A stretch of DNA of 64,000 bases from the sequence record ON529851.1; one strand, 5' to 3'. Positions 1-64,000 of the stretch are shown in pieces. Within the stretch, counting starts at the first letter, position 1. Each line of letters starts with the position of its first letter. Both the position numbers and the translations under genes were made by a program. Under the pieces are notes generated by a model, which was not told the DNA's origin, made no database searches, and saw only the letters and a program-made list of their open reading frames with translations.

Positions 1-303
1 TCGCCCGTCGTCGCCGACCGCTTGCGCCAGCACGTAGCGGGCCACGGCGGCGTCCGCCGGGACGGCCCACGCCACAACCATATCCAGCGTGTTACCGTCG
101 GCGTCGTGGGCGAAGATCGGGGAAACAGGGCCAGGTTCTTCCACGACGTCGGACGGGTCGAGGCCGAAGGGTCCGTCGAGCCAGACGGCGCGGGCCATGG
201 TCAGGCCGTCGCTGTAGGCGTCGCGTTCGGCCAGCGTCGCAAAAGGGCCGTGAAGGATATTCGCCGGGCAACGCAGATAGTGTCCAACCGCTGAATCGGT
301 CAT
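1..303 (-). CDS. Hypothetical early protein, runs off window start
   Basis: ATG at 303-301 after GGGAGG RBS and CtrA-type promoter (346-360); frame open to base 1 (MTDSAVGHYLRCP...). Confidence 0.7.
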   Translation of the reverse strand, partial: MTDSAVGHYLRCPANILHGPFATLAERDAYSDGLTMARAVWLDGPFGLDPSDVVEEPGPVSPIFAHDADGNTLDMVVAWAVPADAAVARYVLAQAVGDDGR

Positions 304-411
304 TGGGGCCTCCCTTGAATGAGCCTCATGCCTAGCACCGATTCGTTAACAAGAGGTTAACGCCGTGCGGCGGTCGGGCGTTAACCTTAACGGGCGTTAG
401 GAAAGCCAGGG

Positions 412-822
412 TCACAGGCCCCGGCACGTTGGGCCGAACCCGGACTCGATCGACGCGGGGTCGGTCAGGGGCAGGGCGCAGCGCCCGCAGCGGCCCTCAT
501 GATAGACCTTGAGCGCGGGCGGGATGCGCCCGGCGGCGAGGTGGGGCCACGCCCACGCGAAGGCGCGCGCGGACGGGGCGTCGGCGCCGATGCTGGCGCG
601 GCGGCCATGCCGGAACGAATCATCGGCGAAGATCGTGCCGAGGAAGGTGTAGTCGGCTTCGTTGTCCGCGCCCGTCAGGACCGACACGAACCAGACGCTG
701 TCCTTGGCGCCCACGCGATAGGTGAAGCGGGCGCCGGTGGTCTCGCTGACCAGCGTGACGCGGGCGCGCCCGGCGAGCATGAAACGGCGGACGGTTTCGG
801 CGGACATTTCAGCGGCGGACAT
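412..822 (-). CDS. DUF6011-like Zn-ribbon protein
   Basis: C-terminal CGRCALPLTDPASIESGFGPTC matches the recalled DUF6011 pattern. Confidence 0.7.
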   Translation of the reverse strand: MSAAEMSAETVRRFMLAGRARVTLVSETTGARFTYRVGAKDSVWFVSVLTGADNEADYTFLGTIFADDSFRHGRRASIGADAPSARAFAWAWPHLAAGRIPPALKVYHEGRCGRCALPLTDPASIESGFGPTCRGL

Positions 823-964
823 GGGGTCGGCTCCGGGCGGGTGATCCTGTCACCCTAGAGCCGATTCGTTAACAAAAGGTTAAGCCCGCGCCGTCGCCGG
901 GACGCGTTAAGGTTAACCGGCGGCAGGCGGGAAAACGCCGCCCGGCGAACCGGGCGGCGCGGGA

Positions 965-1474
965 TCAGGGGGCCAGAGGATCGGGGGCGGGGATGATCTC
1001 GACTTGACGCCGGCCCTGCTTGACGCGCCCGACCTTGATTCGCTTCTCGACGGCGGCGCGCGCCCATTCGTTGCGCGTGGTCTCGGCGGCGTGGCGGCCC
1101 GTCTCATCAACGGCGCTGTAGATGGAATACAGCAGGCCGAACAACGCGACCTCCGGCATGGCCTTGACCGCCTCCAGCATTTCGCCGTTATCGTAGGCGC
1201 CTGACACTTCCACGACGCGCGTCCCCGCGCCGTGCTGCATCAGAATGTAGAAGGTCGATTTGCGGTCGCGGCGGCGCTCGCTTTCGCCGGTGCGGCGGAC
1301 GGCCAGCTTGACGTCATAGGCGCGGTAACAGACGCCCGTGCCGGGCTTGCCGTTGTCGCTTCCCAGGATTCGCATTTCGCGTTCCGGCAGGGGATGGCGC
1401 AGGACCTCGAAGGGCTCGAAAGTCGTGTCGTCGGCGTAGCCCGACCCACGGGCGATGATGGCGCTTTTCAGCAT
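965..1474 (-). CDS. Hypothetical early protein
   Basis: ORF track; GGAGA RBS, CtrA-type promoter, downstream terminator. Confidence 0.8.
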   Translation of the reverse strand: MLKSAIIARGSGYADDTTFEPFEVLRHPLPEREMRILGSDNGKPGTGVCYRAYDVKLAVRRTGESERRRDRKSTFYILMQHGAGTRVVEVSGAYDNGEMLEAVKAMPEVALFGLLYSIYSAVDETGRHAAETTRNEWARAAVEKRIKVGRVKQGRRQVEIIPAPDPLAP

Positions 1475-1528
1475 GAGGGGTCTCCGGTTGCGAGCCTGTA
1501 TCTCTACAGGCCCGGCGTTAACAGGGGC

Positions 1529-1966
1529 TTAATACGTGATGTCGTTCGTGCGGTCCCGCAGGGCCTCGGCGTAGGTGTCGAAGGGCGCCGATTCGGCCTC
1601 TTCTTCGGCGTCATACCAATGGAACTTCTCGACCGGGGCGGCGTCTTCCGTCGCGCCGGGGTAGGTGCGCAGGAAGACTTCCAAGTCTTCCAGATCGGCG
1701 TCGTCCGGGTCCATTTGCAGGGCGAGGGCCTTGGGCTGGGCCGGGACCGCGCCGCCCGAATAGACGTCCACGCACACGCCCATGAAGGTCGCGATTTCGG
1801 TCGCCTGCTTCAGGAACAGCCGCTGATTGTCGCGGGGCAGGGCTTGGGCCACGGCCACCGTATAGGCGTCGCTGGCGAGGCTCCAGACCAGTTCGGTGAA
1901 GGTCTCGACGCCGTCGTCCATATCGGCGTAACCGACGACGGTGTAAAAGGCGGGGGATTCGGCCAT
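1529..1966 (-). CDS. Acidic hypothetical early protein
   Basis: ORF track; RBS and promoter; D/E-rich. Confidence 0.8.
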   Translation of the reverse strand: MAESPAFYTVVGYADMDDGVETFTELVWSLASDAYTVAVAQALPRDNQRLFLKQATEIATFMGVCVDVYSGGAVPAQPKALALQMDPDDADLEDLEVFLRTYPGATEDAAPVEKFHWYDAEEEAESAPFDTYAEALRDRTNDITY

Positions 1967-2156
1967 GGGGCGCTCCTGTTTCGTTGGGGATACCCTAGAC
2001 CGCAGAAGTTAACAATAGGTTAAGACGATGCAGTTTTTCGGGCGGGCGCGCCGGGCGTTAACCTTAACAAGCCGTTAACCTTACCGGCGGGCGGGCAGGG
2101 GCGGCCCCGGCCTAGAGCCGGGGCGCCGGGGCGGCGTCGTTCCGCCCCGTTCCTTG

Positions 2157-2360
2157 TCAGTCTTCGTCCGGGCGGTAATCCGGGTCGGGATCGAAGCGAC
2201 CGCAGAAGGTGCGGCCCTCCGATTCCATGTCAGGCTGAAAATCCCGGATGACGTAGAGCGCCCGGCCCACGGTGTTGAGGTTGAGCACCGCGACCGGGGC
2301 GCCCTTCCGGTCGGCGGTGCGTTGCGCGTCGCGCTTGGCCTGATCGAGGGTCATGCTCAC
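2157..2360 (-). CDS. Hypothetical protein
   Basis: Start overlaps upstream stop; terminator at about 2104-2125. Confidence 0.75.
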   Translation of the reverse strand: MSMTLDQAKRDAQRTADRKGAPVAVLNLNTVGRALYVIRDFQPDMESEGRTFCGRFDPDPDYRPDED

Positions 2361-2725
2361 CCCTCGTAACGGTCGTGAACCGAAACCGGGCCGCCGAAGC
2401 GCGAGCCGCCGAGACGTTCCACGGCTTCGTTAAAGCGGCTGTCCGAGGTTCCGGCGTAGTTGCCGCCGAACATCAGCCAGCGCGTGTCCATCTCGCCGGT
2501 GTCCGTCGCCGGGACGATCTTGACCGCGCCGCGCACGTTGCCCTTGACCAGATAGGCGGCGGGGCGCGACGGGTTGGGGTCGAACGGGCCGTCGACGTTG
2601 ACCAGGGTCAGTTGCGCGACCTTGGACGACACGCCGCCGTTGGTGCAGTCCACCGAGTCCAGCTTCAAAATGTCGCCCGGTTGGTCGGCGGCGCAGCGGC
2701 GGTAGATGGAAACGATCAGGCCCAT
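2357..2725 (-). CDS. Phage hypothetical protein
   Basis: RBS, promoter; TNGGVSS / MFGGNY..TSDSRF motifs recalled from phage proteins. Confidence 0.8.
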   Translation of the reverse strand: MGLIVSIYRRCAADQPGDILKLDSVDCTNGGVSSKVAQLTLVNVDGPFDPNPSRPAAYLVKGNVRGAVKIVPATDTGEMDTRWLMFGGNYAGTSDSRFNEAVERLGGSRFGGPVSVHDRYEG

Positions 2726-2798
2726 GGGGCTCTCCTTTGTTTGACCTTCACACCATAGCGCGAAGGTCTTAACAAGAGGTTAACGCCGGAAAGATTTT

Positions 2799-2963
2799 TC
2801 AGGCGGCGGGAAACAGGGCAGCGGTCGAGACGCCGCCTAGCAGGGCGCGGCGGAACGGGTCGAGCGCGACCACGGCGGCGGCCTTCGTCTTGCGGGCGCG
2901 CGGCTTGGGGGCCTTCGCGGCGGCGGGCTTGCGGGCGCGGGGTGTCTTCGGGGCGTCGGTCAT
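2799..2963 (-). CDS. Small K/A/R-rich basic peptide (54 aa)
   Basis: ATG 2963 below degenerate box at 3020; MTDAPKTPRARKPAAAK... Confidence 0.5.
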   Translation of the reverse strand: MTDAPKTPRARKPAAAKAPKPRARKTKAAAVVALDPFRRALLGGVSTAALFPAA

Positions 2964-3123
2964 GGCAGGGCCTTTCAGCAGGGGTTGAAGTCCAGAGCCC
3001 GCAGCCTCGCATTGATTCCTTACCAAAGGATTAACGGGCCAGGCGCCGCCGCCGGGCGTTAACCTTAACGGATCGGGCGGGACCGTTAACCACGGCGGAG
3101 GGGGGTCCGCCGTGGTCGTGGGG

Positions 3124-3462
3124 TCAGTTCACCCCGGCGATGATCGACAGGTCGCCGTAGAACTTGCCCTTGAACGGGATGCAATCGCCTTGCGGCGAGA
3201 GTTGGTGTTCAATCCAGAACCGGTCGTCGCCCTCGACCTTGGAGCCGTGCACGTTGCTGTAGCCCTTGGCTTCCCACTCGGCCATGACCTCGGGGAAGGC
3301 GGCGCGGAAGGCCTCGCGCTCCATGGCGAACTTGAGTTCGCTCATGTAGGTGATCTGGATATAGCGGAAGGGGCCGATGGTCGGGCCTTCGAATCCCCAG
3401 TCCTCCATGTTCTGATCGGCGTCGTCGCGGCCATGGAACAGGCGCAGATGAACGTCGGACAT
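3124..3462 (-). CDS. Hypothetical early protein
   Basis: Start re-assigned to MSDVHL after GGAGA RBS. Confidence 0.8.
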   Translation of the reverse strand: MSDVHLRLFHGRDDADQNMEDWGFEGPTIGPFRYIQITYMSELKFAMEREAFRAAFPEVMAEWEAKGYSNVHGSKVEGDDRFWIEHQLSPQGDCIPFKGKFYGDLSIIAGVN

Positions 3463-3640
3463 TGGTCGTCTCCTCTTTCGATACAGACCACTATAGAGGC
3501 GATTCGTTAACAAGGAGTTAACGCCGGGACGATTTTTCGGGCGGCGCGGGCGGGCGTTAACCTTAACATCCTGTTAACCTTAACAACCGGTTTACAGGCC
3601 CGTTAACCATGGCGGGGGCGCCGCCATGGTCGGGGTCCGG

Positions 3641-3892
3641 TCAGGCCGCCGGGGGCGGCGGGATCGGGTGGCGCTCGGCGAGGCTCTTGGCGGTCCACGA
3701 GTCGGGGGTCGAGAGGTCATAGGACTCGGCGAACAGGCGGGCGCACTCCTGCACCGTCTCACCCTTCAGGTGGTCTTCATACCAGCTACGCAGTTGGTCT
3801 TCATCGGCGCCCGCGTCGCGGTAGTCGATGCCGTAGCCCGCCAGCAAGGCGGCGTTGGCGGCGGCGAGCCAGAGTTCAAACGTGGGATACAT
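3641..3892 (-). CDS. Hypothetical early protein
   Basis: ORF track; RBS and promoter. Confidence 0.8.
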   Translation of the reverse strand: MYPTFELWLAAANAALLAGYGIDYRDAGADEDQLRSWYEDHLKGETVQECARLFAESYDLSTPDSWTAKSLAERHPIPPPPAA

Positions 3893-4080
3893 CGGGCGTC
3901 TCTCCTTGTTCCGATGCTTAGATCATACCCGGCAGAAGTTAACAAGAGGTTAAGACCAGAAAGATTTTTCAGGGGCCGACCGGGGCGGCGTTAACCTTAA
4001 CAGACCTTAATCTTTTGTTAAGGTTAACGGGCGGGGCCAGGAAATGGTTAACGGCCGTTAACCACTCCCCTTAACCGTCC

Positions 4081-4365
4081 CTAGTTGGGACGGTCGTCGG
4101 TGAACTCGATTTTCTTTTCCGTGGCGGCGATCAGGGTCGTGACGTCGGCGATGGCGTCGTCCAGCTTGGCGGCGCCCTTGTAGGTCTTGCCGGTCCAGCC
4201 GCCGACCATCGCCAGCAGGTTCTTGGCGGTGTAGGCCCGGTTGACCTTCATGCCGATCTTGAGGGCGTGCAGGCCCCGCCGGACGGCGATCATCTGGTAG
4301 CGGGCGATGGCCTCGCCGGTGTGGGTGACGGCGCCGTGTTCGGAGATGTGGACTTGATCGGTCAT
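4081..4365 (-). CDS. Hypothetical early protein
   Basis: ORF track; RBS and promoter. Confidence 0.8.
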   Translation of the reverse strand: MTDQVHISEHGAVTHTGEAIARYQMIAVRRGLHALKIGMKVNRAYTAKNLLAMVGGWTGKTYKGAAKLDDAIADVTTLIAATEKKIEFTDDRPN

Positions 4366-4562
4366 GTCTGTGTTCCCTTGTTGGTGAGATCACTATAGCG
4401 GCCTAGTTCTTAACAACAAGTTAAAATCGAAATAAATCGTGCCTAACGGAAAGGGTTAATTTTTCGGGGCCGGGCGTTAACCTTAACAAGAGGTTAACGG
4501 CTGTTAAGGTTAACGCCAGCGGGTCAGGCGAGACCGCCCCGGCGAACCGGGGCGGCGGGGGG

Positions 4563-4808
4563 TCAGCCGATCTGAAACAGGATGCGCGACAGCTTCTCGC
4601 GCTGCCGGCGCCCGCCGACCGGGGCGAGCACTTTACGCACCCGCAGGGTCCAGCCGCGATCCGGCATGACCACGGCGGGGTGATCGTTCCACATCGCCCC
4701 GGCGCGGCGCTCGACGGCGGCCAGCGTCCCGGTCAGGGTTTCGGTGCGTTCGCCGGGCTCGCCGTGGCGGTTGGCGATGGTCAGGCGGTAGGTGGCGAGA
4801 TCGGTCAT
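4563..4808 (-). CDS. Hypothetical early protein
   Basis: ORF track; promoter 4853, terminator about 4535-4560. Confidence 0.8.
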   Translation of the reverse strand: MTDLATYRLTIANRHGEPGERTETLTGTLAAVERRAGAMWNDHPAVVMPDRGWTLRVRKVLAPVGGRRQREKLSRILFQIG

Positions 4809-4903
4809 GGGCGGCTCCCGGTGGTTGATCCCGCCACACTACAGGCGAGGTCTTAACAAGGGGTTAACAGCAGGGGCGCCCCGGCGAACCGGGGCGGCGG
4901 GGG

Positions 4904-5527
4904 TCAGCCCAGATGAATGGCGCCGTCGTCGCCGGTGTAGAGATAGACCTCTTCGGGGTATTTTTGCGCGGCTTCCGTCAGGGCCTCGCCCTCCGCTTCG
5001 GGCCAGTCGCCGTCTTCCCAATACCCGACGCCGCTGCGGGTCCGGGTCATGTAGAAGTCATAACCGGCTTGCTCCTGCACCGAACAATTGACCGCGCGGA
5101 CCTCGCCCGACGCATAGGCCGCTTCCAAGGTGGCGGCGTTCTCGCGTTGGAAGCGTTCGCAATCCGCGACCATTTCGCGCAAGCCGTCCGGGTGAATCTC
5201 TTCCGGGCAAATCGTGTTGTCGCGGTCGTGGTCCGCGTTGGGGTGTCCGGTCGGATACTCGGCGCCGTTGGAGGCGGCGGCGGCGATGTAGCCGCGCGTG
5301 AACGAATCGCACGGCGTCAGGATCGACCAGGACTCGGCCTCATAGGCGGCGCGCGCCTCGGCGTTGGCCTCTTCGAGGGCGTCCACAACGGCGCGGGCTT
5401 CCGCGACCAGAGCGGCGGGTTCCGTGTGTGGGTATTGCATCACCGTCAGGGCGGCGATCTGCTTCGCCGTCAGGGGGCTATATTCGGGGACCGTGGTTTC
5501 GGCGGTCAGCTTGGCGAGGGTCGTCAT
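4904..5527 (-). CDS. Phage hypothetical protein (AGxDF.MTR..xGxG.W type)
   Basis: Start MTTLAKL after RBS; QAGYDFYMTRTRSGVGYW motif. Confidence 0.8.
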   Translation of the reverse strand: MTTLAKLTAETTVPEYSPLTAKQIAALTVMQYPHTEPAALVAEARAVVDALEEANAEARAAYEAESWSILTPCDSFTRGYIAAAASNGAEYPTGHPNADHDRDNTICPEEIHPDGLREMVADCERFQRENAATLEAAYASGEVRAVNCSVQEQAGYDFYMTRTRSGVGYWEDGDWPEAEGEALTEAAQKYPEEVYLYTGDDGAIHLG

Positions 5528-5896
5528 GGGGTTGCTCCCGTTGATGTGTGAGCATATTGCACGGCAAGGTCTTAACAACAAGTTAACGCCACGCAGATTT
5601 TTCAGCGGGCGGGCGGGCGTTAAGGTTAATGCGAAAGGCTCGCAAGGGGCGGCGTTAACCTTAACAGAATCGCCCGAAAAATTAACCACGCCCGTTGACG
5701 CTTTCTTAACGACTCGGCGCTAGGCTCAAGGGTTCCATAGCCACGCCTCGCGCCGGGTCCGACCCCCCGCGCGCGGTGGTCCGCGCTCGCCTCATCCGGG
5801 GCGGGGCGCCCGGCCACGCGCCCCGACATCAGGAGGCGCGAGCCCGCCCGGCTGGGCGGTCGATCGGTCATGCCGGCGGCCGCCAGGGCGGGGGTG

Positions 5897-6056
5897 CGTC
5901 GAATCGAAACGGCGTCAGGTCAAGTCGGCCGGCGTCAAATCGAAATGGCGTCAAGTCAAGTTTGATCGTGTCAAATCGAAATGGCGTCAAGTCAAGTTCG
6001 CCCGCGTCAAATCGAAACGGCGTCAGGTCAAGTTCGCCCGCGTCAAGTTTGATCCG
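5897..6056. repeat. 4 x 36-bp tandem repeat, two CGTCAA-type motifs per unit
   Basis: Units at 5897, 5933, 5969, 6005 (cgtcaaatcgaaayggcgtcargtcaagt...) plus partial at 6041. Confidence 0.95.
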
Positions 6057-6080
6057 CCAGGACCTGAGCGAAAACGAAGA

Positions 6081-6109
6081 CGCCCGGCGCGCATGAAAGC
6101 GGCCGGGCG
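6081..6109 (-). terminator. Intrinsic terminator
   Basis: CGCCCGGC...GCCGGGCG stem below the 22-aa peptide ORF. Confidence 0.6.
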
Positions 6110-6124
6110 TCAGGGGTCATCCGT

Positions 6125-6193
6125 TCAGAAACAGAGACCCACAATCATGAGGGCGAAAACGATCTTGGACGCGGAACAGAGTTTATCGAGCAT
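6125..6193 (-). CDS. 22-aa hydrophobic peptide MLDKLCSASKIVFALMIVGLCF
   Basis: AGAAGGAAG upstream, terminator downstream, paralog at 23546-23614. Confidence 0.65.
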   Translation of the reverse strand: MLDKLCSASKIVFALMIVGLCF

Positions 6194-6217
6194 ATTCAGG
6201 GGCTTCCTTCTACTAAG

Positions 6218-6361
6218 GAGTCACGCCCGGTAGTAAACGTGACAGGTCGTGGGAACGCTACAGGGAGAAAACTCGCGAGTCATCGTTCGGGGCTAACGTG
6301 ACTGAACTATTTGTTAATCCGGGGCCGGGTCTGGAGTCACGCTGGGTGGGAAACGTGACTC
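6218..6361. repeat. Three 28-bp dyads AGTCACG-N12-CGTGAC
   Basis: Dyads start at 6218, 6277, 6334. Confidence 0.9.
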
Positions 6362-6374
6362 CGGGGTTTCGGTT

Positions 6375-7358
6375 TCAGGCCTCGGCTTGGCGGACGACCG
6401 TGGCGGCGGTCGTGCGGCTGGCGAACTGCTCGCTCGCGATGTCCCCCTTCAGCCCCTCAAAGGCCATGATGCTCGCCCTCAGGTCCGGGGTGATGTAGTC
6501 GGTCCCCTCAGCGGTCGCGTCCGCCTGAAACAGGTCCAGCAGGCGCGCCCGCACCCCGGCGGCGTCGTCCGCATAGAGGATCGGCGCGCCCTCCTGCTCG
6601 GGCTCGATCCGATACGGGCGCCGCTCGCACTCGATCTCGAACGGCCCTTGCCAGTTGCGGACCTCGACCGGCGCCAGGGCGGCGTCGGACAGTTCGTCAA
6701 AGACGCCGTTCTCACGGTCGCCGCATTCCTCGACCTCGGCCTGAGACACGAAGAACTCATGGCGGGCGTCGTCCGCCGCGATAGCGTGGTCCATGATCCA
6801 CGCCTGACCTTGGAAGGTCGCGCGATAGGGCAGGGTTTCGGGCGCCGGCAGGGCGGACGCCGGGGGGTCGCGGTCCATCCAGAAGCGGTAGAGGGCCGCC
6901 CAGGCGCGCGCCCGCTGGCGGTCGCCGGTCGCGGGCAGATAGGCGTCGTGCAGGGCCTCGGCGGCGGCGGCCCGGTCCGGGCCGTCCGGATCGGCCTGAT
7001 CCGCCTCATGGGCGTCGAAGGTCAGCAGGACGGCTTGCGTATGGCGGGCGGTCCATTCACCGGCCGGACCCGCCGCCAGAACCTCGCGCACCTCGGGGAG
7101 GGTCAGGTGGGAAAACTGGGCAGGGTCCCCGGCGATCAATTCCGCAGGGTCCCCGGCCTTGGATTCGGCAGGGTCCCCGGTGATGAATTGGGCAGGGTCC
7201 CCGGCGATGGATTCGGCAGGGTCCCCCCGCTCGATTCCGTCCGCGATGACATAGAGCCGACCGATGAGGCCTTGGGCGGCTTCCGGCGTGGGGTTGTGGC
7301 GCAGCGCCAGCACTTGGGCGGCGGCGGCGCGGATCAGGGCGGGATAGGTGGTGCTCAT
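6375..7358 (-). CDS. Hypothetical protein with 5 x GDPA 8-aa repeat
   Basis: ORF track; GGAG RBS; repeat encoded by a 24-bp GGGTCCC array. Confidence 0.8.
   Translation of the reverse strand: MSTTYPALIRAAAAQVLALRHNPTPEAAQGLIGRLYVIADGIERGDPAESIAGDPAQFITGDPAESKAGDPAELIAGDPAQFSHLTLPEVREVLAAGPAGEWTARHTQAVLLTFDAHEADQADPDGPDRAAAAEALHDAYLPATGDRQRARAWAALYRFWMDRDPPASALPAPETLPYRATFQGQAWIMDHAIAADDARHEFFVSQAEVEECGDRENGVFDELSDAALAPVEVRNWQGPFEIECERRPYRIEPEQEGAPILYADDAAGVRARLLDLFQADATAEGTDYITPDLRASIMAFEGLKGDIASEQFASRTTAATVVRQAEA
7123..7225. repeat. 5 x GGGTCCC at 24-bp period inside a CDS
   Basis: 7123, 7147, 7171, 7195, 7219. Confidence 0.95.
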
Positions 7359-7496
7359 AAAGGGCTCCTCTTGGAGGGAGATGATCAGAGGTCCTGTCTA
7401 CCGGGAAGAAGTTAACATCCGGTTAACGGGGCGCATTCAGCGGCGGCGGCGCGTTTACCCGGCGTTAAGGTTAACGGCGGACGGGCGACCCGAAAG

Positions 7497-7530
7497 CGCC
7501 CGCCGGGGGAGACAACCCGGCGGGCGCGGT
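7497..7530 (-). terminator. Terminator hairpin with GTTGTCTCCC loop (also 15116-15145, 18645-18678)
   Basis: GCCGGG/CCCGGC stem, same loop in three places. Confidence 0.7.
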
Positions 7531-7550
7531 CCTGACGGGGAGACAGTCCG

Positions 7551-8033
7551 TCAGGAGATCGGGGTCAGTTCGTCCTCGAAGGCGTCGTATTCGGCGCCGT
7601 CGTCGGTGCGGACCCGATACATCGGGCCGACCTCCGCGTCGGCTTCGTCCTCAGCCAGCACGCGCAGAACCTCAGCCGGTGTGTCCGGGGCGGTGATGGC
7701 GTCCGAGCAGGTCGAGGTGAACAGGACTTGGGCGCCGGGCTCGAACGCAGGGGCCTGGGGCTCGGCGCCGTCTTCGTCGTCGTTAGACGCCTGGAACTCC
7801 GCCGACGACCCGTCGATCTGGGTGCCGGGCCAGGACACGCCAGGATCGGCCAGCATCCGCAGACAGCCGCTGATGTCGGGCTGGGCGCGGGTGCCGATAT
7901 AGTCGCTGTAGGCATCGGGGACGCCGACCGGGGTTCCGGGGTTCTCGGCGTGGTAGCGTTGCAGGGCCGCGTCGAACAGTTGGCGGGGGTCGGTCACGTC
8001 GAGGGTGATGGTGATCTGATAGGCGTCGCGCAT
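7551..8033 (-). CDS. Acidic hypothetical early protein
   Basis: ORF track; RBS, promoter, terminator. Confidence 0.8.
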   Translation of the reverse strand: MRDAYQITITLDVTDPRQLFDAALQRYHAENPGTPVGVPDAYSDYIGTRAQPDISGCLRMLADPGVSWPGTQIDGSSAEFQASNDDEDGAEPQAPAFEPGAQVLFTSTCSDAITAPDTPAEVLRVLAEDEADAEVGPMYRVRTDDGAEYDAFEDELTPIS

Positions 8034-8102
8034 GGGGCTCTCCCGGCTGGGGTGTTGATGACCTGACCCTACAGGTCAGGTCTTAACAAACGGTTAACAG
8101 GA

Positions 8103-8855
8103 TCAGGATTTGACCGGGGCGATGAGGCTGAACAGTTCGTTGTAGTCGTCGCCCTCGGGCGCCTTCTCCTCGGCGTTCAGCTTGTCGTCATAGGCCTTCG
8201 CCGCCGCGACGGTGCGGTCGTAGGCGTCCGCCTTGGCCTTCATGTCCGAGGCGTCCGTGCCGCCCGTCGCGGCGATCAGGGCGTGGCGCGCGGCTTCGGG
8301 CAGGGCGTCCCAGGCCTGATCATCCAGATCAAAGGCGCCCATGGCGCGGCTGGCGTCGTCGCGCTCGGCCTCGTCCAGTTCAGCCACGCGGGCTTGCAGC
8401 CGGGCGCGCTGTTCGGCGTCGGCCAGATTGGCGACGATGAAGCGCAGGTCCACCGGCTTGATCCCGTTGCCGCGCAGGAAGGCGACGACACGATCCCAGT
8501 CCGCGACCTCGGCCAAGGCGTCGCGCGGTTGCAGATCGTCCAGGCGGGCGGCGTGGTTGTCGCTGGCCTCGGACAGCATGGCGACCAGGGCCGGCGCCGT
8601 GGCGTCGTCCAGCAGGGCGGTGGAGCGGGCCAGGACCTTGCAGTGGGCTTGGTCGATGTCCCAGTCGATGGTTGAGGTCAGGGTCAGTTCCGACATGGCG
8701 GTCCAACCGTCTTGCAGGTCGGTGTCTTGCGCGAGCAGGGCGCGGGCGGCGACGACGGCCTCCTGCCCGCTCGCGGCCTCGACCGCGACGACCTTGAAGG
8801 CGTTGAGGGTGGCGTAGGCGGTGATGTGGAAGCTGTGCAGGGCGGGGCTGGACAT
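8103..8855 (-). CDS. Hypothetical early protein
   Basis: ORF track; RBS and promoter. Confidence 0.8.
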   Translation of the reverse strand: MSSPALHSFHITAYATLNAFKVVAVEAASGQEAVVAARALLAQDTDLQDGWTAMSELTLTSTIDWDIDQAHCKVLARSTALLDDATAPALVAMLSEASDNHAARLDDLQPRDALAEVADWDRVVAFLRGNGIKPVDLRFIVANLADAEQRARLQARVAELDEAERDDASRAMGAFDLDDQAWDALPEAARHALIAATGGTDASDMKAKADAYDRTVAAAKAYDDKLNAEEKAPEGDDYNELFSLIAPVKS

Positions 8856-9014
8856 GGTGTCTCCTGTCGTTGCGTTGAGGCTGTTCTAGCAGCCATTCCT
8901 TAACAAGAAGTTAACGCCAGTCAATTCTTTTCAGGCGGCGGGGCGACCGCCAGGCCCGTTAACCTTAACGCGAGCGGGTCGCAGAACGCCCGGCCAAAGC
9001 CGGGCGCCTTTGAC

Positions 9015-9758
9015 CTAGACCGGAGGCAGGTTGTTGAGATTGACGGTCGGCGGGGCGCCGTCTTTGCCGGTCTTGGCGGCTTGGAGGATCGACTCCATCA
9101 GGGTCTTGGTCGCCGTGCCTTCGCGCAATCTTTCAGCGGCGGAAGAGGCGTTGATGTTCTCGGCGTTGGCTCCCGGCGACGACAGGATGGCTTGGAGGCA
9201 AGCCCGCATCGCACCTTTAGCGGCGAGGTCGGCTTGCGTCGCCGCGTCGTGCAGGGCGGCGGCGTAATCCCCCTGCCCTTCGTCCGCCATCTGCATAAGA
9301 CGGGCGCCCTCTTGCAGCATCCGCACCGCTTCGTGGGCGGTGATGGCGATGGCGTTGGGCAGTTCGTCGGCCTCTTTGGCGTAGAGCGTCAGCAGCCGCG
9401 ACGCCTCTTCGGCGTCGCCGTTATAGACGGCGCCGGCGTCAGACCAATTGCTCGCCAGCACCGCCAAAGCGGCCTGAGCGGCGTAGTGGGCCAGGGTGGA
9501 GCCGCTTTCGAGGTTTTCAAGCTGCTGCGCCAGCCGCAGGGTCAGCGGGTCGGTGCTCTGGGCCAGCGCCAGGGTCAGGAACTCGGGCTGGACTTGGAAC
9601 TCCGTGACTGAGCCGTCGTCGGCGTCCGCCGACAGGCCTTCGGCGTCCCTGTAGTGCTGAATGGCGAACTCCAGCGAGCGACGGACATGGTCGGGGCTCA
9701 CAGCGCCGCCTTCGATCTGCAAGCTGACGATGTAGTTGATGGTGACGGGTGCGGTCAT
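9015..9758 (-). CDS. Hypothetical early protein
   Basis: ORF track; RBS, promoter, terminator. Confidence 0.8.
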   Translation of the reverse strand: MTAPVTINYIVSLQIEGGAVSPDHVRRSLEFAIQHYRDAEGLSADADDGSVTEFQVQPEFLTLALAQSTDPLTLRLAQQLENLESGSTLAHYAAQAALAVLASNWSDAGAVYNGDAEEASRLLTLYAKEADELPNAIAITAHEAVRMLQEGARLMQMADEGQGDYAAALHDAATQADLAAKGAMRACLQAILSSPGANAENINASSAAERLREGTATKTLMESILQAAKTGKDGAPPTVNLNNLPPV

Positions 9759-9892
9759 CGGTGTCTCCTGATGTGGCGTTGATCCTGTTCTAGCACCGAT
9801 TCGTTAACAACAAGTTAACGGCGTGAGGAGATTTCGGCGTTAACCTTAACGCGACGGGGTCGCAAAACGCCCGGCCGAAGCCGGGCGCTGCG

Positions 9893-10666
9893 TCAGGCGG
9901 GGACGCGGGAGAAGTCGGGGCTGTCGCCGTCCGCGACCGTCAGTTCGATCCACGACATACGCTCCATGTGGCGTTTGACGGACCCCTCCGACGACAGGCC
10001 GTTGAGGATATAGGACAGGGCGAGAATCTTGCCCGCCTCGCTGGCTCGGGCGCTGATCTGGGTGCAGTAGGACGAATCCTCCACGAACTCCCAGACGTCG
10101 TTGATCCGGCGCTCGACGGCGACCCGCATCAGGGGCTCGTCGCCGCTGTCGGTCGGGTCATAGTCGCCCGACGCGCCCTCGCCCTCGAAGTCCAGAATCA
10201 CCGCCACGTCGTCGCGTTCCAGGCGCAGCGATGGGAAACGGATCACGTCCGGCTCCGGGGGCGCATCCGGCAGAAGGTCGGCGGCGGCGACCGCCCAGTC
10301 TTCCAGCAGGGTCGAAGCCTCGACCATGGACGCCCCGGCTTGGCGCGCGTCGGTCAGGGCCTGAATATGGACGATGGCGGTTTCCAGCGCCGCCTCCATC
10401 CGAACGACATCGGCGCGTTGGGCGTAGGCCTCGGCGGCGGCGATCAGGCGTGGCTTGAGCGCGGCGACCTGGGCCTCGTTCAGGGGAAGGCTGTCGCTTT
10501 CGTCGCCGTCGATCAGTTGCAGGTAGGAGCCATCGCCGGGGGCGTCGGCGAAAGAGAACAGGACGGCGATGTCAGAGTCGCCGGACTCGTCGGTGGGCGA
10601 GTTCCAGATGTCACAGCGGAAATCGAGGTGGCCGTCATTCTGTGTCATAAAGATCGGGGCGGACAT
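9893..10666 (-). CDS. Acidic hypothetical early protein
   Basis: ORF track; RBS, promoter, terminator. Confidence 0.8.
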   Translation of the reverse strand: MSAPIFMTQNDGHLDFRCDIWNSPTDESGDSDIAVLFSFADAPGDGSYLQLIDGDESDSLPLNEAQVAALKPRLIAAAEAYAQRADVVRMEAALETAIVHIQALTDARQAGASMVEASTLLEDWAVAAADLLPDAPPEPDVIRFPSLRLERDDVAVILDFEGEGASGDYDPTDSGDEPLMRVAVERRINDVWEFVEDSSYCTQISARASEAGKILALSYILNGLSSEGSVKRHMERMSWIELTVADGDSPDFSRVPA

Positions 10667-10804
10667 GGGCGTCTCCTGTCATTGCGTTGATCCTGTTCTA
10701 GCACCGATTCGTTAACAAGAGGTTAACGCCGCGCTGCGAAACACTCGCGTTAACCTTAACGGCCGGCGCCCAGAAAACGCCCCGACCGAAGCCGGGGCGC
10801 GGGG

Positions 10805-11122
10805 TCAGCAGACGGTGTTCGCGCCGACCGTTTCGGAGACGTGGGTGGGCTCTTCGTCATCGTCGGCCTCGGCGGCGACCTCGGACGCCATGTCGTCATA
10901 GGTCGCGCCCATGTCTTCGGTCCAGCCCTCCAGGGCGTTGACGGCGCCGGCAAGGTCGCCGCTCGCCCAGTTGTCCACCACGCCTTGCGCCAGCAACACG
11001 CCCTCGGCGGCGTCCTGATAGAGGCTCAGCAGCAGGGCCGTGGACAGGGTGACGGTCTTCTCGCCCGCCGCCATGGCGGCGTCGAGGACGGAGTCGATGG
11101 TCGGTTCAGCGGCGTCGGTCAT
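10805..11122 (-). CDS. Acidic hypothetical early protein
   Basis: ORF track; RBS, promoter, terminator. Confidence 0.8.
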   Translation of the reverse strand: MTDAAEPTIDSVLDAAMAAGEKTVTLSTALLLSLYQDAAEGVLLAQGVVDNWASGDLAGAVNALEGWTEDMGATYDDMASEVAAEADDDEEPTHVSETVGANTVC

Positions 11123-11177
11123 GGGTGTCTCCCGGTGGTTGATGGTGTGACCCTACAGGCCAGAGGTTAACAACTCG

Positions 11178-11582
11178 TTAATTGGCTTTGACTTCTTCGC
11201 CGTCCAGATAGACCAGCGAACCCATCATGCCAAAGACAGGGTTGCGGTCGCCGCGATCCTTTTCGGCGGCCTCGAACCGTTCGAGAATGGCGGGCTGGCG
11301 CGCGAACCGGATATTGCGGAAATACGGCGTCTGCTTCTTGTCCATCCCGTCGAAGGCGAACCACTCGCGTTCGTGCGTTCCGCCGCCGAACCACGTCCGC
11401 TTGCGGCGAATGTAGATGGCCCGCTCGCCGTTGCCGGCCAGCAGCCACACAGACCGACCCGGCAGGGCCAGCGACAGGTCGCGCAGGGCGTCGCGCATCA
11501 TTTGATCCGACAAGGCGAACAGGCGGATTTCCGCCGCCTCGACCGTTTCGAGGGCGACGACGAAGGGATCGCGGCGGCTCAT
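11178..11582 (-). CDS. Hypothetical protein
   Basis: Coupled (ATGA) to upstream gene. Confidence 0.75.
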   Translation of the reverse strand: MSRRDPFVVALETVEAAEIRLFALSDQMMRDALRDLSLALPGRSVWLLAGNGERAIYIRRKRTWFGGGTHEREWFAFDGMDKKQTPYFRNIRFARQPAILERFEAAEKDRGDRNPVFGMMGSLVYLDGEEVKAN

Positions 11583-11878
11583 GCGGCGACGGGGACGCAG
11601 CGCGTCCCTTCCGGCAGGAGGTCGAGCGCGGCTTGGGTGAAATGGAAGCGGATTGGCCCCTCATAGTCGCCGCGCGCGATGGCGTCGGCGGCGGCGGTTC
11701 CCCAGCCCGTGGAAATCGAGCCCTTGGGCGTGACATCAACCCAGTTGGGGGCGTCATAGAGAATCCTGATCCGCAGGGTGTTTTCGGTGTGGCGGATCAG
11801 AAAATACTCGGTCCCGTCCGGGCCGACGATCTTGTGCGTCGGCTTGGACAGCTTGGCGCTCGGGGGCAGGAAGGCCAT
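11579..11878 (-). CDS. Hypothetical protein
   Basis: RBS and promoter. Confidence 0.8.
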   Translation of the reverse strand: MAFLPPSAKLSKPTHKIVGPDGTEYFLIRHTENTLRIRILYDAPNWVDVTPKGSISTGWGTAAADAIARGDYEGPIRFHFTQAALDLLPEGTRCVPVAA

Positions 11879-12019
11879 GAGGTGTCTCCTTTGTTCCTGA
11901 TCGTTCTAGCAGGGATTCGTTAACAAGAGGTTAACGCGCAGCGAAAAACGCGCCGGGCCGGCGTTAACCTTAACGCGAGCGGGTCGCAGAAAGGCCGGGG
12001 CGAACCCCGGCCTTGCGCG

Positions 12020-12715
12020 TCACTCTTTGGCGTGGCCCGCGTCGATCTTCACCGCCAGTTCGTCCATCCGGTCGGCCTTGTGGCGCAGCCAGTCGGCGGC
12101 GCGCTCGATGACCTCGACCATCGGCAGACGGTGCACCAGACCGGACGGGAACGACCCCGACAGGTTGTCCAGCAGCGTGATCGGCGGGACGTGACCGCAG
12201 GCGATATAGGCCGCTGCAAGGTGGTCGGTCAGGTTCATGCCGCCGCCGGTCAGGGCGATTTCATAGTCCGGTTCGTCGTGGCGCCCGTTGTCGATCTCAA
12301 TCAGGGTGCAGGCCAGACCCCAGGCGTCGAAGCGCGCGGCGATGGCGGCGATGCCTTCCGAGTCGACGTATTTCAGATCGACCGGCCAGCCGTAATTCAT
12401 CATGGGGTCGAAGCTGTCGCGCCACTCGTCGTATCCCTCCGTCTGGCGGAAGGCGTCTTCCAGTTCTTCGTCGGCCAGCACGGCGGCGCCGTCCACCTCG
12501 AACAGGGCGCGCGCCTTGGGGAAGTCGTCCCACAGGTCCGCCGCCCGCTCGTCGATCACGCCCAACGTGATCGCGGGCAGGACCGATTGGAAGCCGGGTT
12601 CGCCGGTGTCGGCGTTATAGAACTCCGACCAGTCGCGCTCCATCGAGTCGTTGGTGATCGAGGCCAGCGAGAAGGCGGCGTCGGCGGCGATGGGGCGGGG
12701 GAAGGGGTTCGACAT
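12020..12715 (-). CDS. Phage hypothetical protein
   Basis: RBS; PMMNYGWP / IALTGGGMNL motifs. Confidence 0.8.
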   Translation of the reverse strand: MSNPFPRPIAADAAFSLASITNDSMERDWSEFYNADTGEPGFQSVLPAITLGVIDERAADLWDDFPKARALFEVDGAAVLADEELEDAFRQTEGYDEWRDSFDPMMNYGWPVDLKYVDSEGIAAIAARFDAWGLACTLIEIDNGRHDEPDYEIALTGGGMNLTDHLAAAYIACGHVPPITLLDNLSGSFPSGLVHRLPMVEVIERAADWLRHKADRMDELAVKIDAGHAKE

Positions 12716-12892
12716 GGGGTCTCCTGATCCAGCATAGGGGTCTGATGCTGTTGAACATAGACACCATGTCTTAACAAAAGGTTAAAATCAAGCGGCATTA
12801 GAACCCTATGCTGGAAGAAAGTGGTTAATCCCGCGTTAAGGTTAACGACCGCCGCCGGGCAAAAGAAAACCCGGCCGAAGCCGGGTCTCTCG

Positions 12893-13603
12893 TCAGGGCT
12901 GATCGGGTTCGGCGCCGTTCATGACATCGACCGCCCCCGCCCAGGCCTCGTCCTCGCTGACGGCCCAGACCACTTCATCGCCCTCGGGGTTGATGGCGGT
13001 GTAGGGGAGGGGGTCGCCCTCCTTCTCGGAGAAGACGACCGAATAACCCGCCGCCGAGGCGGTGGTCTCGTTGTCGTCGTCGTCGTCCTCGCTCCTGAGG
13101 AGGCCGTCGCCCGCCAGCAGGTCGTCAATCGCCTGATTGCCGCGCTCGGACAACAGGTCTTCGATGCGGCGGCTGTTGTCGCGCAGCCAACCTTCCGGGT
13201 CGTCGCCGCCGTAGCGGTCGGTCAGGTCGTCGGTGGTGAAGACGACCGGCACGGCGCCGGCGGCGCGGATGGCCTCGGTCAGGGTATAGACATCGACCTC
13301 GGCCCAGGTGGCGTGAATGTCCGACTGGAAGTCCGCGAATTTCTCGGCCAGCATCACCGTCTCATTGTCGGTCAGATCGTCCAAGGCTTCAATCTGGTCG
13401 AGCGGTTTGATCGTTTCGATCTCGTTGTCGGTCAGGGTTTCACGCAGGGTTTCAGGGTCGGAGCCGATGTAACCCAGGCGGTTGGCGGCGGCTTGCACCT
13501 GCGCCTTGATGGCCGCGCCGCGACAGGCGAACGTCACGGCCTCGGGGGCGTTGTTGCGCGACTGGTGGTTGAGTTGGAAAAGCTGGATGCGGGCGGTGGT
13601 CAT
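12893..13603 (-). CDS. Acidic hypothetical early protein
   Basis: ORF track; RBS and promoter. Confidence 0.8.
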   Translation of the reverse strand: MTTARIQLFQLNHQSRNNAPEAVTFACRGAAIKAQVQAAANRLGYIGSDPETLRETLTDNEIETIKPLDQIEALDDLTDNETVMLAEKFADFQSDIHATWAEVDVYTLTEAIRAAGAVPVVFTTDDLTDRYGGDDPEGWLRDNSRRIEDLLSERGNQAIDDLLAGDGLLRSEDDDDDNETTASAAGYSVVFSEKEGDPLPYTAINPEGDEVVWAVSEDEAWAGAVDVMNGAEPDQP

Positions 13604-13664
13604 GACGGGTGTCTCCCGGTGAATGTCGATGGGCTGACCCTAGCGGCCAGAGGTTAACAAGAGG

Positions 13665-13772
13665 TTAACCGATGGTGTAGCGGCGCCAGATTTGTTGCCC
13701 CAGCATGACGGCGAACACCGCCAGCATGACCAGCACGGTCACGACCAGGGTCCGGGGTCCGGGGCGGGCCAT
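13665..13772 (-). CDS. 35-aa single-TM peptide MARPGPRTLVVTVLVMLAVFAVMLGQQIWRRYTIG
   Basis: ATG overlaps upstream TGA; hydrophobic core. Confidence 0.6.
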   Translation of the reverse strand: MARPGPRTLVVTVLVMLAVFAVMLGQQIWRRYTIG

Positions 13773-14233
13773 CAGTCGCCCTCGTCGTCAAGGGTCTCGA
13801 TGTCGCGGATGCTGCCCTCCCACAGGTCGCCGACCGGCCAGTAGTCAAGCTGCATCTTGACGCGGGCGTAACCGGCGTCAGCGTCGGTTAGGCCCTCGGT
13901 GATGATCTCGACGATCTCGCCCCGGTCGCCTTCGTCGGGGCAGAGGGCGCGCTGACCCACTTCCCAGTCGCCCACCTCGACCTCGTCTTCCTCGTCCTCC
14001 TCAGCCGTGAAGGCTTCCAGCCCGCGCATGGCGTCGGCCCAGGCCGTGACCGCCGCGACGTTGTCGCCGAGGATCGGGGTGGTGGAGCCCCACTGATGAT
14101 AGGAGCCCTCGTAATAGGAGGCCTTGATGAAGTGCTCCAAGCCGCCGGGCTCGCGGCGGTGGAACACGACCCAGGCGCCGTCCTCGGCTTCTTGCGCGCT
14201 CGGGCCGCGAATGTCGATCAGCTTGGAAGTCAT
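13772..14233 (-). CDS. Acidic hypothetical early protein
   Basis: ORF track; RBS and promoter. Confidence 0.8.
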   Translation of the reverse strand: MTSKLIDIRGPSAQEAEDGAWVVFHRREPGGLEHFIKASYYEGSYHQWGSTTPILGDNVAAVTAWADAMRGLEAFTAEEDEEDEVEVGDWEVGQRALCPDEGDRGEIVEIITEGLTDADAGYARVKMQLDYWPVGDLWEGSIRDIETLDDEGD

Positions 14234-14393
14234 GACGGGTGTCTCCTGTCGGATGGCGTTGAAGCCTGTCTAGCAGGAAGGTCTTAACAATAAGTTAACG
14301 CTGGGCCAAGGGGCGATTTTAACTTATCGTTAAGGTTAACGGGCGGCGGTCGGAAAAGAAACGCCCGGCGGTTTGAAAGCCGGGCGTTTGGGT

Positions 14394-15005
14394 TCAGACG
14401 TAGGCGGCGGTTTCGGCCAGCATCTCCGTCAGGGTCTCAGCGGAGATCATGGCGGCGAGTTGGTAGCGGCGGGCCGCAGCGCGGTAGGTGGCGGCGGTCT
14501 CTTTGGTCGGGTCATCGTTGAAGGCGGCGCGGGCCTCGTCCAACGTCGGCTCGGGGGTGTCATGGTCCTCGCGAATCGTCAACAGCGGTTCGTCTCGGCC
14601 GATGGCATAGAGGAAGACCGACACATCGCGGTCGGGCTGGGCGAAGCCCTGCTGATTCCAGATCATCCCGGCGAAGTGTTCGGCGGCCTCGCGATCCAGC
14701 GTGTCCGCGATCCGGTTGTCCAGCACCGTGTCCGTGCGGTGGTCGAAGGCGACGACGCGGAAGCCGGGCAGCGCGGCGGGCTGCACCGCGAACTCATAGT
14801 GAATGTCGGCTTCGGCGATCCAGCGGCTGATCGCGGTGATGGTCGGTTCCAGATCGTCCGGGGCGTCGTTGTCCTGCTGACACTCGCGCACGACATCGCG
14901 CAGGGCCGCGTCTTCGCTGATGTGGAGCGAGGCGCCCAGCCCGCCCGAATGGGACGTGACCAGTATGACCAGGGCGGGCAGGCCGGGGATGGTGGAAAGC
15001 TTCAT
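14394..15005 (-). CDS. Hypothetical early protein
   Basis: Start MKLSTIPG after GGAGA RBS. Confidence 0.8.
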   Translation of the reverse strand: MKLSTIPGLPALVILVTSHSGGLGASLHISEDAALRDVVRECQQDNDAPDDLEPTITAISRWIAEADIHYEFAVQPAALPGFRVVAFDHRTDTVLDNRIADTLDREAAEHFAGMIWNQQGFAQPDRDVSVFLYAIGRDEPLLTIREDHDTPEPTLDEARAAFNDDPTKETAATYRAAARRYQLAAMISAETLTEMLAETAAYV

Positions 15006-15149
15006 GGGGGGGTCTCCTTCGGTGAGGCTCCCTTGTCGCACGGATTCATTAACAAGAGGTTAACGCGCCGCGTTTATTTTCCGTTAAGGTTAACGGCCAG
15101 GCCGGGACCGAAAAAGCCCGCCGGGGGGAGACAACCCGGCGGGCTCGGT

Positions 15150-15233
15150 TCAGATCAGCGTCAGCAGGCTGAGCGCGATCAGAAGGTTCATGGCGATGAC
15201 CGGGCGGACGTGCGTCCTCAGGACGGCGGTCAA
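15150..15233 (-). CDS. 27-aa hydrophobic peptide
   Basis: TTG overlaps upstream TGA; (M)TAVLRTHVRPVIAMNLLIALSLLTLI; terminator follows. Confidence 0.45.
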   Translation of the reverse strand: MTAVLRTHVRPVIAMNLLIALSLLTLI

Positions 15234-15541
15234 GCGCCGGGCTCCGGGAAGCGCATCCCGTCGCCGGTCAGGACTTCCAGCGCGGTCGCGGCGGGCTTCA
15301 ACCCGGACTGTTCCAGGTCGACGCCCAGCGAGCGGACGGCGTCCTTCTCATCCTCGCGCCACGCCCCGGCGACCGGGATCGCGCGTTCCAGCACCTTCTT
15401 GCGGTCGTCCTGATAGGCGCCGAGCGCCCGGAACTGGACCGGCGAGGCCTTGGTGCGCTGGCGGCTGAGCATGGTCACGACCAGCCGACGCTGCGGCGAG
15501 ACGGTGACGCGGAAGGTGCGGGTGACGGTCGGGGTCGGCAT
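15230..15541 (-). CDS. Hypothetical protein
   Basis: AGGAGGT RBS. Confidence 0.75.
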   Translation of the reverse strand: MPTPTVTRTFRVTVSPQRRLVVTMLSRQRTKASPVQFRALGAYQDDRKKVLERAIPVAGAWREDEKDAVRSLGVDLEQSGLKPAATALEVLTGDGMRFPEPGA

Positions 15542-15708
15542 TCAGACCTCCTTTCGGGGGAGTTGTTTCAGAGCCCAGCGCCGGGCCGCCCCTCGGGTCG
15601 GCAACGGGTTGGACATGGCGATCAGGGTGTCGTCGCCGTTCCAGGCGGCGCCGTAGTAGGTCCCGTCAGGGCAGGCGGCGGTGGTGACGTAGGCGGGGGC
15701 GCGCACGG

Positions 15709-16083
15709 TCAGTCCTCATCCTCAAAGACCAGATCGAACTCGCTGTCCGGGTCGTTGAACTCCAAGGCCGTGGATTCGGATACGGTGGTGGTGCGCGAGG
15801 CGCCGAAGAGACCCATGGCCTCGCCTTGCGAGACGACCGAATAGGTCATGCGGACATCGGTGATGCTGGCGAAGTCGCCGAAGTGCTGATCGCGGCGGAC
15901 CAGCCCCTCGATCGCGGTGACTTTGGCCGAGGCCAGCAGTTCACGGCGAAGCGACTGGACGGTGTCGCGGGCCTCGGCCGAGCCGTTGAACGGACGGACC
16001 AGTTCCAGCGTCTCGATGGCGCTGATCGTCTGATTCATCCAGCCGGTCCCGACCAGATAGAGTTTCAAGGCAGCGTGGCTCAT
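15709..16083 (-). CDS. Hypothetical protein
   Basis: RBS and promoter. Confidence 0.8.
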   Translation of the reverse strand: MSHAALKLYLVGTGWMNQTISAIETLELVRPFNGSAEARDTVQSLRRELLASAKVTAIEGLVRRDQHFGDFASITDVRMTYSVVSQGEAMGLFGASRTTTVSESTALEFNDPDSEFDLVFEDED

Positions 16084-16143
16084 GCGGGGTCTCCTTCCCG
16101 GTGGTCGATGGTCTATCCCTACAGGACAGGGGTTAACAATCGG

Positions 16144-16767
16144 TTAACGCGCGATGTCTCTTTCGCCCGCCTGCCATGCGTCGGCGAGGTCGTGGATTTG
16201 CTCGGCGGACAGGCCGGGGTGCTCCATGCCGTTGGTCAGGATTTGACCGATGTCGTTGTCGTCGGGGGCGACCCGACCGGCGGCGAGTTCACGCGCCAGC
16301 AGGCGCAGGCCCGCCATGGCGGCGTCGTATTCACGCGGGCTGAGGCCCAGGACCGACGCGTCGCGGGGGTCGTTCAGACCCTGGGCGATGACGGTCGCCT
16401 CGGCGCGGGACAGGACGCCCTGCCCCTCGACCAGGGCCAGGATGAAGTCCGAGCGCGAGGTCTGCGTGGCCTTCAACCCGTCGCGGTGCTCCTCCCACAG
16501 GGCGGCGGCGTCGGACAGGCTGAGGCCGCCGCTTTCCAGCCGGTCAATGTCGAACGACAGGGCCAGATGCTCGGCGCGGCGCAGGGCGGCCGACAGGTGG
16601 TCGAAGTTGTCGTCGGCCTCGCCCTGATCCACCACCTGATAGGGCGAGCGATCCGGGTCCACCACGCCCGTCCAGTCGATGACCGAAAACGCGCCGGTCG
16701 GCCCGGTGCGCTCGGCGGCGGTGCGCAGGTTGGCGCTGATCTCGTTGAGATGGATGGGCGCAGGCAT
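16144..16767 (-). CDS. Hypothetical early protein
   Basis: RBS and promoter. Confidence 0.8.
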   Translation of the reverse strand: MPAPIHLNEISANLRTAAERTGPTGAFSVIDWTGVVDPDRSPYQVVDQGEADDNFDHLSAALRRAEHLALSFDIDRLESGGLSLSDAAALWEEHRDGLKATQTSRSDFILALVEGQGVLSRAEATVIAQGLNDPRDASVLGLSPREYDAAMAGLRLLARELAAGRVAPDDNDIGQILTNGMEHPGLSAEQIHDLADAWQAGERDIAR

Positions 16768-16823
16768 GGGGCGTCTCCCGTGTTTCGATGATCTGACCCT
16801 ACAGGACAGATGTTAACAAGAGG

Positions 16824-17366
16824 TTAATGGTAGGCGTCGATTTCCGACAGCGGCGGCAGGATGCGGAAGGGGATCGCCTCGCCGCCGTTCGCCTTGGCGA
16901 AGGCGTTCTCATAGGTCTTGTAGAGGCGGTCGCGGCGCCCGTCCGTGCGCAGGGTCCACTTGGTCGGGTGGCCGGGTTCCCAATTCTGATTGTGAGCGGC
17001 CTCGACGGCGGCGATGAAGTTCGCGACGGTCATTCCGTCATGGTCCTGCCGGGTCGGGGAGATGCTGTTCAGTTCGTGCCAGGGGTGGTCGTCGGCGTAG
17101 TGGGCGCCGCCGCCGTCGCTGGACCACGAAGCCGATTCCATCCCCAGCATGACGGGCAGGAAGTCGTCGCCGTCGCCGGTCAGCAGGGAACAGACCTTGA
17201 CCGCCTGCTCCATCGTCATCAGGCCGTCCAGAATGAATTCCAGATGCTCCTTATAGTTGGAAGCGTCGCGATACATATAGGACAGGCGCGTGTTCTGTCC
17301 CGGATGGCCCGCCCAGACGGACGGGTTGATCTGGTGCGGCAGGGCGGCGGGGGTCTGGTCGGTCAT
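16824..17366 (-). CDS. Hypothetical early protein
   Basis: RBS and promoter; YMYRDASNYK motif. Confidence 0.8.
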   Translation of the reverse strand: MTDQTPAALPHQINPSVWAGHPGQNTRLSYMYRDASNYKEHLEFILDGLMTMEQAVKVCSLLTGDGDDFLPVMLGMESASWSSDGGGAHYADDHPWHELNSISPTRQDHDGMTVANFIAAVEAAHNQNWEPGHPTKWTLRTDGRRDRLYKTYENAFAKANGGEAIPFRILPPLSEIDAYH

Positions 17367-17429
17367 GGCGTCTCCTCCATGGGGTGATCTCGATTGAGAC
17401 CACCCTACAGGACAGAAGTTAACAAGAGG

Positions 17430-17912
17430 TTAATCGGCGGCGGGAATTCTGAGGTCCACGCCGAAGACGTGAACCAGTTCGCCGGTCGGCTTGCGCACGA
17501 TCACGCCCAGCCACTGCTCCTCGACAAAATAGCCCGTCACCTCGGCGTCGCCGATGCGATTGACGGCGACGCGCACGGTCGCGCCGACCGGGGGCGGGGA
17601 GTCCTCGCCGGACCACAGGACGGAACCGGCGAGGCCCGGCGGCAGCAGTCGGCCGTCCTTCCAGCGCGCCAGTTCATAGGCGGGGACGTGGGGGCGCCAC
17701 AGGGGGGCGTAGACCTCCATCAGCCACGTCGGGCCGTAGGTGTTGCGGATCGCGCGCAGCAGTCCGCCGTCCGCTTCCTGGGTGTCGCCGCCGGTCGCCC
17801 ACAGGAGGGTCAGATGCTCTTTCCAACCGCCTTCGACCTTGGCGTATTTGTCGGCGAAGTTCAGCAGGGCGGCGGACGCCTCGGGCGTCAGGGCGGGGTA
17901 GGTGTCAGGCAT
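17430..17912 (-). CDS. Hypothetical early protein
   Basis: RBS and promoter. Confidence 0.8.
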   Translation of the reverse strand: MPDTYPALTPEASAALLNFADKYAKVEGGWKEHLTLLWATGGDTQEADGGLLRAIRNTYGPTWLMEVYAPLWRPHVPAYELARWKDGRLLPPGLAGSVLWSGEDSPPPVGATVRVAVNRIGDAEVTGYFVEEQWLGVIVRKPTGELVHVFGVDLRIPAAD

Positions 17913-18068
17913 GGGGCGTCTCCCTTGTTCGATGATCCCTTATAGCCACAATGTCTTAACAAAAGGTTAATTCCATGACAAGGGCGTGCGGGCGTTAACC
18001 TTAATGTGGCGTTAAGGTTAACGCGACCGGGTCGCAAGAAAGGTCCCCGGCCGAAGCCGGGGACGGGG

Positions 18069-18533
18069 TCAGGCGGCGTCCTTGTATTCGGGGAATTTGG
18101 CGATCAGGGCGGCGACCGTCTCCTCGACCGACTTCATGTTGGGGAAGTAGTGGTCGGCCGGATCGGCGAAGTCCAAGGCGAAGTCGCAGATGAAGGGGAT
18201 CGCGTCCCACTGCCAGCAGCGGCAGCATTCGAACCAGTCGCGCCCGTCCTGATTGAAGGCGATCCACACCGCCTCGAAATAGGGGCCAAGGCGCATCATC
18301 ACGTCGCGCATCTCGGCGGAGCCGTAGCCGTCCAAGGCGTCGTCCCAGCGCGCGTAGGCGGCCCGCCGCTCCTTGTCCTTGGCGCGCTGGTTGCGCGAAT
18401 CGACGGACAGGGCGACATACTCCCACGCCGCCATGGACGCGTGGATCGCGGCAGACGGATAGCTGGCGCGCATCTTGCGATACTTCTTGGCCGTGGGCGT
18501 GGGCTTGAACGTGGTGCGGTGCTTGTAGGGCAT
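18069..18533 (-). CDS. Hypothetical early protein
   Basis: Start MPYKHR after GGAGGAGA RBS. Confidence 0.8.
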   Translation of the reverse strand: MPYKHRTTFKPTPTAKKYRKMRASYPSAAIHASMAAWEYVALSVDSRNQRAKDKERRAAYARWDDALDGYGSAEMRDVMMRLGPYFEAVWIAFNQDGRDWFECCRCWQWDAIPFICDFALDFADPADHYFPNMKSVEETVAALIAKFPEYKDAA

Positions 18534-18688
18534 GGGCGTCTCCTCCCGGTTGATCCTGAGACCATAGACCCTAGAAGTTAACAAGAGGTTAACGCCGTGA
18601 ACGTCATGCGCCGTTAAGGTTAACGCCCGCGTGCGGGGAAAGCCGCGCCGCCGGGGGAGACAACCCGGCGGCGCGGCAGGCGGCGACC

Positions 18689-19246
18689 TCAGACGTTGTA
18701 GTCGCCGTATTCCGTCCCGCACTGGACGATTTCGCCGGTGGCGTCGTCCCAGTGGATGCGGTTCAGGCGCAGGATGCCGCCCCTGACGTGGGTCCATTCC
18801 ACCTGACAGGTGATCATGTCGTCGAAGATCGCCTTGGGCTCGCCGTATTGCGACCAGTCGATGCCGCCGCGCTGATCGACCTCGCCCTTGGCGTCGGACA
18901 GGATGCGGGCCAGCACGTCGGGCATGAGGCGACCCGGCGCCCTCTTGGTCCCATAGGAGCCGCGCCCGCCGTTCGTCATGTTGCTGAACTTCGTGAGGTC
19001 CTGCACATAGTTCTCGACCTCGACCGTCCCCGGCTGGGGCAGGTCATACATCAGGTCCGACAGAATGTCGCCGACCGGATAGGACTCCGTGGCGGCGTCC
19101 AGCCTGTCGGCCAGTTCGGCCCCCTCGTCGCCCGGCTGGACGTAGAGTTCGGCGCCGTCGGCGCGGCGCGCCAGGACGCCGCCCATCGAATCACGCCAGG
19201 CCTTGAACCCGCCGTCGTCGCTCTCCCAGGTCGGCGCCTTGCTCAT
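18689..19246 (-). CDS. Hypothetical protein
   Basis: Coupled to upstream gene; terminator follows. Confidence 0.8.
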   Translation of the reverse strand: MSKAPTWESDDGGFKAWRDSMGGVLARRADGAELYVQPGDEGAELADRLDAATESYPVGDILSDLMYDLPQPGTVEVENYVQDLTKFSNMTNGGRGSYGTKRAPGRLMPDVLARILSDAKGEVDQRGGIDWSQYGEPKAIFDDMITCQVEWTHVRGGILRLNRIHWDDATGEIVQCGTEYGDYNV

Positions 19247-19659
19247 GCCTCGACCTCCTCTTCGACTTCGGCATAGGCGCTGGGGATGCGCTTGTTCGTG
19301 TGATCGCAGAACAGATCGGGGTCCTCATAGTTGATCTGGACGCTGTCGAGGCGCCAGCCGGTCGAGGCGTCGTGCAGGTGGTCGTCACAGACCAGCGTGA
19401 AGTTCGCCTGCACCGCGTCGAACGACAGGGCGACGCCGTCGCGGGTGGCGAAATAGAGCGGATAGCCGCCGAGGTCCGTGTAAGGCCCGGCGCGCAGCGC
19501 GGCCTTGACCTGCTGAAGCGCCTTGACCGGATCGGCGTCGAAGCGGGCGGCCGATCCCTTATAGGCGGCGCGCAGCGGCTTGGCGGTTCCCCAGCCGGGC
19601 TGGCGGGTGTCGTAGAGGGCGCCATCGGACGAGGCGAAAAGGTGGGCGGGCAATGTCAT
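19243..19659 (-). CDS. Phage hypothetical protein (GGYPLYF...INYED..L.CDH)
   Basis: RBS, promoter, recalled phage motif. Confidence 0.8.
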   Translation of the reverse strand: MTLPAHLFASSDGALYDTRQPGWGTAKPLRAAYKGSAARFDADPVKALQQVKAALRAGPYTDLGGYPLYFATRDGVALSFDAVQANFTLVCDDHLHDASTGWRLDSVQINYEDPDLFCDHTNKRIPSAYAEVEEEVEA

Positions 19660-19828
19660 GGGGTCTCCTCCCGTTGCTGACCCTCCCTGTATCGCATGAA
19701 GTTCTTAACAACAAGTTAACGCCGCGTTTTATTTCCGGCGGCGGACGGCGGGCGTTAACCTTAACGCGCTGTTAAGGTTAATGCGAGCGGGTCGCGGAAG
19801 GGGCGCCCGGCCGAAGCCGGGCGCCGGT

Positions 19829-19969
19829 TCAGGCGGCGGTGCGGTAGCGGGTGTGGCCCCGGTCCCAGGTGTAGGCCTCGACCGATCCGCTCGGGTGGGG
19901 GTTGTTCCACCACTTGACGCCCCGGCGCGCGGCGGCGTAGCCCGCGCCTTCGATCTGGGCGGCGTCCAT
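19829..19969 (-). CDS. Rmf-like 46-aa protein
   Basis: MDAAQIEGAGYAAARRGVKWWNNPHPSGSVEAYTWDRGHTRYRTAA resembles the Rmf G.Y.A...G...(N/C)PY......W..G pattern. Confidence 0.5.
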   Translation of the reverse strand: MDAAQIEGAGYAAARRGVKWWNNPHPSGSVEAYTWDRGHTRYRTAA

Positions 19970-20214
19970 CAGGCGCCGATCCGGTGGGCCGGGCAGAAGC
20001 CCGACACGACCTTGACGCGACCACGCTTGAAACCGGGGCGCAGGGCGCGCGCCGAGCGTTCGGCGTCGGCGGTCTTCATGTGACCGCAGGCGCAGGACGC
20101 GCCGGGGTCGCGGGTCTGGGCCTCGCGCACCTTGTCGGCGCCGGCCTGTGTGCCGAGCCAGCCGCAGAAGGGCTCGCCGCCGACCGTGATGTGAGCGGGT
20201 TGGGTGTTAATCAT
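19969..20214 (-). CDS. Hypothetical protein
   Basis: Coupled ORF. Confidence 0.7.
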   Translation of the reverse strand: MINTQPAHITVGGEPFCGWLGTQAGADKVREAQTRDPGASCACGHMKTADAERSARALRPGFKRGRVKVVSGFCPAHRIGA

Positions 20215-20743
20215 CGTCGCCGTCCTCCTCGTCCTGGGGCATATCCTCGGCGTCGGTCAGGCCGGTGACGGTCCACCAGCCGAGGCCTTGAGCGTCACCC
20301 GACGTGTAGCCTTCGCGGACCATCGTCGCCATCGCTTCCAGCGCGTCGGCCACGTCCTCGTCGGTCATGGCGTCGTGACCGTTGAAGGTGAAGGTCGGCT
20401 TGACCGTCACCGGGGCGGGGGTCGATTCGCTGTTGATCTCTTCATGATGCGTCACGCTCTCGGCGACGATCTCAGCGAGGTCGTCGCCGACCAGCATCCA
20501 GTCTTCGGCGTCGCCGTCCGGGTCATAGACGACGAAGGCGCCGGGGTATTGCGCGACGCGGGCGCGCCAGCCGTTGCGCACCTCGGCGTGTTTCTCGCCG
20601 ATCCAGTCGGCGCCCATATGGGTTGCGCCCTCGTAGGCTCTGACCGGGAAATTGGTCGTCATCAGTTCGCTGCGGGTGGCGACGCGCAGGCCCCACACGT
20701 CGAGGGCGGTCTGGGCTTGCGTCAGGGTCATGGCGTCGGGCAT
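20207..20743 (-). CDS. Hypothetical protein
   Basis: Start MPDAMTL after AAGGAGG. Confidence 0.8.
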   Translation of the reverse strand: MPDAMTLTQAQTALDVWGLRVATRSELMTTNFPVRAYEGATHMGADWIGEKHAEVRNGWRARVAQYPGAFVVYDPDGDAEDWMLVGDDLAEIVAESVTHHEEINSESTPAPVTVKPTFTFNGHDAMTDEDVADALEAMATMVREGYTSGDAQGLGWWTVTGLTDAEDMPQDEEDGDDD

Positions 20744-20753
20744 CGGGGCCTCC

Positions 20754-20951
20754 TTAGAGATGGATCGCGGCGTCGAACGCCTGGGATTGCAGTTTCTTGG
20801 CGGCTTCGGCCTCGGCGGGGTAGAGCCGGGCCAGGCCGTCAAAGCGTTCTTTCTGATGCGAGCGCTCGCCCTCGGCGGCGGTCATGTGCATGACCTCGCC
20901 CCACAGGTGGGCCATTTCGAGGATCAGGACAGAGCGGCGGGAAGCGTTCAT
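20754..20951 (-). CDS. Hypothetical protein
   Basis: RBS and promoter. Confidence 0.75.
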   Translation of the reverse strand: MNASRRSVLILEMAHLWGEVMHMTAAEGERSHQKERFDGLARLYPAEAEAAKKLQSQAFDAAIHL

Positions 20952-21003
20952 GGCGGTCTCCTTGTTGACCTCGCCACCCTAGCAGCGAGGTCTTAACAAG
21001 AGG

Positions 21004-21249
21004 TTAACAGCGGCGGAGCATTTCACGCATCAGGGCTTCCTCGTTGCGGGCGATGTCCAGCGCGGCGCGGTCGTGGCCTTGCTCATGCGCCTGCTTGGCC
21101 TGCTGTCGGCAGATGTCCTGGCGCTTGCGGATGTCAGCCTCCGACAGGGTGCGGAACAGGGCGTCGGCCTCCTGATCGACCTTGACGGTCCAGTGCTGCT
21201 GCGATTCGTCGTCGGCGCGGAGATGGGCGGGGAAGTAGGCGTCGGCCAT
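21004..21249 (-). CDS. Hypothetical coiled-coil protein
   Basis: AGGAGG RBS. Confidence 0.75.
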   Translation of the reverse strand: MADAYFPAHLRADDESQQHWTVKVDQEADALFRTLSEADIRKRQDICRQQAKQAHEQGHDRAALDIARNEEALMREMLRRC

Positions 21250-21257
21250 GGGTCCTC

Positions 21258-21569
21258 CTAAAGGTTCTGGTCGCGGACGCGGGCGAGCGCGGTGTGGACG
21301 GCGGGGAGCAGGGTCGGCGTCTGGCCGCTCATCCAGAACTCGGTCGCGTCGCCCTCGCCCATCTGATGCGAGACGCCGTAGAAGCAGGCGCCGCGCGGGG
21401 TGTCGTCATTGGGGCATTGGACCCAGACCGGCAGGTCTTGGCCGTCGCGGGTGAGGACCAGCGCGTCATCCGTGCTGCCGTCGTCGGCGACCTCATAGCG
21501 GGCCGACAGGCCGGCAGCGGTCAGCAGGGTCATGGCGGCGGTCCAGGGGGCGCCTTGGGGAAGGGGCAT
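21258..21569 (-). CDS. Hypothetical protein
   Basis: RBS and promoter. Confidence 0.75.
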   Translation of the reverse strand: MPLPQGAPWTAAMTLLTAAGLSARYEVADDGSTDDALVLTRDGQDLPVWVQCPNDDTPRGACFYGVSHQMGEGDATEFWMSGQTPTLLPAVHTALARVRDQNL

Positions 21570-21704
21570 TGCGATCTCCTTTGTGCTGACCCTGTTCTAG
21601 CAATGATTCGTTAACAAGAGGTTAACGTCCTGCGCGGTGGTCCGGGGCGTTAACCTTAACAGGGTCAGGCCGGAAAACGCCCCGGCCGAAGCCGGGGCGC
21701 AGGG

Positions 21705-22595
21705 TCAGCCGACCCGCTCCTTCTTGAGGTGGTAGGACCGACCGTGGGTCATCAGGGAGCGGAACCCGCCCAACCGGGTCTCGCCCGGCGCCGGGGTCAC
21801 GACATAGACCGGATCGAGGAAGTCGTCGTTCCAGCGGATCACGTCGTCGAACGCCTGCGGCGTGTGCAGCACGACCTTATAGGGTTCGCCTTCGGGCGCG
21901 ACCAGATCGGTGGTGTGGTCCTCGTCGCCCTTGTAGCCGAACACCGACAGGACCGCGACCGGCAAGCCGTCGTCGAGCGTCGAGAGGTCTTGCAGGGCGC
22001 GGGCCTCGGCCAGCCGCTTGTGCGGCTCATAGAGGGCGCAGTCGCGCTTGAGCAGGTCAGCGCGCAAGGCGACGACACGCTGGGGCGTCAGGTCCAGAGA
22101 CGCGCAGGCCCCGATGACGACGCCGTAGATGAAGCCGAGTTCGTGCTGCGTGAGCGACACCATGCCGTCCATTCCCGCCGTCGCGACCTCCTGATTTTTC
22201 AGGCCGAACGCCGCCAGGGCGCCGGCGACGTCGCGGCACTCCTGCCGGGTCGGGGCGGTCTTGGCCTCGATGTGGAGGCGCAGGGTGTCGCGGGCCTTCA
22301 TCAGGTCCACAATCGCCAGCGACAGGCCGGTGTAGCGTCCATCTTCGACCGGGGCGGGCTTGGGCTTCGGGGCCGGGTAGGTCTCGACGCACAGCAGGCG
22401 GGCGCGGGTCTCCTCGACCGTATAGACCTCGACCTGATAGGCCATGCCGAGCGCCACGCGCAGTTCGTTGCGGATCGCCAGACCGGCCTCGGGGTCGGTG
22501 GTGGTCAGGCGCAGTTCGCCGATCCGGCGGTCCTCGCCCTGGGCGGGATGGCGGCGCGACAGTTCGAGGCGCAGGTCGTAGGGGGCGTCGGTCAT
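21705..22595 (-). CDS. Hypothetical early protein
   Basis: RBS, promoter, terminator. Confidence 0.8.
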   Translation of the reverse strand: MTDAPYDLRLELSRRHPAQGEDRRIGELRLTTTDPEAGLAIRNELRVALGMAYQVEVYTVEETRARLLCVETYPAPKPKPAPVEDGRYTGLSLAIVDLMKARDTLRLHIEAKTAPTRQECRDVAGALAAFGLKNQEVATAGMDGMVSLTQHELGFIYGVVIGACASLDLTPQRVVALRADLLKRDCALYEPHKRLAEARALQDLSTLDDGLPVAVLSVFGYKGDEDHTTDLVAPEGEPYKVVLHTPQAFDDVIRWNDDFLDPVYVVTPAPGETRLGGFRSLMTHGRSYHLKKERVG

Positions 22596-22648
22596 CAGGG
22601 TCTCCCGTGGTTGAGCGTCCGGTATAGCCGGAAGGTCTTAACAAACCG

Positions 22649-23020
22649 TTAACGGCGGTCTTCGCTGAGGCGGGCGAGTATTTCGTCGTTCGTCATCGTG
22701 TCCAGCAGGTCTTGCACCTGACGGGCCTTTTCGTCCTCGACCGCCTGAGCCGCCGCCTTGGCGCGGCGATGCTCGGCCAGCGCCGCCTTGCCCGCTTCGG
22801 TCGTCTCCGGGTCGATGGTCATGTAAAGGCTGACCTCGCGGCCCTGCCGATCCACGAAGGTCAGGCTTCCAGACGGACGCACCTTGACGGTGAACATCGC
22901 CTTGACCAGCCGCTCGGCGGTCTCTTGACCGAAGTCGCCGCCGAAGCTGCCGCCCGCCGCCTTGAGGGTGTTGTCGCTCTTGAGGCGGGTGTGATAGCCG
23001 ATGTTCTTGTAGGTGTGCAT
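22649..23020 (-). CDS. Hypothetical protein
   Basis: Start MHTYKNIG after AAGGAG. Confidence 0.8.
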   Translation of the reverse strand: MHTYKNIGYHTRLKSDNTLKAAGGSFGGDFGQETAERLVKAMFTVKVRPSGSLTFVDRQGREVSLYMTIDPETTEAGKAALAEHRRAKAAAQAVEDEKARQVQDLLDTMTNDEILARLSEDRR

Positions 23021-23030
23021 GGGGCGCTCC

Positions 23031-23369
23031 TTAGAAGGGAATGTCGTCGTCGAACGCGGGCGTCGTGACATAGGTCTGGGCGGGGCGGGCGCGGCGGGCG
23101 GCGTCCATCTCGGCGCGCTCCTCGTCCGTCGCGCTCCAATACTCGTCGTCTTCCGGGTGCGCGCCGGGCTCGCCGCGATAGTGCGGGTTCTTCACCCAAG
23201 CGTCGAACGGGTGCAGCAGCCACTCCACGTCAGGCGCCTCGAAGCCTTCCGACTGAGCGAACCCCGACAGGGCCAGGCTCATGTATTCGCCCTGGCTCAG
23301 CGACTCCATCGCCAGAGCGTCTTCCTTTTCGCGGCGGGCCTCTTCGGCCATTTCGATCACATCGCGCAT
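23031..23369 (-). CDS. Small acidic protein ending in SSB-like tail DDDIPF
   Basis: C-terminus PAFDDDIPF; W..NPHY.G.PG.HPE motif; no OB fold evident. Confidence 0.8.
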   Translation of the reverse strand: MRDVIEMAEEARREKEDALAMESLSQGEYMSLALSGFAQSEGFEAPDVEWLLHPFDAWVKNPHYRGEPGAHPEDDEYWSATDEERAEMDAARRARPAQTYVTTPAFDDDIPF

Positions 23370-23545
23370 CGGCGTCTCTCCTTGTGAGCCCCCTTTATGC
23401 CAGACAGAAGTTAACAACAAGTTAACGCCGACGCTTTTCTGCATTTTTCTTCAGGCGGCGGCTGCGGGCGTTAACCTTAACAGCCTGTTAAGGTTAACGG
23501 GCGGGCGGGGCCTGGGAAACGGCGTCCCGTAACGGGACGCCTCTC

Positions 23546-23614
23546 CTAGAAGGTGAGCATGATGACCAGCAGGGCCAGAAAGAGGCGGGAGGCGCCGGCC
23601 AGCTTGTCGATCAA
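23546..23614 (-). CDS. 22-aa hydrophobic peptide MIDKLAGASRLFLALLVIMLTF
   Basis: TTG overlaps upstream TGA; paralog of 6125-6193; hairpin follows. Confidence 0.6.
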   Translation of the reverse strand: MIDKLAGASRLFLALLVIMLTF

Positions 23615-24081
23615 GACTCGCTGTCCGCTTTCATCGCCGCGCACAGGGTTTCGACCAGCCGCTTGTGACGCGCCAGAGCGGCGGGGTCGGCGCGCTCGCC
23701 TTGGAAGGGGACCAGCACCAGAGGTGTGGCCGAGGGGTCCAGCGCCCAGAAGATTTCCGTCTCGCCGTCCGTCATCTGGTAGGTATAGACGTTCAGGTCG
23801 GCGGGGGCGTGGTCGAGGAAATAGACGCGCCCGTTGAACTTGACGTCGAAGGGCTGATCCGGCGTCGCCAAGTCGATCTCGGCCAGCACGGCGTCGCGCA
23901 CGGCGTCAATCGGGTGAACGCCGTCTTCGCCGATTTCATCAGGACGGGATTCGGCCTCGGCCTCCGCGTCGCGCTTGATGTCCTCGACCACGGCGGCGCG
24001 CGCCTCCTCCCAAGTCGCACAGGCGCTGGGCTCCTCGTCGGGCATGAAGCCCGAGACATTCGATCCGGTCACATAAGGCAT
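23611..24081 (-). CDS. Acidic hypothetical protein
   Basis: Start MPYVTGS after AAGGAGA. Confidence 0.8.
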   Translation of the reverse strand: MPYVTGSNVSGFMPDEEPSACATWEEARAAVVEDIKRDAEAEAESRPDEIGEDGVHPIDAVRDAVLAEIDLATPDQPFDVKFNGRVYFLDHAPADLNVYTYQMTDGETEIFWALDPSATPLVLVPFQGERADPAALARHKRLVETLCAAMKADSES

Positions 24082-24233
24082 CGGGGTCTCCTTGTTGGTT
24101 CCGATGGTGCAGACTACCCGACAAGGTCTTAACAAAAAGTTAACAGCGGCGCAATCGCTTTTCTTCGCGACGTTAACCTCTTGTTAACTTCCGTGTGGGA
24201 TAAGGGACAGGTCAACAACACAGGAGATCGCCG

Positions 24234-24479
24234 ATGGGCGAAGTCATCCCGCACCGCGTCTGGCGCAACACCCGGACCGAACGCACCGCTGGCGTGTTCG
24301 GCGCCGTGCCTTGGGTCTCGGACGCGGAGAAGTCCGACTGGGAACTGGTCACGGTCGGCTGGACCGTTCGCCACCCGGACGGCACGACCGGGGTCGGTCG
24401 CTTCGCCTTCGAGACGAAGGACGAGGCGCAGGCTTGGGTCGATGAGAATCCCAACTTCCCCGGCATGAGCCAAGGCTAG
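24234..24479 (+). CDS. Hypothetical protein, only + strand gene of the early zone
   Basis: AGGAGA RBS, inverted CtrA box 24173-24187, terminator about 24485-24515. Confidence 0.8.
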   Translation: MGEVIPHRVWRNTRTERTAGVFGAVPWVSDAEKSDWELVTVGWTVRHPDGTTGVGRFAFETKDEAQAWVDENPNFPGMSQG

Positions 24480-24533
24480 TCACAAGGGCGTCGGTCGCAA
24501 GGCCGGCGCCCTTCGCCGCTGCGACCGGCTCGC

Positions 24534-24893
24534 GTTAACCTTAACAGGGCGTTAACCTTAACAACCCTGCCCGCTCTAGGGGTATGACCGGGTAGGGCCA
24601 GGTATGACCGGGTCATACCGGGGCGGATTCCCGCTGAAAATCACCCAAATTCGCCGAATTTCGCCCAAAATCGCCGGATTTTGACCTTAAATCACTGTTT
24701 TTACTCGATTTTTCAGGTTTTCAGGCGGTTCAGCGGCCGTTAACCTTAACAGGGCGTTAACCTTAACGCTGGAATGGTTAACGGGGCGTTAACCTTAACG
24801 CGGGGATGGTTAACGCGGTGTTAACCTTAACGCCCGGATGGTTAACGGGCCGTTTACCTTAACGCCGGGAGGGTTAACGCCCCCAGGGTTAAT
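24534..24893. promoter_or_regulatory. Dense gene-less cluster of TTAA boxes; GGTATGACC-G-GGTCATACC palindrome at 24601-24619
   Basis: Chained GTTAACCTTAAC and TTAA-N7-TTAA units. Confidence 0.75.
24631..24727. repeat. Phased A/T-tract segment, inverted relative of 25802-25893
   Basis: A/T tracts about every 10 bp; reverse complement aligns by eye with 25802-25893. Confidence 0.7.
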
Positions 24894-24901
24894 CCGGGGC
24901 G

Positions 24902-25137
24902 CGTCAAATCGGGCGCGCGTCAAATTCGGCCGGCGTCAAATCGAAACGGCGTCAAGTCAGGTCGGGCGCGTTGAAGCGCGCTCGCGTCAAATCCAGATCG
25001 CGTCAAATTCGCGGGGCGTCAAATCGCGCTCCCGTCAAATCGGCCGCGCGTCAAATTCGCAGGGCGTCAAATCGGCCGCGCGTCAAATCGGCGGGGCGTC
25101 AAGTCGACCAGGCGGCGTTGAAGCGCGCCGACGTCAA
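24902..25137. repeat. 13 x CGTCAA, mostly at 16-bp period
   Basis: 24902, 24918, 24934, 24950, 24985, 25001, 25017, 25033, 25049, 25065, 25081, 25097, 25132. Confidence 0.95.
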
Positions 25138-25340
25138 GTCGGGCTGCCAGGGCGCGCCCGAGCGGGCTTGCGCGGCGCTCCGCCTTCCAGGGAGGACGAC
25201 CCGGAAGAAACGGCCTGAAACGCGCCCTGACGCGTCTTTGTAGCCCAGGCAGGGGCGCGGTCAAGCCGAGCGGGGCCGGGAAGGCCGTTTTCCGGGCCGT
25301 GGAGCGCCCTGGCGCGGGCGCGGCGGCCGCAGGGTCGCCG

Positions 25341-25789
25341 GAGTCACGAAATCCATCCACGGGCCGGAAAACCAGGCCCTGCGGGCGATCGTCAGTCACG
25401 ATACCTATGAAGCGTGACTCTGCTTGGATTTTTGTCAGTCACGAAACCCGGAGGCGGGCTCCGCCGGCGATCCTGGCGCCCAGGCGGGTCAGCGTCAGCG
25501 GTTGTGTCAATGCAGGACACAATAAGGCGCGATTGCGGCGAAACAGGATTTCAGACCGGAGTCACGTTTGCCGGAATCGAGGCTTGGGGCTTTTGTTGAT
25601 TTCATTGAGGTTTTTCTGGAAATCGCCGCGAAACGGAGTCACGAAGTCCGTTGTGCAGTGCAGCAATGCGCCGGATTTGAGCGGGTCCAGGCGGGGCGAA
25701 ACAGAGTCACGTTTCCCTAAGCCCATGAGATCGTTTAGCTTTTCAGGCGGGGTCGGCACCTGAGTCACGTTAGACACCAACGATGACTC
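25341..25789. repeat. AGTCACG cluster including N12 dyads at 25393 and 25762
   Basis: Half sites at 25341, 25393, 25413(rev), 25436, 25559, 25636, 25704, 25762, 25782(rev, degenerate). Confidence 0.9.
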
Positions 25790-25868
25790 CGGCAACAGAG
25801 GCCCGAAAACAGGCAAAATCGCTGTAAAATCAGGTATTTAGGGGTATTTTCGGGGATTTTAGGCGAAT

Positions 25869-26051
25869 TCAGCGCCGTTTTCGGTGAAATCGGGCCACAG
25901 ACTGGCTGGGAAGGTCTTGCCGCCCCGCTGAACGCCCGGCACGCTGCCGATGTCGCCGCTTCCGCTCCCACGGCGTGGGGTGGATGATCTGGACCGCCCA
26001 GAAGAGCAGCAGAAGGAAGACCAGGCCGCCCATCACGATCGCTATCGCCAT
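25869..26051 (-). CDS. Small membrane protein with basic tail
   Basis: MAIAIVMGGLVFLLLLFWAVQ...; AGGAGAG RBS. Confidence 0.6.
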   Translation of the reverse strand: MAIAIVMGGLVFLLLLFWAVQIIHPTPWERKRRHRQRAGRSAGRQDLPSQSVARFHRKRR

Positions 26052-26084
26052 TTCGCGCTCTCCTGCCCCCTGGGGAAACACCCA

Positions 26085-26290
26085 GGGTCCCTGACGGAAA
26101 AATTCGGATGGGTCCCCGGTCAGGAATTCGCCAGGGTCCCTGGACGAAGAATTCCGAAGGGTCCCCGGCGGGAAAATTCGCCAGGGTCCCTCGACCAGAA
26201 AATCCCGATGGGTCCCCGCCCGGATTATCGCCAGGGTCCCTGGGCGAAGAATTCCGAAGGGTCCCCGGCCCGAAAATCCGGAAGGGTCCC
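26085..26290. repeat. 9 x GGGTCCC at 24-26-bp period with AATT/AAAAT spacers
   Basis: 26085, 26110, 26134, 26159, 26184, 26210, 26234, 26259, 26284. Confidence 0.95.
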
Positions 26291-26650
26291 CGCAGGCTAC
26301 CACGCGGCGGCCGGCGCCGCCATGGGCGCCCGGCGTTAACCTTAATGGGGCGTTAACCATCCCTGTTAAGGTTAACGCCGGGGCAGGCCCCGTTAACCCT
26401 TTGATCGTTAAGGTTAACGCCGGGTGAATCTGGCGCGAGATCGTTGACAGGCGACTCAGGCGGGGTGTCGCGCTTATGCCACAGTTGAGCGGCGCCTTTG
26501 ACTGTCAACGAATCGCGTCTGGAAATCGCTTCCAGCGGAGCCCCGGTTTTGGACCTCTTCCTGACCTTTCCTGGATCATATCCCAACATCCAAAGAAAAA
26601 GGCCGGTGCAGGGCACCGACCTCTTTCGAGTCAGACGGGAAGGGGCCGGA

Positions 26651-29374
26651 TCAGCCGAACGAGCCGATCTTGCGGGAGCCGAAGCGGGTCCGGGAACCCT
26701 TCATCCACTGGAGGGCCTGGGTCATGGCGTCCACTTGGTCGTCGTGCGCGCCTTCGGGGAACTGCCCGACTTCCTTGGTGAAGGCGTCCATCCACTCGGC
26801 CTTCTTGGGCAGGAAGACGTCGCCGGCGGTGATCAGCGGGCTGACCTCGTCGAAGCGGAATTCCTTGGACTGGCCCTTGGGGTCGATGCCGACGATGGGG
26901 GCCGGGGCCAGGCGGCGGTGGCTGGTGGTCTGCCCCCGGTTCTGGATGTAGGCGGTGCCCTGGCCCTTGTCTTCGACCAGGATCACATCGACGCCGTCCT
27001 TGACCGCCTGCTGCTCGATCATCTCGATCATGGCGTCGAACTCGACCTTCTTGCGGGTCTGGCGCAACAGGTAATACTGGCGGTCGTTGGTCTCGCCCCA
27101 GGTCTGCACGACCGTGTAGTCGGCCCGCTGGTTGACCTTGGCGGCGCAGTCGACCGACAGGACGATGCGGCGGAAGTGGGCGCGCTTGTTCGGGATCGCC
27201 TTGCCGTGCTCATCGACATGGCCCTCGGCGCGTTGCTGCTTCAGCGCCTCCTCGGTCAGGTGCGGGGGCCGCTCGTAATACTGGAAGCGGCCGGCGATCG
27301 AGTCGTCGGAGGTCGCGGTGGCGTTCTGCTGGTAGACCAGGGCGAAACGCTGGTAGGACCATTCCGTCTTCTTCGTCTTGAAGAACGACAGGTCGTAATA
27401 GTCCCACAGCACGTCGCCCAGCTTGCGCCCGAGCACGTCGGTGTCCTCGTCGATGCACAGGGCCGGGGCCTCGACCTGGGTCCACTGGGCGTAGGCCGGC
27501 AGACGCGGGTTCATCTCCATCAGGTGGCCCGTCAGGTCGTGCTCGTGGAAGCGCGTCATGATCAGGAACATCTTGCCGAAGGGCAGCATCCGCGAACCGA
27601 TGTCGCCGACGAACCAGGTGTTGACCTTCTCGCGGGCGGCGGCCGATTCCGCCTCCTCGATCTTGGCGTAGGGGTCATCGACGCAGGCGAAGTTGGCGCG
27701 GAAGCCGTGAACGGCCTGCCCGGTGCCCTTGGCGACATACTGCCCGCCGTAGCCGGCGATGGCCCATTGGTCGGCGGCGCGCGTGGCGTAGTCGACCACC
27801 ACCTCGGGGAAGACGCGACGGAACTCCTGACCGCCGACCAGGGAGCGAATCTTCTTGGAGAACTCGTTCTCGACGAAGCGCTGGCTGTGGCCGCCGCCGA
27901 TGATCTTCAGCTTGGGATTGCGGCCCAGGCGCCAGGCGACGAACAGGCGCGAGGCGTAGGTCGAGTTGTGCACCACCACGCCGTCGGCGGTGAAGGTGTG
28001 ATCGCCGAACACGGTCAGGCAGCGGCACTCGCCGACGCCGGCGGCCTCGACCATCGCCACCTTGTCCGTCACCTTCGAGCCGTAGGGCAGGCGCTTGGCG
28101 ATGAAGTCCGGTTCGTGGCGGCCGTGGAAACTGATCCCGGCGTCGAGCAGGCGTTCGATCGCCGGCCCGCGCACCACCAGGGCCGCGCGGCGGTTCGCCT
28201 GCGGATGCTCGACCACGGCGTCGACGTCGTAACGGGCCAGCAGCTTTTGCAGGTCCTGGGCGAAGTCGGCCGACTTGATCCAGGCGATCAGGGTGGCCTG
28301 GCTGTATTTCTTCGGCGTCTCGCCGCGCAGGCGGAAGTAGGTCGTCAGGAAGTGCTTGATCTTCTCGTCGTCGCCCCGGAACACGAACTCGGGCACGCGG
28401 CGCTCGCCGGCGCGCTTGGTCATACCGAGTAGTTCCTGGTAGGGCCGGGTCGTTTTCGAGCGCAGCCGGATCAGGTGGCGCTTGTTCGCCGGCACCCAGC
28501 GACGGGCGTAGCGGATGCCCAGGGCGTCCAGCACCCGCTCGGCCTCCTCGACATGGGCCAGGGAGGAGAACCACATCTGGAGGTTCTGGTAGGGGGTGCC
28601 GTTCGGCGCGGTCGCATCGGTGTAGGAGCCGAAGGCGGCGATGAAGGCGGCGAGGGCAAAGACGTCCTTGGGCTGACCGGACGTGTCCTCGGGTTTTTCC
28701 GGGGTATGGCTGGTCATACCGACCACGCTCAGGTTCATGCGCGGGCGCAGGTTCTGGGCTTCGATCCAGTCGCCGTCGACCAGGAAGGGGTGGTCCGGGG
28801 CCGACCAGATCGTGCGGCCCTTCTCGGTCGTGATCTTCAGCAGCGGCAGTTCGCCCTGAACGTGGACCGCCTCGACCTTGCGGCGGCGGCCGGCGTGGGT
28901 GACGACCTCTTCGCCGACCTCGATCTCGCCCAGGGGCTTGTAGGCGCCCGAGCCCATCAGCACCGGGGTCGAGACGTGCAGCGGCTTGGCGTGACCGGGC
29001 GGGCAGTTCAGGATGAAGCGATCCAGTTCAGGATCGTTCTCGATCTTCTGGAGCAGTTCGGTCAGGTAGATGTGCCACTTGGATTCCGGCGGCTCATCCG
29101 GCGAGACGTATTCGCAGAAGGCGTTGAAGTCGTCGCGCGCCAGCGGCAGCAGCCGCTCCAGGTGGCGCTTTTGCAGTTCGTCGCCCAGGCCCATCAGGGC
29201 GTCGATCTGCTGATTGACCTCCTGGACGCCGGTGATCTTGATGATCCCCTGGCGGGTGTTCTCGGGCAGGATCAGGCCGCGCTCGGCGGCGCGCTTGGCT
29301 TCGGCGGCGAGGTTGTGGAGTTGCTTGGTGGCCTGCCGCGCCTTGATGCGGTCGGCGATGATGTAGTCAGACAT
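26651..29374 (-). CDS. terL: Terminase large subunit with intein
   Basis: Walker A CPPGHAK|ST split by intein; Walker B FACVDDP; MTRFH; nuclease IVLSVDCA...HDDQVDA. Confidence 0.95.
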   Translation of the reverse strand: MSDYIIADRIKARQATKQLHNLAAEAKRAAERGLILPENTRQGIIKITGVQEVNQQIDALMGLGDELQKRHLERLLPLARDDFNAFCEYVSPDEPPESKWHIYLTELLQKIENDPELDRFILNCPPGHAKPLHVSTPVLMGSGAYKPLGEIEVGEEVVTHAGRRRKVEAVHVQGELPLLKITTEKGRTIWSAPDHPFLVDGDWIEAQNLRPRMNLSVVGMTSHTPEKPEDTSGQPKDVFALAAFIAAFGSYTDATAPNGTPYQNLQMWFSSLAHVEEAERVLDALGIRYARRWVPANKRHLIRLRSKTTRPYQELLGMTKRAGERRVPEFVFRGDDEKIKHFLTTYFRLRGETPKKYSQATLIAWIKSADFAQDLQKLLARYDVDAVVEHPQANRRAALVVRGPAIERLLDAGISFHGRHEPDFIAKRLPYGSKVTDKVAMVEAAGVGECRCLTVFGDHTFTADGVVVHNSTYASRLFVAWRLGRNPKLKIIGGGHSQRFVENEFSKKIRSLVGGQEFRRVFPEVVVDYATRAADQWAIAGYGGQYVAKGTGQAVHGFRANFACVDDPYAKIEEAESAAAREKVNTWFVGDIGSRMLPFGKMFLIMTRFHEHDLTGHLMEMNPRLPAYAQWTQVEAPALCIDEDTDVLGRKLGDVLWDYYDLSFFKTKKTEWSYQRFALVYQQNATATSDDSIAGRFQYYERPPHLTEEALKQQRAEGHVDEHGKAIPNKRAHFRRIVLSVDCAAKVNQRADYTVVQTWGETNDRQYYLLRQTRKKVEFDAMIEMIEQQAVKDGVDVILVEDKGQGTAYIQNRGQTTSHRRLAPAPIVGIDPKGQSKEFRFDEVSPLITAGDVFLPKKAEWMDAFTKEVGQFPEGAHDDQVDAMTQALQWMKGSRTRFGSRKIGSFG
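27965..28984 (-). mobile_element. 340-aa intein with degenerate LAGLIDADG domain, Pro1 (class 3-like)
   Basis: Starts PLHVSTPV, block B DHPF, block F CRCLTV, ends VVHN|S; LAAFIAAFGS and FLTTYFRLRG as decayed endonuclease motifs. Confidence 0.9.
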
Positions 29375-29378
29375 GCTG

Positions 29379-29615
29379 TCAGTAGGTCTCGTGGGTGTCG
29401 AGCGCTACGGCCGCCAGCAGGTCGTCGACGTGAAAGATGAGGTCCGCATCGCCGCGTTGGCGCGTCAGGTGACGAATGGTGCGGAGGGTGTTTTCCAGCC
29501 GCAGAATGCGGCGGCGAAGGCGCGAGGCGCGGAGCATCAGCCCCGCCACCCCGATCAGGTAGACCGCGCTCAGGGCGAGCATCGTCCACAGGAACGAAGG
29601 CGGCAGGTCAGGCAT
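29379..29615 (-). CDS. Small single-TM protein
   Basis: N-terminal hydrophobic helix; coupled between terS and terL. Confidence 0.7.
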   Translation of the reverse strand: MPDLPPSFLWTMLALSAVYLIGVAGLMLRASRLRRRILRLENTLRTIRHLTRQRGDADLIFHVDDLLAAVALDTHETY

Positions 29616-30307
29616 CAGGAGAAGTCCGGCTCATCGAAGGCTTCGAGCGGCTCCAGGGCGTCCAGCTTGCCCATCACGTCGGCGGCGCGCGCGTCGTCCA
29701 TCAGGGCGACGTCGGTCTCCGATCCGGTGGTCAGCTTGCGGTCGCTCGGCGCGACCCGTTCGGTCTTCTTGACGTGGCCCTGGATCAGTTCCATCGCCGT
29801 CTCGTGACCGAACTCGCGGCTCAGGTCGGCCTCGGACTTCTCGGCCTGGGGCAGGGCGTTGATGGCGTCGCCCAGCATCACGTCCAGCTTGTCCAGGTCG
29901 AAGGACTGCGGCACGCTCGATCCGGTGTCGTCGCCCTGGCCGCCCGAGAACATGCCCAGGTCCTTGCCGATCAGTTCCAGGGCCGCGTTGGACTCCTTGA
30001 ACTGTCCGTCGGCCGCCGCGTTCTGGGCGTTCTCGGCCAGCTTCTGGATCACGAAGGCGCGGCTGACGCCGGTCATCTGTCCGACGACCTTGGCGGCTTC
30101 GACGGCGGCGAGCCGCTGGGATTCACGCTGGGCCTTCTGTTCCTCGAACAGTTCTTCGATCCGGGCGATGACGTCCGGGTCGGTTTCCAGGTGCTGGGTG
30201 GAGGAGCCGGGCGCATAGCCGGCGGCGAGCGCGGCTTTCGCGGCGTTCATACCCTTGGCGCGGTGGCGCGCGTAGAGTTCGTTGCGTTCGTTGGCGAGTC
30301 TTGCCAC
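29615..30307 (-). CDS. terS: Terminase small subunit-like protein
   Basis: N-terminal ELYARHRAKGMNAAKAALAAGY helix-turn-helix typical of TerS; upstream of terL. Confidence 0.7.
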   Translation of the reverse strand: MARLANERNELYARHRAKGMNAAKAALAAGYAPGSSTQHLETDPDVIARIEELFEEQKAQRESQRLAAVEAAKVVGQMTGVSRAFVIQKLAENAQNAAADGQFKESNAALELIGKDLGMFSGGQGDDTGSSVPQSFDLDKLDVMLGDAINALPQAEKSEADLSREFGHETAMELIQGHVKKTERVAPSDRKLTTGSETDVALMDDARAADVMGKLDALEPLEAFDEPDFS

Positions 30308-30316
30308 TATGGTTTA

Positions 30317-30568
30317 CTACTTCGAAAGGTCAGCCAGCTTTCGGGTCAGCTTGCCAATACGGATGTTGATGTCGAGGAAGGCTTCGTAATAGAAGGTCGC
30401 CTTGTCGCGGTTCTCTTCGATCACTTCATCGGTCACGTCCTGGAACACCAGAGACACGACCGAAGACTGGAATGAGGTGAAGGCGTCGGCCGTCAGTTCC
30501 GCCCGGTCCTGAAGCGCCTTGATCTCCTTACGGAGTCGCTGGCGCTCGGCGCGGGCCGTATCAGGCAT
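30317..30568 (-). CDS. Hypothetical coiled-coil protein
   Basis: Start MPDTARAE after GAGG. Confidence 0.75.
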   Translation of the reverse strand: MPDTARAERQRLRKEIKALQDRAELTADAFTSFQSSVVSLVFQDVTDEVIEENRDKATFYYEAFLDINIRIGKLTRKLADLSK

Positions 30569-31049
30569 CGTCCTCGGCCGCACCGGCGTCGACGAAATCG
30601 ACATCGACGTTGACCCGGACGCCCTGGGCGCCCAGGGCCGCCAGCACCTCGGACAGATTGACGGTCGAGCCGTCATCGTCGGCGTCGTCATCCTCGTCGG
30701 GCGGGACGTGATCGACGCCGCAGCCGATGTCGGAGACCGACAGCATGTCCTCGGGGATGATCGCCTCGACCTCTTCGGGCTCCTGGTTCTCCCACATCTT
30801 GTGGAAGCCCATCGGCACCTTGATCGGGATGCGCACCCGCACCAGCATCATGCCGCGATGGTCGAGCACGCCGACCGGGGTGATGATCGGTTCGCGCGGG
30901 TCGTCCACCAGGTGGTCGGCGGTCCAGGAGATCGAGCCGTCGTCCGAGGGGATCGGCCCGCCGCGCGGCCGTTCGGCCAGGTAGCGCCGCAGCGGCTTGC
31001 CCGAGAACTCGCGCACGGCGGCGCGGATGGCGGTGGTGTAATCGGTCAC
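30561..31049 (-). CDS. Hypothetical protein
   Basis: GTG start overlaps ruvC-like stop. Confidence 0.75.
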   Translation of the reverse strand: MTDYTTAIRAAVREFSGKPLRRYLAERPRGGPIPSDDGSISWTADHLVDDPREPIITPVGVLDHRGMMLVRVRIPIKVPMGFHKMWENQEPEEVEAIIPEDMLSVSDIGCGVDHVPPDEDDDADDDGSTVNLSEVLAALGAQGVRVNVDVDFVDAGAAEDDA

Positions 31050-31558
31050 AGGCTCGGGAACTCTACCAGGGTCAGGGGTTGCGGCGGCGCGGTCCGCAGA
31101 ACTTGCAGCACGGCGTAGAAGGCGATCATCGCCGCCTCGGCCCGGCCGTCGTCCTTGGCGCGCGAGAACAGGTCGTAGGCGCAGGGGAAAACCTGCATGG
31201 CCCGGCGGCGCGCTTCGTTCTTGTCCTTGGGCGTCTTGGTCAGCGTCTTCCACTCTTGCGGGCGCACCTTGGTCAGCATCGCCCGGCTGGCGGAGGCGCC
31301 TTCCAGGATTCCCAGGTTGCGGCCGAAGTTGAACGCCGAGACGACGCCCATCTGCGGGCTGGACCAGACGTCTTCGATGTAGACGTGGTCGGGCGCGGTC
31401 GCGTCGAACAGACGCGCGACGCCGGCCGGCGACACCGCCTCCTTGCCGCCCTTGCCCGGCTCCTTGGGCATGTCGGTGATGGCGACGGTCCAGACCTCGG
31501 TGTCGATCAGGGCCAAGGCCCCGTTCTTGCCGGGGTCGATTCCAATGATGCGGCTCAT
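31046..31558 (-). CDS. ruvC: RuvC-like Holliday junction resolvase
   Basis: IIGIDPG, YIEDV, SAFNFGRNLG, DDGRAEA motifs. Confidence 0.85.
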   Translation of the reverse strand: MSRIIGIDPGKNGALALIDTEVWTVAITDMPKEPGKGGKEAVSPAGVARLFDATAPDHVYIEDVWSSPQMGVVSAFNFGRNLGILEGASASRAMLTKVRPQEWKTLTKTPKDKNEARRRAMQVFPCAYDLFSRAKDDGRAEAAMIAFYAVLQVLRTAPPQPLTLVEFPSL

Positions 31559-32100
31559 GCGGACGCTCGCGGGACCGGGCGCATCAAGTCCTCCAGTTCG
31601 GCCTCCACGCCTTGACGCGTCGTCCGGTCGTAGAAGGAGGCGCGCTGGCCCTTGTAGTCCGCCAGCAGCCGGTCGTAGCGGGCGCGCAGATCGATGAGAG
31701 CCGCGTCCAGTTTGACGTTGCGGTCACGGGCGAGGCGAAGCTGCTCGGTCGCGTCATCGACGAGCGTCGGGTCCTGCGCCGCCAGGCGGGCGGCGGAGCG
31801 GCGAATGATCTCCATCGCGTTGGAGTCGTCGTTGGTCTGGGTGGCGAAGGGCGGATCGTCGCGCAGGTGCGGCCCCAGGGCGAAATCACCGCGCCGGACT
31901 TGGCTCTGCTTGATCATCTGCCAGGCGAGGTCTTCCGCGTAGCGGTGAATGGTCTCGTGAAAGGCCGTCAGGTCGTCCTGGCGCAGGCTCGACAGATCGA
32001 CGCCGTCGGGCATCTCGACCGACACGGTGAACCCCCGGTCATGGGTGGCGATGGTGTAGTGGCTGCCGGGCGTCGAGCAGGGCGTCTTCAGGCGGCTCAC
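31555..32100 (-). CDS. Hypothetical protein
   Basis: Coupled ORF in operon. Confidence 0.75.
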   Translation of the reverse strand: MSRLKTPCSTPGSHYTIATHDRGFTVSVEMPDGVDLSSLRQDDLTAFHETIHRYAEDLAWQMIKQSQVRRGDFALGPHLRDDPPFATQTNDDSNAMEIIRRSAARLAAQDPTLVDDATEQLRLARDRNVKLDAALIDLRARYDRLLADYKGQRASFYDRTTRQGVEAELEDLMRPVPRASA

Positions 32101-32264
32101 AGGCGTTCCGCCTTTTCTTCGAGCGCCGCGATCGCCATCTCCAGGGAGAGGATTTCAGAGTGGCTCATGTGATGTTCGGCGAGGGCGCGTTTCCACGCGT
32201 GGAGTTCCACGATGGCGGCGCGTTTGGCGTCGAGCGACGCCTGGGGGCGGTCGAGGCCGGTCAT
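32097..32264 (-). CDS. Hypothetical 55-aa protein
   Basis: ATGA coupling; MTGLDRPQ...AERL. Confidence 0.6.
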   Translation of the reverse strand: MTGLDRPQASLDAKRAAIVELHAWKRALAEHHMSHSEILSLEMAIAALEEKAERL

Positions 32265-32485
32265 GCGAAGTCCTGCCCGAAGCGCAGGGACAGGCGGTCG
32301 CTCTCGGTGTTGTCGTCCTGCTTCTGCTGCATGCGCAGGAAGGCGGCCTCGAAGGTCAGGCGCTGCATCTCGGCGAGATAGTCGCGCAGGACCTGGGCGT
32401 CGGGCGAGCCGGCGGCGTCCAGCGCCTCGACGTGCTGTTCGATCAGGGTCCGGCCGGCGGAACGGATGGCGGCGCTGTCGGTCAC
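32261..32485 (-). CDS. Hypothetical protein
   Basis: Coupled ORF. Confidence 0.7.
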   Translation of the reverse strand: MTDSAAIRSAGRTLIEQHVEALDAAGSPDAQVLRDYLAEMQRLTFEAAFLRMQQKQDDNTESDRLSLRFGQDFA

Positions 32486-32649
32486 CAGGCGCTCTCCTCG
32501 GCCCGCACCTTGTGGGCGATCTCGGCGTATTCGTCGGTCGGGTCGTAGTCGGCGTCGAACTCGTCGAAGGCCTTGTTGAGCACGCGCAGCGGCGGCGTCA
32601 GCACCTGGACCGGCGAAGGGGCGGGGCGGTTAACCTTAACGGCGGTCAC
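32482..32649 (-). CDS. Hypothetical 55-aa protein
   Basis: GTGA coupling; MTAVKVNRP...ESAW. Confidence 0.55.
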   Translation of the reverse strand: MTAVKVNRPAPSPVQVLTPPLRVLNKAFDEFDADYDPTDEYAEIAHKVRAEESAW

Positions 32650-33221
32650 GCGGCGGTTCCCTTGCGCGCGGGCAGCGTGCTCACGCCGTGCTCGTCGGTG
32701 GTGATGTTGGACACGACCCGTTCGGCCAGGACCCGGCGCGGCTCGCCGGCCTTGACCAGACCCTCGAAGCCCTGCACCAGGGCCGAGGCGTAGCCGTTGT
32801 CCACGGCGATGACGGTGCCGGCGCGCAGCTTGTCGTTGTGATCGGCCCAGACGATCTGATGATGGGACTTGCCGGGGAAGCGGAAGCCGGTGCGCATCGC
32901 CCATTCGGCGGTCTCGATCCGCAGAGAGAAGGCGAGGCTGTCGGTGACGTCGCGCAGCAGCAGGGCCAGGGCCATGTCGGCGGGCCAGGAGAATTCGTTC
33001 TTCAGCACCAGCGCCATGCGGAAGCCGTCCGCGCCCGCCGCACGCAGGGCGGTGGTGACAGCAGCGGTGACCTCGGCGTCGGGCAGCGCCGGGATGCGGG
33101 GCTTGAGCCAGGCCTGGAGGCCGTCGAGGTGGCGACCGATCGCACGGACGACAACGCAGTCAGCAAGGGGATCAGGACGGGCGTCGCCTTCAGGGGGCGT
33201 GCGCAGGAAACCGTGGGCCAT
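32646..33221 (-). CDS. Hypothetical protein, first gene of packaging operon
   Basis: ORF track. Confidence 0.75.
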   Translation of the reverse strand: MAHGFLRTPPEGDARPDPLADCVVVRAIGRHLDGLQAWLKPRIPALPDAEVTAAVTTALRAAGADGFRMALVLKNEFSWPADMALALLLRDVTDSLAFSLRIETAEWAMRTGFRFPGKSHHQIVWADHNDKLRAGTVIAVDNGYASALVQGFEGLVKAGEPRRVLAERVVSNITTDEHGVSTLPARKGTAA

Positions 33222-33270
33222 GAGGCGGGAGAACTCGGCAGACCCCGGAGGTGGGTTCTGTTACGAGGCC

Positions 33271-33301
33271 GATTTCTTACATAATTTCCGCCGTCTGTCA
33301 A
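33271..33301 (-). promoter_or_regulatory. Sigma70-type promoter of packaging operon
   Basis: TTGACA at 33301-33296 then AT-rich -10 region. Confidence 0.55.
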
Positions 33302-33559
33302 GATTTACGGCAGTCAGAGTCAGCCTTAACGGCAATCGACCCTGCAAGCAAGGGGTTTGTCGATCGCGCACGCTGACGACCGGCGAGACCACCGCGAAGG
33401 CGGCGACCAGGGATTTACGAGCCCTGAGGAACAATTCTGAATTGTTGGACTCTGAGGACCAATTACCCTCTCTCCTTACCCCCCATACTGCAAGTTTGGG
33501 ATATTATTAATGAAAGAGAAAGAAAGAGAGGAAGCGACTTTAGCCTCGTCATTCTCTAT

Positions 33560-33850
33560 CATTAAACGTATCCCAAAATGGTAATAGAAGAGATAGGGGG
33601 TAGGGCAGGGCAGTTTAGCCCTTGGTGTTCGTTTCCATTAAACGTATCCCATAATCGTAGTAGTAGTGGTAGGGGGTAGGGCAGGGTCTCTCAGGCTATG
33701 GTGTTCGTTTCCATTAAACGTATCCCATAAACGCTGTAGCAGCGGTAGGGGGTAGGGCCTATGTGTTCGTTTCCTTTAAAACTATCCCAAAATAACGGTG
33801 GATACTGGTGTGTGGTGGGCTTCCATACTTAGCCTTTAAAACTAACCCAA
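33560..33850. repeat. AT-rich iteron-like array (76-bp unit), candidate replication origin
   Basis: CATTAAACGTATCCC at 33560, 33636, 33712, variants 33774, 33834; TAGGGGGTAGGGC at 33594, 33670, 33746. Confidence 0.85.
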
Positions 33851-33940
33851 CATTTCCCTGGTGTATCCAAGGGACCTCCAGGCAGCAAAAAGCCCCAGGC
33901 GGCGAACCTGGGGCCTTGGGTCGGACCACCGTCTGGAGGT

Positions 33941-35137
33941 CTAAGACATGCGCGCTTCCCGGTAGGCTTCGATCTCCGACATGCGCATCGCGTCGGGCGT
34001 TTCCCGGTTCGGCCGCAGCTTCTCCCCTCGGAAGTCGAGCATGAGGACGCCTCGGCTCGCCATCACCGGGTCGATCCCCAGTTCGCGGGCCAGTGTCTCA
34101 TAGAAGCTGACCGGCGCCCAGCAGTGGATGTTGATGCCGCAGCCGATCTCGGGGCTCTCGAACCGGTCCAGCAGGTCCAGCAGCAGCGACAGGCCTTCAC
34201 GGCTGTTGCGCCGATCCTCGCGGAAGTCCGCCACCTGGTCGGTCGTGGCCCCCTGCTCCAGCATGGCGTCGACCTTGGCCTGGGTCTCGCCGGCGAACCA
34301 GTCGTGGGTCTCGCGCTTGATCGCCTGTTGCTGCATCAGGGCGTAGAGGGCGGCGGCGACCTTCGGCTTGCGCACGAAGTCCTCACGCTTGATCCCCATG
34401 GAGCGCCGCGCCGCATTATAGACCGCCCCCACCTGGACGAAGAAGTCGTCACGCGCCGCCGACTGCTTCTTCTCGTTGCCGCCCAGTTCGGCGACGGTCA
34501 TCTTGACCATCAGGCCGCCGAAATAGCCCCGCAGGGTCATCTGGTTCAGTTCGTCCTGGGGCAGGTTGTAGAGGCCGATGCGCAGCAGGTCCTGGCGGAT
34601 CACCTCGCTCTCGCGCAGCAGCTTCTTGATCTGGGCGTAGCCGGTGGTGTCGCGGGGATCGTAGGCGGTGCGCAGCGCGTTGTCTTCGGCGGTGTCGGTG
34701 CCGTAGCGGCGGCGCGTGGCCTGCTTGCGCACCTGGGTGAAGTCCTCGCCGGCCGGGCGCAGCCCGTGGTCGTCCATGATCTCGGCGAAGGTGGCGAAAC
34801 CACCGCGTTTACGGATGGAGTCCAGGATCGACTGCTCGATCTGATCGGCCATGCCCAGCCCCTTGCGGTGGAAACCACCGCTGACGGTGTAAGCGCCGCG
34901 CCGGCCCTCGATCCGCGTGAGCGCGCCGGACTTCCACATGTTGATCAGGGTCTGCGACACCACCTTGCGCCCGGCCGGCGTATCCCATTCCTCGCCGAGG
35001 AACGGCAGCACGTCCAGCGCACCACCGCCCTCCTCCATCCGGCTCAGCGCGTCAGCGATCGCGCGCTTGAAGACGTTCTGGGTCACGGGCTTGCCGTGGA
35101 GGGTCTTTTCGAGGTTGTCGGAGCCGGAGGTGCGCAT
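33941..35137 (-). CDS. Putative DNA-binding protein with winged-helix-like segments
   Basis: Two wHTH-like segments judged by eye; next to iteron array. Confidence 0.6.
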   Translation of the reverse strand: MRTSGSDNLEKTLHGKPVTQNVFKRAIADALSRMEEGGGALDVLPFLGEEWDTPAGRKVVSQTLINMWKSGALTRIEGRRGAYTVSGGFHRKGLGMADQIEQSILDSIRKRGGFATFAEIMDDHGLRPAGEDFTQVRKQATRRRYGTDTAEDNALRTAYDPRDTTGYAQIKKLLRESEVIRQDLLRIGLYNLPQDELNQMTLRGYFGGLMVKMTVAELGGNEKKQSAARDDFFVQVGAVYNAARRSMGIKREDFVRKPKVAAALYALMQQQAIKRETHDWFAGETQAKVDAMLEQGATTDQVADFREDRRNSREGLSLLLDLLDRFESPEIGCGINIHCWAPVSFYETLARELGIDPVMASRGVLMLDFRGEKLRPNRETPDAMRMSEIEAYREARMS

Positions 35138-35162
35138 ATAAATAGCCTCTATGAATCGCCGT

Positions 35163-35192
35163 CATGTTAACCATGCTGACATTCAATGTCAA
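35163..35192 (-). promoter_or_regulatory. Promoter TTGACA-17-TAACAT overlapped by TGACATT-C-AATGTCA palindrome and TTAACCAT
   Basis: Palindrome 35177-35191; TTAACCAT 35167-35174. Confidence 0.75.
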
Positions 35193-35264
35193 GATTATGG
35201 GATATAAATAATGTCGCGTAATGGAAAAATAGGCGAAATGCGCCAGACCACCGCCCGAAACGAC

Positions 35265-35320
35265 ATCACTCGTGCGCTTCGCGCCCTCGTGCCTGCCTCC
35301 GGCAGCCCTCCTTCGGAACT
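35265..35320 (+). repeat. Dispersed two-hairpin element, copy 1
   Basis: ATCACTCGTGCGCTTCGCGCCCTCGTGCCTGCCTCCGGCAG. Confidence 0.85.
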
Positions 35321-35364
35321 CCCTGCGGCCGCTACTGCGTGAACCTGTTTCGGTCCAGACCAGC

Positions 35365-35514
35365 CAAGGCCTGGCACGGCTGGATCGGTTGGATCGGTTG
35401 GATTGGTCCCTGCGGGCTCATTCAGTCAAGGTCGGACAAGGCTTGGCACGGCTGGATCGGCTGCTTCGGGCTCGCTCGGTCAAGACCAGACAAGGCCTGG
35501 CACGGCTGGATCGG
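35365..35514 (+). repeat. 3 x CAAGGCYTGGCACGGCTGGATCGG
   Basis: Copies at 35365, 35437, 35491. Confidence 0.9.
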
Positions 35515-35611
35515 TTCTCCGGTCAACATGGCTGGCCGGCGCCACCGTCTGGTCGGCTTCACAGCATGACAACCTTCGGACCTCCACGACGGGTCGGCCG
35601 AACCGAGTCCA

Positions 35612-35668
35612 GGGCTTCCGGAGGACGGACGGCGAAGCCGGGCACGAGGGGGCGAAGCCCACGAGTGG
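35612..35668 (-). repeat. Dispersed two-hairpin element, inverted copy
   Basis: Reverse complement CACTCGTGGGCTTCGCCCCCTCGTGCCCGGCTTCGCCG...CCTCCGGAA. Confidence 0.85.
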
Positions 35669-35982
35669 TAGCGAGCGCTGACAATAGGATTTGTCATCGC
35701 GCCCTTACAATCTGCCACTGTCATTTTTCACGGCGGTGGTTGACAGCACCACCGGCAGTCCGTAGACAACCTGGGCCGGGAGCGTTCTGCTCAGTCCGTG
35801 ACCGGCTCTGGAAGAGAAGAGCGGCCGGCCCCTCCCGTACGAGGATGCTGGTCGCTCCGATCTCGCGGGATCAGGCTTTCCTGAACTTTCCTGAAATGTA
35901 TCCCAACATTCCGAAGGGGTCCCGCAGGACCACCGCCGTGTAGAATGCAGGACCACCGCCCGCATAATGCGCCAGGTCGAGC

Positions 35983-36125
35983 ATCACTCCTGCGCTTCGC
36001 GCCGTCGTGCCCGGCTCCGCCGGCCGCACCTCCGGTCGCCCTATAGGATAAGGCCCGGCACTCGAACGCAGGTCGAGCCGGCCGCAACGTCAACACGGTG
36101 CCCGACAAGGCTCGGCACAGCCGTG
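35983..36125 (+). repeat. Dispersed hairpin element, copy 3
   Basis: About 95 nt near-identical to 43478-43580. Confidence 0.85.
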
Positions 36126-36244
36126 TGATTGCTTGGACTTTCCTGAAATCTATCCCAAAAAATCGCAACAGCCTTCACGGTCAAACCAATTTTCAACCGA
36201 CTCGGGCTCACGCCGGCCTTGTCCTGGAGGGGCCTAGTCGGCCC

Positions 36245-36532
36245 TCAGCGGGCCTCTGGGATCAGCGGGACGCCGTTCAGGACCGCGTCGAACTGTTCGA
36301 TCAGGTCGTAGGTGGATTTCATCTCGCCGTCGATCTCGACCTCGTCCAGGTTCCAGTCCGTGGCGATGCTGGCGAGTTGCCGGGCGACCCGGACCGCTTC
36401 GAGCGCGGCGAGCAGGCGCTGATAGTCGGGGTCTTCCAGGATCAGGTCCTGGTCGTCCGGGTGGACGCCGATCAGGCGGGTGCGGATATAGCTGGCGAGG
36501 ATGTCGGCTTGGGTCGGGGGTGCTGAGGTCAT
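36245..36532 (-). CDS. Hypothetical protein
   Basis: ORF track; AAAGG upstream. Confidence 0.7.
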   Translation of the reverse strand: MTSAPPTQADILASYIRTRLIGVHPDDQDLILEDPDYQRLLAALEAVRVARQLASIATDWNLDEVEIDGEMKSTYDLIEQFDAVLNGVPLIPEAR

Positions 36533-36614
36533 GCCTTTATGTGTCAGGCATCTTGACCGGGGTCAAGGGGATCGCCGCCCGCCCCGGTGCAACGGAGCGG
36601 GCGCGCAGCCTGGT

Positions 36615-36718
36615 CAAACAGCAAACCCCAGGCGGGCGCACCACAGGGGCGCCTCGATCTCGCGCTCACCGAAGAGCGCCACGTCCGCCGCAGTAGGAAC
36701 GAGAACCTGCGCGAACGG
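36615..36718 (-). ncRNA. Candidate sRNA-3
   Basis: TTGACC(36753-36748)-17-CAATGT; stem with pyrimidine-rich loop, then GCGCTC/GAGCGC hairpin; 3' end uncertain. Confidence 0.5.
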
Positions 36719-36830
36719 ACCTGGACATTGCCGTCGATCCTGACAAAGGTCAAGGAAAATCCCCGCATGTCCACAGGCGCGTCGCCCAGGCCGGTCAAGG
36801 AAAATGCCGCCCTGCGGTGGTCCGGCCAGC

Positions 36831-36953
36831 AAAAACCCGCCGGCGAGGGACCGGCGGGTTCGGGCTCTGTTCAGGAAGCCGCGCTCGTGAAGAGCGCCAC
36901 AGCCGCCTTGCCGGGGAGGTACTGAAAGGAGTCGACGGTCCCGGCGCGACTGG
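36831..36953 (-). ncRNA. Candidate sRNA-2
   Basis: TTGACA(36988-36983)-17-CATACA; no ATG; intrinsic terminator 36831-36860. Confidence 0.65.
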
Positions 36954-37001
36954 ACCTTCTGTATGCCGGGGCTGGCAGTGTGTGTCAATGGGGCTGACAC
37001 G

Positions 37002-37095
37002 AAAAGACCCGCCGGCGAACCGACGGGTCTGGATCGATCAAGATGCTTTATCTCGAAAGCCGGAGCCCCGGACGGCACAGGATACGCGTGCCTTG
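37002..37095 (-). ncRNA. Candidate sRNA-1
   Basis: TTGACA(37129-37124)-17-CATAAG; no ATG; three hairpins; terminator 37002-37030. Confidence 0.65.
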
Positions 37096-37171
37096 TTCCC
37101 CTTATGGGGCGAACCGTGCTGGGTGTCAAGAATCCAGGCAGCCGAGATTCCTCCCGAGGGCGGGCGCCGGG

Positions 37172-37609
37172 TCAAGAGACGGGGCGGACGGCGGTCGCGT
37201 AGTTGTCGAACGCGTCGATTCGGATGCAGAAGGAGACGATGTCCCCCGGCTTGAACCGGTTGTCCGCCTCTGCGATCCAGGCGTCCCCGTCGACAGGTCC
37301 TGTGCGGCGCACGTAGAGGCGTCCCGAGGGGTGGGTGCGTACGATCCCCCTGTAGCGGTTGTTCCTCAGCTTACGGACATCAACCGCGTGGTCGGTGCCG
37401 TCCTCGGTGACCTGGAGATCGAACGCCACGCGCTCGCCCCGATACAGAGGCGCGCAGCCGGAGCGGAATGCGGCGTCCGTGAGCATGGGGACGCGGCGGT
37501 CCCCAGCGGTGGTGTCCGTGATGATGCTATAGGCGCCATCGCGTAGGTCGAGGTAACCGTCTCTGACGTATTCCTTGCGAAAAGCGTACTCTGCGGGTGT
37601 TTCGCTCAT
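37172..37609 (-). CDS. Protein with two cold-shock/OB-like repeats
   Basis: GERVAFDLQVTEDGTDHAVDV and PGDIVSFCIRIDAFDNYATAV resemble CSD C-termini. Confidence 0.6.
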   Translation of the reverse strand: MSETPAEYAFRKEYVRDGYLDLRDGAYSIITDTTAGDRRVPMLTDAAFRSGCAPLYRGERVAFDLQVTEDGTDHAVDVRKLRNNRYRGIVRTHPSGRLYVRRTGPVDGDAWIAEADNRFKPGDIVSFCIRIDAFDNYATAVRPVS

Positions 37610-38322
37610 CAGTCTTCCCTTCTCTCGGGCACGCCGTATTCGGCCTCCGGGTATTGGTCGTGGGTGTAGTCCTCGACCGCGTCGAAGCCTTGCTCCTTGG
37701 CGATCTCCAGAGCCTCGTCAGCGCTGCTGGCGCGGATCGTCCACTGGTCGCGGCTGGTCCAGGTCACGTCGATGTCGTAGAGGCCTTCGCCTTCCGGCTC
37801 AGGTTCCGGCGTCGGGTCGGACACGGTGATCGTTATGGCGGTGGTCTCGGCCGCCTGCCCCTGGACAGTTTCCCGGATGGTGACGACGCCTTCGTCGGTC
37901 GCCGAGAGGACTTCCACCCGATGACCCCGGAGCGCGCTCAGGCGCCCTTCTTCATGGGCCGCCGCGATGATCCGATTGAGATAGTAGCGCGACACCCCGT
38001 CCATGAAGACCTTGAACTCGGGCTCCAGCAGCACGCGGCGGATGAAGGCTTCATCGGTCACATAGGCGCCGATGTTCGATCGCAGAAAGCGGTGGCGATA
38101 GTCCGGCAGGGACTCGGGCGCGACCGCGACCAGATCGTGCGCGACCAACTCGGTATCTTCGGCTCGCAGGGCGAACTCGACCTGGGCGAAGCGCGGCAGA
38201 TCGGCCAGGCCTTGCTGGGCGCCGTCGGCGACGCGCACCGTCCTCACGGTGGGTTCGCGCTGCGCGACGAACCAGCGGTCGTTGAACTGGAAGAGGCCTC
38301 CGCGATTAGGGCGTTCGGTCAT
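37609..38322 (-). CDS. Hypothetical protein
   Basis: Start MTERPNRG after AAGGAGA. Confidence 0.75.
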   Translation of the reverse strand: MTERPNRGGLFQFNDRWFVAQREPTVRTVRVADGAQQGLADLPRFAQVEFALRAEDTELVAHDLVAVAPESLPDYRHRFLRSNIGAYVTDEAFIRRVLLEPEFKVFMDGVSRYYLNRIIAAAHEEGRLSALRGHRVEVLSATDEGVVTIRETVQGQAAETTAITITVSDPTPEPEPEGEGLYDIDVTWTSRDQWTIRASSADEALEIAKEQGFDAVEDYTHDQYPEAEYGVPERRED

Positions 38323-38392
38323 GGGGTCTCCTTGGGGATCAGATCGGCGTTGAAGTGGGCGCGGCCACGCCTGTCGGTGAAGAAACCCTCCA

Positions 38393-38599
38393 TCATGGGT
38401 AGACCTGCTTGACGTCGGCTGCTCGGTCGCCGCCCTCGCACACAGGCGCCAGACGATAGGTGACAATGTCGCCCGGCGCGAAGACCTTGTCGTCCACGCC
38501 ACCCTCAACGGGAAGCCAGTCCTCGTAGCCCGACACCTGGGTGGTCAGGAAGGCGTTCGGACCCGCACAGTGCAGGATGCCTTGAAGACGTTCGGTCAT
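38393..38599 (-). CDS. Single cold-shock/OB-like protein
   Basis: 68 aa; PGDIVTYRLAPVCEGGDRAADV. Confidence 0.6.
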   Translation of the reverse strand: MTERLQGILHCAGPNAFLTTQVSGYEDWLPVEGGVDDKVFAPGDIVTYRLAPVCEGGDRAADVKQVYP

Positions 38600-39486
38600 C
38601 CCGCCACCGGCATGATGTCGACCGCAAACGTCTGGCCGGTCTGGTTGCGCTCCAGTCGGTAGGTCACGACGGGGCTATCGCCTTCCTCGATCTGCACCAC
38701 GAAGGTGCCGGCGGTGGCGATCCAGTGCTGGTGGTTCGACTCCTGGGTCGCCACGAAGATGTCGCGACCGGAGCGGATCAGGATGCCGCGCTTGCGCGGC
38801 GACGGGTTGCTGCCGTCAGCCTGGCCGCAGGCGTCATAGGTGCTGTTCGGCAGGGGCTTCCTGGGGGCGAAGGGCCGGATGGCGGTCGCGTAGCGCTGCC
38901 CGGAATTCCCTTCGATCACCGCGTAGGAGACGCGCTCGTGCGGCCGCAGCCCGTATTCCTGCCCCGAGGTCAGCCTGATCGCGTCGCTGCCGTCCTCGGG
39001 GTAGATCACGACCCAGGCGTGCGACATGCCCGGCGTGTCCGTGGGCTCCTTCTGGGTGCCGATGATGCCGGTGAACCGCGCGGGCGCCTTCGCCGTCTCG
39101 GGCGACCCGCCGGGGACGAAGAACTCGCCGCGTTCCTGCACCTGGAACAAATAGTCGATCCGCTCGCGTTCTTCCTGGGTCACGTAGTCTGGGCCGTGCG
39201 CCCGCTGCGCGACATCCAGGGCGTCGCTGATGAAGTTGATCTCGCACTGCCTGCGGGGCGTCCCATTGTGCATACGGGCGCCGACCAGCATGCCGCTGAG
39301 TTCGGCGTCCGACGCGATGTCGAAGGGGATTGTCCGACAGAGGAACAGCGCCAACGCCAACGCGCGGTCCATCCCGAGCCGCGCGCCATGCCCCTGCGGC
39401 AAGCGACGATGATAGTCGTTGTCCACCGCCTTCTCGTATAGGAACAGGATCAGGGCGGCGTGCTGCTCGCGCGTCTTCGGGGTCAT
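38596..39486 (-). CDS. Protein with two C-terminal cold-shock/OB-like repeats
   Basis: ERVSYAVIEGNSGQRYATAI and VVTYRLERNQTGQTFAVDI. Confidence 0.65.
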   Translation of the reverse strand: MTPKTREQHAALILFLYEKAVDNDYHRRLPQGHGARLGMDRALALALFLCRTIPFDIASDAELSGMLVGARMHNGTPRRQCEINFISDALDVAQRAHGPDYVTQEERERIDYLFQVQERGEFFVPGGSPETAKAPARFTGIIGTQKEPTDTPGMSHAWVVIYPEDGSDAIRLTSGQEYGLRPHERVSYAVIEGNSGQRYATAIRPFAPRKPLPNSTYDACGQADGSNPSPRKRGILIRSGRDIFVATQESNHQHWIATAGTFVVQIEEGDSPVVTYRLERNQTGQTFAVDIMPVAG

Positions 39487-39584
39487 CGGGGCTCCTCTTG
39501 TCTGTCAACGAACGACGTAGCAGGCGCCGACAGGATATGCAACAGCGATTGACAGGATCGGCGGCACACGCTTATGGTCGCGTC

Positions 39585-40322
39585 ATGATCCTGACCGACC
39601 TCGCCCAGCATAACCAGAAGCGGCTGAAGAAGCACGACGTCATGTCGATCGCCCGCTCGGTGAAGAAGCACCTCTCGCGCCTGACGTCCATGGGCTACGT
39701 CGCCGGCGCCGTCGCGGCGGGCGAGCGCGGCATCGTCACCGTCACCACGCAAGGCCGCCGCTTCGAGGTCGCGGTGCGCGAGATTTCCTGCGATGAAGAG
39801 ATCGACCAGGCCAACGCGTTCAACGCGGCTCGCAAGGCCCTCGACCCAGAGAACCTGCCGCCGGTCGCCGGCCCTGCCCCCGAGGGCGTCATCCAGACGC
39901 TCGCTGCCGAAGCGCGGCACGGCTGTCCGATCAAGACCTGGGTTTCCGCACCTCCGCCTGGGGTGATCACCGGCAAGGCGTCGCGCGTCCTGGAAGCCCG
40001 GAGCACCCTGGCCGGGCTCAACATCGACGGCGAGTACGTCTATCGCAACTACGCGGTCAACTATGACGGCCGGACCTGGGACGACCTGACGCCGAGCGAG
40101 CGCCTGTCGTGGGACGACCAGGCGGCGCTGCTCGTCGGCCGCCTCGCCCGGAAGAAGGCCCCGGAGCCCGTCGCAGCGGTCAAGACGCCCGAGCCGGTCA
40201 CCGGCCGCGACCTCTACATGACGATGATCGACAACTCCGGCGTCCACTGTAACCGCTTCCCTGGCTGGGACGAACTGGACGCGGCCGCGCAGGCGGATTG
40301 GAACCGAAAGGCTCAAAACTGA
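39585..40322 (+). CDS. Hypothetical protein
   Basis: ATG just after TTGACA(39549)-TATGGT promoter, probably leaderless. Confidence 0.7.
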   Translation: MILTDLAQHNQKRLKKHDVMSIARSVKKHLSRLTSMGYVAGAVAAGERGIVTVTTQGRRFEVAVREISCDEEIDQANAFNAARKALDPENLPPVAGPAPEGVIQTLAAEARHGCPIKTWVSAPPPGVITGKASRVLEARSTLAGLNIDGEYVYRNYAVNYDGRTWDDLTPSERLSWDDQAALLVGRLARKKAPEPVAAVKTPEPVTGRDLYMTMIDNSGVHCNRFPGWDELDAAAQADWNRKAQN

Positions 40323-41122
40323 TGCACTGGGTCCTGCAAGAGAACATGTTCGGCGAACTCGCCTACGCCGAGTTCTGCCGCACGCTGGGCCGGCTCGGCC
40401 TGCCCTATTCGGTCCACCGGGTCGTCCCCTTCATCGGGACCTTCCTGGACGAACCGCAGATCGACACGAACAACGCCATCTGCATGGGCTCCTACTCGAT
40501 GCGCTACAAGGCCGCCGAGATGGGATGGAATCCCGGTGTGTTCGATCTGGAGCCGTTCGACTTCCCCGTCCAGCACGCCCACTGGGGCGCCAACATGCTG
40601 AACGCGGACTCGCGCGTCCTGCCGCTGCGCGAGGTGAACCTGGGCGAGACGCGCGCCTTCATCCGCCCGAGCCACGACACCAAGGCCTTCCCGGCGAAGG
40701 TCTATGATCCGTTCGAGTTTGTGGAGTGGCAGGCCAGGGTCGAGAAGCTGGGCGACATGCCTCGGGAAATGCTGGACCGCAACACCCTGGTCCAGGTCAG
40801 TCCCGTGCGGGAAATCTATGAGGAATACCGCTTCTGGGTGATCCGGGGCGAGATCGTCTGCGCCTCGCTCTACAAGCGCGGCGACCGGGGGCTCCATGAC
40901 GCCGACGTGCCGCTGGCCTACCACGAGTACGTCCGCGCCATGATCGACATCTGGCAGCCGCACGAGGCCTTCGTGATCGACGTGGCGAACGTGCCCGACG
41001 ACGGCGACGGCTGGCGCGGGATCAAGATCATCGAGATCAACACGATCAACGCGGCGGGCTTCTACGCGGCGAACCTGCCGAAGCTGGCGATGGCGTTCGA
41101 AGACGCCTTCAACGAGGGCTGA
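40322..41122 (+). CDS. ATP-grasp domain protein (DUF4343/R2K-like)
   Basis: FIRPSHDTK.F, EYRFWVIRG, FVIDVA, IIEINTIN..GFY. Confidence 0.8.
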   Translation: MHWVLQENMFGELAYAEFCRTLGRLGLPYSVHRVVPFIGTFLDEPQIDTNNAICMGSYSMRYKAAEMGWNPGVFDLEPFDFPVQHAHWGANMLNADSRVLPLREVNLGETRAFIRPSHDTKAFPAKVYDPFEFVEWQARVEKLGDMPREMLDRNTLVQVSPVREIYEEYRFWVIRGEIVCASLYKRGDRGLHDADVPLAYHEYVRAMIDIWQPHEAFVIDVANVPDDGDGWRGIKIIEINTINAAGFYAANLPKLAMAFEDAFNEG

Positions 41123-41295
41123 CGGGTGTCGTTCGGCCACCGCCCGCCGATCTCTGATGATGTAATCCGACACATCCGCAGTACCGAGACGACCGACAAG
41201 ACGCTGTGCGGGCGGGCCATCGGCCGGGTCTATGACGAACGCCCAGGCTCCCCCGCCACCTGCAAGAAGTGCATCCGCCTGAGAGACGCCTGTCC

Positions 41296-41652
41296 ATGCT
41301 GAAGCTGTTCCGCCGCCGTCCTAAACCGCCGCCGGCGCCGCCCGCTTTTCAACCGCCGCCCCAGGTCGAGATCGTCGAGACCTATGACGGCTACCTGATC
41401 CGCCAGGCGGGGACGGGCCTATACGCCTGGTTCGCGAACGCTGATGTCCCTCATTGGCATCCGCGCGACTGGCGCAATCATGATCACCCGTTCGGTTACG
41501 CCTACTCGCTCTACCGCTCCAAAGACCTCGAACTCGCCCGCACCACCTGCGCTCAGGTCGAGGCCTACATGGGGCGTGAGGCGGAGCGGGACCATCGCAC
41601 CGCCGTGGAGGCCTTCGAGCGCGCCGTCTACGCCGAGCGGGTGATCACCTGA
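41296..41652 (+). CDS. Hypothetical protein
   Basis: GAGA RBS; MLKLFRRR. Confidence 0.7.
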   Translation: MLKLFRRRPKPPPAPPAFQPPPQVEIVETYDGYLIRQAGTGLYAWFANADVPHWHPRDWRNHDHPFGYAYSLYRSKDLELARTTCAQVEAYMGREAERDHRTAVEAFERAVYAERVIT

Positions 41653-41906
41653 TGCCCGCCACCGAAACCTACATCTGCCTCACCTGCCGGAAGGACTTCA
41701 CGGCCCGCACCGCCGACCGCCTGCGCGGCTGGGCGCGGTTCTGCTGCAAGTCCTGCAAGGCCAAGCAGATGAAGCCGGGCATTCGGGGCCGCCGCGTCAC
41801 CCACGTCATCGTCGACGAATACGCCCTGGGCGGCTCGGTCGCCAACGGCGCCTATCACGACTTCGACGACACCCACCCCTTCTCGGGCGACGCCCTGGAG
41901 CCGTAG
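41652..41906 (+). CDS. Small Zn-finger protein
   Basis: CLTC...FCCKSC. Confidence 0.7.
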   Translation: MPATETYICLTCRKDFTARTADRLRGWARFCCKSCKAKQMKPGIRGRRVTHVIVDEYALGGSVANGAYHDFDDTHPFSGDALEP

Positions 41907-41908
41907 CG

Positions 41909-42283
41909 ATGCAGATCAAGATGAAGGGCCGGGTGGTCTATGCCGGCGGGCTTCTGGAGATTGACGGCTTCACCGTCTCCAATCCGCTGGACTCGACGCC
42001 CCTGGGTGAAATCCCCGAGACCCTGACCCTCACCGGTGAACTGGTCATGACGGAGACGCAACGCGCCCGTTTCGAGGCCTGGGCCGAGGAGATGCGGGCG
42101 AAGGAACTGGCGCGGATCAAGGCGCTGGCGGCCGCGTCGGGGCTCTCCGTGGTCTATGACACCACCGTCTTCGAGATGGCGTGGTCGCCTCAGTATGGCG
42201 CTGACGGCGCCGTGCTCGGCTGGTTCAGCAACACCACCGACGAATACCGCGCTGGCCCTGACTATCCTGGAGACGACGCGTGA
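41909..42283 (+). CDS. Hypothetical protein
   Basis: ORF track, operon context. Confidence 0.7.
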   Translation: MQIKMKGRVVYAGGLLEIDGFTVSNPLDSTPLGEIPETLTLTGELVMTETQRARFEAWAEEMRAKELARIKALAAASGLSVVYDTTVFEMAWSPQYGADGAVLGWFSNTTDEYRAGPDYPGDDA

Positions 42284-42386
42284 CCATCGCCCTCGTGATC
42301 CTCATTCCGCTGGCAGTTGCCGTCCTGCTTGAACTCATGTGCTGTGTGTCAGCGCCGAACCCTGTCCTCCCCGGAGACGAACGCCC

Positions 42387-42647
42387 GTGACCTATCGCAA
42401 GCGCTTCGACGCCCTGACCCATGGCGACCTCTTCTATCTGGACCTGGACAGAGGTGTGATCGCGCTGTCGTATGGGATCACCACCGTTCCCGACGGTCAG
42501 GTCCAGATTCACTACGTCCTGCCCGGCGACGGGTCCGTTTACCGGCGCACGGTGACGGCGGCGCACCAGACTCTCATCCTCACCAAGCCCTCTCGCGCCG
42601 AGGTGCGGGAACTGAAGGCGTACAACGGATTGCATGCACCATGCTGA
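42387..42647 (+). CDS. Hypothetical protein
   Basis: GTG after GGAGA. Confidence 0.65.
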   Translation: MTYRKRFDALTHGDLFYLDLDRGVIALSYGITTVPDGQVQIHYVLPGDGSVYRRTVTAAHQTLILTKPSRAEVRELKAYNGLHAPC

Positions 42648-42892
42648 GCACCCCTGCATGGGTTAAGCCCTGTACCGCCCTCGCCCCTGGCGACATCTTC
42701 TTCGTCGACCTGGGGCAGGACAAGCGCGGCCGTGTCGTGTCGGCCGCGCTAGTCTTCGGCGGTGCCCTCAAGGTGGTCTATGAGGCTGAAGAGGGTGAGA
42801 AGTATCGCCTAATCATGGCGCAGGATCGTCTGGTCTGCGTGATCGCCCCAGCGCTCTGGGACGACGACTCCTACACGGCGTTCGGTCGGTGA
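42641..42892 (+). CDS. Hypothetical protein
   Basis: Overlaps upstream stop. Confidence 0.65.
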   Translation: MLSTPAWVKPCTALAPGDIFFVDLGQDKRGRVVSAALVFGGALKVVYEAEEGEKYRLIMAQDRLVCVIAPALWDDDSYTAFGR

Positions 42893-42902
42893 GGACCACC
42901 GC

Positions 42903-43421
42903 CTAGAGCGTGATGGTGATGCGGACGTTCTCCGGCGGCACGCCGAAGTGATCGGCGACCAGGTCCTTGGCCTGGTCGACCACCGCCTTCGGTTCCTGAA
43001 TAGGGTCGACTTCGATCCAGATCAGGGCGTTCAGGTCGATGTCCAGATCGCCCGAGTCGAAGTATTGCACCGGGTTCTTACCCTTGAACGGGATCAGCAG
43101 CGGGCCGTCCACCAAGGCATAGCGCTCGAAGGTGATCTTCTGCCGGCCGTCGCCATCGTCGGCGTCCACGATCTCGCCGACCTCGCCTATCAGGAAGGCG
43201 TGCTTGTGCTCGACATCGGCGGTCTCGCCCTTGTGGCTGTAGGGGCCGTGCAGGTTGCGGGCGCAGATGACCCACCCGGTCCGACGCAGGCGGCTGCGGT
43301 CGGCGCGCCAGGACTGCGTCCCGCCTTCGCGGAGAATTTGGTCGACGCTCTTGTAGGTCAGGACGGCGACGTAGGTGTCAGGCTGCGCCAAGGCAATGTT
43401 CTCCATGAATGATGCAAACAT
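42903..43421 (-). CDS. Hypothetical protein of bacterial appearance (moron-like)
   Basis: ILREGGTQSW, KNPVQY, AKDLVADHFGVPPENVRITI; start may be ATG 43406. Confidence 0.75.
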   Translation of the reverse strand: MFASFMENIALAQPDTYVAVLTYKSVDQILREGGTQSWRADRSRLRRTGWVICARNLHGPYSHKGETADVEHKHAFLIGEVGEIVDADDGDGRQKITFERYALVDGPLLIPFKGKNPVQYFDSGDLDIDLNALIWIEVDPIQEPKAVVDQAKDLVADHFGVPPENVRITITL

Positions 43422-43477
43422 CCATAGGACAGGCCCAACATTGCGTCAATACCACCGCCTACAATGCGGCAATGTTT

Positions 43478-43660
43478 ATCACTCCTGCGCTTCGCGCCGT
43501 CGTGCCCGGCTGCCGCCGGCCGCACCTCCGGTCACCCTATAGGAAAAGCGATCAGCCCCGGCACTCGAACGCAGTTCGAGCCGCACGGCCTATTCGACCA
43601 CCACCGTCCTCTGTCCCAGGACACAGGACACCAGGCTCGGCACGGCCTATTCGACTGCCT
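43478..43660 (+). repeat. Dispersed hairpin element, copy 4
   Basis: ATCACTCCTGCGCTTCGCGCCGTCGTGCCCGGC...; GGCAC-loop hairpins follow. Confidence 0.85.
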
Positions 43661-43949
43661 CGACCGGATCGCCTTTCCCGTTCAGGCCAGGCTCAACGTC
43701 ATCCCCGTTCAGGCCCGGCACGACCGCAACGACCTCTCGGCCCGTCCGCCGGCATGTCTCCAGCAGCGTCTCTTCCAATCGACCGGCCCGGTTCCTGGAC
43801 CGCCACACGATGTCGACCTGGCAGATGAAGGGCTGGTTGTTCAGGATGCGGACGGCGCGAGCGCGCGCCGAGTCCATGTCGAACGCCTCCGACAGCGGCT
43901 CCAGCCGCTTGACGAAATGATGTTCCTGGTGGCGTCGGGTCCCGATCAT
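43647..43949 (-). CDS. Hypothetical protein
   Basis: Coupled ORF. Confidence 0.65.
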   Translation of the reverse strand: MIGTRRHQEHHFVKRLEPLSEAFDMDSARARAVRILNNQPFICQVDIVWRSRNRAGRLEETLLETCRRTGREVVAVVPGLNGDDVEPGLNGKGDPVEAVE

Positions 43950-44113
43950 CGACCCATCGCCCAGACGGCAAGCAGGAAGGTGGCGGTGGCGAGGTTGATC
44001 GGATTGAAGTCGAACGGTCCGACGCCAAAGCCCACCAGGTAACCCCCGATGACCAGCACGGCGACACCGACGTCGACGCTGTAGCGGATGATGCGGTCGA
44101 CATCCATCTTCAT
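43946..44113 (-). CDS. Small two-TM protein
   Basis: Hydrophobic; GGGAGA RBS. Confidence 0.7.
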   Translation of the reverse strand: MKMDVDRIIRYSVDVGVAVLVIGGYLVGFGVGPFDFNPINLATATFLLAVWAMGR

Positions 44114-44130
44114 GTTGTTCTCCCTGGTGA

Positions 44131-44871
44131 TCATTCGACGATCAGGCCGTGCTTCAAGGCTTCCTCGCGCGTCAGGTTCTGCTTCTCATCCAGGACCAAC
44201 ACCGACTCGGCTCTCGCCGAGGTCGGATACCGGCACTGGATCGAGATGCGGTGCCCGTGGTTGTAGGCCCAGAAGTGACCGCGCCCATACTGGGCGTCCA
44301 GCGCCGCTTGCAGGTCCGTGCGGATGTCGTTGATGTGACGGCCGTCGCGGGGCGTGTCGTTACAGATCAACCACTGCATCGGCGCCAGTGTCGCGGCGTC
44401 CAGAAGCATGCGATCGAAGTCAGCGAACTGCGACGGCTTCTTATCCCAGTTCGGCCGGCGATCCGGGGGCCGATTGTCGGTCATGTTCCAGGGCCTCTCG
44501 GGCGCCTTGAACGGCACGGCCTCGATCCAGTAGGTCTGGAGCGACGTGCTCCAACGTAGGCGCTGCTCCAACCCGGACGCGTCTTCCAACGCCTTCAGCC
44601 GCTCCAGGGCGGCGGCGCGGGCGAGGTCGCGTGCATCGCTCCCCGCCCGGACGGCTTCGGCGGCGAAGTCGGCGCACGCATACACGTCGGGGCCGGGGGT
44701 CAGGATCGGCTCGACGATATAGGCCTCCTGGGCGGGGTCCCAACGCCGGCGAAACTGAGCGACGCCCGTCCGCTCCAGCGCCTTGATGCGGTCAGCGGCC
44801 GCCATCGCGGCCTGGGCCTGACCATCATCGGCGCCCTTCTGGGGATAGTCGGCTGCGCGGTAGATGGGCAT
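44131..44871 (-). CDS. Hypothetical protein
   Basis: RBS; promoter 44901-44927. Confidence 0.8.
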   Translation of the reverse strand: MPIYRAADYPQKGADDGQAQAAMAAADRIKALERTGVAQFRRRWDPAQEAYIVEPILTPGPDVYACADFAAEAVRAGSDARDLARAAALERLKALEDASGLEQRLRWSTSLQTYWIEAVPFKAPERPWNMTDNRPPDRRPNWDKKPSQFADFDRMLLDAATLAPMQWLICNDTPRDGRHINDIRTDLQAALDAQYGRGHFWAYNHGHRISIQCRYPTSARAESVLVLDEKQNLTREEALKHGLIVE

Positions 44872-44928
44872 CGGGGCGTCTCCTCTTCAGTTGAGGATCA
44901 TGTAAAGGAATGATTTGAGGCTGTCAAC

Positions 44929-45909
44929 CTACTCGTCGTCCGCCCGCGTGACGGGGACGCCGGCGAGGCGCTGCGCGCGCTCCCAGATTTCCGCGTCTGT
45001 CAGGTAGCCCTCGCCGCCCTGGTTGTAGCCGTAGCGCTTCGCTTTCAACTGCCCGACGACGTCGGCCAAGGCCTGGCGCAGCAGGGTGGCGTCGCCCGCC
45101 GCCGCCAACTTGCGCGCTGCCGTCTGTTGCCAATCGGCCTCCGCATGCGCCTTCGCCGCGTCCAGCGTGGGGAAGGTGTCGAACGCGAACGGGTCGTCTA
45201 TCCGCCAGCAGATGAAGTTCTCCAGGTCAGGCTGGATGCTGTAGACGCCGCCGAAGCCCGGCGCGATCAGGATGCTTTCGGCGTGACCGTTGTCCCGATC
45301 GAAGGCGGACGGCTTGCGCCAGTCGAGCGGCAGAATGCCCGGCGTGGGAAGCGCGATCAGGACCATACGTGCGTCGTCCAGGGTGGGGTCGGGGGCGCCC
45401 CCGGCAAACAGGGCGTTCTTGGCCGCGACCAGGACGCCGAGCGGCCAATCCACGGACGCGGCGTCCGGTCCGGGCCGTCCGACATTGTAGAAGTAGTTGT
45501 CCATCACCTCGCGGACGTCCGCCTCGGTCAGTTCGTCGGCGTCGCGGCGCTTACGGTTGACGTTGTAGAGGATTTCCGAGATGTCGCGGTCGGACGGCTT
45601 GCGCGGCACGACCTGCATGACCGCCCCGGATTCCGCCTGCGGCGGTCGCTGGTTCCAGGCCGCGATTGCGGTCGCGTCGTCGGGTGAAATGACGCTGTCG
45701 GGGCAGGGCGGCGCGCCCTCCGTATAGTTCGCGGCGCAGACGACGCGCCGGCGCATGGGACCGTAGGAGCCGCCGTCGACGCCCTTCCCCTTGCCGACCC
45801 AGTCGCCCATCGTGCCGATCAGCTTGCCCGGCCCGCCGCAATGCGGGCAGGGGGCGATCTCCGCCAGTGCGACCTCAGGGCTGGGCTTCACATTGATGTC
45901 GGACAGCAT
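44929..45909 (-). CDS. Protein with N-terminal Lar-like CPHCG Zn ribbon
   Basis: IAPCPHCGG...AIAAWNQR resembles Lar-family motif. Confidence 0.7.
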   Translation of the reverse strand: MLSDINVKPSPEVALAEIAPCPHCGGPGKLIGTMGDWVGKGKGVDGGSYGPMRRRVVCAANYTEGAPPCPDSVISPDDATAIAAWNQRPPQAESGAVMQVVPRKPSDRDISEILYNVNRKRRDADELTEADVREVMDNYFYNVGRPGPDAASVDWPLGVLVAAKNALFAGGAPDPTLDDARMVLIALPTPGILPLDWRKPSAFDRDNGHAESILIAPGFGGVYSIQPDLENFICWRIDDPFAFDTFPTLDAAKAHAEADWQQTAARKLAAAGDATLLRQALADVVGQLKAKRYGYNQGGEGYLTDAEIWERAQRLAGVPVTRADDE

Positions 45910-45967
45910 GGCGATCTCCTCTTCAGTTGAGGCGATCTGTAAAGGAATGAATTGCGCCCGTCAAGCG

Positions 45968-46183
45968 TCAATCGGTAGTCTCGGCCTGGACGAAGCACGC
46001 CCACGCGAAGATGAAACAGACGACAGCGACCGGCAACAGCGCCTCGGCCGCCTGGAACGCCCGCAGGGGCAGGAGGATGCCCAACACCGTCAGGACGACG
46101 CCCGCCCCGCCAAAGAGCAAGCAGGGGACGTTCGCCATCAGACTGAGGGGCTGGCGCCCAGTCTTGTTGTCGCGGGTGTTCAT
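45968..46183 (-). CDS. Small two-TM protein
   Basis: GGAGGG RBS; hydrophobic. Confidence 0.7.
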   Translation of the reverse strand: MNTRDNKTGRQPLSLMANVPCLLFGGAGVVLTVLGILLPLRAFQAAEALLPVAVVCFIFAWACFVQAETTD

Positions 46184-46191
46184 AGGCCCTC

Positions 46192-46287
46192 CTAGTTGTT
46201 CGACAGGATTTCCCCGACCATCATGAAGATGAGCATCAGGAAGATGAAGGCGACGAGGCCGAAAGCGATGTAGTCGACGGGTTGCAT
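46192..46287 (-). CDS. 31-aa TM peptide MQPVDYIAFGLVAFIFLMLIFMMVGEILSNN
   Basis: AAGGAAAG upstream. Confidence 0.6.
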   Translation of the reverse strand: MQPVDYIAFGLVAFIFLMLIFMMVGEILSNN

Positions 46288-46398
46288 GCGTCTTTCCTTT
46301 TGTCTGCGACGGCGATCAGTCGCCTGAAGAAGTCGTCCGGCGCCGGCCGGAGCCAGGGCGTCTGGTAGTATCGGTCGCCGTTACGGGTCCAGTAGGAC

Positions 46399-46698
46399 TC
46401 AGCCGGCATGGTCGTCCGCCAGACGTTTGTCGCGGGCGTCCATCGTCGCCAGCATCATGGACAGGCTACCGATGCACGCAAACGCCTTGGGGTAGCTGTT
46501 CGGCTCCGCCTCGGCGTCACGGCAAACCGCCTTAACACCCGCCGCCATGTCCTTGACCGCCAGCGTGCGCTCGTCGGCCACACGCTCGTCGGCGCGCTCC
46601 TGCATGATCTGGTGCGTCACGAGGAAGGTGGTGGTGACCGCGAGCATCACGGCGATCCCGAACAGCGCCCATAGGGCGGCCTTGTCAGTCTTCGTCAC
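46399..46698 (-). CDS. Single-TM protein
   Basis: N-terminal TM; similar layout to 47361-47639. Confidence 0.7.
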   Translation of the reverse strand: MTKTDKAALWALFGIAVMLAVTTTFLVTHQIMQERADERVADERTLAVKDMAAGVKAVCRDAEAEPNSYPKAFACIGSLSMMLATMDARDKRLADDHAG

Positions 46699-46993
46699 TG
46701 GCGCGGAACTCCTCTTTCAAGCTGTAAAGGCGCAACACGCGATTGCGTCCCAGGCTGTCACAGGCGTGGAGCCGTCCGATCTCGAAACGCTCGTCCCGGC
46801 CGAGCCAGGACGCCGCGACCTGGGCGCGGTTGAGCGGGTGCGGGCTCATGCCCTTCCACAACTTGGGTTCAGGCACGGCGTCGCAGAAGGCCGAGTTCAT
46901 CCAGCCGTCCATGACACAGACGCTCCAGATGACGCCGCCGCCTTCGCGGCGCATCAGGGCGATCATGGCGTCGCCGACCGGATTGGTCTTCAT
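46685..46993 (-). CDS. Hypothetical protein
   Basis: ATGA coupling; MKTNPVG. Confidence 0.7.
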   Translation of the reverse strand: MKTNPVGDAMIALMRREGGGVIWSVCVMDGWMNSAFCDAVPEPKLWKGMSPHPLNRAQVAASWLGRDERFEIGRLHACDSLGRNRVLRLYSLKEEFRASDED

Positions 46994-47364
46994 GCCGTGA
47001 TCCCCATGCGGCGCATCAGGCCGCTGATGTAGCGGGCGCCGAAGGCGTGGTAGGTGAAGAAGAGCGACGGGTGTCCGAAGCAGTCGTCGTTGCGGCCGAC
47101 CTCGTTGCGGGCGGCGCGCTCGCGGGCGTCGCTCGGCATGATGCAGCCGTTCGCGGCCGTATGAAGGGCGCCGACGCAGTAGGCGGTCTCGGGGTTCTCG
47201 GGGCCGTGGTCGCGCAGGTGGCAGGACGGGACCTGGTTCTCCTGCACCACGTCGGCATACCATTGCGCTTCGTGCCCGCCCAGGTAGCCCTGGAGGGCGT
47301 CCTTGCGCCACGGGCACTCGTTGCAGGGGGTCTTGTGGATCAGGCGGCGGTTGTCGGTGGTCAC
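46990..47364 (-). CDS. DUF6283-like Cys/His protein
   Basis: PCNECPWRKD, PSCH, YCVGAL. Confidence 0.7.
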   Translation of the reverse strand: MTTDNRRLIHKTPCNECPWRKDALQGYLGGHEAQWYADVVQENQVPSCHLRDHGPENPETAYCVGALHTAANGCIMPSDARERAARNEVGRNDDCFGHPSLFFTYHAFGARYISGLMRRMGITA

Positions 47365-47639
47365 GAAGGCTCCTGGATTTCGCGGTGGCTCAAGCGCGCC
47401 CAGACGAAGGCGCGCATCCGTCCGGCGCCGACGCATTGTTCGCGCGAGGCGTTCGGGGCGGGCTCGGTGCAGATCATCTGCTCGGCGTCTGCGAGGTCTT
47501 TGAGCACGGCGCGGCGTTCGTCGACCTCTCCCTGCTGGGTCTGGCTGGAAACCCCGGCGGCGAGGCCGACCACGAAGATGAGGGCGGCGGCGAGAAACGC
47601 CACCACCGTCACCAAGGGGGTAGTCCGGCGGTCGCCCAT
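47361..47639 (-). CDS. Single-TM protein
   Basis: N-terminal TM. Confidence 0.7.
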   Translation of the reverse strand: MGDRRTTPLVTVVAFLAAALIFVVGLAAGVSSQTQQGEVDERRAVLKDLADAEQMICTEPAPNASREQCVGAGRMRAFVWARLSHREIQEPS

Positions 47640-48247
47640 CAGATCGTCTCCAGCTTCTTGCCCGTCAGGGCTTCCAGCGCGGCGGCGGCCGCGCGATAGT
47701 TCTCCAGCCGGAACACCGACGTGGCGGGTCCGCCGACGAAGCCGTGGTCGGTCCAGATTTCATGGCTGCCGTCTTCGGCCGCGTCGTAGCTGCGCACGAC
47801 GGCCGCGAACGGGGCCAGCGCCGCGATCGCCTGTTCGAGCGTTTCCACCGAAGGGGTGGGCGGCGGCGTGTAGGGGCGGATGTAGGAGATGATGCACTGC
47901 CAGGCGACGTCGGGGAAATCGCAGGCGCGGCCGCGCATCACCGCCCCCGTCACCAGCCGGGCCTCGATCACCGTCTCGCCGACGGGGTTGACGTCGCCGG
48001 TGAACTTCAACCAGCCGTCCCGGCGGGGCCGCCCGATGAAGGTGTAGTAGGTCAGCGGTCCCGCCATCCCACCGATGCCGATGCCGCCGCCCTTCGCAGC
48101 GCTGGGGTCCCGCTGAAGGGTTCGGATCGCGCCGAAACACGGACGGCCGCGATGCGTCGCCCACACAAAATCGCCAACCTGGATATGGGCCGAGTTCTGG
48201 ATCGTCAGGCGCTCGCCGAGCGCGGGCAAGGTGGTGGTGTCGGTCAT
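47639..48247 (-). CDS. Hypothetical protein
   Basis: Coupled ORF. Confidence 0.75.
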   Translation of the reverse strand: MTDTTTLPALGERLTIQNSAHIQVGDFVWATHRGRPCFGAIRTLQRDPSAAKGGGIGIGGMAGPLTYYTFIGRPRRDGWLKFTGDVNPVGETVIEARLVTGAVMRGRACDFPDVAWQCIISYIRPYTPPPTPSVETLEQAIAALAPFAAVVRSYDAAEDGSHEIWTDHGFVGGPATSVFRLENYRAAAAALEALTGKKLETI

Positions 48248-48612
48248 GCTTTAAAGCCTGCGTTTCCAATGGACAGGCCTACGGCGGCGGCCATACGGTC
48301 GCTGATCTCGCGCAGCGTGGTGGTCTCGCCGGCGATGAAGGTGTTGCGCTCGGCGACCCATTCCCGGATCAGAGCCTCCAGGTCCGGCGCGTTGTGCGGC
48401 CGGATGACGAAGGGCTCGTCGCAGGGGTCCTCGAAAATAGAGTCCTTGGCCTTGGCGTACCACTGGTAGAGGTCGGTCCCGTCGTAGCGGAACAGACGCG
48501 GGTCGCGGACGCCGACCTTCGGCATCTGGTTATAGGCGAAGGATTCCATGTCAGGGACGTGGGTCCGGTCCGCCGAAGCCGGGAAATCATACGTCAGGTG
48601 CGTGTCGCTCAT
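48244..48612 (-). CDS. Hypothetical protein
   Basis: Start MSDTHL after AAGGAGG; promoter 48639. Confidence 0.75.
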   Translation of the reverse strand: MSDTHLTYDFPASADRTHVPDMESFAYNQMPKVGVRDPRLFRYDGTDLYQWYAKAKDSIFEDPCDEPFVIRPHNAPDLEALIREWVAERNTFIAGETTTLREISDRMAAAVGLSIGNAGFKA

Positions 48613-48661
48613 GCGGTCCTCCTTCGTGGTCAGGGGTGTGTAAAGGAACGATTTGCGTCTG

Positions 48662-50071
48662 TCAACGCTTGCCAGCTTGGTCACGCTTTTCGAGCATGTC
48701 GGTGAAGGCCGTCCACAGACCCTCGTTGACGATGAAGTCGTCGCGCAGCCGCAGCAGGTCCGACCACTCGGCCTGCGCCCGCCACGGATTCTCCTCGTCC
48801 TCAGGCGTCGCCCCCAGGGCGTCCAGGACCTTGCGCGCCTCGGCGTGGGCGAGCCGACCAGCGGCCTCGGCCTGTTTCCAGGCGTTGGTGTCGAGGTGTC
48901 GTTGACCAGGTTCGTAGAAGGCCAGGATGAAGTTGAGCGCGCCCCAGCACTTCTCCAGCGCCTCGGTCGCGCCCTGGAGGGCGTCGGCGTCCCGGAGGCC
49001 CTGCTGACCGGCTTCGGTTTCCCGTTCCTGCGCCGCCGCGTCCAGCCGGGCGTTGTAGGCCGCCACGCCACGCTTCAGGTAGTCCATCCAGTCGATTGCG
49101 GCGCAGCGCTCGAAGTAGGCGGGATCATCCACCGGCAGGGCGGCGTTCGTGCGCCATCCGGCCCGGAACGCCGCGAACTGGTCGGACGCCGCTTGCAGGC
49201 CGATCATCGTCCACAGGTCGTCCGCCAGCAGGCGGATGGCGCCCACGGGCGCCGACTTGTGCGGATGGTCGAAGAGACCTCCCGCGATCAGATCAAACAG
49301 GTGGTCGGCGGACCGCAGGCCTTCCTTCGGACCCGCCGTCGCCTGCGCCAGGATGTCGCCGATCCAGGCGTTCATCTTCTGACCGCTGGCGAGCGCCGCC
49401 GCTTGAGCCGGATCGGCGGCGCTGCGCAGCAGCGGCCACAGGGCGTTCGCCACGTCATCCGCCATCAGATCGTAGTCGCCGGCGCGGCGATGCGTGATCA
49501 GGTCCTTCACCGAAGCCTTCAGCGCCGCCTCATCCTTGAACGCGGGGACATGCGGCGTCGCCTTCAAGGCTTCGGCCGCCATGTCGCAGGCCCGCTCGGC
49601 GACGGCCCGGAACTTCTCGTCGCCGCTGTCGCAGCGGGCGATCCACAGCTTGTCCTGGCACTCCCCCAGAGCGACGCGCAGGTGCTCGACGTTGAGCGGG
49701 TCGGACAGCGCGCGCCCCCACATGCGGAACTGGACGGCCTGGGCGCGACAGGATGCGGCCACGCGCCGGCTGTTGTCGGCGCGCTTGGCCTTCATGGGGT
49801 CGGGGTTCTCCGCCCAGTCGGCCGCGTCTTCGTCGTAACGCACGGCGTCGTCGTCATTCGACTCGGCCTGCCGCAGGCAATAGGCGTGCAGGGCGGCGAT
49901 GCTGGGGTCAGACGTGAGTTCGGCCGCGACAGCGTCGGCCTGGGCCTGCGCGGGCTCGCCATAGATGGCGAAGCCTTCGCCGGGCTCCCAGTGGACGGGG
50001 TAGTCGGCGCCCCACCAGGTGACTTCACGGTCGTTGCGGACCCAGCCGAGCGGCGTGCGGATGTCGGTCAT
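48662..50071 (-). CDS. Hypothetical 469-aa protein
   Basis: AAGGAG RBS. Confidence 0.8.
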   Translation of the reverse strand: MTDIRTPLGWVRNDREVTWWGADYPVHWEPGEGFAIYGEPAQAQADAVAAELTSDPSIAALHAYCLRQAESNDDDAVRYDEDAADWAENPDPMKAKRADNSRRVAASCRAQAVQFRMWGRALSDPLNVEHLRVALGECQDKLWIARCDSGDEKFRAVAERACDMAAEALKATPHVPAFKDEAALKASVKDLITHRRAGDYDLMADDVANALWPLLRSAADPAQAAALASGQKMNAWIGDILAQATAGPKEGLRSADHLFDLIAGGLFDHPHKSAPVGAIRLLADDLWTMIGLQAASDQFAAFRAGWRTNAALPVDDPAYFERCAAIDWMDYLKRGVAAYNARLDAAAQERETEAGQQGLRDADALQGATEALEKCWGALNFILAFYEPGQRHLDTNAWKQAEAAGRLAHAEARKVLDALGATPEDEENPWRAQAEWSDLLRLRDDFIVNEGLWTAFTDMLEKRDQAGKR

Positions 50072-50082
50072 CAGGGGCTCCT

Positions 50083-50631
50083 TCAGATCATGTCCATAGC
50101 GCGCAGGCGCGCGGCGGCGCCGTAGACCCGGACGGTTTCACGGGTGATTCGGGGGTCGCTCAGACTGCTGGTCACCAGGGGCGCGTGACACTCGTCGGTC
50201 GGCTCGAACACGCCCAACGACATGGCGCGCCCGGTGTAGATTTGCTGGTAGGATAGCGGGAACGGGTAGGGGTAGTGCCCCTCCGGCTTGTCGCCGGCGC
50301 AGAACATGCGCAGATAGCCGAGAGGCTCGGGATCACGCACGTCTTCGACGCCGGTCTCCTCACGCAGTTCGCGGAGCGCAGCGTCCAGCATCCCTTCGCC
50401 GGCCTCGATATGTCCCCCCGCCATCTCGATCCCGCGCCGGGTGTTATGTGCCAGGACCACCGCCCAGGTGTCCAGATAGGGGACCATGAAGGCGGTCCGG
50501 GTCAGGTCTTCAGGGGCCTCGTCGTCCGACAGGATCAGATCAACCCGGTTCGGGAGCGGCAGCCAGTCGACATCAAACTCGGTGCGCGCAATCACGGCGC
50601 CTGGCGGCAAGGTGGTCTTGGGGGTGGACAT
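50083..50631 (-). CDS. Nudix hydrolase
   Basis: Nudix box GGHIEAGEGMLDAALRELREETG. Confidence 0.9.
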   Translation of the reverse strand: MSTPKTTLPPGAVIARTEFDVDWLPLPNRVDLILSDDEAPEDLTRTAFMVPYLDTWAVVLAHNTRRGIEMAGGHIEAGEGMLDAALRELREETGVEDVRDPEPLGYLRMFCAGDKPEGHYPYPFPLSYQQIYTGRAMSLGVFEPTDECHAPLVTSSLSDPRITRETVRVYGAAARLRAMDMI

Positions 50632-50798
50632 GGGCGCTCCTTCAACGGTTCTCCCGCCGTGTAAAGGAACGGTGTGAGGATTACAAGCAGAACTTCTTGC
50701 CGCCTGACAAGATTCGTGTCACTCAGAATTTACCGTCAGGGAGAACCCCTGCCGGCGCCAGGCGGCTGCGGCCGTCGATCGAAAGGACCACCGCCCCC

Positions 50799-51947
50799 AT
50801 GAGCGGCACTGACCTGCGCGTGCGCGCGCACATCACCTATTCTGTCACGTCCTATCATGAGACGGGCAAAACCGGCACAAGCCGGGAAGCGGGCTCCGGC
50901 TTCTCGTTGGACTCCGCCAACGCCATCGCCGAGGCCCTTTACGGCGTGTCTTCCCAGCCCCGCGCCCTGTATCAGATCGCGGTGAATGAACAGGTGCATG
51001 ACACCGCCCAACCCAGCGGCGCCCAGCCCGACTGGCTGGCGAGCGCCGCCGCATGGCTCGCACTTCGCCCGGCGGGCACCCTCATGACGGTGGAACGGGT
51101 CGACGCCGGCGACCGGATGGGCACGCGCCTGACCACCTACGAGCCGGTCAAGACACGCAGCGCGCCCGAAGTCTTCACGATCAAAACCTCAGGGTTTGAT
51201 CTGAAGGGCGGCCTGGGTGATCTCCAGAGTGTCGCTGATACGGTCAAGGACTCCATTATGCGCGAGATCAGCCGCATCAACCTGCCCGAGCGGTGGGAGG
51301 ACCTGTCGAGCGAAACCACCCGGCGTGGGCTGGAAGCCTTCATGGCGGTCCAGACGGTGGGCAAGGATGCCTGGCGGGATCATGAGATCGAGGGGATGGT
51401 CAACCGCATCGCTCAGCGCACCGGCAAGGCCAAGATCGACCTGCGGCGTATGTTTGAGAACGCCCAGGAGCGGGTGATGGAGGCCAAACGCATCCTGGCG
51501 GACGCCGTCCCGACCACGGCGCCCCTGACCGCGCGTGAAGAGCATTACTGCAAGAACCGCGCGAAGGGCTGTTCGCCTGTGGTCGCCGCGCGTTATGCCG
51601 GCTACCTCAGCGACTGGCGCTCGACGTTCAACGTGGGCGGACTCGAAAACTCGCCCCCGATCCAGGCGCGGATCGCGGAACTGATCACCGCCAAGGCTCC
51701 GGCCGAAGCCACGCCCCAAGCCCTGCCCGCCGGCGCCGCCCGCCTCGACAACGCCACGCAGGAGTTCTTCGCCCTGAACATCGGCTTCTACGGCATGACG
51801 GTCGAGGCGGCCGCCAAGCAGATGAGCCTGCCGCTGGAAACGGCGGACGGTCTGATGGAGATGCCGACGGTGAAGGCGCGGATCAAGTTCTTCCAGCGCA
51901 CGCTCCGGGCAAACGTCGAGGCCTTCCGCGCGGAAGGGCCGCAATGA
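50799..51947 (+). CDS. Protein with TerS-like helix-turn-helix segment(s)
   Basis: EEHYCKNRAKGCSPVVAARYAGY; AAAGGA RBS. Confidence 0.7.
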   Translation: MSGTDLRVRAHITYSVTSYHETGKTGTSREAGSGFSLDSANAIAEALYGVSSQPRALYQIAVNEQVHDTAQPSGAQPDWLASAAAWLALRPAGTLMTVERVDAGDRMGTRLTTYEPVKTRSAPEVFTIKTSGFDLKGGLGDLQSVADTVKDSIMREISRINLPERWEDLSSETTRRGLEAFMAVQTVGKDAWRDHEIEGMVNRIAQRTGKAKIDLRRMFENAQERVMEAKRILADAVPTTAPLTAREEHYCKNRAKGCSPVVAARYAGYLSDWRSTFNVGGLENSPPIQARIAELITAKAPAEATPQALPAGAARLDNATQEFFALNIGFYGMTVEAAAKQMSLPLETADGLMEMPTVKARIKFFQRTLRANVEAFRAEGPQ

Positions 51948-52291
51948 AGCGCGTCTTCGACGACCACGGCCTCTGGAACCCGGAGGCTCACGCCGCCGGG
52001 CTCCGGGCGCTGCCGCTGGTGAAGCAGGCGTTTGAACTGCTGCTGGGCGAGGGCTACAACCCTCGCGAGGCGCAGGCGCTGCTCAACGCCACGGTGGATG
52101 AGGAGACGCTGGACCGCATTCTTGTGGTCAAGGAGCGGCTTCGTCTGAAGCAGGCCGGGCACGCCGAGGCGGAGCGGGTCGGCAACCTGCGCCGGCATGT
52201 GCCGTTCCCGCCGGCCGACCACCCTGTCTTCACGCCCGAGCACAAGGCGAAGGCCTTCAACTTGGTGCGGCCTGAAGGCGAATCGGTATGA
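51944..52291 (+). CDS. Hypothetical protein
   Basis: ATGA coupling. Confidence 0.75.
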   Translation: MKRVFDDHGLWNPEAHAAGLRALPLVKQAFELLLGEGYNPREAQALLNATVDEETLDRILVVKERLRLKQAGHAEAERVGNLRRHVPFPPADHPVFTPEHKAKAFNLVRPEGESV

Positions 52292-52566
52292 GCCCTGGAT
52301 ACAAGGCGGTCGTGGTCCAAGACGGGTTCCTCCGAAACCGCTACGGATACGAGCAACGTGTCGCGCCGGGCTGCTTCACCATTGTGGACGAGCACGACAA
52401 CCCGATCCGCACCCATGACGGCTTCGCAGTCTTTGCCAGCCTCAAGGAGGCGGCCTGGTGCGCCGAGTTGATGCGCGGCGCCTATTTCGAGGGCGAGGCC
52501 AGCGTCAAGGCGGCCATGCGGAACCTGCTCGACATCCCTGAACCACCGGACGACGAAGACGGCTGA
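52288..52566 (+). CDS. Hypothetical protein
   Basis: ATGA coupling. Confidence 0.75.
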   Translation: MSPGYKAVVVQDGFLRNRYGYEQRVAPGCFTIVDEHDNPIRTHDGFAVFASLKEAAWCAELMRGAYFEGEASVKAAMRNLLDIPEPPDDEDG

Positions 52567-52570
52567 AGGC

Positions 52571-52600
52571 TTGACGGTATGGAGGCGGCCGTGCTACACA
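52571..52600 (+). promoter_or_regulatory. Sigma70-type promoter upstream of tRNA leader
   Basis: TTGACG 52571-52576; GCTACACA 52593-52600 (Caulobacter-like -10). Confidence 0.7.
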
Positions 52601-52607
52601 ACGCCCC

Positions 52608-52640
52608 ATGCTGACCGCCCTGAGACTCAGGACTGCCTAA
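52608..52640 (+). CDS. Candidate leader peptide MLTALRLRTA (AGA, AGG codons)
   Basis: ATG CTG ACC GCC CTG AGA CTC AGG ACT GCC TAA at the predicted start site. Confidence 0.55.
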   Translation: MLTALRLRTA

Positions 52641-52667
52641 GCGCCCCAGACCACCGGGGCGCTTTTT
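52639..52667 (+). terminator. Intrinsic terminator directly before the tRNA
   Basis: AAGCGCCCC-AGACCACC-GGGGCGC-TTTTT. Confidence 0.8.
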
Positions 52668-52668
52668 C

Positions 52669-52743
52669 GCGTCCTGGGTGTGTCGGACAGCACGTTCAGC
52701 TTCTAACTGGAAAGGCCGGGTTCGATTCCTGGAGGACGCGCCA
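52669..52743 (+). tRNA. trnR: tRNA-Arg(UCU)
   Basis: Cloverleaf: GCGTCCT/AGGACGC, D GTGT/GCAC, anticodon TTCAG-CTTCTAA-CTGGA, T CCGGG-TTCGATT-CCTGG, encoded CCA. Confidence 0.92.
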
Positions 52744-52781
52744 TCGCTTGACACCCTTTGAGGGGCGTGCACCATTCTCCT

Positions 52782-53027
52782 ATGAAGAAACACCCTGACC
52801 CATGGTGCGGCGTCGCCGCCTTGCGCGCGCTTCACCTCCCCTACGCCGCCCAATCGTTCCCAGGCGCCACGTACCTACGTACAGAGTTCTGTACGGTATT
52901 TGACAAGTGGACCACCGTCTATCAGGACCCCAAGGGGCAGGAGTGCGTGATGGTTGAGATGTGGCAAGACCCTGAGGGTAAGACCGGCCGCATGGCGGTC
53001 ATCAAACCGCGCGGCGTACTCCACTGA
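52782..53027 (+). CDS. Hypothetical protein, probably leaderless
   Basis: Own promoter TTGACA 52748 and CATTCT. Confidence 0.7.
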   Translation: MKKHPDPWCGVAALRALHLPYAAQSFPGATYLRTEFCTVFDKWTTVYQDPKGQECVMVEMWQDPEGKTGRMAVIKPRGVLH

Positions 53028-53190
53028 TCACTCGTGGGCTTCGCCCCCTCGTGACTGCCTGCGGCAGCCATCCTCCGGAACCCGGCACGCCTGTAACGGC
53101 CCCAGGCTGATCACGCCCGGCACAGCCTGCCGACCGTTTCGACTGATCCCGAACGGGAACATTCCGCCCAGGCCCGGCACCGCCGCAGCG
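53027..53190 (+). repeat. Dispersed hairpin element, copy 5
   Basis: ATCACTCGTGGGCTTCGCCCCCTCGTGACTGCCTGCGGCAG; three CGGCAC motifs follow. Confidence 0.85.
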
Positions 53191-53346
53191 TTTTGATCCC
53201 GTGCGGGATCACGCCGATGGTCGCCATATCATCCGCAACGGCCGATAAGGGTTGATATGGGCGCCATCAGGGCCGGCGGGCAGTCGAGGCGGACGCATCA
53301 GATATGACGCGTTGGGCGGCCTAACGCGTCACTTATGGTGCACGGG

Positions 53347-53736
53347 CTAGGCGCGACGCACCAACGGCGTGTCGACGAAACGCTCATCGGCGAACATCAC
53401 CCCGACCAGTGCATAGAGGTCGGGATCAGCGGCGAAGTCTTCCACCACGTCCATGACGAACAACTCGGCTGTCCAGCCCCATCCGTTGTCCTGGACGATG
53501 GTCTGGTTCAGGTCGAGCAGCCGCTGGACGGCGCGCTCGTCCCACACGTAGAGGGCGCCGCCGAAGACGTTGCTTTCGGCCTGCGTGAACACGCGGTGCT
53601 GGAGGTCGGTGGTCTGGAGCCAGGCCAGCGCCCGTTCCAGGGTCCACCCCGCCATCACGATGGTGCCCAGCGGCAGATACCCCATGGGCTTGTCGCGGCC
53701 GACCCGCAGGAGGTCGTTCATGTAGGATTCGGACAT
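53347..53736 (-). CDS. Hypothetical protein
   Basis: Start MSESYM overlaps upstream stop. Confidence 0.75.
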   Translation of the reverse strand: MSESYMNDLLRVGRDKPMGYLPLGTIVMAGWTLERALAWLQTTDLQHRVFTQAESNVFGGALYVWDERAVQRLLDLNQTIVQDNGWGWTAELFVMDVVEDFAADPDLYALVGVMFADERFVDTPLVRRA

Positions 53737-54344
53737 CAGTCGTTCCCGTAGGGGTGGATGGTGCGCTCGGCGAACCGGTAGGCGTTGTCCTCGGGCAGCA
53801 CGCCCTGGCGCTGGCCGTCGCCGTCGTAGCCGATGCGCTCCTTCAGTCGTTCGGTATAGTGCTTGAGCCAGACGGCGGCCGCGACCTCGGACTTGAATGA
53901 GCGTTCCGTCAGGCGGCCGTAATGGCAAAGCCAGACCGCGTGAAAATCTGGCGGCGGGCTGGAGACGTAGGACCTGCGCTCGGGCGAGCCCGGCGCGCCC
54001 ACCACGTAAGAGCGGCGTTCCGTTCCTTCGGCTTCCGTGTAAATGGAGCGCTCGGTGATGACGAAGTCAGGGTATTCCTCGCCGGTCGCGCGCGCGATCA
54101 CATACTCCGGAAACTGCGCGGCGAAGGCCGCCTTGCGCTCGGCCTCGATCGCGTCATAGGCGTCCCAGAGCGGAGCCCATAGCCGGTCGTTCTCGGCCAT
54201 CTTGGCGTACTCACGCTCGTTCGCTCGCCGGTTGTATTCTTCCCAGGATACGGGGTTACGCCCAGGCCAAATGAGCCACATCAGGAAGACGCACAGGGCT
54301 AACACCAGCAAGGCGCCGAGGATATAGCAGGTGTAGTCGGGCAT
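53736..54344 (-). CDS. Single-TM protein
   Basis: MPDYTCYILGALLVLALCVFLMWLIW; AGGAGG RBS. Confidence 0.75.
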   Translation of the reverse strand: MPDYTCYILGALLVLALCVFLMWLIWPGRNPVSWEEYNRRANEREYAKMAENDRLWAPLWDAYDAIEAERKAAFAAQFPEYVIARATGEEYPDFVITERSIYTEAEGTERRSYVVGAPGSPERRSYVSSPPPDFHAVWLCHYGRLTERSFKSEVAAAVWLKHYTERLKERIGYDGDGQRQGVLPEDNAYRFAERTIHPYGND

Positions 54345-54397
54345 GAGGTCCTCCTGGGTTGTCGTCGAGGATCGTGTAAAGGAATGATCTGCGTTAG

Positions 54398-54739
54398 TCA
54401 AGCCGCCAGAGCGGCGATGGTCAAGGCGACCGCCGCCAGCGTGATCATCTTGCCCGATCCCCTGATCAGGCTGTCGCCATAGGAGAGCGAGGCCGGGTCG
54501 CCCCAACTCCGGCGCTCCCGCCCCGCGAGCGTCATCATGCCCGCGAACAGGGCGAGGAAGCCTGCGGTCGCCAGGAAGGTCAGGACGACCCACCCCACCG
54601 ACAGCGGGAAGAAGGCGAACATGCCCCAGACCAGAAATAGGCCCAAGGTGAATCCGCCTTCGATGTCCCGGTGCAGGGGTTCGTAGTCGGCGGCCGCCAT
54701 GCGGGCCGAGGCGAGACGCAGGTGCGTTTCATGATTCAT
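54398..54739 (-). CDS. Multi-TM protein
   Basis: Hydrophobic; AAGGAG RBS. Confidence 0.7.
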   Translation of the reverse strand: MNHETHLRLASARMAAADYEPLHRDIEGGFTLGLFLVWGMFAFFPLSVGWVVLTFLATAGFLALFAGMMTLAGRERRSWGDPASLSYGDSLIRGSGKMITLAAVALTIAALAA

Positions 54740-55263
54740 GGGAGGGGCTCCTTCAAGGCGGCGAGCACCGCCGCGACCGCGACGGGGTTCATGGTGAGCG
54801 GCTCGCCTTCGCCGCGCAGGCGGGCGGTCCAGTAGGCGTCCTGTTCCCGGACATGGGCGCCCCAGTCCCGGACGTGTTGATCCGGCTGGGCCGGTAAGAC
54901 AGCGGTTCCGGCGCGGATGTCGCAGATCACGCCGAACTGCTCCAGGCAGAAGGTCTCGGCCATCTGGATGGCTTGTTCCGTCGCGGGGCCTTCGGCGGCC
55001 TCGTAGAGGATCATGGCGTGCCACAGGGTCTCCTGCCCGACGGCGAAGGTCTGGCGGACATCTTCACTGATCTCGGCGCCGACGATCTGCATCACCCCCG
55101 CGTGGAATCCGCACATGAAGTCGAAGGCAGCCCGACGTCCGGCATCATCGGCCGCATCCGCCACCGCGTAGATGCGCTCCAGAGCGTCCAGCACCAGGGC
55201 GTCTTCAGTCCCGCGCTGGCAGGCGTAGGCGAACGTGGTGAGGTCGTCGGCGCGCTGGGTCAT
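54736..55263 (-). CDS. Hypothetical protein
   Basis: Coupled ORF. Confidence 0.75.
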   Translation of the reverse strand: MTQRADDLTTFAYACQRGTEDALVLDALERIYAVADAADDAGRRAAFDFMCGFHAGVMQIVGAEISEDVRQTFAVGQETLWHAMILYEAAEGPATEQAIQMAETFCLEQFGVICDIRAGTAVLPAQPDQHVRDWGAHVREQDAYWTARLRGEGEPLTMNPVAVAAVLAALKEPLP

Positions 55264-55562
55264 CCCTCAGGCATGTCCATGGCGGGGCTATCGCGCAGGA
55301 TGCCGTAGGCCTCGGCGTCCGACAGGTTGCTGTCGAGTAGCTGTTGGGCCATCCAGTGGCGGGTGGCGGAGATCGGGTGCGGTCCATCGGCGGCGCGGTT
55401 CAACGACAGGACCTTGACGGCCTCTTCGATCGTCAGGGCGTCCACCAGAGCCGCCGACGGAGTCGGCCCGCCGATGGTGGTCTGGAACAGCCTCTGGTCG
55501 ACCACGCGCAGGGTCGAGGCCATGGCGCGCAGACGGTTCAACAGGGAGGGGGCGTCGGTCAT
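55260..55562 (-). CDS. Hypothetical protein
   Basis: Coupled ORF. Confidence 0.75.
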   Translation of the reverse strand: MTDAPSLLNRLRAMASTLRVVDQRLFQTTIGGPTPSAALVDALTIEEAVKVLSLNRAADGPHPISATRHWMAQQLLDSNLSDAEAYGILRDSPAMDMPEG

Positions 55563-55972
55563 GAGGACCCTTTCAGTTCGGGTGGAAGTTCAAACAGGCG
55601 GCGCTCGCCGGCCCGGTCGCGCCAGGCGTTGATCATCGCGATGGAGGCGGCGTATCCGGTGATCTCGGCGTCCATCGACGGGGTCAGCTTGAAGGCGGCG
55701 CGCAGGGCCTGCGCCCTGGGGTCTTCCCGCATCTGCATCAGGTGCTTGGACAGCACCTTCAAGGGATGGGGCCGGAACAGCAGGATGTCGAGGATGATCG
55801 ACAGGTTCGACCGCCCCGCCTGGTTCATGACCGTATCGTGGATGGCGGTGTTCACAGCGGCGGCGCCCATCCCCGGATTGACGCCGAAGGCTCGACAGAC
55901 AGGCGCGGCGATCTCAGGGTTCGCCAGCAGGTAGCGCACCAGGACGTTCACCGCGTCAGGACGACCGCTCAC
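55559..55972 (-). CDS. Hypothetical protein
   Basis: Coupled ORF. Confidence 0.75.
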   Translation of the reverse strand: MSGRPDAVNVLVRYLLANPEIAAPVCRAFGVNPGMGAAAVNTAIHDTVMNQAGRSNLSIILDILLFRPHPLKVLSKHLMQMREDPRAQALRAAFKLTPSMDAEITGYAASIAMINAWRDRAGERRLFELPPELKGSS

Positions 55973-56301
55973 GCGTCGTCCCGGTAGGCGGCGAAGAGGC
56001 GCTGCGCCTCGGCGGCCCGCTTCAGGCGCCCGGTGATGCCGGACTGGATGACCTGCTCACAGTAGGCCTTGGCGGCGTCCGCCGTCTCGAAGCCCAGCTT
56101 GCCGTTGTTGTTGACCAGCGCGCCCCACTTATGCGTCTCGAAGTCGAAGCCGATGTTCACACGCGCCTCGTAGTCGCCGTGGATCAGCTTCCAGACGGGC
56201 TCGCCGTTGTTCTCGCCGGCGTTGCGCCACGACATGGTGCGGTCGCCGACCGGCTCGGGGGTGAAGCGCTCCTGGGCCAGCGGATTAGGGGCGTCGGTCA
56301 T
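55969..56301 (-). CDS. Hypothetical protein
   Basis: Coupled ORF. Confidence 0.75.
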   Translation of the reverse strand: MTDAPNPLAQERFTPEPVGDRTMSWRNAGENNGEPVWKLIHGDYEARVNIGFDFETHKWGALVNNNGKLGFETADAAKAYCEQVIQSGITGRLKRAAEAQRLFAAYRDDA

Positions 56302-56543
56302 GCGATCTCCTCGAAGTTGATGCGGGCGATGAAATAGCGTTGCGGGACCCGGTCCCAGGCGTCCTTGGTGGTCTTCAGGCGTTCGGTGCGGCGATCGTTC
56401 GCGCTCCTCAGGAAGGCCTGGGCCTCGGCGAGGTCCATAGGAACCGAGACGCTCCAGACCTTTCCGCTCCTCTCGATGCGGACGACGTAAATCTTGTCCT
56501 GCTCAACAGGGGCGGGCGAAACAGATACTGATACAGCAGTCAT
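56298..56543 (-). CDS. Hypothetical protein
   Basis: Start MTAVSV; promoter 56571. Confidence 0.7.
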   Translation of the reverse strand: MTAVSVSVSPAPVEQDKIYVVRIERSGKVWSVSVPMDLAEAQAFLRSANDRRTERLKTTKDAWDRVPQRYFIARINFEEIA

Positions 56544-56659
56544 GGGGTCCCTTCGGTTGATGAGGGTTGGTGTAAAAGAACGATCTGCGTATGTCAACCG
56601 GAATATCACGCTTTGTCAGCCCGAGAGAGTTGACAGACGTCATTCGCCCCTCTAGGAAT

Positions 56660-56819
56660 GCCGTCGTTGGTGGCGCTCCCACCCTCTCCCGAGGCGACGG
56701 TCAGACGGATCAAGAGGGTGACGCGGTAGGAGCCATGACTTTGATGAGGCCTGCCGGATCGCCGGCGTGAACGCAGGCTAGTCCGAGACATGCGGGTTCG
56801 ACTCCCGGCCGCCGGCCCA
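56660..56819 (+). ncRNA. Candidate tRNA-like structured RNA ending in T-arm and CCA
   Basis: CGGG-TTCGACT-CCCG (56793-56807) then CCGCCGG-C-CCA; TTGACA at 56630; no complete cloverleaf. Confidence 0.45.
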
Positions 56820-56837
56820 AATTCACTGGAGGTCCGC

Positions 56838-57284
56838 ATGACCACGATCGCCGAACTGCTGGAGCAGACCCCCGCTCGCATGGACACCGGCATCGAGATG
56901 CTGGTCGGCTCGCGCTACAACCACGTCCAGGAGGTCGAGGACCATCACCTCTACGGACTGATCTATAACGCCGACTTCTGCCCTCGGGTAGAGCAGCACA
57001 TCTTCCACGAGGCGGTCTATGATTACCGGCGGTCCTGGGCCTTGTTCGGGGTCCGGTTCAACGGCGCCTGGGTCATGCTGTGCTCGAACGCCGGCCGCGA
57101 ACTGGACGACTACACCCAACGTCAGGTCCTGGACGCCGAGGCCTATGTCGCCATGATCGCCTACATTCGGTCCGAACTCGTGCGGCACGGCGAGACGCCG
57201 CTGCCCGAGGTCACGCCGCTGGACACGGAAGTCCAGTTCACCTTCTACGGACATGACGTCCGTGAGCCGCACTACCACTTCTAG
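56838..57284 (+). CDS. Hypothetical protein
   Basis: GGAGGT RBS; MTTIAELL. Confidence 0.8.
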   Translation: MTTIAELLEQTPARMDTGIEMLVGSRYNHVQEVEDHHLYGLIYNADFCPRVEQHIFHEAVYDYRRSWALFGVRFNGAWVMLCSNAGRELDDYTQRQVLDAEAYVAMIAYIRSELVRHGETPLPEVTPLDTEVQFTFYGHDVREPHYHF

Positions 57285-57291
57285 GAGCCCC

Positions 57292-57783
57292 ATGAACTTC
57301 GCCGACCTCAAGAACCTGCTGGCCCGACACGGCTTCGGCAACATCACCGCGATCAACCATGTCGCGGGATCACTGCGCGAGGCCGGGCTGATCCAGGCCG
57401 GCACGAAGACGCCCATGACGGCCGAGGACGCCGTGGCGATGATCCTGGGGATGTCGTGCCGGGGGACGGTGCGCGAGAAGTTCCACAACGTGGAGGCGCT
57501 GCTGGCGATGCGGGGCATCAACACTGAGGGCGACAACACCTTCGGCGCCTACCTGGCGGCCCTGCTGCACAATTATCAGCCGGACCAACACCGCTACAGC
57601 CTGACGCTGTCGCCAGACCGCCCCGCCGCCACCATCCGCGCTTTCGACACCTATCTGGGCGAAGGCGTCTCCGTCCCCTGGGGCAAAGCGGTCACCATCA
57701 CCTCGCCCCTGGAGCCGGTGATCTGGTCAGTGGCGATCTATCACGAGGTCCTGCATGACGTCGCCCTGGCGTTGCGCGCATGA
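57292..57783 (+). CDS. Hypothetical protein
   Basis: AGGAG RBS; MNFADLK. Confidence 0.75.
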   Translation: MNFADLKNLLARHGFGNITAINHVAGSLREAGLIQAGTKTPMTAEDAVAMILGMSCRGTVREKFHNVEALLAMRGINTEGDNTFGAYLAALLHNYQPDQHRYSLTLSPDRPAATIRAFDTYLGEGVSVPWGKAVTITSPLEPVIWSVAIYHEVLHDVALALRA

Positions 57784-57965
57784 GCCCCGCCGACAAGGCT
57801 GACAAGGTCCGCCGGGCTCTTCTGATGATCGCCCAGGAGGTTGACGCCGACCACGCCGCGCGGATTGTCACGGCCCTGGATGAGAGCCCAGAAGACACCC
57901 TGGCGCGGTTCTTCGACATCGTCATGCATGGCCGCGACCCCCAGGCCTGCACCACCGCCAGCTAA
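57780..57965 (+). CDS. Hypothetical protein
   Basis: ATGA coupling. Confidence 0.7.
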   Translation: MSPADKADKVRRALLMIAQEVDADHAARIVTALDESPEDTLARFFDIVMHGRDPQACTTAS

Positions 57966-58024
57966 CAAAAAAGGCCCTGCCCGTTCCCAGGTCAGGGCCT
58001 CTATTAGCAGTCGAGCCGCCTATA

Positions 58025-58648
58025 TTAGACGCCGTAGCCCGGCTCAAGCGCGCGACGCATGTTCTGACGCGCCTGAACTTCCAGCGGCTTGAACTGCTCC
58101 GTGAAGAAGATCGATGGCTGCTCCAGGGTGTGCTGGAGGAAGGCGCGACGCCCCTTCTCGTAGGCGGCCGGGTCCAGACCGCCCGACAGGAACTCCAGCT
58201 TCAGGTTCTCGCTGTTGCGGTCGTACTCGACGGGATCGGCCGCCAGCGGCGCCATGTCGAGGTCGACCATGTGGCGGATCATGTGCCGCACCGACGGGTC
58301 GTTATGCTGGAACTCGTCCGGGTTGTGATGGATCGTGACCAGGATCAGCGCCTCGGCGATCTCAGGCTGGACGAACAACCCCTTCGCGCGCCACGCCTCC
58401 AGGCTCTGGCGTTCGTTCCAGCCCTTCTCGCGGCCGATCTGGTAGACGCAGTCGTGCGCAGCCACGGCGGTGCGGAAGATCACCTCCAGGTGATCCGGGA
58501 AGTAGGGCTTGCGGTAGCCGAGGACGCGCAGACCGCGCGTGGCGCCGCTGTCGTGCATCTCCAGCATCTCCAGGACGTGGAAGACGCTGTGGTAGCGGCG
58601 GTGCGGCTCGTCGTAGAGGCGCAGGAGTTCGAGTTGGGTGAGATTCAT
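58025..58648 (-). CDS. HD-superfamily metal-dependent phosphohydrolase (COG4339-like)
   Basis: YDEPHRRYHS..H, AHDCVY, DLDM, Y.KGRRAFL, EVQARQN. Confidence 0.8.
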   Translation of the reverse strand: MNLTQLELLRLYDEPHRRYHSVFHVLEMLEMHDSGATRGLRVLGYRKPYFPDHLEVIFRTAVAAHDCVYQIGREKGWNERQSLEAWRAKGLFVQPEIAEALILVTIHHNPDEFQHNDPSVRHMIRHMVDLDMAPLAADPVEYDRNSENLKLEFLSGGLDPAAYEKGRRAFLQHTLEQPSIFFTEQFKPLEVQARQNMRRALEPGYGV

Positions 58649-58660
58649 GGGGGCCTGCGG

Positions 58661-58894
58661 TTACCGGTTGAGCGAGAGGCGTCCCGCATGGAACGCCCGG
58701 ATCGGGTTGAGCCCGTCGTCCAGCGGCTGGAACGCCTTCCACAGGTCGTTGCGCCAGGGCTTGGTCAGAGCGAGGATGCGGTCGCGTTCGGCGCCCTCCA
58801 GCACTTCACCGGTGTCGGGATCGACGACATAGAAGTCGTGTGTCATCAGCCGGCGGAAGGCGTCGCACATCTGTTCGGAGGGGTTGGACCGCAT
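58661..58894 (-). CDS. Hypothetical protein
   Basis: Own TTGACA at 58928-58923. Confidence 0.7.
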   Translation of the reverse strand: MRSNPSEQMCDAFRRLMTHDFYVVDPDTGEVLEGAERDRILALTKPWRNDLWKAFQPLDDGLNPIRAFHAGRLSLNR

Positions 58895-58943
58895 AGCTTC
58901 ACCTTGCGCATGCCGCCGCGAATGTCAAGGATACCGACAATGC

Positions 58944-59155
58944 AAAACGCCCCCGGCGAACCGGGGGCGTCAGGGTGGCGTAGAACAAACGACACGATCC
59001 GAAAAGGGTCCGGGCTCCACTCCCCCGTTAGCTGTTCGGTCGGCTCACCGTAAGGCCCGACGGTGATCGTCGCCGGGTTGCAGTCCCACCCCCGGCTGGC
59101 TTGGCTTAATCCGGGGACCGAGGTCCCTAGTTGCTGCGCCGCTATGCCTGTGCAT
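58944..59155 (-). ncRNA. Structured ORF-poor segment ending in a terminator (sRNA or long 3' UTR)
   Basis: Hairpins 59114-59127, 59072-59096, 59045-59066; terminator 58944-58970. Confidence 0.4.
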
Positions 59156-59177
59156 GGTGCCTGAATAGGCGTAAAAG

Positions 59178-59387
59178 TCAAGCTTTCGGCGCCGCCTTGC
59201 GCATCCTGGCCGCCAGAGGATCGTCGGCGCCGCGAGGCTCGGCGCCGTCCGGCAGCACGCTATAGGCGACGAACGGGTTGTGCCGGTGCGCGCCGACCTT
59301 GATCATCGATAGCACGGTCTTCTCGCGCAGGATCAGGTAGCGAGGCTCGTCCCGGAACCAGACCTCAAAGCGCCGGCGTTTCGACAT
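59178..59387 (-). CDS. Small basic protein
   Basis: Coupled ORF. Confidence 0.7.
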   Translation of the reverse strand: MSKRRRFEVWFRDEPRYLILREKTVLSMIKVGAHRHNPFVAYSVLPDGAEPRGADDPLAARMRKAAPKA

Positions 59388-59572
59388 CAGTCGGGGAACA
59401 TCGCCGCGCGCTGTTCCGGCGTCAGGCGCGGGCTCGGCAGGCGTGTCCGTAGACGTGTGGCGATCCGCCGGGCCAGGTCATAGTCGGCCTCCTCCAGGAA
59501 CTCCGGGGTCACGTCTTCCAGCGCGTTGAACCACTGGCGCAGCAGGTCGATCTCTTCATCGCTGAAAATCAC
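59387..59572 (-). CDS. Hypothetical protein
   Basis: GTGA coupling; MIFSDEEID. Confidence 0.65.
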   Translation of the reverse strand: MIFSDEEIDLLRQWFNALEDVTPEFLEEADYDLARRIATRLRTRLPSPRLTPEQRAAMFPD

Positions 59573-60093
59573 AGCTTCACAATCCCCTCGCAGGTGCGGG
59601 TGTAATAGAGCGCGCCCTGGACGGCCGGGTGCTGGTAGTAGGAGAAGCCGCAGCGGCAGACGACGTCGCCGCCGGCGCGCGGCACGCCGACCTCGTCGAT
59701 GAAGAGGCGGTCCGCCTCGGCCAGGAGGGCGGGCGCGTTGCCGTGGTGATCGTAGCCCAGGCTCTCGCGCATGGTGTCGGGGATGCCGAACAGGCGCTTG
59801 TCGCGCCGAGCCTCGATCTCCTTGCACAGGTCGCTGTAGGCTTTGATGATCCACAGCGACGCGTCGCGTTGGGCGCTCGGGTCGCCCTCGTAGTAGGCGA
59901 TGACTGGGTTCATCTCGTTGAGGTAAACAGTCCATCCCGGCCCTTTCGCCTTGGTCCCCTCTACCTGGACGCCGTAGATGTCCCCTTGATACCTGCGCAG
60001 GACGGTCCTCAACAGGTCCCCGCCGGACCCAGGCTCCATCTCCACCACGCCTTCCGGCAGGAACTTCGCCCGCCGCTCGCGCGCTGTCGTCAT
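59569..60093 (-). CDS. Hypothetical protein with C-terminal CRC..H...C motif
   Basis: Coupled ORF. Confidence 0.75.
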   Translation of the reverse strand: MTTARERRAKFLPEGVVEMEPGSGGDLLRTVLRRYQGDIYGVQVEGTKAKGPGWTVYLNEMNPVIAYYEGDPSAQRDASLWIIKAYSDLCKEIEARRDKRLFGIPDTMRESLGYDHHGNAPALLAEADRLFIDEVGVPRAGGDVVCRCGFSYYQHPAVQGALYYTRTCEGIVKL

Positions 60094-60287
60094 CCGTATC
60101 GTCCTTCATCTTCACGCCGACGCGGCATGTCATGATCTTCGCGGCGGTCCTCGAAGACCTCGATCGCCCGCGTCAGGCGCTCTCGCACATGATGCCGCCG
60201 CGCGTCTTTCCTGATCTTCGGCAGTTCCGCCAGCGCCAGGCGCAGGGCGTCCTCGATCATGTCGCCGTAGTCGTCGTCGATGATCAC
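60090..60287 (-). CDS. Hypothetical protein
   Basis: Coupled ORF. Confidence 0.7.
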   Translation of the reverse strand: MIIDDDYGDMIEDALRLALAELPKIRKDARRHHVRERLTRAIEVFEDRREDHDMPRRREDEGRYG

Positions 60288-60538
60288 GCGGGGGCCGCCT
60301 TCGGCAGCGAATCCACGATGACGTGCCCCGCGACGTCGAGCCGCAGGCCTTGGCCGTCCCCCGCGAACTCGCCCGCCAACTGCCGGGCCGCGCCGGACGG
60401 ATCAGGCTTGTGCCAGACCTGCCAGCCGCCGGCACGGGTGCAGGTAACCGCGACATTGTAGGGCAGGTCGAAGATCGACGTGCGCTCCATGTCCTCGGTC
60501 GTCAGGTGCAGGTCGTGATAGGAGGGCGCCTCGCTCAC
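60284..60538 (-). CDS. Hypothetical protein
   Basis: Coupled ORF. Confidence 0.7.
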   Translation of the reverse strand: MSEAPSYHDLHLTTEDMERTSIFDLPYNVAVTCTRAGGWQVWHKPDPSGAARQLAGEFAGDGQGLRLDVAGHVIVDSLPKAAPA

Positions 60539-60837
60539 CGCTTGACCTCGAACGTCTTGCCGTTGGGACTATGGAGGATTTCGCCGTACAGCGGCACGAC
60601 GTCGAACACCTCGGTCGAGCCGTCGGCCCAGCCCTTCAATCCTCGCAGGTCCCGCTCCCGGAGCAGACGCAGATGCGCCTCGCCGGCCTCGAAGGAGGTG
60701 AAGATGGTCGCTCGGGTCGGCGCCCGGTTCCACATGGGCGGCGTCTCGTAATAGACTACGCGGACAACGCCGTCGGGCGACGTCTTGGTCGACCGCAGGA
60801 CCCAGCAGTGCTCTTCCAGCAGGGTGATCTTGCTCAT
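60535..60837 (-). CDS. Hypothetical protein
   Basis: Coupled ORF. Confidence 0.7.
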   Translation of the reverse strand: MSKITLLEEHCWVLRSTKTSPDGVVRVVYYETPPMWNRAPTRATIFTSFEAGEAHLRLLRERDLRGLKGWADGSTEVFDVVPLYGEILHSPNGKTFEVKR

Positions 60838-60922
60838 GCCTGACCACCCAGGAGGAAGCGCAGGTTGCCCAGCGGGTCGAAGAAGCCGCGCCAGCCGGCG
60901 CCGAGGTGACGCAAGACGAACG

Positions 60923-61234
60923 TCACAGTCCGGCCGCCTTGCGCGCCGCCTTGATGTCGCCGATGCGCACCGAGACGTTGTTGAGCACGATCCGGTCGTC
61001 GTCCTCCAGGCCGCGCCACTTGCCGTCGCTCGGCGCGCCGTAGTAGTCGGCCGCCTTGCGGGCGACCGCGTCCAGGGCGCTGATCCGCACGAACGCCGCG
61101 CTCAGCAGATCGCGGGCGTGTCCGCCCAGGCCGTGCGGGGTCAGGGCGTCGGTCGCATCCAGCGCCAGCAGGGCGCCGATGCTGCCCAGAAGGTTGGCGT
61201 TGTCGCCCCGGAAGGTGTCGGTGATCTCGGTCAT
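60923..61234 (-). CDS. Hypothetical protein
   Basis: AGGA RBS. Confidence 0.75.
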   Translation of the reverse strand: MTEITDTFRGDNANLLGSIGALLALDATDALTPHGLGGHARDLLSAAFVRISALDAVARKAADYYGAPSDGKWRGLEDDDRIVLNNVSVRIGDIKAARKAAGL

Positions 61235-61237
61235 GGT

Positions 61238-61669
61238 CTATCCTATGCGGAAGACGATGCGCTCGACGCCCATCGCCTGCATCTGGTGGAGGTCGGTAAA
61301 GAAGTCGTCGCCCAGGTGCTCCCGGACCGTCATGATCTGACCGCCTTCACGGAGATTGGTGAAGGTCTGATCGTAGTCAAACGCCAGCAATTCTGTCAAC
61401 GTCAGCCAGGATTTTACACCATCCCCCAGGTCGTAGGCGTCCGCCCAGGCCGTCCACTCGCCGAAACGGCCCATCTCGTAGGGAGGCTCCGCCGGCCAGT
61501 CGCTCGGAAGGTAGCGCGCCTCGGTGATAAAGGGCGCTTCGGCGTAGTTGCGCTGGTTGGCGAGAACGCCGTAAATGGCGTAGCTGGTCCATTCAGGCGT
61601 GAACCCGACCGGCTCCCACAGGCCTGCGCCGTTGCGTCGCTGCGCGATCAGTTTGATGAAAGCGCTCAT
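61238..61669 (-). CDS. Phage hypothetical protein
   Basis: YAIYGVLANQRN, SWLTLTELL, RIVF motifs. Confidence 0.75.
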   Translation of the reverse strand: MSAFIKLIAQRRNGAGLWEPVGFTPEWTSYAIYGVLANQRNYAEAPFITEARYLPSDWPAEPPYEMGRFGEWTAWADAYDLGDGVKSWLTLTELLAFDYDQTFTNLREGGQIMTVREHLGDDFFTDLHQMQAMGVERIVFRIG

Positions 61670-61989
61670 GACGACAGGCTCGCAAGAGCCTCTCGCGCCT
61701 TCCCGTACTCGATCTCCAGGAGCCCGGCGATGTGCGTCTCAGGGTCGTATTGATGGGCGAAGTCCGGGTGGAACCAGAACCGGGCGTGGTCCGAAATCCC
61801 GTCCGGCTCGCGGTAGGTCCAGAGCCCGCCATGACCCTGCATCAGTCCTTCCGACAGGCTGTAACCAGGGCGTCGCGTGACGCCGTCGAAATGTCCGCCG
61901 TCGATGTATCCGGGCATCGCCGGACCCCCGAACGCCGCATAGATGGTCCGGAACATCAGACGTTCCTGGTTGGTGGCGTAGCGGATCAT
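61666..61989 (-). CDS. Hypothetical protein
   Basis: Coupled ORF. Confidence 0.7.
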   Translation of the reverse strand: MIRYATNQERLMFRTIYAAFGGPAMPGYIDGGHFDGVTRRPGYSLSEGLMQGHGGLWTYREPDGISDHARFWFHPDFAHQYDPETHIAGLLEIEYGKAREALASLSS

Positions 61990-62411
61990 GCGGCGGCCTC
62001 GAACAGGCGTTTCAAATCACGGACCGCGAGGCGCACCCCCCGTCGTGTCCAGACCGGGGTCCCGGCGTGCTCAGCCAGAAGCTGCGTGACCTGAGGGTCC
62101 CACGGCGACAGCCCCGCGTTGAAGGTCCGGAAGAGGTCCCGCTGCGCCTTGAGGAAGGCGGAACCAGGCAGGCCGTATTCCTCGCGCACGAGGCCACACC
62201 AGAAATGCATCATCCGCTGGACGTGTACGAAGTCGGCGCGATAGGCTTTGCGGGGATCGATGCAGCAGCGCCGGCCGTCCCATCCGGTCGCGGCGACCGC
62301 CTCGCGGAACTCGCGCCGAAGCCGCGCTTCGGCCGTGACGATCAACTCGACCTGGAAGGTTTCGACCTGCGCCCGCAGGCGCGCCCAGGTGTCTTCGGAG
62401 ACGGCGGTCAC
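61986..62411 (-). CDS. Hypothetical protein
   Basis: GTGA coupling; MTAVSEDTW. Confidence 0.7.
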   Translation of the reverse strand: MTAVSEDTWARLRAQVETFQVELIVTAEARLRREFREAVAATGWDGRRCCIDPRKAYRADFVHVQRMMHFWCGLVREEYGLPGSAFLKAQRDLFRTFNAGLSPWDPQVTQLLAEHAGTPVWTRRGVRLAVRDLKRLFEAAA

Positions 62412-62623
62412 GACGCTAACCGGACCAGCCAGGCGATTGATCCCGTGACGCCCGCAAGCCCCCCGGCCAACAACACGGTGTAGAGGCCGTAGCGGACCCA
62501 AAGCCCGCAATCCCCACGACCTTCTCCGCCGAAGCGCAAAACGCCGCCCACGCCCACGCAGACCAAACCCGTGAACAGGAGAATCGCGGCGATGCTGTAG
62601 TAAATCACTTCGTTCTGGGTCAT
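62408..62623 (-). CDS. Small two-TM protein
   Basis: GGAGG RBS; hydrophobic. Confidence 0.7.
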   Translation of the reverse strand: MTQNEVIYYSIAAILLFTGLVCVGVGGVLRFGGEGRGDCGLWVRYGLYTVLLAGGLAGVTGSIAWLVRLAS

Positions 62624-62907
62624 GCGGTGGCCTCCCGCGCCAGGAACCGCCGCCTCGCCTCTCGCGCCTTCATCCCGCATTCGGTCGTGATGGAGCCGAA
62701 CGGCTCCCCGTCGCCCTCCAGGCAGGCGTCCTCGTCGTTGGCGTAGCGGGCCAGGGCTTCGTCAACCAGGGCCAGTTCGGTTTCCAGTGCGGCGATGTGC
62801 GCCGCAGCGTCCTTGACGACGGCCGGGCCGCGCCACTCGTCGCAGCCCAGTTTGGCGGCCTTGTCCAGGAAGTAGGCGGCGCGGGGTTTGATCAGATCAG
62901 GACCCAT
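62620..62907 (-). CDS. Hypothetical protein
   Basis: Start MGPDLIKP. Confidence 0.7.
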   Translation of the reverse strand: MGPDLIKPRAAYFLDKAAKLGCDEWRGPAVVKDAAAHIAALETELALVDEALARYANDEDACLEGDGEPFGSITTECGMKAREARRRFLAREATA

Positions 62908-63604
62908 AGGCATCGCCCAGCTTGATCTCCAGATTGGCGTACACGGCCTCGGCGGCGGGCTTGAACCATTCGTGGCCGGGACGGAAGGCGTTGAAGTCGA
63001 TCTCCGACCCGGTCTCGCGAGGCTGGAGCGCGGCGTTGTGCCACTCGTTCGGATCGATGCCGGCCTTCCGCGCCAGGGCGAACGAAATGCGGCGGATGGC
63101 GGACGAACGATGATCCATGGAGCCGTGCTCCAGCGCCGACACCATGACCTCGACCAGATCGACCAGGGCCACAACCACCGCCGGGTCCGCTTCGGCGACG
63201 AAGTCGTTCTCTTCGCTGCCGTCGAAGGTGGCGATCCACCCACCGTCACGGTCCGCCAGATAGCCCGATTCATTGCCGTAGAGCGTGCGGGTGCGTTCGG
63301 TATGCTGCCAAGGGGTCGGCGACAGTTCCTGGGCGTCCTGGGCGGCCGCCCGCAAGCGGCGCAGGCGCGCCCGGTCGATCACGGTGTCGTCGGGTTTGTC
63401 GGCTGCGGGCGCATAGCCGACCTGACGGGCCGCCGCCGGCCCCAGCACCAGAGCATAGTGACGCGCGCAGATATAGGCCGTCAGGTTGTGACGGGAGGGG
63501 TTGGGGTCGTCGTGCGGGATTTCCTCACCGATCTTGGCGACGGCGGGCGCGCCGCAGCGGCAGGTCTCGCCCTCGCAGGTGTTGGAGACAAAGGGCGCGC
63601 TCAC
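62897..63604 (-). CDS. Ead/Ea22-like domain protein with N-terminal Cys/His motif
   Basis: DFVAEADPAVVVALVD resembles Ead/Ea22 motif; GTGA coupling. Confidence 0.6.
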   Translation of the reverse strand: MSAPFVSNTCEGETCRCGAPAVAKIGEEIPHDDPNPSRHNLTAYICARHYALVLGPAAARQVGYAPAADKPDDTVIDRARLRRLRAAAQDAQELSPTPWQHTERTRTLYGNESGYLADRDGGWIATFDGSEENDFVAEADPAVVVALVDLVEVMVSALEHGSMDHRSSAIRRISFALARKAGIDPNEWHNAALQPRETGSEIDFNAFRPGHEWFKPAAEAVYANLEIKLGDAYGS

Positions 63605-63999
63605 AGTTCCAGCCCCGCGCCAAACAGCACCGACTTGGCCCGCTCGATTTCGGGCGCGTCTTCCTGATCCTCGGCCAGCATGCCTTCGCCTACCGCCCAG
63701 TCCATCGTCGGATAGATGCTTTCCCATGCTGCGCCCCAGTCGTCGCCTTCGCCGGCGGCACGCGCCATCTCCATGGCCCATTGCGCCATGGGCAGGACGC
63801 CTTGCAGCGCCAGGGCGGCTTCGGTGGGTATCGGCACGCCCGTGATCCAGCCCTCCAACGCCAGGGCGTTGCCGCGCACGCGTTCGACCAGGGTGGGGTA
63901 GGACGAGGCGAGCGCGCCCGCCTCCTCGGCGTTGAAGCCTTGCAGGAAGACGTGCAGGTCGCACAGGTCGCTGTAAGTCTCGCGGATGTGCTCCTCCTG
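63601..63999 (-). CDS. Hypothetical protein, 5' end outside window
   Basis: Frame open to window end. Confidence 0.7.
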   Translation of the reverse strand, partial: QEEHIRETYSDLCDLHVFLQGFNAEEAGALASSYPTLVERVRGNALALEGWITGVPIPTEAALALQGVLPMAQWAMEMARAAGEGDDWGAAWESIYPTMDWAVGEGMLAEDQEDAPEIERAKSVLFGAGLEL

Positions 64000-64000
64000 G

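Follow-up and report, generated by a model that had tools for sequence, protein, structure and literature searches.

CtrA-type boxes at the predicted −35 position of about fifty promoters in a 38-kb gene block of Brevundimonas phage Marchewka

The giant Brevundimonas phage vB_BpoS-Marchewka carries a 38-kb block of about fifty mostly minus-strand, small genes of unknown function whose promoters contain a full CtrA-type box, TTAA-N7-TTAA. Activation of these promoters by the CtrA of the host is well supported by analogy, since the 15-mers and geometry of CtrA-dependent promoters of phage phiCbK recur among them. The window analysed comprises 64,000 nucleotides (bases 62001–126000 of record ON529851.1) of the 348-kb genome; the named host is Brevundimonas pondensis. 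The window contained 47 perfect boxes, all between 346 and 26356, whereas shuffled sequences gave an expectation of 0.06 and at most one box. Across the whole genome, 70 of 71 boxes fell within the block, which represents 11% of the genome, and a weight-matrix scan gave 56 sites, none of them outside it; each genome piece was scanned separately. The block is bounded by portal and peptidase genes on one side and by the large terminase subunit gene terL (26651–29374, minus strand) on the other. It spans bases 50058–88356 of the record and occupies positions 1–26650 of the window (minus strand). In agreement with the original prediction, no full box was found in the window after 26.4 kb, and TTGAC-type promoters do appear beyond that point; the prediction had recorded neither that the genes and the directional box lie on the minus strand nor that the block reaches 12 kb further left. 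The strongly skewed genomic position of the sites, with all but one of the 71 confined to 38 kb of the 348-kb genome, is a mark of LPEG (low positional entropy genome) phages, as is their mostly intergenic or promoter location, with some short junctions overlapping the end of the preceding gene.

Fifty-one perfect boxes of the block, 33 of them in the window, were in promoter position. The 42 boxes within 346–24187 consisted of these 33 and of nine upstream palindromes of a second type. The promoter-type box is directional (TTAAC-YTNTTG-TTAA) and is followed by 11 nt, a −10 element starting with TA, a conserved leader and the start codon; the distance from box to annotated start codon was 41–55 nt for all 33 window promoters. 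Box orientation tracked the gene strand, the single plus-strand gene included, so that each of the 32 minus-strand promoters extends from its box through 11 nt and the −10 element towards lower coordinates. Nine such boxes (346, 869, 1518, 2009, 2769, 3507, 3939, 4410 and 4853; promoters within 329–4867) are followed after 42–46 nt by the minus-strand start codons at 303, 822, 1474, 1966, 2725, 3462, 3892, 4365 and 4808. Eight more (5572, 7412, 8083, 8900, 9804, 10712, 11167 and 11920; 5555–11934) serve minus-strand CDSs with ends at 5527, 7358, 8033, 8855, 9758, 10666, 11122 and 11878. The following nine (12771, 13654, 14284, 15049, 16133, 16813, 17419, 17956 and 18578; 12754–18592, minus strand) lie 43–55 nt from their start codons, and several of the last six (19705, 20993, 21611, 22638, 23411 and 24129; 19688–24143, minus strand) head operons of two to four genes. 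The sole plus-strand perfect box of promoter type (24173–24204), which has the modal 15-mer, serves the CDS at 24234–24479 and diverges from the promoter at 24129. Two degenerate promoter boxes were also found. One (3020–3034; promoter 3003–3034, minus strand; 19.8 bits in the weight matrix) has two half-site mismatches and precedes the CDS at 2799–2963; the other (5695–5709; 5695–5726 with its −10, plus strand; 22.2 bits) points into the unannotated segment 5528–6374. The original count of 34 perfect boxes and one degenerate box was thus essentially right, and the estimate of about 45 genes matches the 45 annotated CDSs served by promoter boxes in the window.

The predicted gap of 11 nt between box and −10 element was borne out by the alignment of the promoters, in which T occupied +26 in 39 of 50 and A occupied +27 in 44 of 50, although some spacings were 12 nt. 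The TAnnnT form proposed for the −10 element applied to only about half of the promoters; among those originally cited it was present at 3507 and 16813 but not at 346 (TAGGCA) or 10712 (TAGAAC). A generic σ70 scan of window positions 1–20000 gave one site against 2.6 expected and found no usable −35, consistent with the predicted lack of TTGAC, and TTG-like triplets were located 12 or 20 nt from the −10 element, not 16–18 nt. The 5′ end of the box would lie at about −38/−39 relative to the predicted transcription start. GANTC, the core-promoter site of methylation-dependent promoters of the GcrA/CcrM type, was present between box and −10 element in 10 of 50 promoters, including those at 9804, 10712 and 11920. 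Half of the promoters (25 of 50) had a SciP-type GCGAC/GTCGC within 140 nt, which is about the chance level at 66% GC, and there was no positional peak; a small palindrome was seen in only four promoters, and GCGNC-type motifs 60–90 nt upstream of the start were not a feature of the set. The gene junctions are stereotyped, with a hairpin, a palindrome, an A tract and the box. A generic terminator scan did not exceed chance, owing to the short T tails, and a custom search found GC-rich hairpins after 34 of the 53 genes followed by a gap of at least 50 nt.

The boxes are under selection. In 31 orthologous promoters of Papperlapapp, box identity was 96.6% compared with 85.6% in the flanks (p = 1.6e-12), and the half sites, identical at 247 of 248 positions, were the best conserved positions. 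No paralogues were detected among 72 block proteins, indicating that the boxes are not copies carried along by gene duplication, and box uniformity as a by-product of duplication was ruled out on this basis. Uniformity could also have arisen by gene conversion rather than by selection for CtrA, if the intergenic cassettes served mainly as recombination substrates that shuffle small genes. In T4-type hyperplastic regions, which are built of promoter-stem-loop cassettes, and among the T5 pre-early genes, which sit in a long terminal repeat, many small orphan genes have their own early promoter and hairpin. Those promoters are plain σ70 promoters that are not known to carry a host activator box or to be related in sequence to Marchewka. 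Shuffling of this T4-like kind would fit the stereotyped junctions, the different promoter classes of 25 homologous genes in Marchewka and its sister phage Gurke, and the gene turnover between close relatives, in which only 42–55% of the region was covered at 87–97% identity. It would account for the spread of the cassettes and not for their function, because the cassette is still a promoter and its half sites are the best conserved part; it is compatible with regulation by CtrA rather than an alternative to it, and as a replacement for such regulation we regard it as highly improbable.

The link to CtrA is strong and comes from published work on a phage of the same subfamily, Dolichocephalovirinae. 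As the original prediction stated, CtrA sites in such phages have been reported: Mascolo et al. (2022, PMC9437464) showed that CtrA~P shifts the phiCbK gp005 and gp018 promoters in gels, that mutation of the box abolishes binding, and that both promoters lose activity in a ctrA-ts host with no phage present. The gp005/gp018 15-mer, which forms the box at 22638, and the modal 15-mer, found at gp020, recur in Marchewka, and the geometry at gp005 and gp018 is the same. phiCbK also shares 11–12 nt to a TAGGGT/TATGGT-like −10 element, small genes without known function, and a block right after terL, namely its 10.3-kb terminal repeat (PMC9437464; Gill et al. 2012, PMC3556154). It differs in its host genus and in having three perfect boxes, compared with 51 promoter boxes and 71 boxes in total in Marchewka. 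CcrPW, one of the LPEG phages of Mascolo et al. (PMC9437464), has an 18.4-kb terminal repeat and 62 predicted CtrA sites in their table. Its 13 promoter-type boxes match those of Marchewka in core, in spacing and in the T five bases further on, but amount to about one quarter of their number at half the density, with few upstream palindromes among the listed sites. A search of IMG/VR with the modal 15-mer returned single, chance-like matches except for a CcrPW contig, and no uncultivated relatives were found in this way.

The host promoters ctrA P2, fliQ and pilA site 1 (Zhou 2015, PMC4287350; PMC11264516) have a full box over the place of the −35 element with its 5′ end near −39 (at −39 in ctrA P2). 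At such host genes SciP motifs are frequent between −60 and −90, in contrast to Marchewka, where they are not enriched. The boxes are promoter elements that appear to be placed as in host CtrA-activated promoters, as the original prediction held. That prediction regarded both density and geometry as unusual. The number is indeed the largest among the phages compared (phiCbK 3, CcrPW 13), whereas the geometry is the standard CtrA layout; the replacement of the −35 element by a CtrA box is already proven in phiCbK and is of a known kind.

The seven inner positions of the box and a T at +19, five bases after the box, are strongly conserved. Since this conservation goes beyond the known needs of CtrA and holds in phages of two host genera, a reader besides CtrA may exist at the box, for example a contact of polymerase or a second protein. 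If that reader were a phage protein, borne by the virion or made first, the genes would form a phage-controlled middle class whose promoters merely resemble CtrA sites, and the conserved spacer and T would find an explanation. The phage does encode a GcrA homologue, three XRE-type helix-turn-helix proteins and one protein annotated as MotA, but annotation of the whole genome lists neither a response regulator nor a sigma factor or RNA polymerase, and the same phiCbK 15-mers are active in a CtrA-dependent manner in uninfected Caulobacter. We consider control by a phage protein quite unlikely. A MotA-type activator, as in the MotA/AsiA sigma appropriation at T4 middle promoters, was rejected as a candidate, the gene with that label (record 252421–253029) having no Pfam family at E ≤ 0.01.

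Gurke, isolated on the host strain of Marchewka, and CcrSC resemble Marchewka in the arrangement of portal, block, gap and terL, and also have the hairpin-palindrome-A-tract junctions and the leader. On the other hand, a consensus TTGACA separated by 17 nt from the −10 element is present in their promoters, and CtrA-type sites occur there only as upstream palindromes or half sites. Marchewka and Gurke share 38 homologous genes, and the Gurke promoter was of the consensus TTGACA type in 25 of the 38 pairs. When homologues were aligned at the start codon, the Marchewka box fell over the place of the Gurke TTGACA. The presence in Gurke of palindromes without promoter boxes shows that the two box types are separable.

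The second box type is an upstream palindrome, TTAA-2-TTAA-7-TTAA-2-TTAA, as at 2052–2090; others are centred on the boxes at 3563, 4007, 4483, 12825, 14319, 18001, 19761, 23477, 24541 and 26342. Its half motif, TTAA(GG/CC)TTAA, occurs 54 times in the genome and 52 times in the block, and 31 of 50 promoters have one 30–62 nt upstream of the box. At pilA, extra upstream CtrA sites modulate timing (PMC4287350; PMC11264516). The block is separated from terL by a gene-poor gap (24480–26650) with four repeat families, which recur in identical order at 876–2078 of the phiCbK terminal repeat; both this gap and the second palindrome type are common to the two phages. In an array of about four copies of a 32-bp unit (24746–24892, minus strand; score 198, 87% matches), each unit comprises GTTAAGGTTAAC and GTTAACCAT, giving one full CtrA-type box (at 24746, 24778 and 24810) with extra half sites. 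The array is followed by about 13 copies of the 16-bp unit GATTTGACGCG (24891–25140, minus strand; phiCbK counterpart 1764–1897), and a 25/50-bp array on GGGACCC palindromes lies at 26082–26290 (counterparts at 876–988 in phiCbK and 42825–42914 in Gurke L010). A second non-coding repeat cluster, inside the block (5528–6374), contains a GCGTCAAATCG array at about 5890–6060 and GAGTCACG/CGTGACT repeats at about 6215–6365, and is conserved in Papperlapapp with 80% identity over 847 nt. In an unrelated phage, a non-coding gap between divergent genes that is dense in TTAA repeats and bound by CtrA resembles the gap at 24.5–26.6 kb, but CtrA represses there.

An alternative is that the boxes mainly form a CtrA sink, or take part in cis in replication or packaging close to the end of the genome, with promoter activity secondary. 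The titration of CtrA also envisaged in the original prediction is arithmetic only, 71 full boxes per genome being set against the 52 start sites with the full motif that are reported for the whole chromosome of Caulobacter (Zhou 2015, PMC4287350). The palindromes and the 32-bp array lie outside promoter position, and the arrays of the gap have conserved counterparts at the phiCbK genome end. A pure sink would need none of the properties of the 51 promoter boxes, which keep a fixed distance to the −10 element, leader and start and flip with the gene, and Gurke retains palindromes without promoter boxes. The sink idea thus fits the palindromes and the array only, and is unlikely for the boxes as a whole.

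Few block genes are recognisable, and those resemble host take-over functions. Among the 54 block genes wholly or partly in the window that were screened against Pfam, 53 had no family, the exception being a DUF6011 gene (412–822, minus strand). The RMF and DUF7447 genes are located to the left of the window, and screening of two batches of small proteins for these families gave no match.

We consider it quite probable that the block is made up of about 50 separately transcribed units, whose small genes are unrelated to one another, each unit starting at a promoter for host RNA polymerase that keeps its −10 element and A-rich upstream tract. The full box would take the place of the −35 hexamer, and phosphorylated host CtrA bound to it would act as a class II activator that recruits polymerase, on the model of ctrA P2 or phiCbK gp005, so that transcription of the whole block would track host CtrA activity. 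By position, the block appears to correspond to the terminal-repeat region of phiCbK-like phages: it is syntenic with the repeats of phiCbK, CcrSC and CcrPW and shares end-proximal arrays. Because the record is a circularised assembly, terminal-repeat status is judged from synteny only. The term early would likewise follow from position, the block coming after terL like the direct terminal repeat (DTR) in phiCbK and CcrSC. The genes could be expressed at once in the infected swarmer cell or only later, at the predivisional stage. The originally predicted expression in CtrA-high swarmer cells conflicts with published host data, which suggest that host promoters with a full box are active in predivisional cells but not in swarmers (Zhou 2015, PMC4287350), and Mascolo et al. 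(2022, PMC9437464) propose delayed rather than immediate phage expression. As a tentative extension, the Marchewka lineage may have converted essentially its whole terminal block, including at least 25 genes with σ70 promoters in Gurke, to CtrA-dependent promoters. In that case the host cell cycle would gate the onset of infection, incoming boxes exceeding the 52 host sites would draw CtrA off them, and the sister lineages would represent gated and ungated strategies.

Control of phage genes by CtrA is a recent idea ("lytic deferment") based on a handful of tested promoters, to which Marchewka adds about 50 promoters of one design. The present analysis contributes the largest promoter-box set compared, the palindromes and repeat gap shared with phiCbK, and the contrast in promoter class with Gurke. 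What makes a CtrA site an activator may lie in the conserved inner positions of the box and in the T five bases beyond it. The Marchewka/Gurke pair, with two promoter types on the same host strain, could reveal whether the effect of CtrA boxes on infection is to delay, permit or time it, and whether many boxes disturb the CtrA regulon of the host.

The boxes matching the full CtrA motif (TTAA-N7-TTAA) were counted in Marchewka (vB_BpoS-Marchewka, ON529851.1), a phiCbK-like phage (Dolichocephalovirinae; 348 kb) whose isolation host was B. pondensis LVF1 and which has the largest set of promoter-type boxes among the phages compared here. The first 24 kb of the window and this record are 99.9% identical, window position 1 corresponding to record position 62001. 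The window contained 47 boxes against 0.06 expected, all within 346-26356, confirming the box pattern described in the original prediction. When the remaining record was scanned piece by piece, 71 boxes were found in the whole genome, 70 of them within record positions 50058-88356. This ~38-kb block therefore extends 12 kb past the left edge of the window, and its neighbours are the peptidase and portal genes at one end and the large terminase gene, terL (26651-29374; product of 907 aa), at the other. Every annotated gene in 1-24100 is carried on the minus strand, followed by a single plus-strand gene (24234-24479) and a gene-poor gap (24480-26650) that extends to terL. The earlier figure of about 45 genes in 346-24187 was reproduced, 45 genes being served by 34 units. 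Of 349 TTAA tetramers in the record, the 40-kb block accounted for 251, and the other 308 kb contained 98 compared with ~257 expected from base composition. Outside the block, a single CtrA-type cluster was found (L005:13300-13345, record 239306-239345). It joins a full box at 239319 with a TTAACCAT half site and one half motif of the palindrome, and a flotillin-like gene starts 48 nt further on.

In gene-strand orientation, 51 boxes of the block, 33 of which lie in the window, were of a promoter type with the consensus TTAAC, C/T, T, any base, TTG, TTAA, the modal form being TTAACCTCTTGTTAA (n = 16). These boxes were immediately preceded by an A-rich tract and followed by C/G; the TA of the −10 sequence (commonly GCTAGAAC, CTAGGGT, or CTATGGT) started 11 nt, occasionally 12 nt, past the box. 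The leader contained a conserved ATCAAC near the expected transcription start and then a GGAGA ribosome site, and the start codon was located 41-55 nt from the box. A near-invariant T was observed five bases past the box in 48 of 50 Marchewka promoters (e.g., position 341 for the box at 346-360), and also in CcrPW, Bajun, and two of the three phiCbK promoters. To our knowledge, no CtrA or sigma contact accounts for this T. Scanning with a 32-nt weight matrix of the promoter-type sites gave 56 matches, every one inside the block, including degenerate boxes at −3333 and 3020-3034 and a plus-strand degenerate box with a −10 sequence at 5695-5726 (box 5695-5709) that points into an unannotated stretch (5528-6374). 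Short junctions between genes (52-73 nt) contained only a box, and long ones (~135-240 nt) contained a hairpin, a palindrome, the A tract, and the box. The palindromes, an inverted GTTAACCTTAAC pair providing four TTAA, were mostly located 30-62 nt upstream of the promoter box after the GC-rich hairpin, and 52 of the 54 copies of their half motif in the genome were in the block. In ten block promoters, a site for CcrM methylation (GANTC, mostly as part of CGAATCG) was present between the box and the −10 sequence, among them the window promoters at 346, 869, 3507, 9804, 10712, 11920, 15049, and 21611. Marchewka also encodes a GcrA homologue (L004:19497-20045; Pfam PF07750, E = 2.7e-9), and dual CtrA/GcrA input to the GANTC-bearing promoters is possible. 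Outside the block, another conserved promoter class, TTGAC(A/G/T), ~10 nt, and ATTCCTTTACA, was observed at ~44875-44930, 45915-45975, 50640-50700, 54350-54400, and 56550-56610; these may be middle or late promoters.

Gurke, a sister phage isolated on the same host strain, has a terL 72% identical to that of Marchewka and the same block layout. About 48 of its promoters consist of CTGAAAAAGAGG-TTGACAC, 14 nt, and CCTAGAAGG, with a leader as in Marchewka. Among 38 pairs of block homologues, 25 paired a CtrA box in Marchewka with a TTGAC promoter in Gurke, and none of the 38 showed the reverse. When the homologues were aligned at their start codons, the box exactly covered the position of the Gurke TTGACA, and the −10 sequence, the A tract, and the leader coincided. 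In addition, the box orientation reverses with the one plus-strand gene, a generic sigma-70 scan gave matches not above chance, in agreement with the earlier claim that no TTGAC −35 is present, and the TTG-like triplets within the box are placed 12 or 20 nt, not 16-18 nt, from the −10 sequence. These results indicate that the block promoters need an activator.

In phiCbK, three perfect boxes are present in the 10.3-kb direct terminal repeat (DTR), before gp005, gp018, and gp020. TTAACGGTTTGTTAA is found at two of them and the Marchewka modal 15-mer at the third, all three being spaced from the −10 sequence as in Marchewka; the gp005/gp018 15-mer also occurs in Marchewka at 22638 and −828. The gp005 and gp018 promoter fragments were shifted by CtrA~P, box mutations removed the shift, and promoter activity was lost in ctrA-ts Caulobacter in the absence of phage (Mascolo et al. 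2022, PMC9437464). At activated host promoters, the full CtrA motif is at the −35 region, with the 5' end of the ctrA P2 motif at −39 (PMC4287350); the 5' end of the Marchewka box is at about −38/−39 relative to the inferred start. The Marchewka annotation lists no response regulator, sigma factor, or RNA polymerase. A phage activator, MotA ("middle transcription regulatory protein MotA"; L005:26421-27029, record 252421-253029), was rejected as a candidate, having no Pfam support at E ≤ 0.01. By analogy with gp005/gp018, the reading of the boxes as CtrA sites put forward in the original prediction is well supported.

Selection on the box was examined in 31 orthologous promoter regions of Marchewka and Papperlapapp, which were 91% identical overall. 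Compared with the flanks (85.6% identity), identity was higher in the whole box (449/465, 96.6%; p = 1.6e-12), in the TTAA half sites (247/248; p = 1.8e-14), and in the seven inner positions (202/217, 93%; p = 0.002). No paralogues were found among the 72 block proteins, and thus the boxes were not spread by gene duplication. Promoter-type boxes numbered 3 in phiCbK, at least 3 in Bajun, 13 in CcrPW (same core and same +19 T), ~40 in Papperlapapp, and 51 in Marchewka, which also has palindromes and a 32-bp array. Gurke has one degenerate promoter-type box together with palindromes and half sites, and CcrSC has no promoter-type boxes and 12 palindromes before TTGACA promoters. The predicted CtrA sites listed in a supplementary table of Mascolo et al. 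number 17 in phiCbK, 38 in CcrSC, and 62 in CcrPW (PMC9437464).

The Marchewka block comes after terL, as in phiCbK-like terminal repeats: that of phiCbK starts inside terL, that of Colossus starts just after it, and those of CcrSC and CcrPW contain dozens of small genes. The gap at 24480-26650 contained four repeat families, namely the 32-bp CtrA-type array, ~13 copies of GATTTGACGCG (16-bp period), dispersed CGTGACTC, and a 25/50-bp GGGACCC array. The GGGACCC, TTTGACGCG, and GTTAAGGTTAAC arrays of the gap occur in equal order in phiCbK 876-2078, just inside the left end of its terminal repeat, and the matching stretch in Gurke is L010 41589-42914. This repeat region probably serves packaging or replication as a conserved cis module. 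The record is a circular assembly; from the position after terL and the three arrays ordered as in phiCbK, we infer that the block may be the terminal repeat in collapsed form or a stretch that includes this repeat. Two of the repeat families recur in the unannotated 847-nt stretch at 5528-6374. Conservation of this stretch is seen in Papperlapapp and, in part, in Gurke; the stretch may represent another cis element, the boundary of a repeat, or a gene or RNA missing from the annotation. The terL product aligns end to end with phiCbK-group terminases annotated as intein-containing precursors and thus may carry an intein.

Just five block proteins matched Pfam, together covering six families: an anti-restriction protein of ArdC type that also has a zincin peptidase domain, ArfA, RMF, and DUF7447, all left of the window, and DUF6011 (412-822), the sole match inside it. 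The gene annotated "DNA primase" (L001:4204-5115, record 51772-52683) probably encodes the protein matching the ArdC N-terminal and zincin peptidase domains, which was assigned to a PHROG anti-restriction family (E = 9.9e-86). Proteins that counter restriction or modulate ribosomes would suit takeover of the host, the one observation in favour of early expression of the block.

By analogy with phiCbK, host CtrA~P positioned over the −35 most likely brings the RNA polymerase of the host to every unit, and the block would be on only while CtrA is active. Although swarmer cells contain CtrA~P, host full-motif promoters reportedly fire only in predivisional cells, which has been attributed to SciP (PMC4287350), and deferred expression was proposed by Mascolo et al. 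(PMC9437464). SciP-type motifs were not enriched at the Marchewka block promoters, and the phage promoters might therefore escape SciP silencing. On numbers alone, CtrA titration is plausible, with 71 full boxes per phage genome compared with 52 full-motif start sites on the Caulobacter chromosome (PMC4287350); a block repeated at each genome end would raise the number of boxes per genome above 71. As a sink or timing device, the palindromes and the 32-bp array are the stronger candidates, with pilA (PMC11264516) as a precedent. The paper describing the phage isolates does not mention CtrA, and our literature search found no paper linking CtrA with the subfamily name Dolichocephalovirinae. CtrA-box phage promoters as a kind are already published; the useful new point is the promoter swap between the sister phages Marchewka and Gurke.

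What the first reader, a model, noticed from the sequence alone, without database searches (positions are those of the whole stretch)
372..24560. Integron-like cassette architecture built from repeated promoter and terminator modules
Seen: most units read (minus strand) GTTAAGGTTAAC, CtrA box, -10, GGAGAC RBS, 1-4 genes, GC hairpin terminator, next GTTAAGGTTAAC. The TTAA-N2-TTAA motif recurs roughly 25-30 times by eye, usually just past a terminator. Established: repeated promoter/stem-loop cassettes mediate modular shuffling in T4-type phages. Inference: these short homologies let single genes be gained, lost or reordered without an integrase, and the N2 motif may be a separate binding or insulator site.
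Basis: partly seen in the sequence, partly recalled or inferred. Interest (0 to 1): 0.65.

Follow-up and report, generated by a model that had tools for sequence, protein, structure and literature searches.

The report
Phage early-gene cassette array with boundary motif
This is the early-gene region of a giant Brevundimonas phage: dozens of tiny genes, each with a copy of one promoter built on the host cell-cycle regulator's binding site. The layout is already published for this phage group, but a conserved 12-base motif just after each terminator seems undescribed.

Summary
The window is Brevundimonas phage vB_BpoS-Marchewka (phiCbK-like, 348 kb), record 62001-126000.

- **Motif counts.** TTAA-N2-TTAA occurs 38 times in the window (0.04 expected), always with CC or GG in the middle. 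TTAA-N7-TTAA (CtrA box) occurs 47 times (0.06 expected). In the whole genome both are confined to about 37 kb between the terminase and portal genes, the place of the terminal repeat in phiCbK and CcrSC.
- **Known part.** CtrA-site clustering in these repeats was published in 2022, and this scan has already seen it in CcrBL9, CcrRogue and CcrSwift.
- **New detail.** The 12-mer GTTAA-SS-TTAAC sits a median 18 nt after the terminator stem. It is 99-100% conserved between relatives while its flanks drift. The same geometry holds in Gurke and Caulobacter phage CcrSC, which use ordinary TTGACA promoters. It is no commoner than a reversed control in 81 host-order genomes.
- **Shuffling.** Ten of 16 clean gene-size indels have junctions inside repeated module parts, with 10-141 bp of flanking homology. 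This resembles the PeSL cassettes of T4-type phages. Gaps carrying the motif break no more often than other gaps, and nothing looks integron-like.
- **Open.** What binds the 12-mer, and what it does, is inferred only.

The parts
1..24561 (-). Early-gene cassette array. The window holds its terminase-proximal two thirds; it continues to about record 49.7 kb, left of the window. About 45 small genes lie here, all but one on the minus strand.
   Evidence: Annotation of ON529851.1. Only 2 of 45 proteins match Pfam (both domains of unknown function) and 9 of 45 match a PHROG. No paralogues were found.
380..24562 (.). Thirty copies of the 12-bp element GTTAA-SS-TTAAC (TTAA-N2-TTAA), in either orientation, single or in pairs 17, 27 or 35 bp apart. 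Core starts: 381, 907, 2058, 3059, 3557, 3574, 3991, 4018, 4477, 4504, 5620, 5655, 7465, 8959, 9840, 10750, 11964, 12836, 14330, 15084, 17995, 18012, 18614, 19755, 19772, 21650, 23471, 23488, 24535, 24552.
   Evidence: 38 hits against 0.04 expected; core 99-100% conserved in 172 orthologous comparisons, flanks 76-89%; median 18 nt after the terminator stem.
346..24143 (-). Thirty-two proximal CtrA-box promoters in the window: TTAA-N7-TTAA 56-70 nt before the ATG, in place of a -35. Class A (20) follows a terminator and the 12-mer. Class B (12) is embedded in the end of the upstream gene.
   Evidence: Consensus: GTTAAC, 5 nt, GTTAAC, then a -10 like GCTAGAAC (class A) or CCTGTAGGGT (class B).
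9893..10800 (-). One typical unit: hairpin 10777-10800, T tail, 12-mer 10749-10760, CtrA box 10712-10726, gene 9893-10666. The whole unit is absent from Papperlapapp and Kabachok.
   Evidence: The deletion is bounded by a 141-bp shared promoter stretch.
18024..18608 (-). Cassette (gene 18069-18533) present here and absent in Kabachok and Domovoi. Its junctions fall at the 12-mers at 18011-18022 and 18613-18624.
   Evidence: 19-bp overlap that contains the 12-mer.
4576..4877 (-). Cassette (gene 4563-4808) present only in Marchewka. It is bounded by a 41-bp repeat of the terminator hairpin.
24234..24479 (+). The only plus-strand gene of the array (81 aa), with its own CtrA-box promoter at 24173-24187. 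Its terminator is followed by a pair of 12-mers (24534-24562), and no promoter follows them in that direction.
   Evidence: Homologues occur in Gurke and in the CcrSC repeat (gp031c) but not in phiCbK or Colossus.
24563..26650 (.). Non-coding leader between terL and the first cassette. It holds a 32-bp repeat (x4) of the 12-mer plus GTTAACCAT at 24746-24879, a 16-bp TTGACG repeat (x13) at 24891-25106, CGTGACT dyads at 25340-25760, a 25-bp GGGACCC repeat (x8) at 26082-26292, and three more 12-mers at 26335-26418.
26651..29374 (-). Terminase large subunit gene. Its 3' part matches the first 750-780 bases of the linear CcrSC and phiCbK records, where their terminal repeats begin.
   Evidence: Gill 2012 (PMC3556154).

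Best explanation
This is the pre-early, terminal-repeat-type gene array of a phiCbK-like jumbo phage. About 75 small genes of unknown function lie between terL and the portal gene. They are probably the first genes expressed and probably serve host takeover.

Promoters. Forty-seven genes carry a copy of one host-type promoter in which the -35 is replaced by a CtrA box. Host RNA polymerase would therefore fire them in cells rich in active CtrA, the swarmer-type cells these phages infect (inferred from published work on relatives).

The 12-mer. GTTAA-SS-TTAAC is a distinct, selected DNA element made of two CtrA-type TTAAC half-sites 6 bp apart. It forms a unit with the terminator, 16-20 nt after the stem. 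I take it for a protein-binding boundary element. The bound protein is most plausibly host CtrA using the half-sites, or else an unidentified phage protein. It would sit where polymerase pausing on the weak T tract meets it. That would reinforce termination, insulate the next unit, and could also tune the next promoter. This step is inference.

Shuffling. Because terminator, 12-mer and promoter recur about 30-47 times, they give 10-141 bp of homology. General recombination between them deletes, inserts and moves single genes, as PeSLs do in T4-type phages.
For: Identity and place.

Motifs confined to the region between terL and portal: 46 of 47 12-mers and 70 of 71 CtrA boxes.

Homologous region: the 23.9-kb CcrSC terminal repeat holds 38 TTAA-SS-TTAA motifs per copy and only 3 elsewhere.

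Published CtrA binding and regulation at such phage promoters: PMC9437464.

The 12-mer is selected:
- It gives a sharp conservation footprint.
- The stem-to-motif gap is the same in Marchewka (18 nt), Gurke (17) and CcrSC (19), although the last two use TTGACA promoters.
- It is phased at 11 or 21 bp with further TTAA half-sites.
- It follows the terminator of the lone plus-strand gene, where no co-oriented promoter follows.
- Class B promoters lack it.

Recombination: 10 of 16 clean indels show flanking homology inside modules, and gene order is rearranged against Gurke and CcrSC.
Against: - No binding, termination or expression data exist for this phage.
- A 6-bp half-site spacing is not a known CtrA dimer geometry.
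- The 12-mer is no commoner than a reversed control in 81 host-order genomes. If CtrA binds it, the host itself does not use that arrangement.
- Nineteen phage genes share the motif's distribution (Gurke and CcrSC yes, phiCbK and Colossus no). None shows a DNA-binding family among those scanned.
- Gene turnover is as frequent at gaps without the 12-mer or terminator. Survival of only non-disruptive indels explains part of the pattern.
Confidence: 0.6

Rival explanations
1. The 12-mer is simply an extra upstream CtrA site that activates or represses the next promoter. Its closeness to the terminator is a by-product of short intergenic gaps.
For: It is built of TTAAC half-sites. Pairs 17 bp apart create a canonical TTAA-N7-TTAA between them, and phasing at 11 and 21 bp is sharp. 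In Gurke and CcrSC its distance to the -35 clusters at 24 and 42-44 nt. Multi-site CtrA promoters are known in the host group (title and abstract of PMC11264516).
Against: In Marchewka the distance to the CtrA box is loose (19-51 nt for most) while the distance to the stem is tight. Twenty CtrA-box promoters work without it. It follows the plus-strand gene's terminator where no promoter follows. It is no commoner than a reversed control in host-order genomes.
Confidence: 0.2
2. A phage-encoded protein, not CtrA, binds the 12-mer. One example would be an early or middle protein that shuts off or insulates the pre-early units.
For: The motif is phage-specific. It is no commoner than a reversed control in 81 host-order genomes. 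It is present in Marchewka-type phages, Gurke and CcrSC, but phiCbK has 4 copies and Colossus none. It works in either orientation and is nearly palindromic, as for a symmetric dimer. Nineteen genes share this distribution.
Against: No candidate shows a recognisable DNA-binding domain. The central CC/GG is asymmetric yet conserved. Tight phasing with CtrA half-sites is unexplained by an unrelated binder.
Confidence: 0.25
3. The modules play no mechanistic part in gene turnover. Indel ends lie in them only because intergenic DNA here is almost all module, and indels that damage genes are lost.
For: Adjacency loss is similar for gaps with the 12-mer (32%), promoter-only gaps (32%) and gaps with neither (21%). 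Six of 16 clean events show no junction homology.
Against: Eight of 16 events have 19-141 bp of flanking direct repeat, far beyond chance, and the genome lacking the insert carries one hybrid copy. Unique genes share near-identical 45-140 bp regulatory stretches.
Confidence: 0.2
4. An integron-like, site-specific system. Inverted pairs of the 12-mer (11-bp arms, 7-bp spacer) would be core sites for the phage tyrosine recombinase, which excises and inserts cassettes.
For: Inverted pairs have the geometry of tyrosine-recombinase core sites. A 232-aa Phage_integrase-domain gene exists at record 257882-258493.
Against: The recombinase is a core gene also in phiCbK and Colossus, which have almost no such motifs or none, and it lies about 170 kb away. 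Junctions fall in hairpins, promoters or single 12-mers with variable homology, never at a fixed spacer. Each cassette has its own promoter.
Confidence: 0.04

Closest known systems
CtrA-site-rich terminal repeats of phiCbK-like phages (Mascolo et al. 2022, PMC9437464; termini in Gill et al. 2012, PMC3556154)
   Same: Same phage subfamily (Dolichocephalovirinae) and same place next to terL. Small genes of unknown function, CtrA boxes concentrated in promoters and almost nowhere else in the genome. Ten CcrSC repeat proteins have homologues here.
   Different: I could not tell whether this phage was in that study. The array here is larger (about 37 kb) and has 47 near-identical CtrA-box promoters. 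The separate 12-mer and its coupling to terminators are not described there (no hit for GTTAAC, TTAACC or terminator in that text), nor in any searchable paper.
PeSL cassettes (promoter-early stem-loops) of T4-type phages (Arbiol et al. 2010, PMC2839356; PMC4122927)
   Same: Repeated composite promoter-plus-terminator modules in a gene-variable region. Indels between close relatives end in the modules. The genes are single and of unknown function.
   Different: Unrelated phage family and unrelated sequences. The order is terminator, 12-mer, promoter. The promoter depends on a host regulator's box. Mini-circles are untested. Many indels here do not use the modules.
Integron cassette arrays
   Same: A one-directional row of small single-gene units that differ between relatives.
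   Different: No adjacent IntI, no attI or attC, every unit has its own promoter and terminator, and junctions are homology-based.
Terminator-plus-bound-protein boundary elements (Reb1/TTF-I sites after RNA polymerase I terminators and before the next rDNA promoter; bacterial repressor roadblocks). From my own knowledge, not checked here.
   Same: A short protein site at a fixed small distance downstream of a T-rich release element and upstream of the next promoter.
   Different: Analogy only. No binder is known here and no termination data exist.

Membership tests
CtrA-wired terminal-repeat region of phiCbK-like phages | The phage belongs to the phiCbK-like group and infects Caulobacterales. 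| tested here: met
   ON529851.1, Dolichocephalovirinae, host Brevundimonas pondensis.
CtrA-wired terminal-repeat region of phiCbK-like phages | TTAA-N7-TTAA sites are strongly concentrated in one genome region. | tested here: met
   70 of 71 genome-wide sites lie in record 40-100 kb. The window has 47 against 0.06 expected.
CtrA-wired terminal-repeat region of phiCbK-like phages | The sites lie in promoter regions of genes. | tested here: met
   47 boxes lie 56-70 nt before start codons, each followed by a host-type -10.
CtrA-wired terminal-repeat region of phiCbK-like phages | The region is a physical direct terminal repeat that starts in or just after terL. | not testable with these tools
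   The position next to terL and homology to the annotated CcrSC repeat fit. Read depth could not be obtained.
CtrA-wired terminal-repeat region of phiCbK-like phages | CtrA binds the sites and regulates the genes. | not testable with these tools
   Shown by gel shift and reporters for phiCbK, Delta and Cp1R7A-A1 only (PMC9437464).
PeSL-type shuffling cassettes | A repeated composite promoter-plus-stem-loop terminator module in a gene-variable region. | tested here: met
PeSL-type shuffling cassettes | Indels between close relatives are bounded by the modules, with recombination between copies. | tested here: inconclusive
   10 of 16 clean events show 10-141 bp of flanking module homology, but gaps without modules break about as often.
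PeSL-type shuffling cassettes | Excised mini-circles joined at the module. | not testable with these tools
   This needs PCR or reads.
Integron | An integron integrase gene next to the array, with an attI site. | tested here: not met
   The only tyrosine recombinase lies about 170 kb away and is a core gene of relatives that have almost no such motifs or none. No resolvase was found.
Integron | Promoterless cassettes, each ending in an attC site. | tested here: not met
   Cassettes have their own promoters and terminators. Junctions are not at a fixed site.
Canonical CtrA-binding site (for the 12-mer itself) | Two TTAA half-sites one helical turn apart (TTAA-N7-TTAA). | tested here: not met
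   The spacing is N2, a 6-bp period. A canonical site arises only between paired 12-mers 17 bp apart, or with a neighbouring GTTAACCAT.

The most novel reading that the evidence does not exclude
The 12-mer is a terminator-coupled roadblock and insulator. A protein bound 16-20 nt after each weak intrinsic terminator, possibly host CtrA held on two half-sites 6 bp apart, stalls RNA polymerase on the T tract. That would make each early cassette an independent unit gated by the host cell cycle. It would be a bacterial-virus counterpart of the Reb1/TTF-I boundary elements of eukaryotic rDNA, conserved across phages of two host genera and used with two different promoter types.
Probability: 0.25. 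Interest if true: 0.7.

Novelty: new variant of a known kind. Interest (0 to 1): 0.4.

Why it matters
The big picture is already known: phiCbK-like phages wire their terminal-repeat genes to the host cell-cycle regulator CtrA. What this window adds is a clean natural data set.
- It has 47 copies of one CtrA-box promoter.
- About 30 terminators are each followed at a fixed distance by a strongly conserved 12-mer.
- Sister phages of the same host strain use ordinary promoters but keep the 12-mer.

If the 12-mer proves to be a protein-bound boundary element, that would be a new way for a phage to insulate tightly packed genes, and a compact part for synthetic gene circuits in Caulobacter-type hosts. 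The indel junctions also extend promoter-terminator-mediated gene shuffling from T4-type phages to an unrelated phage group.

Tried and rejected
- **Terminator scanner.** The built-in scanner found no excess, because its T-tail rule is too strict for this GC-rich phage. I used my own hairpin search instead.
- **Phage-encoded CtrA.** No Trans_reg_C domain exists in the genome.
- **Integron or site-specific model.** Rejected.
- **Paralogue duplication as the source of the cassettes.** No paralogues were found.
- **Search for a binder.**
  - Nineteen genes share the motif's distribution across five phages. Ten of these, outside the array, gave only a nucleoside deoxyribosyltransferase match.
  - The 45 proteins of the window's array, which include five of the 19, gave only two domains of unknown function.
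  - Three candidates (714 aa, 62 aa and the 1055-aa repeat protein) and MARCHEWKA_01130 were not scanned.
  - The 81-aa plus-strand gene gave nothing in the protein atlas.
- **First tblastn profiling run.** It timed out and was redone with blastp.
- **Host use of the 12-mer.** It is no commoner than a reversed control in 81 genomes of the order of a Caulobacterales MAG.
- **Celeribacter persicus tangent.** Tandem TTAAGGTTAA pairs there gave no coherent downstream gene set.
- **XRE-regulator paper.** PMC10688885 gives its motif only in a figure, so it could not be compared.


Full report
**Identity and setting.**
- The first 24.6 kb of the window match Brevundimonas phage vB_BpoS-Marchewka (ON529851.1, 348,421 bp, Dolichocephalovirinae, host B. 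pondensis LVF1). The window is record 62001-126000.
- All genes in the flagged stretch but one are on the minus strand.
- The stretch lies between the large terminase gene (window 26651-29374) and, left of the window, a peptidase gene and the portal gene.
- In phiCbK the long direct terminal repeat starts inside terL and runs about 10 kb downstream (PMC3556154).
- In Caulobacter phage CcrSC the annotated repeat is 23.9 kb with 46 small genes.
- The 3' part of Marchewka terL matches the first 750-780 bases of both linear records, and ten CcrSC repeat proteins have homologues in this array.
- The array is therefore the positional and partly sequence homologue of those repeats. Whether it is physically repeated here could not be tested.

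- TTAA-N2-TTAA has 38 hits against 0.04 expected, all with CC or GG. TTAA-N7-TTAA has 47 against 0.06.
- Genome-wide, 46 of 47 exact 12-mers and 70 of 71 CtrA boxes lie in this one region, which extends about 11 kb beyond the window's start.
- Forty-seven of its 75 genes have a CtrA box 56-70 nt before the start codon, followed by a -10 that fits the Caulobacter type (GCTAGAAC; the type is from my own knowledge) and a GGAG ribosome site.
- There are two promoter classes. Twenty-seven follow a hairpin terminator and the 12-mer. Twenty are embedded in the end of the upstream gene and have neither.
- The proteins are almost all unknown: 2 of 45 match Pfam and 9 of 45 match a PHROG. No paralogues were found.

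**What is already known.**
- Mascolo et al. 2022 (PMC9437464) showed that predicted CtrA sites cluster in the terminal repeats of phiCbK-like phages, CcrSC included. They sit in promoters, bind CtrA in gel shifts and respond to CtrA in reporters. The authors proposed 'lytic deferment'.
- Earlier reports of this scan found the same kind of array in CcrBL9, CcrRogue and CcrSwift.
- The CtrA-box cassette array here is thus a new member of a known kind.

**The 12-mer is a distinct element.**
- Selection: in 172 orthologous comparisons with Bambus, Papperlapapp, Kabachok and Domovoi, its ten core positions are 99-100% identical, the central CC/GG included. Flanks fall to 76-89%.
- Link to the terminator: the gap from stem end to motif has a median of 18 nt (IQR 16-20). 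The gap to the CtrA box ranges over 19-51 nt for most units.
- Class B promoters lack it. The terminator of the lone plus-strand gene (24234-24479) is followed by a pair of 12-mers with no co-oriented promoter beyond.
- Other phages: Gurke (same host strain) has 64 copies and CcrSC has 79 (38 per repeat copy). The stem-to-motif gap is 17 and 19 nt there. Their early promoters are ordinary TTGACA types, not CtrA boxes. phiCbK has 4 copies and Colossus none.
- Phasing: distances between TTAA tetramers peak sharply at 6, 11, 17, 21, 23 and 27 bp in all three phages. The 12-mer is therefore phased by one or two helical turns with other CtrA-type half-sites. Pairs 17 bp apart create a canonical CtrA box between them, which is probably what a CtrA matrix scores in CcrSC. 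That last point is my inference.
- Host genomes: in 81 genomes of the order of a Caulobacterales MAG it occurs about 0.3 times per genome, no more than a reversed control.
- Phage-encoded CtrA: Marchewka has no CtrA-like gene.
- Literature: no searchable paper holds the 12-mer in this context.

**What the 12-mer does is inference.** The geometry fits a DNA-bound protein that meets RNA polymerase as it sits on the short T tract. That would strengthen termination and insulate the next unit, and could also act on the next promoter. Host CtrA is the most economical binder: the element is made of its half-sites and is phased with them, and CtrA is abundant in the infected cell type. Against this, a 6-bp spacing is not its known dimer geometry, and the host genomes sampled show no excess of the arrangement over a reversed control. 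A phage protein is the main alternative. Nineteen genes share the motif's distribution (present in Gurke and CcrSC, absent from phiCbK and Colossus). None of those scanned has a recognisable DNA-binding domain.

**Shuffling.**
- A collinear BLAST chain against four close relatives gives 16 clean gene-size presence/absence events in the array.
- In 10 of them, one stretch of the genome lacking the insert aligns to both flanks. The overlap is 10-141 bp, and at least 19 bp in eight.
- The repeated stretch is a terminator hairpin (4576-4877; an insertion in Kabachok), the 12-mer with its neighbours (18024-18608; 19766-19800; record 58339-58725), or the promoter (333-399; 9885-10656; 16147-16785).
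- Against Gurke, 39 of 75 proteins are shared with several one-gene translocations. Against the CcrSC repeat, the order of ten shared genes is scrambled while orientation is kept.
- This is the pattern described for PeSL cassettes in T4-type phages (PMC2839356).

**Limits on the shuffling claim.**
- Six events show no module homology, for example 20226-20741 inside an operon.
- Adjacency loss is no higher at gaps with the 12-mer (32%) than at promoter-only gaps (32%), and only slightly lower at gaps with neither (21%).
- The next 11 kb outside the array has a similar indel density.
- The modules help, but they are neither required nor special breakpoints. Selection against gene-damaging events explains part of the pattern.

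**Integron reading.** It fails. Cassettes have their own promoters and terminators, and junctions are homology-based and variable. The only tyrosine recombinase (record 257882-258493) is a core gene also in phiCbK and Colossus.

**Verdict.** The feature is real and striking and mostly of a known kind. The terminator-coupled, cross-genus conserved 12-mer and the junction evidence are the new parts, and they rest on sequence analysis alone.

Noticed in passing
window 24563-26650: The non-coding leader between terL and the first cassette is packed with separate repeat arrays: a 16-bp TTGACG unit x13, a 25-bp GGGACCC unit x8, CGTGACT dyads, and a 32-bp unit x4 that joins the 12-mer to GTTAACCAT. 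It may be a control, packaging or replication hub.
   Followed up: partly
window class A promoters, e.g. 10700-10712, 9792-9804, 11908-11920: About ten promoters carry GAATC (a GANTC site, the target of the host CcrM methylase) directly after the CtrA box. Others have CTTCTG or GACCT there, so methylation or GcrA may split the promoters into sub-classes.
   Followed up: no
L007 (Gurke) compared with window 1-24561: Two phages of the same host strain keep the terminator and 12-mer but differ in promoter type. Gurke has TTGACAC with an AT-rich upstream stretch, and Marchewka has a CtrA box in place of the -35.
   Followed up: partly
ON529851.1 257882-258493 (outside the window); L131-L135: A short (about 230 aa) tyrosine-recombinase-domain gene is conserved in Marchewka, Papperlapapp, Gurke, CcrSC, phiCbK and Colossus. 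Its role in these lytic phages is unknown.
   Followed up: partly
L207-L216 (Celeribacter persicus), L217-L220 (Jannaschia pagri): These Rhodobacterales genomes hold 31 and 23 TTAA-SS-TTAA motifs (reversed controls 10 and 9), nearly all CC or GG. In Celeribacter most are tandem pairs, TTAAGGTTAA, 5 nt, TTAAGGTTAA, in gene-upstream-looking DNA. Alphaproteobacteria are also over-represented among hits to the 14-mer. The meaning is unknown.
   Followed up: partly
window 5528-6374: An 847-bp gap without an annotated gene lies inside the array. Relatives show tandem-repeat length variation at 5896-6046.
   Followed up: no
window 32629-32640: The only 12-mer outside the array and leader lies in a run of overlapping small genes, with no terminator or promoter context.
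   Followed up: no
L229-L240 (IMG/VR): The inverted pair of 12-mers occurs in five metagenomic viral contigs (25-163 kb), besides two 317-kb and 322-kb contigs; the 317,489-bp one matches CcrSC in length. Uncultured relatives therefore carry the element.
   Followed up: no

Follow-up and report, generated by a model that had tools for sequence, protein, structure and literature searches.

Phages of the phiCbK group carry long direct terminal repeats (DTRs), which were mapped by coverage and end ligation to 10.3 kb in phiCbK and about 17 kb in Colossus; the intein-containing large terminase subunits (TerL) of these two phages form a class that packages long DTRs, and the way phiCbK packages its DNA has been likened to T5 and SPO1 packaging (Gill et al. 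2012, PMC3556154). The annotated DTRs of Bertelyviruses span 22-30 kb. The study of Mascolo et al. 2022 (PMC9437464), on phages of Alphaproteobacteria that depend on pili or flagella and have CtrA-rich DTRs and gap regions, describes a concentration of CtrA sites in the DTRs of this phage group; in the passages searched, GGGACCC, AGTCACG and TTGACG families and the Marchewka group were not found.

The stretch analysed here (the window) comprises 64 kb of Brevundimonas phage vB_BpoS-Marchewka, a 348-kb phiCbK-like phage, and corresponds to bases 62001-126000 of ON529851 with 100% identity to the record, which is labelled 'circular' and has no annotated repeat_region. Marchewka resembles the DTR-bearing phiCbK-like phages (phiCbK, Colossus, CcrPW and Bertelyviruses) in its TerL class, with terS-terL immediately upstream. 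Its TerL shares ~55% identity with those of phiCbK and Colossus, both of which contain an intein, and the insertion within it aligns to these annotated inteins. Also shared are an array block inside the terL-proximal end, an element at the far end, and a repeat filled with small genes bearing CtrA-box promoters. The ends of the relatives' repeats are mapped or annotated, whereas those of Marchewka are predicted from sequence, and its repeat would measure ~39 kb as compared with 10-30 kb. The block is single in phiCbK, Colossus and BL47, but Marchewka repeats it internally, once fully and once partly, and, unlike in these relatives, one of its GGGACCC arrays has been absorbed into coding sequence. 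The explanation we favor, with moderate confidence, is that window 1-26.6 kb belongs to a ~39-kb zone of small early genes representing the collapsed Marchewka DTR, with the terL-proximal (right) locus at its end, the left locus inside it, and the arrays serving as protein-binding sites.

Three site families at two loci

Motif totals in the window were compared with those in shuffled sequence (100 shuffles for CGTCAA), and tandem arrays were scored with TRF. A preliminary description had reported three motif families at two loci, and a motif scan found all three at both, on the plus strand and in the same order and orientation (Table 1). CGTCAA occurs 59 times, against 34 ± 5.8 in the shuffles, none of which (0/100) reaches 59; the left locus has five exact copies (5933-6046; TRF array 5896-6046, period 36 × 4.2) and the right locus 13 (24902-25137; TRF array 24891-25106, period 16 × 13.3). 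Four copies of AGTCACG at 6219-6360 and eight at 25342-25769 account for 12 of the 14 matches in the window; the two clusters are present as described, although their positions had been given one base too low (6218 and 25341). For GGGTCCC, the total of 22 is not above chance (21), yet 14 of these fall in two arrays, one of five copies at 7123-7225 (period exactly 24; TRF score 160) and one of nine copies at 26085-26290 (period 24-26; TRF scores 239-295). Contrary to the preliminary description, the two loci are not a unique pair: genome 54,450-55,791 (window -7.55 to -6.2 kb) holds a third, partial set, in which a CGTCAAG array and a GGGTCCC array keep this order with ~1.2 kb between them.

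Table 1. Features of the Marchewka window (window coordinates)
Feature	Position	Strand	Basis or remark
CtrA-box-rich early-gene zone, terL-proximal two thirds	1..26650	-	CtrA-site scan, gene homology; zone runs on to window -12,356
Array B3: TTGACG units in 36-bp compound repeat × 4.2	5896..6046	-
Small hydrophobic ORF, 22 aa	6125..6193	-	hairpin at ~6080-6110 follows
Cluster B2: palindromic putative operators GGAGTCACG-N12-CGTGAC(T) at 6219 and 6335	6219..6360	n/a	more degenerate third pair at ~6297
CDS MARCHEWKA_01340, 327 aa, host of array B1	6375..7358	-
Array B1: 5 GGGACCCT units, period exactly 24, in frame in CDS	7119..7226	-	encodes GDPxxxxx repeats
Tandem CtrA-box cassette, period 32 × 4.2	24746..24879	-	AT-rich stretch 24640-24720 adjacent
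Array A3: at least 13 TTTGACGC units (plus strand CGTCAA), period 16	24891..25137	-
Cluster A2: 8 AGTCACG/CGTGACT sites, most AAACGTGACTC on minus strand	25342..25769	-
Small unannotated ORF, 60 aa, hydrophobic N-terminus and basic tail	25869..26051	-	directly after array A1
Array A1: 9 GGGACCCT units, period 24-26, two alternating unit types	26082..26290	-	non-coding
CtrA-type boxes (GTTAACCTTAAC and similar), between terL and array	26330..26425	-	read directly
terL, large terminase subunit with intein-like insertion	26651..29374	-	GenBank annotation
terS, small terminase subunit	29615..30307	-	annotation; PHROG phrog_11494, E = 6e-64; weak Pfam Terminase_2 match

The left locus (window 5.9-7.2 kb) is a second, most likely internal edition of the three site families and is limited to giant Brevundimonas phages (the Marchewka group and Gurke). 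All five B1 units use rare codons (GGG GAC CCT; GGG makes up 14.7% of Gly and CCT 5.6% of Pro codons), which indicates a constraint on this coding array at the DNA level. The host gene, MARCHEWKA_01340, has no Pfam or PHROG match; it has orthologues in Gurke and Kabachok and a weak match inside the BL47 DTR. Gurke and Kabachok each retain array B1 with 6 units (period 24 in Gurke) and also retain array B3, whose compound unit occurs once within Marchewka array A3 as well. In Gurke, with a TerL ~72% identical to that of Marchewka, the left locus is preserved with all three families, 20.8 kb from the right locus of that phage, and includes three B2-type palindromes at the syntenic place and a 24-aa ORF positioned like the 22-aa ORF of Marchewka.

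Repeat ends in relatives and in Marchewka

The right locus extends over window 24.7-26.4 kb and corresponds to a block just inside the left DTR end of relatives. Since terL lies on the minus strand at 26651-29374, with a gap of 360 bp, the locus adjoins the terL 3' end, as had been described. On the minus strand, its layout runs from CtrA boxes through the GGGACCCT array, a putative membrane-type small ORF, CGTGACT sites and the TTTGACGC array to CtrA cassettes. An array block downstream of terL with the same order and orientation is found in phiCbK (785-2110), Colossus (100-1790) and CcrPW, and BL47 has GGGACCC and TTGACG clusters in the order of this block. CtrA-type boxes occupy the equivalent position in phiCbK (785-850) and Colossus (107-180), and arrays homologous to A1 lie at 853-990 in phiCbK, 355-481 in Colossus, 418-545 in CcrPW and 1119-1211 in BL47. 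The place of the 60-aa ORF, which had no family match in Pfam or PHROG, is taken in phiCbK by gp001, a small hydrophobic protein. Cluster A2, in which the site at 25394 forms a palindrome around a 12-bp spacer, has its counterpart in GTGACT sites at the equivalent position in Colossus and CcrPW. TTGACG arrays stand in place of A3 in phiCbK (1777-1900), CcrPW (~1455-1565) and BL47 (1991-2207), and Colossus has just two exact TTGACG copies there (1415 and 1497). The conservation of these parts supports the right locus as a non-coding block that is found throughout the subfamily a short way inside the DTR end next to terL.

Between the block and the left DTR end, as mapped or annotated, there are 0.35-1.1 kb in phiCbK, Colossus, CcrPW and BL47. 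Relatives whose ends are mapped or annotated have a single copy of the block in each DTR, at the left end, and no arrays were found at their right ends. The expected recurrence of the motifs at known termini is thus borne out on the left and not on the right, where a different, single element is found. The right ends of phiCbK (10,287, ligation-mapped), CcrPW (18,404), BL47 (30,174) and CcrSC (23,946), of which the last three are annotated and, if assigned by homology to phiCbK, would not be independent, differ by no more than one column when aligned and follow an invariant AGGGACCCA at a distance of 44-46 nt. That the CcrPW ends differ from the Colossus annotation argues for independent data. 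The AGGGACCCA right-end element is also present in Colossus, Marchewka and Gurke; the published coverage drop of Colossus (16,589-16,764) precedes it by 430-600 bp, and near the annotated end of CcrBL9 (22,260) no such element was found. In Marchewka, the element lies at genome 49,644 (window -12,356), 19.6 kb beyond the left locus, and its BLAST match to CcrPW ends exactly at the CcrPW DTR end. The extended form of the element was not found at the left locus.

The same stretch of the genome stands out in its CtrA-type sites. All 70 TTAA-N7-TTAA sites in genome 1-176,000 fall within 49,644-88,650, together with 133 of the 138 GTTAAC sites; such a concentration in intergenic regions, with 70 of 70 sites in 39 of the 176 kb scanned, is akin to that of the CtrA-rich DTRs and gap regions mentioned above. 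The interval between the two loci, which had been said to enclose most CtrA cassettes, contains only 33 of the 70. Homologues of zone genes, from both sides of the left locus, are found within the DTRs of relatives (Colossus, phiCbK and BL47), and the gene that closes the zone matches the one that closes the BL47 DTR.

Judged by its TerL class and the homology of the right locus, Marchewka very probably has a long DTR, in agreement with the preliminary description. The proposed length of ~19 kb probably does not hold, as the right-end element, the CtrA boxes and the DTR-gene homologues all extend beyond the left locus; ~39 kb is probably closer. Of the two loci read as cutting or duplication sites, the right one, a homologue of the block inside left DTR ends, is supported as an end region, while the left one is most likely internal to the DTR and not its second end. 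By homology to relatives with mapped or annotated ends, we infer a terL-proximal end at or just past the terL 3' end (window ~26.3-27.4 kb) and a far end at the conserved site at genome 49,644, outside the window. The left DTR end lies inside terL in phiCbK and BL47 and after terL in Colossus and CcrPW, and because of this variation between genera that of Marchewka can be placed to ~1 kb at best. The predicted 39 kb exceeds any DTR annotated in the subfamily, but in light of the Bertelyvirus DTRs it is not out of scale.

Alternative explanations and array function

A DTR of ~19 kb bounded by the two loci as cutting or duplication sites, with the element at -12.4 kb as a relic or transcriptional boundary, seems unlikely to us. 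It would account for the recurrence of three families in like order and orientation, a pairing kept in Gurke at 20.8 kb, and 19-21 kb is within the 17-30 kb range of the relatives' DTRs; moreover, the GGGACCC core is also the core of their right-end box, and in Colossus the coverage drop need not match the conserved element. However, the array block is absent from the right ends of relatives in which ends are mapped or annotated, a third, partial set exists in Marchewka, and more than half of the CtrA boxes as well as homologues of DTR genes lie outside the interval, while the left locus lacks the extended right-end element and has its GGGACCC array within a conserved CDS. Even less probable is that Marchewka has no DTR at all and is circularly permuted by headful packaging, its conserved elements being inherited regulatory sequence only. 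The record is circular and its source paper has no terminus analysis, but Marchewka and phages with mapped DTRs have conserved features in common, namely TerL class, terL-proximal block, right-end element and CtrA zone.

A stronger candidate, possible though still doubtful, agrees with the prediction of a 39-kb DTR and departs from the favored explanation on array function only. Here, the arrays would be unrelated to packaging and act as early-region operators, enhancer-like arrays or host-factor decoys beside CtrA-box promoters, with the right locus close to an end merely because the early region begins there. The AGTCACG-N12-CGTGACT palindromes have the geometry of operators and are found again ahead of the capsid gene, each GGGACCC and TTGACG array at all three loci is flanked by CtrA boxes and a downstream gene, the distance between left end and array varies from 0.35 to 1.1 kb between genera, and TTGACGC matches the -35 consensus of Caulobacter housekeeping promoters. 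Yet the invariant AGGGACCCA box keeps a fixed distance of 44-46 nt to right ends and a GGGGACCC unit is found at the annotated left end of CcrPW, which ties at least the GGGACCC core to termini. That the TTGACG arrays, AT-rich stretches and CtrA sites form iteron-type replication origins, or partition sites for an episomal (pseudolysogenic) state, we consider improbable. Thirteen direct repeats with a 16-bp period lie beside stretches whose GC content is 44-50%, against 66% for the genome, and CtrA sites flank the chromosomal origin of Caulobacter. Persistence of Dolichocephalovirinae as episomes has been reported, with an unidentified origin postulated (PMC12195562). Nevertheless, no DnaA boxes were found in either locus, no initiator or partition gene was recognized beside the arrays, where the neighboring ORFs tested had no family match, three origin copies within 39 kb would be unusual, and the replication module of relatives lies elsewhere (PMC3556154).

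Under the favored explanation of a ~39-kb DTR, the arrays look like protein-binding sites and would be bound by sequence-specific proteins. The GGGACCC core is common to the arrays and to a box that lies ~45 nt inward of each right end, mapped or annotated, which suggests that a putative binding protein, possibly TerS, may take part in packaging. The AGTCACG family is not terminus-specific, since its palindromes and half sites are also present in the head-gene region and ahead of the capsid gene; the palindromes may be operators for a dimeric transcription factor with a further role at the capsid gene.

In coliphage T5, the long DTR contains pre-early genes and, near the inner end of its left copy, a non-coding region rich in repeats, the injection stop signal. 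Marchewka would share with it a long DTR in which early genes are accompanied by non-coding sequence with many direct and inverted repeats, but the two phages have unrelated terminases and motifs, the main block of Marchewka is at the outer end, next to terL, instead of the inner one, and phiCbK-like phages are not known to deliver their DNA in two steps. Arrays of TerS-binding sites occur in lambda (the R sites of cosB) and SPP1 (pac boxes) as short repeated boxes by the terminase genes, near the packaging cut. In contrast to these systems, the array-to-cut distance varies from 0.35 to 1.1 kb between phiCbK-like genera, and Marchewka has extra arrays far from any predicted end. The likeness is in short repeated boxes beside the terminase genes and close to a predicted cut, putative sites of 6-9 units with a period of ~25 bp that could wrap a TerS ring.

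Motif arrays near the terminase genes

Brevundimonas phage vB_BpoS-Marchewka belongs to the Dolichocephalovirinae (phiCbK-like phages) and has a genome of 348,421 bp; its record, ON529851.1, is circular and carries no repeat_region, and the window covers bases 62001-126000 of it. From window position 1 to 24,081, every annotated gene is small, lies on the minus strand and is of unknown function. Some 2.5 kb of non-coding DNA (24.1-26.65 kb), holding only two small annotated CDSs, separates this block from terL. In transcriptional order, terS and terL come first, followed by the right locus, some 19 kb of small genes, the left locus and further small genes. TerL, of the intein-containing phiCbK class (~907 aa), is about 55% identical over its full length to the TerLs of phiCbK and Colossus, with terS directly upstream; tblastn with TerL gave full-coverage matches in Dolichocephalovirinae only, and TerS matches phrog_11494. 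TerL contains an insertion of ~340 aa (window ~27,965-28,984, minus strand) that can be aligned with the inteins annotated in the phiCbK and Colossus proteins; its last residues are ...VVVHN, and the next residue is S. Upstream of terS, a relatively AT-rich tandem repeat occupies window 33560-33758 (period 76, 2.6 copies, 82% matches).

As the preliminary description held, CGTCAA, AGTCACG and GGGTCCC form one cluster each at 5.9-7.2 kb (left locus) and at 24.9-26.3 kb (right locus), in identical order and orientation, and Tandem Repeats Finder recovered the arrays independently. Over the entire window, CGTCAA is commoner than expected (59 copies versus 34 ± 5.8); GGGTCCC shows no overall enrichment, with 14 of its 22 copies inside the two arrays, and 12 of the 14 copies of AGTCACG fall in the two clusters. 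A third, partial set lies outside the window, at -7,550 to -6,209 (negative window coordinates being to its left), with the same order and about 1.2 kb between its arrays; no AGTCACG cluster was found between its CGTCAAG and GGGTCCC arrays. The three sets align with one another only within the arrays themselves, and no paralogues were detected among the 72 proteins of the zone, the ~39 kb of small early genes between genome position 49,644 and terL. These are therefore reiterated site arrays, and a recent segmental duplication of the loci was rejected. An Rfam scan of 5.4-26.8 kb gave no match at threshold, Pfam and PHROGs searches with the array-bearing CDS and the small ORFs gave none, and sigma-70 promoter and terminator scans were uninformative. 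CtrA boxes of the GTTAACCTTAAC type are present in each of four tandem 32-bp units at window 24746-24879; since no gene starts directly downstream, this cassette may be a decoy array for CtrA or a distant control region.

Features of the Marchewka genome and of related phages (L007, L018 and L004 are the Marchewka, Gurke and Colossus stretches compared)
Feature	Position	Strand	Remarks
CDS	window 24234-24479	+	sole plus-strand gene of the zone; 81 aa, function unknown
Small CDS	window 25562-25777	-	annotated, within the ~2.5-kb non-coding stretch
terL	window 26651-29374	-	annotation
terS	window 29615-30307	-	annotation
Third set, CGTCAAG array	genome 54,450-54,646 (L007 32450-32646)		period 35, 96% matches
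Third set, GGGTCCC array	genome 55,669-55,791 (L007 33669-33791)		period 25, 95% matches, near-perfect
Zone gene	window 412		matches Colossus gp027, E = 5e-42
Zone gene	window -1680		matches phiCbK gp011, E = 2e-21
Zone gene	window 4904		matches BL47 gp044 and gp046
Last gene before right-end element			matches last gene of BL47 DTR, E = 4e-5
Right-end element, Marchewka	L007 27690->27644 (genome 49,644-49,690; window -12,356)	-	single occurrence, outside the window
Right-end element, Gurke	L018 ~8790->8723		with upstream TGTTTCAAAAYGGGAC
Right-end element, Colossus	L004 17,194-17,240		with upstream TGTTTCAAAAYGGGAC
Right end, phiCbK	10,287		mapped
Right end, CcrPW	18,404		annotated
Right end, BL47	30,174		annotated
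Right end, CcrSC	23,946		annotated

The right locus and the left ends of related terminal repeats

The ends of the direct terminal repeat (DTR) of phiCbK were mapped by coverage and end ligation, the left one to codon 652 of terL and the right one to an intergenic site 10,287 bp downstream (Gill et al., PMC3556154); in Colossus, the left end lies just past terL, and at the right boundary coverage drops diffusely near 16.7 kb (PMC3556154). After terL, phiCbK carries CtrA-type boxes, six GGGACCCT units, a small hydrophobic ORF (gp001), AGTCAC/GTGAC pairs, a TTGACG array and CtrA cassettes. Read on the minus strand, where GGGTCCC, CGTCAA and AGTCACG become GGGACCC, TTGACG and CGTGACT, the block in Marchewka runs from CtrA boxes through a GGGACCC array, a small ORF, GTGACT sites and a TTGACG array to CtrA cassettes. 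Window 26425->24720 (minus strand) matches phiCbK 785-2110, Colossus 100-1790 and CcrPW 160-1850. Colossus and CcrPW have the order of phiCbK, Colossus with TTGACG in just two exact copies at the array position, and BL47 likewise conserves the order of its GGGACCC (1119-1211) and TTGACG (1991-2207) clusters. Each DTR of phiCbK, Colossus, CcrPW and BL47 has a single copy of the block, situated 0.35-1.1 kb inward of the left end. The match and this single occurrence identify the right locus as a homologue of the left-end block, which supports the view that a long DTR has its terL-proximal end region here. The left locus had been taken for the other end of the same repeat, but the array block is absent from the right DTR ends of all relatives compared. 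The observation is confirmed, and its interpretation is half right.

The annotated left end of CcrPW starts exactly at a GGGACCCT-N3-4-AAATT unit. No conserved candidate for the left cut site was found in the aligned terL-to-array spacers of Marchewka, Kabachok and Gurke, and the left-end sequences of phiCbK and Colossus have no obvious motif in common. The break point of the Kabachok record lies 12 nt inside the GGGACCC unit that comes first after terL (L002 end/L003 start; window equivalent 26279/26280), which may reflect a physical end or a mere assembly break in a tandem repeat. The plus-strand CDS of the zone is followed by a perfect palindrome, GGTATGACCGGGTCATACC, at window 24600-24620; phiCbK has a similar palindrome in the equivalent position, at ~2130-2170.

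A conserved right-end element and the predicted extent of the repeat

The right ends of phiCbK, CcrPW, BL47 and CcrSC fall within one alignment column of each other, 44-46 nt past an invariant AGGGACCCA, the phiCbK end being mapped and the other three annotated. A right-end element, TGTTTCAAAAYGGGAC..AGGGACCCAAGGCC..ATTTT..GGGGCGCC, is common to these four phages and to Colossus, Marchewka and Gurke. In a BLAST search with the Marchewka element, the CcrPW match stops exactly at the CcrPW DTR end; the annotated end of CcrBL9 does not coincide with the element. The published coverage drop of Colossus (16,589-16,764) lies 430-600 bp before the conserved element, which coincides with the DTR end in the congener CcrPW, and the Colossus DTR may be ~17.24 kb long instead of ~16.7 kb. 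A 14-mer scan of IMG/VR with the right-end box returned mostly chance matches, plus known phages.

The right-end element is absent from the left locus. The position of the element in Marchewka puts the predicted far end of the DTR after minus-strand ...CGCCGGGGCGCC, at genome position 49,644 and 19.6 kb past the left locus. Motifs were scanned over genome positions 1-176,000 of 348,421: all 70 TTAA-N7-TTAA sites lie within 49,644-88,650, and 133 of 138 copies of GTTAAC between 49,644 and the terL stop at 88,651. Most CtrA cassettes had been placed between the two loci, yet only 33 of the 70 TTAA-N7-TTAA sites are found there. In phiCbK and Colossus, CtrA boxes likewise end at the DTR boundary. 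Mascolo et al. 2022 (PMC9437464) describe CtrA sites as concentrated in the DTRs of this phage group, and the strong positional clustering of the mostly intergenic TTAA-N7-TTAA sites in Marchewka resembles the CtrA-box-rich DTR zone of that account. Zone genes flanking the left locus on both sides have homologues inside mapped or annotated DTRs. The right-end element, CtrA boxes and homologues of DTR genes are all found beyond the left locus, and in place of the ~19-kb DTR originally proposed, one of ~39 kb is predicted, whose far end falls outside the window.

In Bambus, Domovoi, Papperlapapp, Kabachok and Gurke, the corresponding zone is 37.7-39.2 kb long. Bertelyviruses have annotated DTRs of 22-30 kb, and in BL47 the last 5 kb of the DTR (L015 25,300-30,000) consist of six tandem copies of a ~885-bp three-gene unit, so that DTRs of this subfamily evidently grow by tandem duplication and large ones are no exception. 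Head length in relation to genome size does not discriminate between the two repeat lengths: from the tables of PMC3556154 and PMC10070969, a 39-kb DTR gives ~1.05 kb per nm and a 19-kb DTR ~1.00 kb per nm, and the phiCbK group spans both values.

For the seven "circular" Brevundimonas phage genomes, these comparisons predict a DTR of 38-39 kb with the far end at a named base; the GenBank records of these phages probably under-represent the virion chromosome by ~11%. Across three genera, right ends that have been mapped or annotated share one concrete sequence element, and a conserved array block at the left DTR end is now also defined. In the accessible portions of the literature on these phages, we found no description of the cross-genus right-end element and arrays.

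The left locus and possible functions of the arrays

Gurke, whose TerL is only ~72% identical to that of Marchewka, has kept both loci, each with the three motif families in conserved order, 20.8 kb apart. With an exact period of 24, the GGGTCCC array of the left locus is in frame within CDS 6375-7358 and encodes five GDPxxxxx repeats; in Gurke it is likewise in frame in the orthologous CDS. The right GGGTCCC array has periods of 24-26 and cannot code for repeats. All five GDP repeats of Marchewka use GGG GAC CCT, although in neighbouring genes GGG accounts for 14.7% of glycine codons and CCT for 5.6% of proline codons; this indicates that selection acts on GGGGACCCT as a DNA word. The left locus is a real, conserved element, most likely an internal reiteration.

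AGTCACG forms palindromes, GGAGTCACG-N12-CGTGACTCC, at 6219, 6335 and 25394, and the N12 geometry is also found in Gurke and Colossus. A variant, GGAGTCATG-N13-CGTGACTCC, lies just upstream of the major capsid gene (L007 6636-6662; genome ~28,636), and half sites, GGAGTCACG(T/A)TT, occur in the head-gene region at genome 35,468, 37,658 and 47,465. Inverted repeat, fixed spacing and recurrence upstream of genes are all found in this family, which has the features expected of an operator bound by a dimeric transcription factor rather than those of a terminus signal. The evidence for a TerS recognition array is positional, the GGGACCC core being situated near mapped or annotated ends. The GGGACCCT-N3-4-AAATT unit is kept across genera whose TerLs are ~55% identical, and its core is common to the right-end box; the distance from array to left end differs between genera. 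The simplest reader of this unit would be a conserved phage protein, plausibly TerS. That the GGGACCC core is a phiCbK-type terminase code, in which the single box sets the far cut ~45 nt away and the array loads the enzyme at the near end, we consider improbable. Were it so, the ~39-kb DTR of the giant Brevundimonas phages would be longer than any annotated in the relatives examined, and internal arrays could be alternative initiation or termination sites, giving virions that differ in repeat length.

At each of the three loci, the TTTGACGC arrays precede CtrA-box promoters and might act as enhancer-like or decoy sites. Alternatively, they might be iterons of a replication origin: the 16-bp-period TTGACG array, iteron-like in geometry only, adjoins 100-bp windows of 44-50% GC, and Dolichocephalovirinae are reported to persist as episomes with an unidentified origin (PMC12195562). 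Against iterons stand the lack of DnaA boxes (TKATCCACA, at most one mismatch) in 24.1-26.65 kb and 5.5-6.4 kb and the lack of an initiator gene beside the arrays, the neighbouring ORFs tested having no family match. Perfect Caulobacter-type DnaA boxes, TGATCCACA, occur just twice in the window, at 47334-47342 and 59847-59855; with at most one mismatch, the window holds 24 matches, about twice the shuffled expectation of 11.4.
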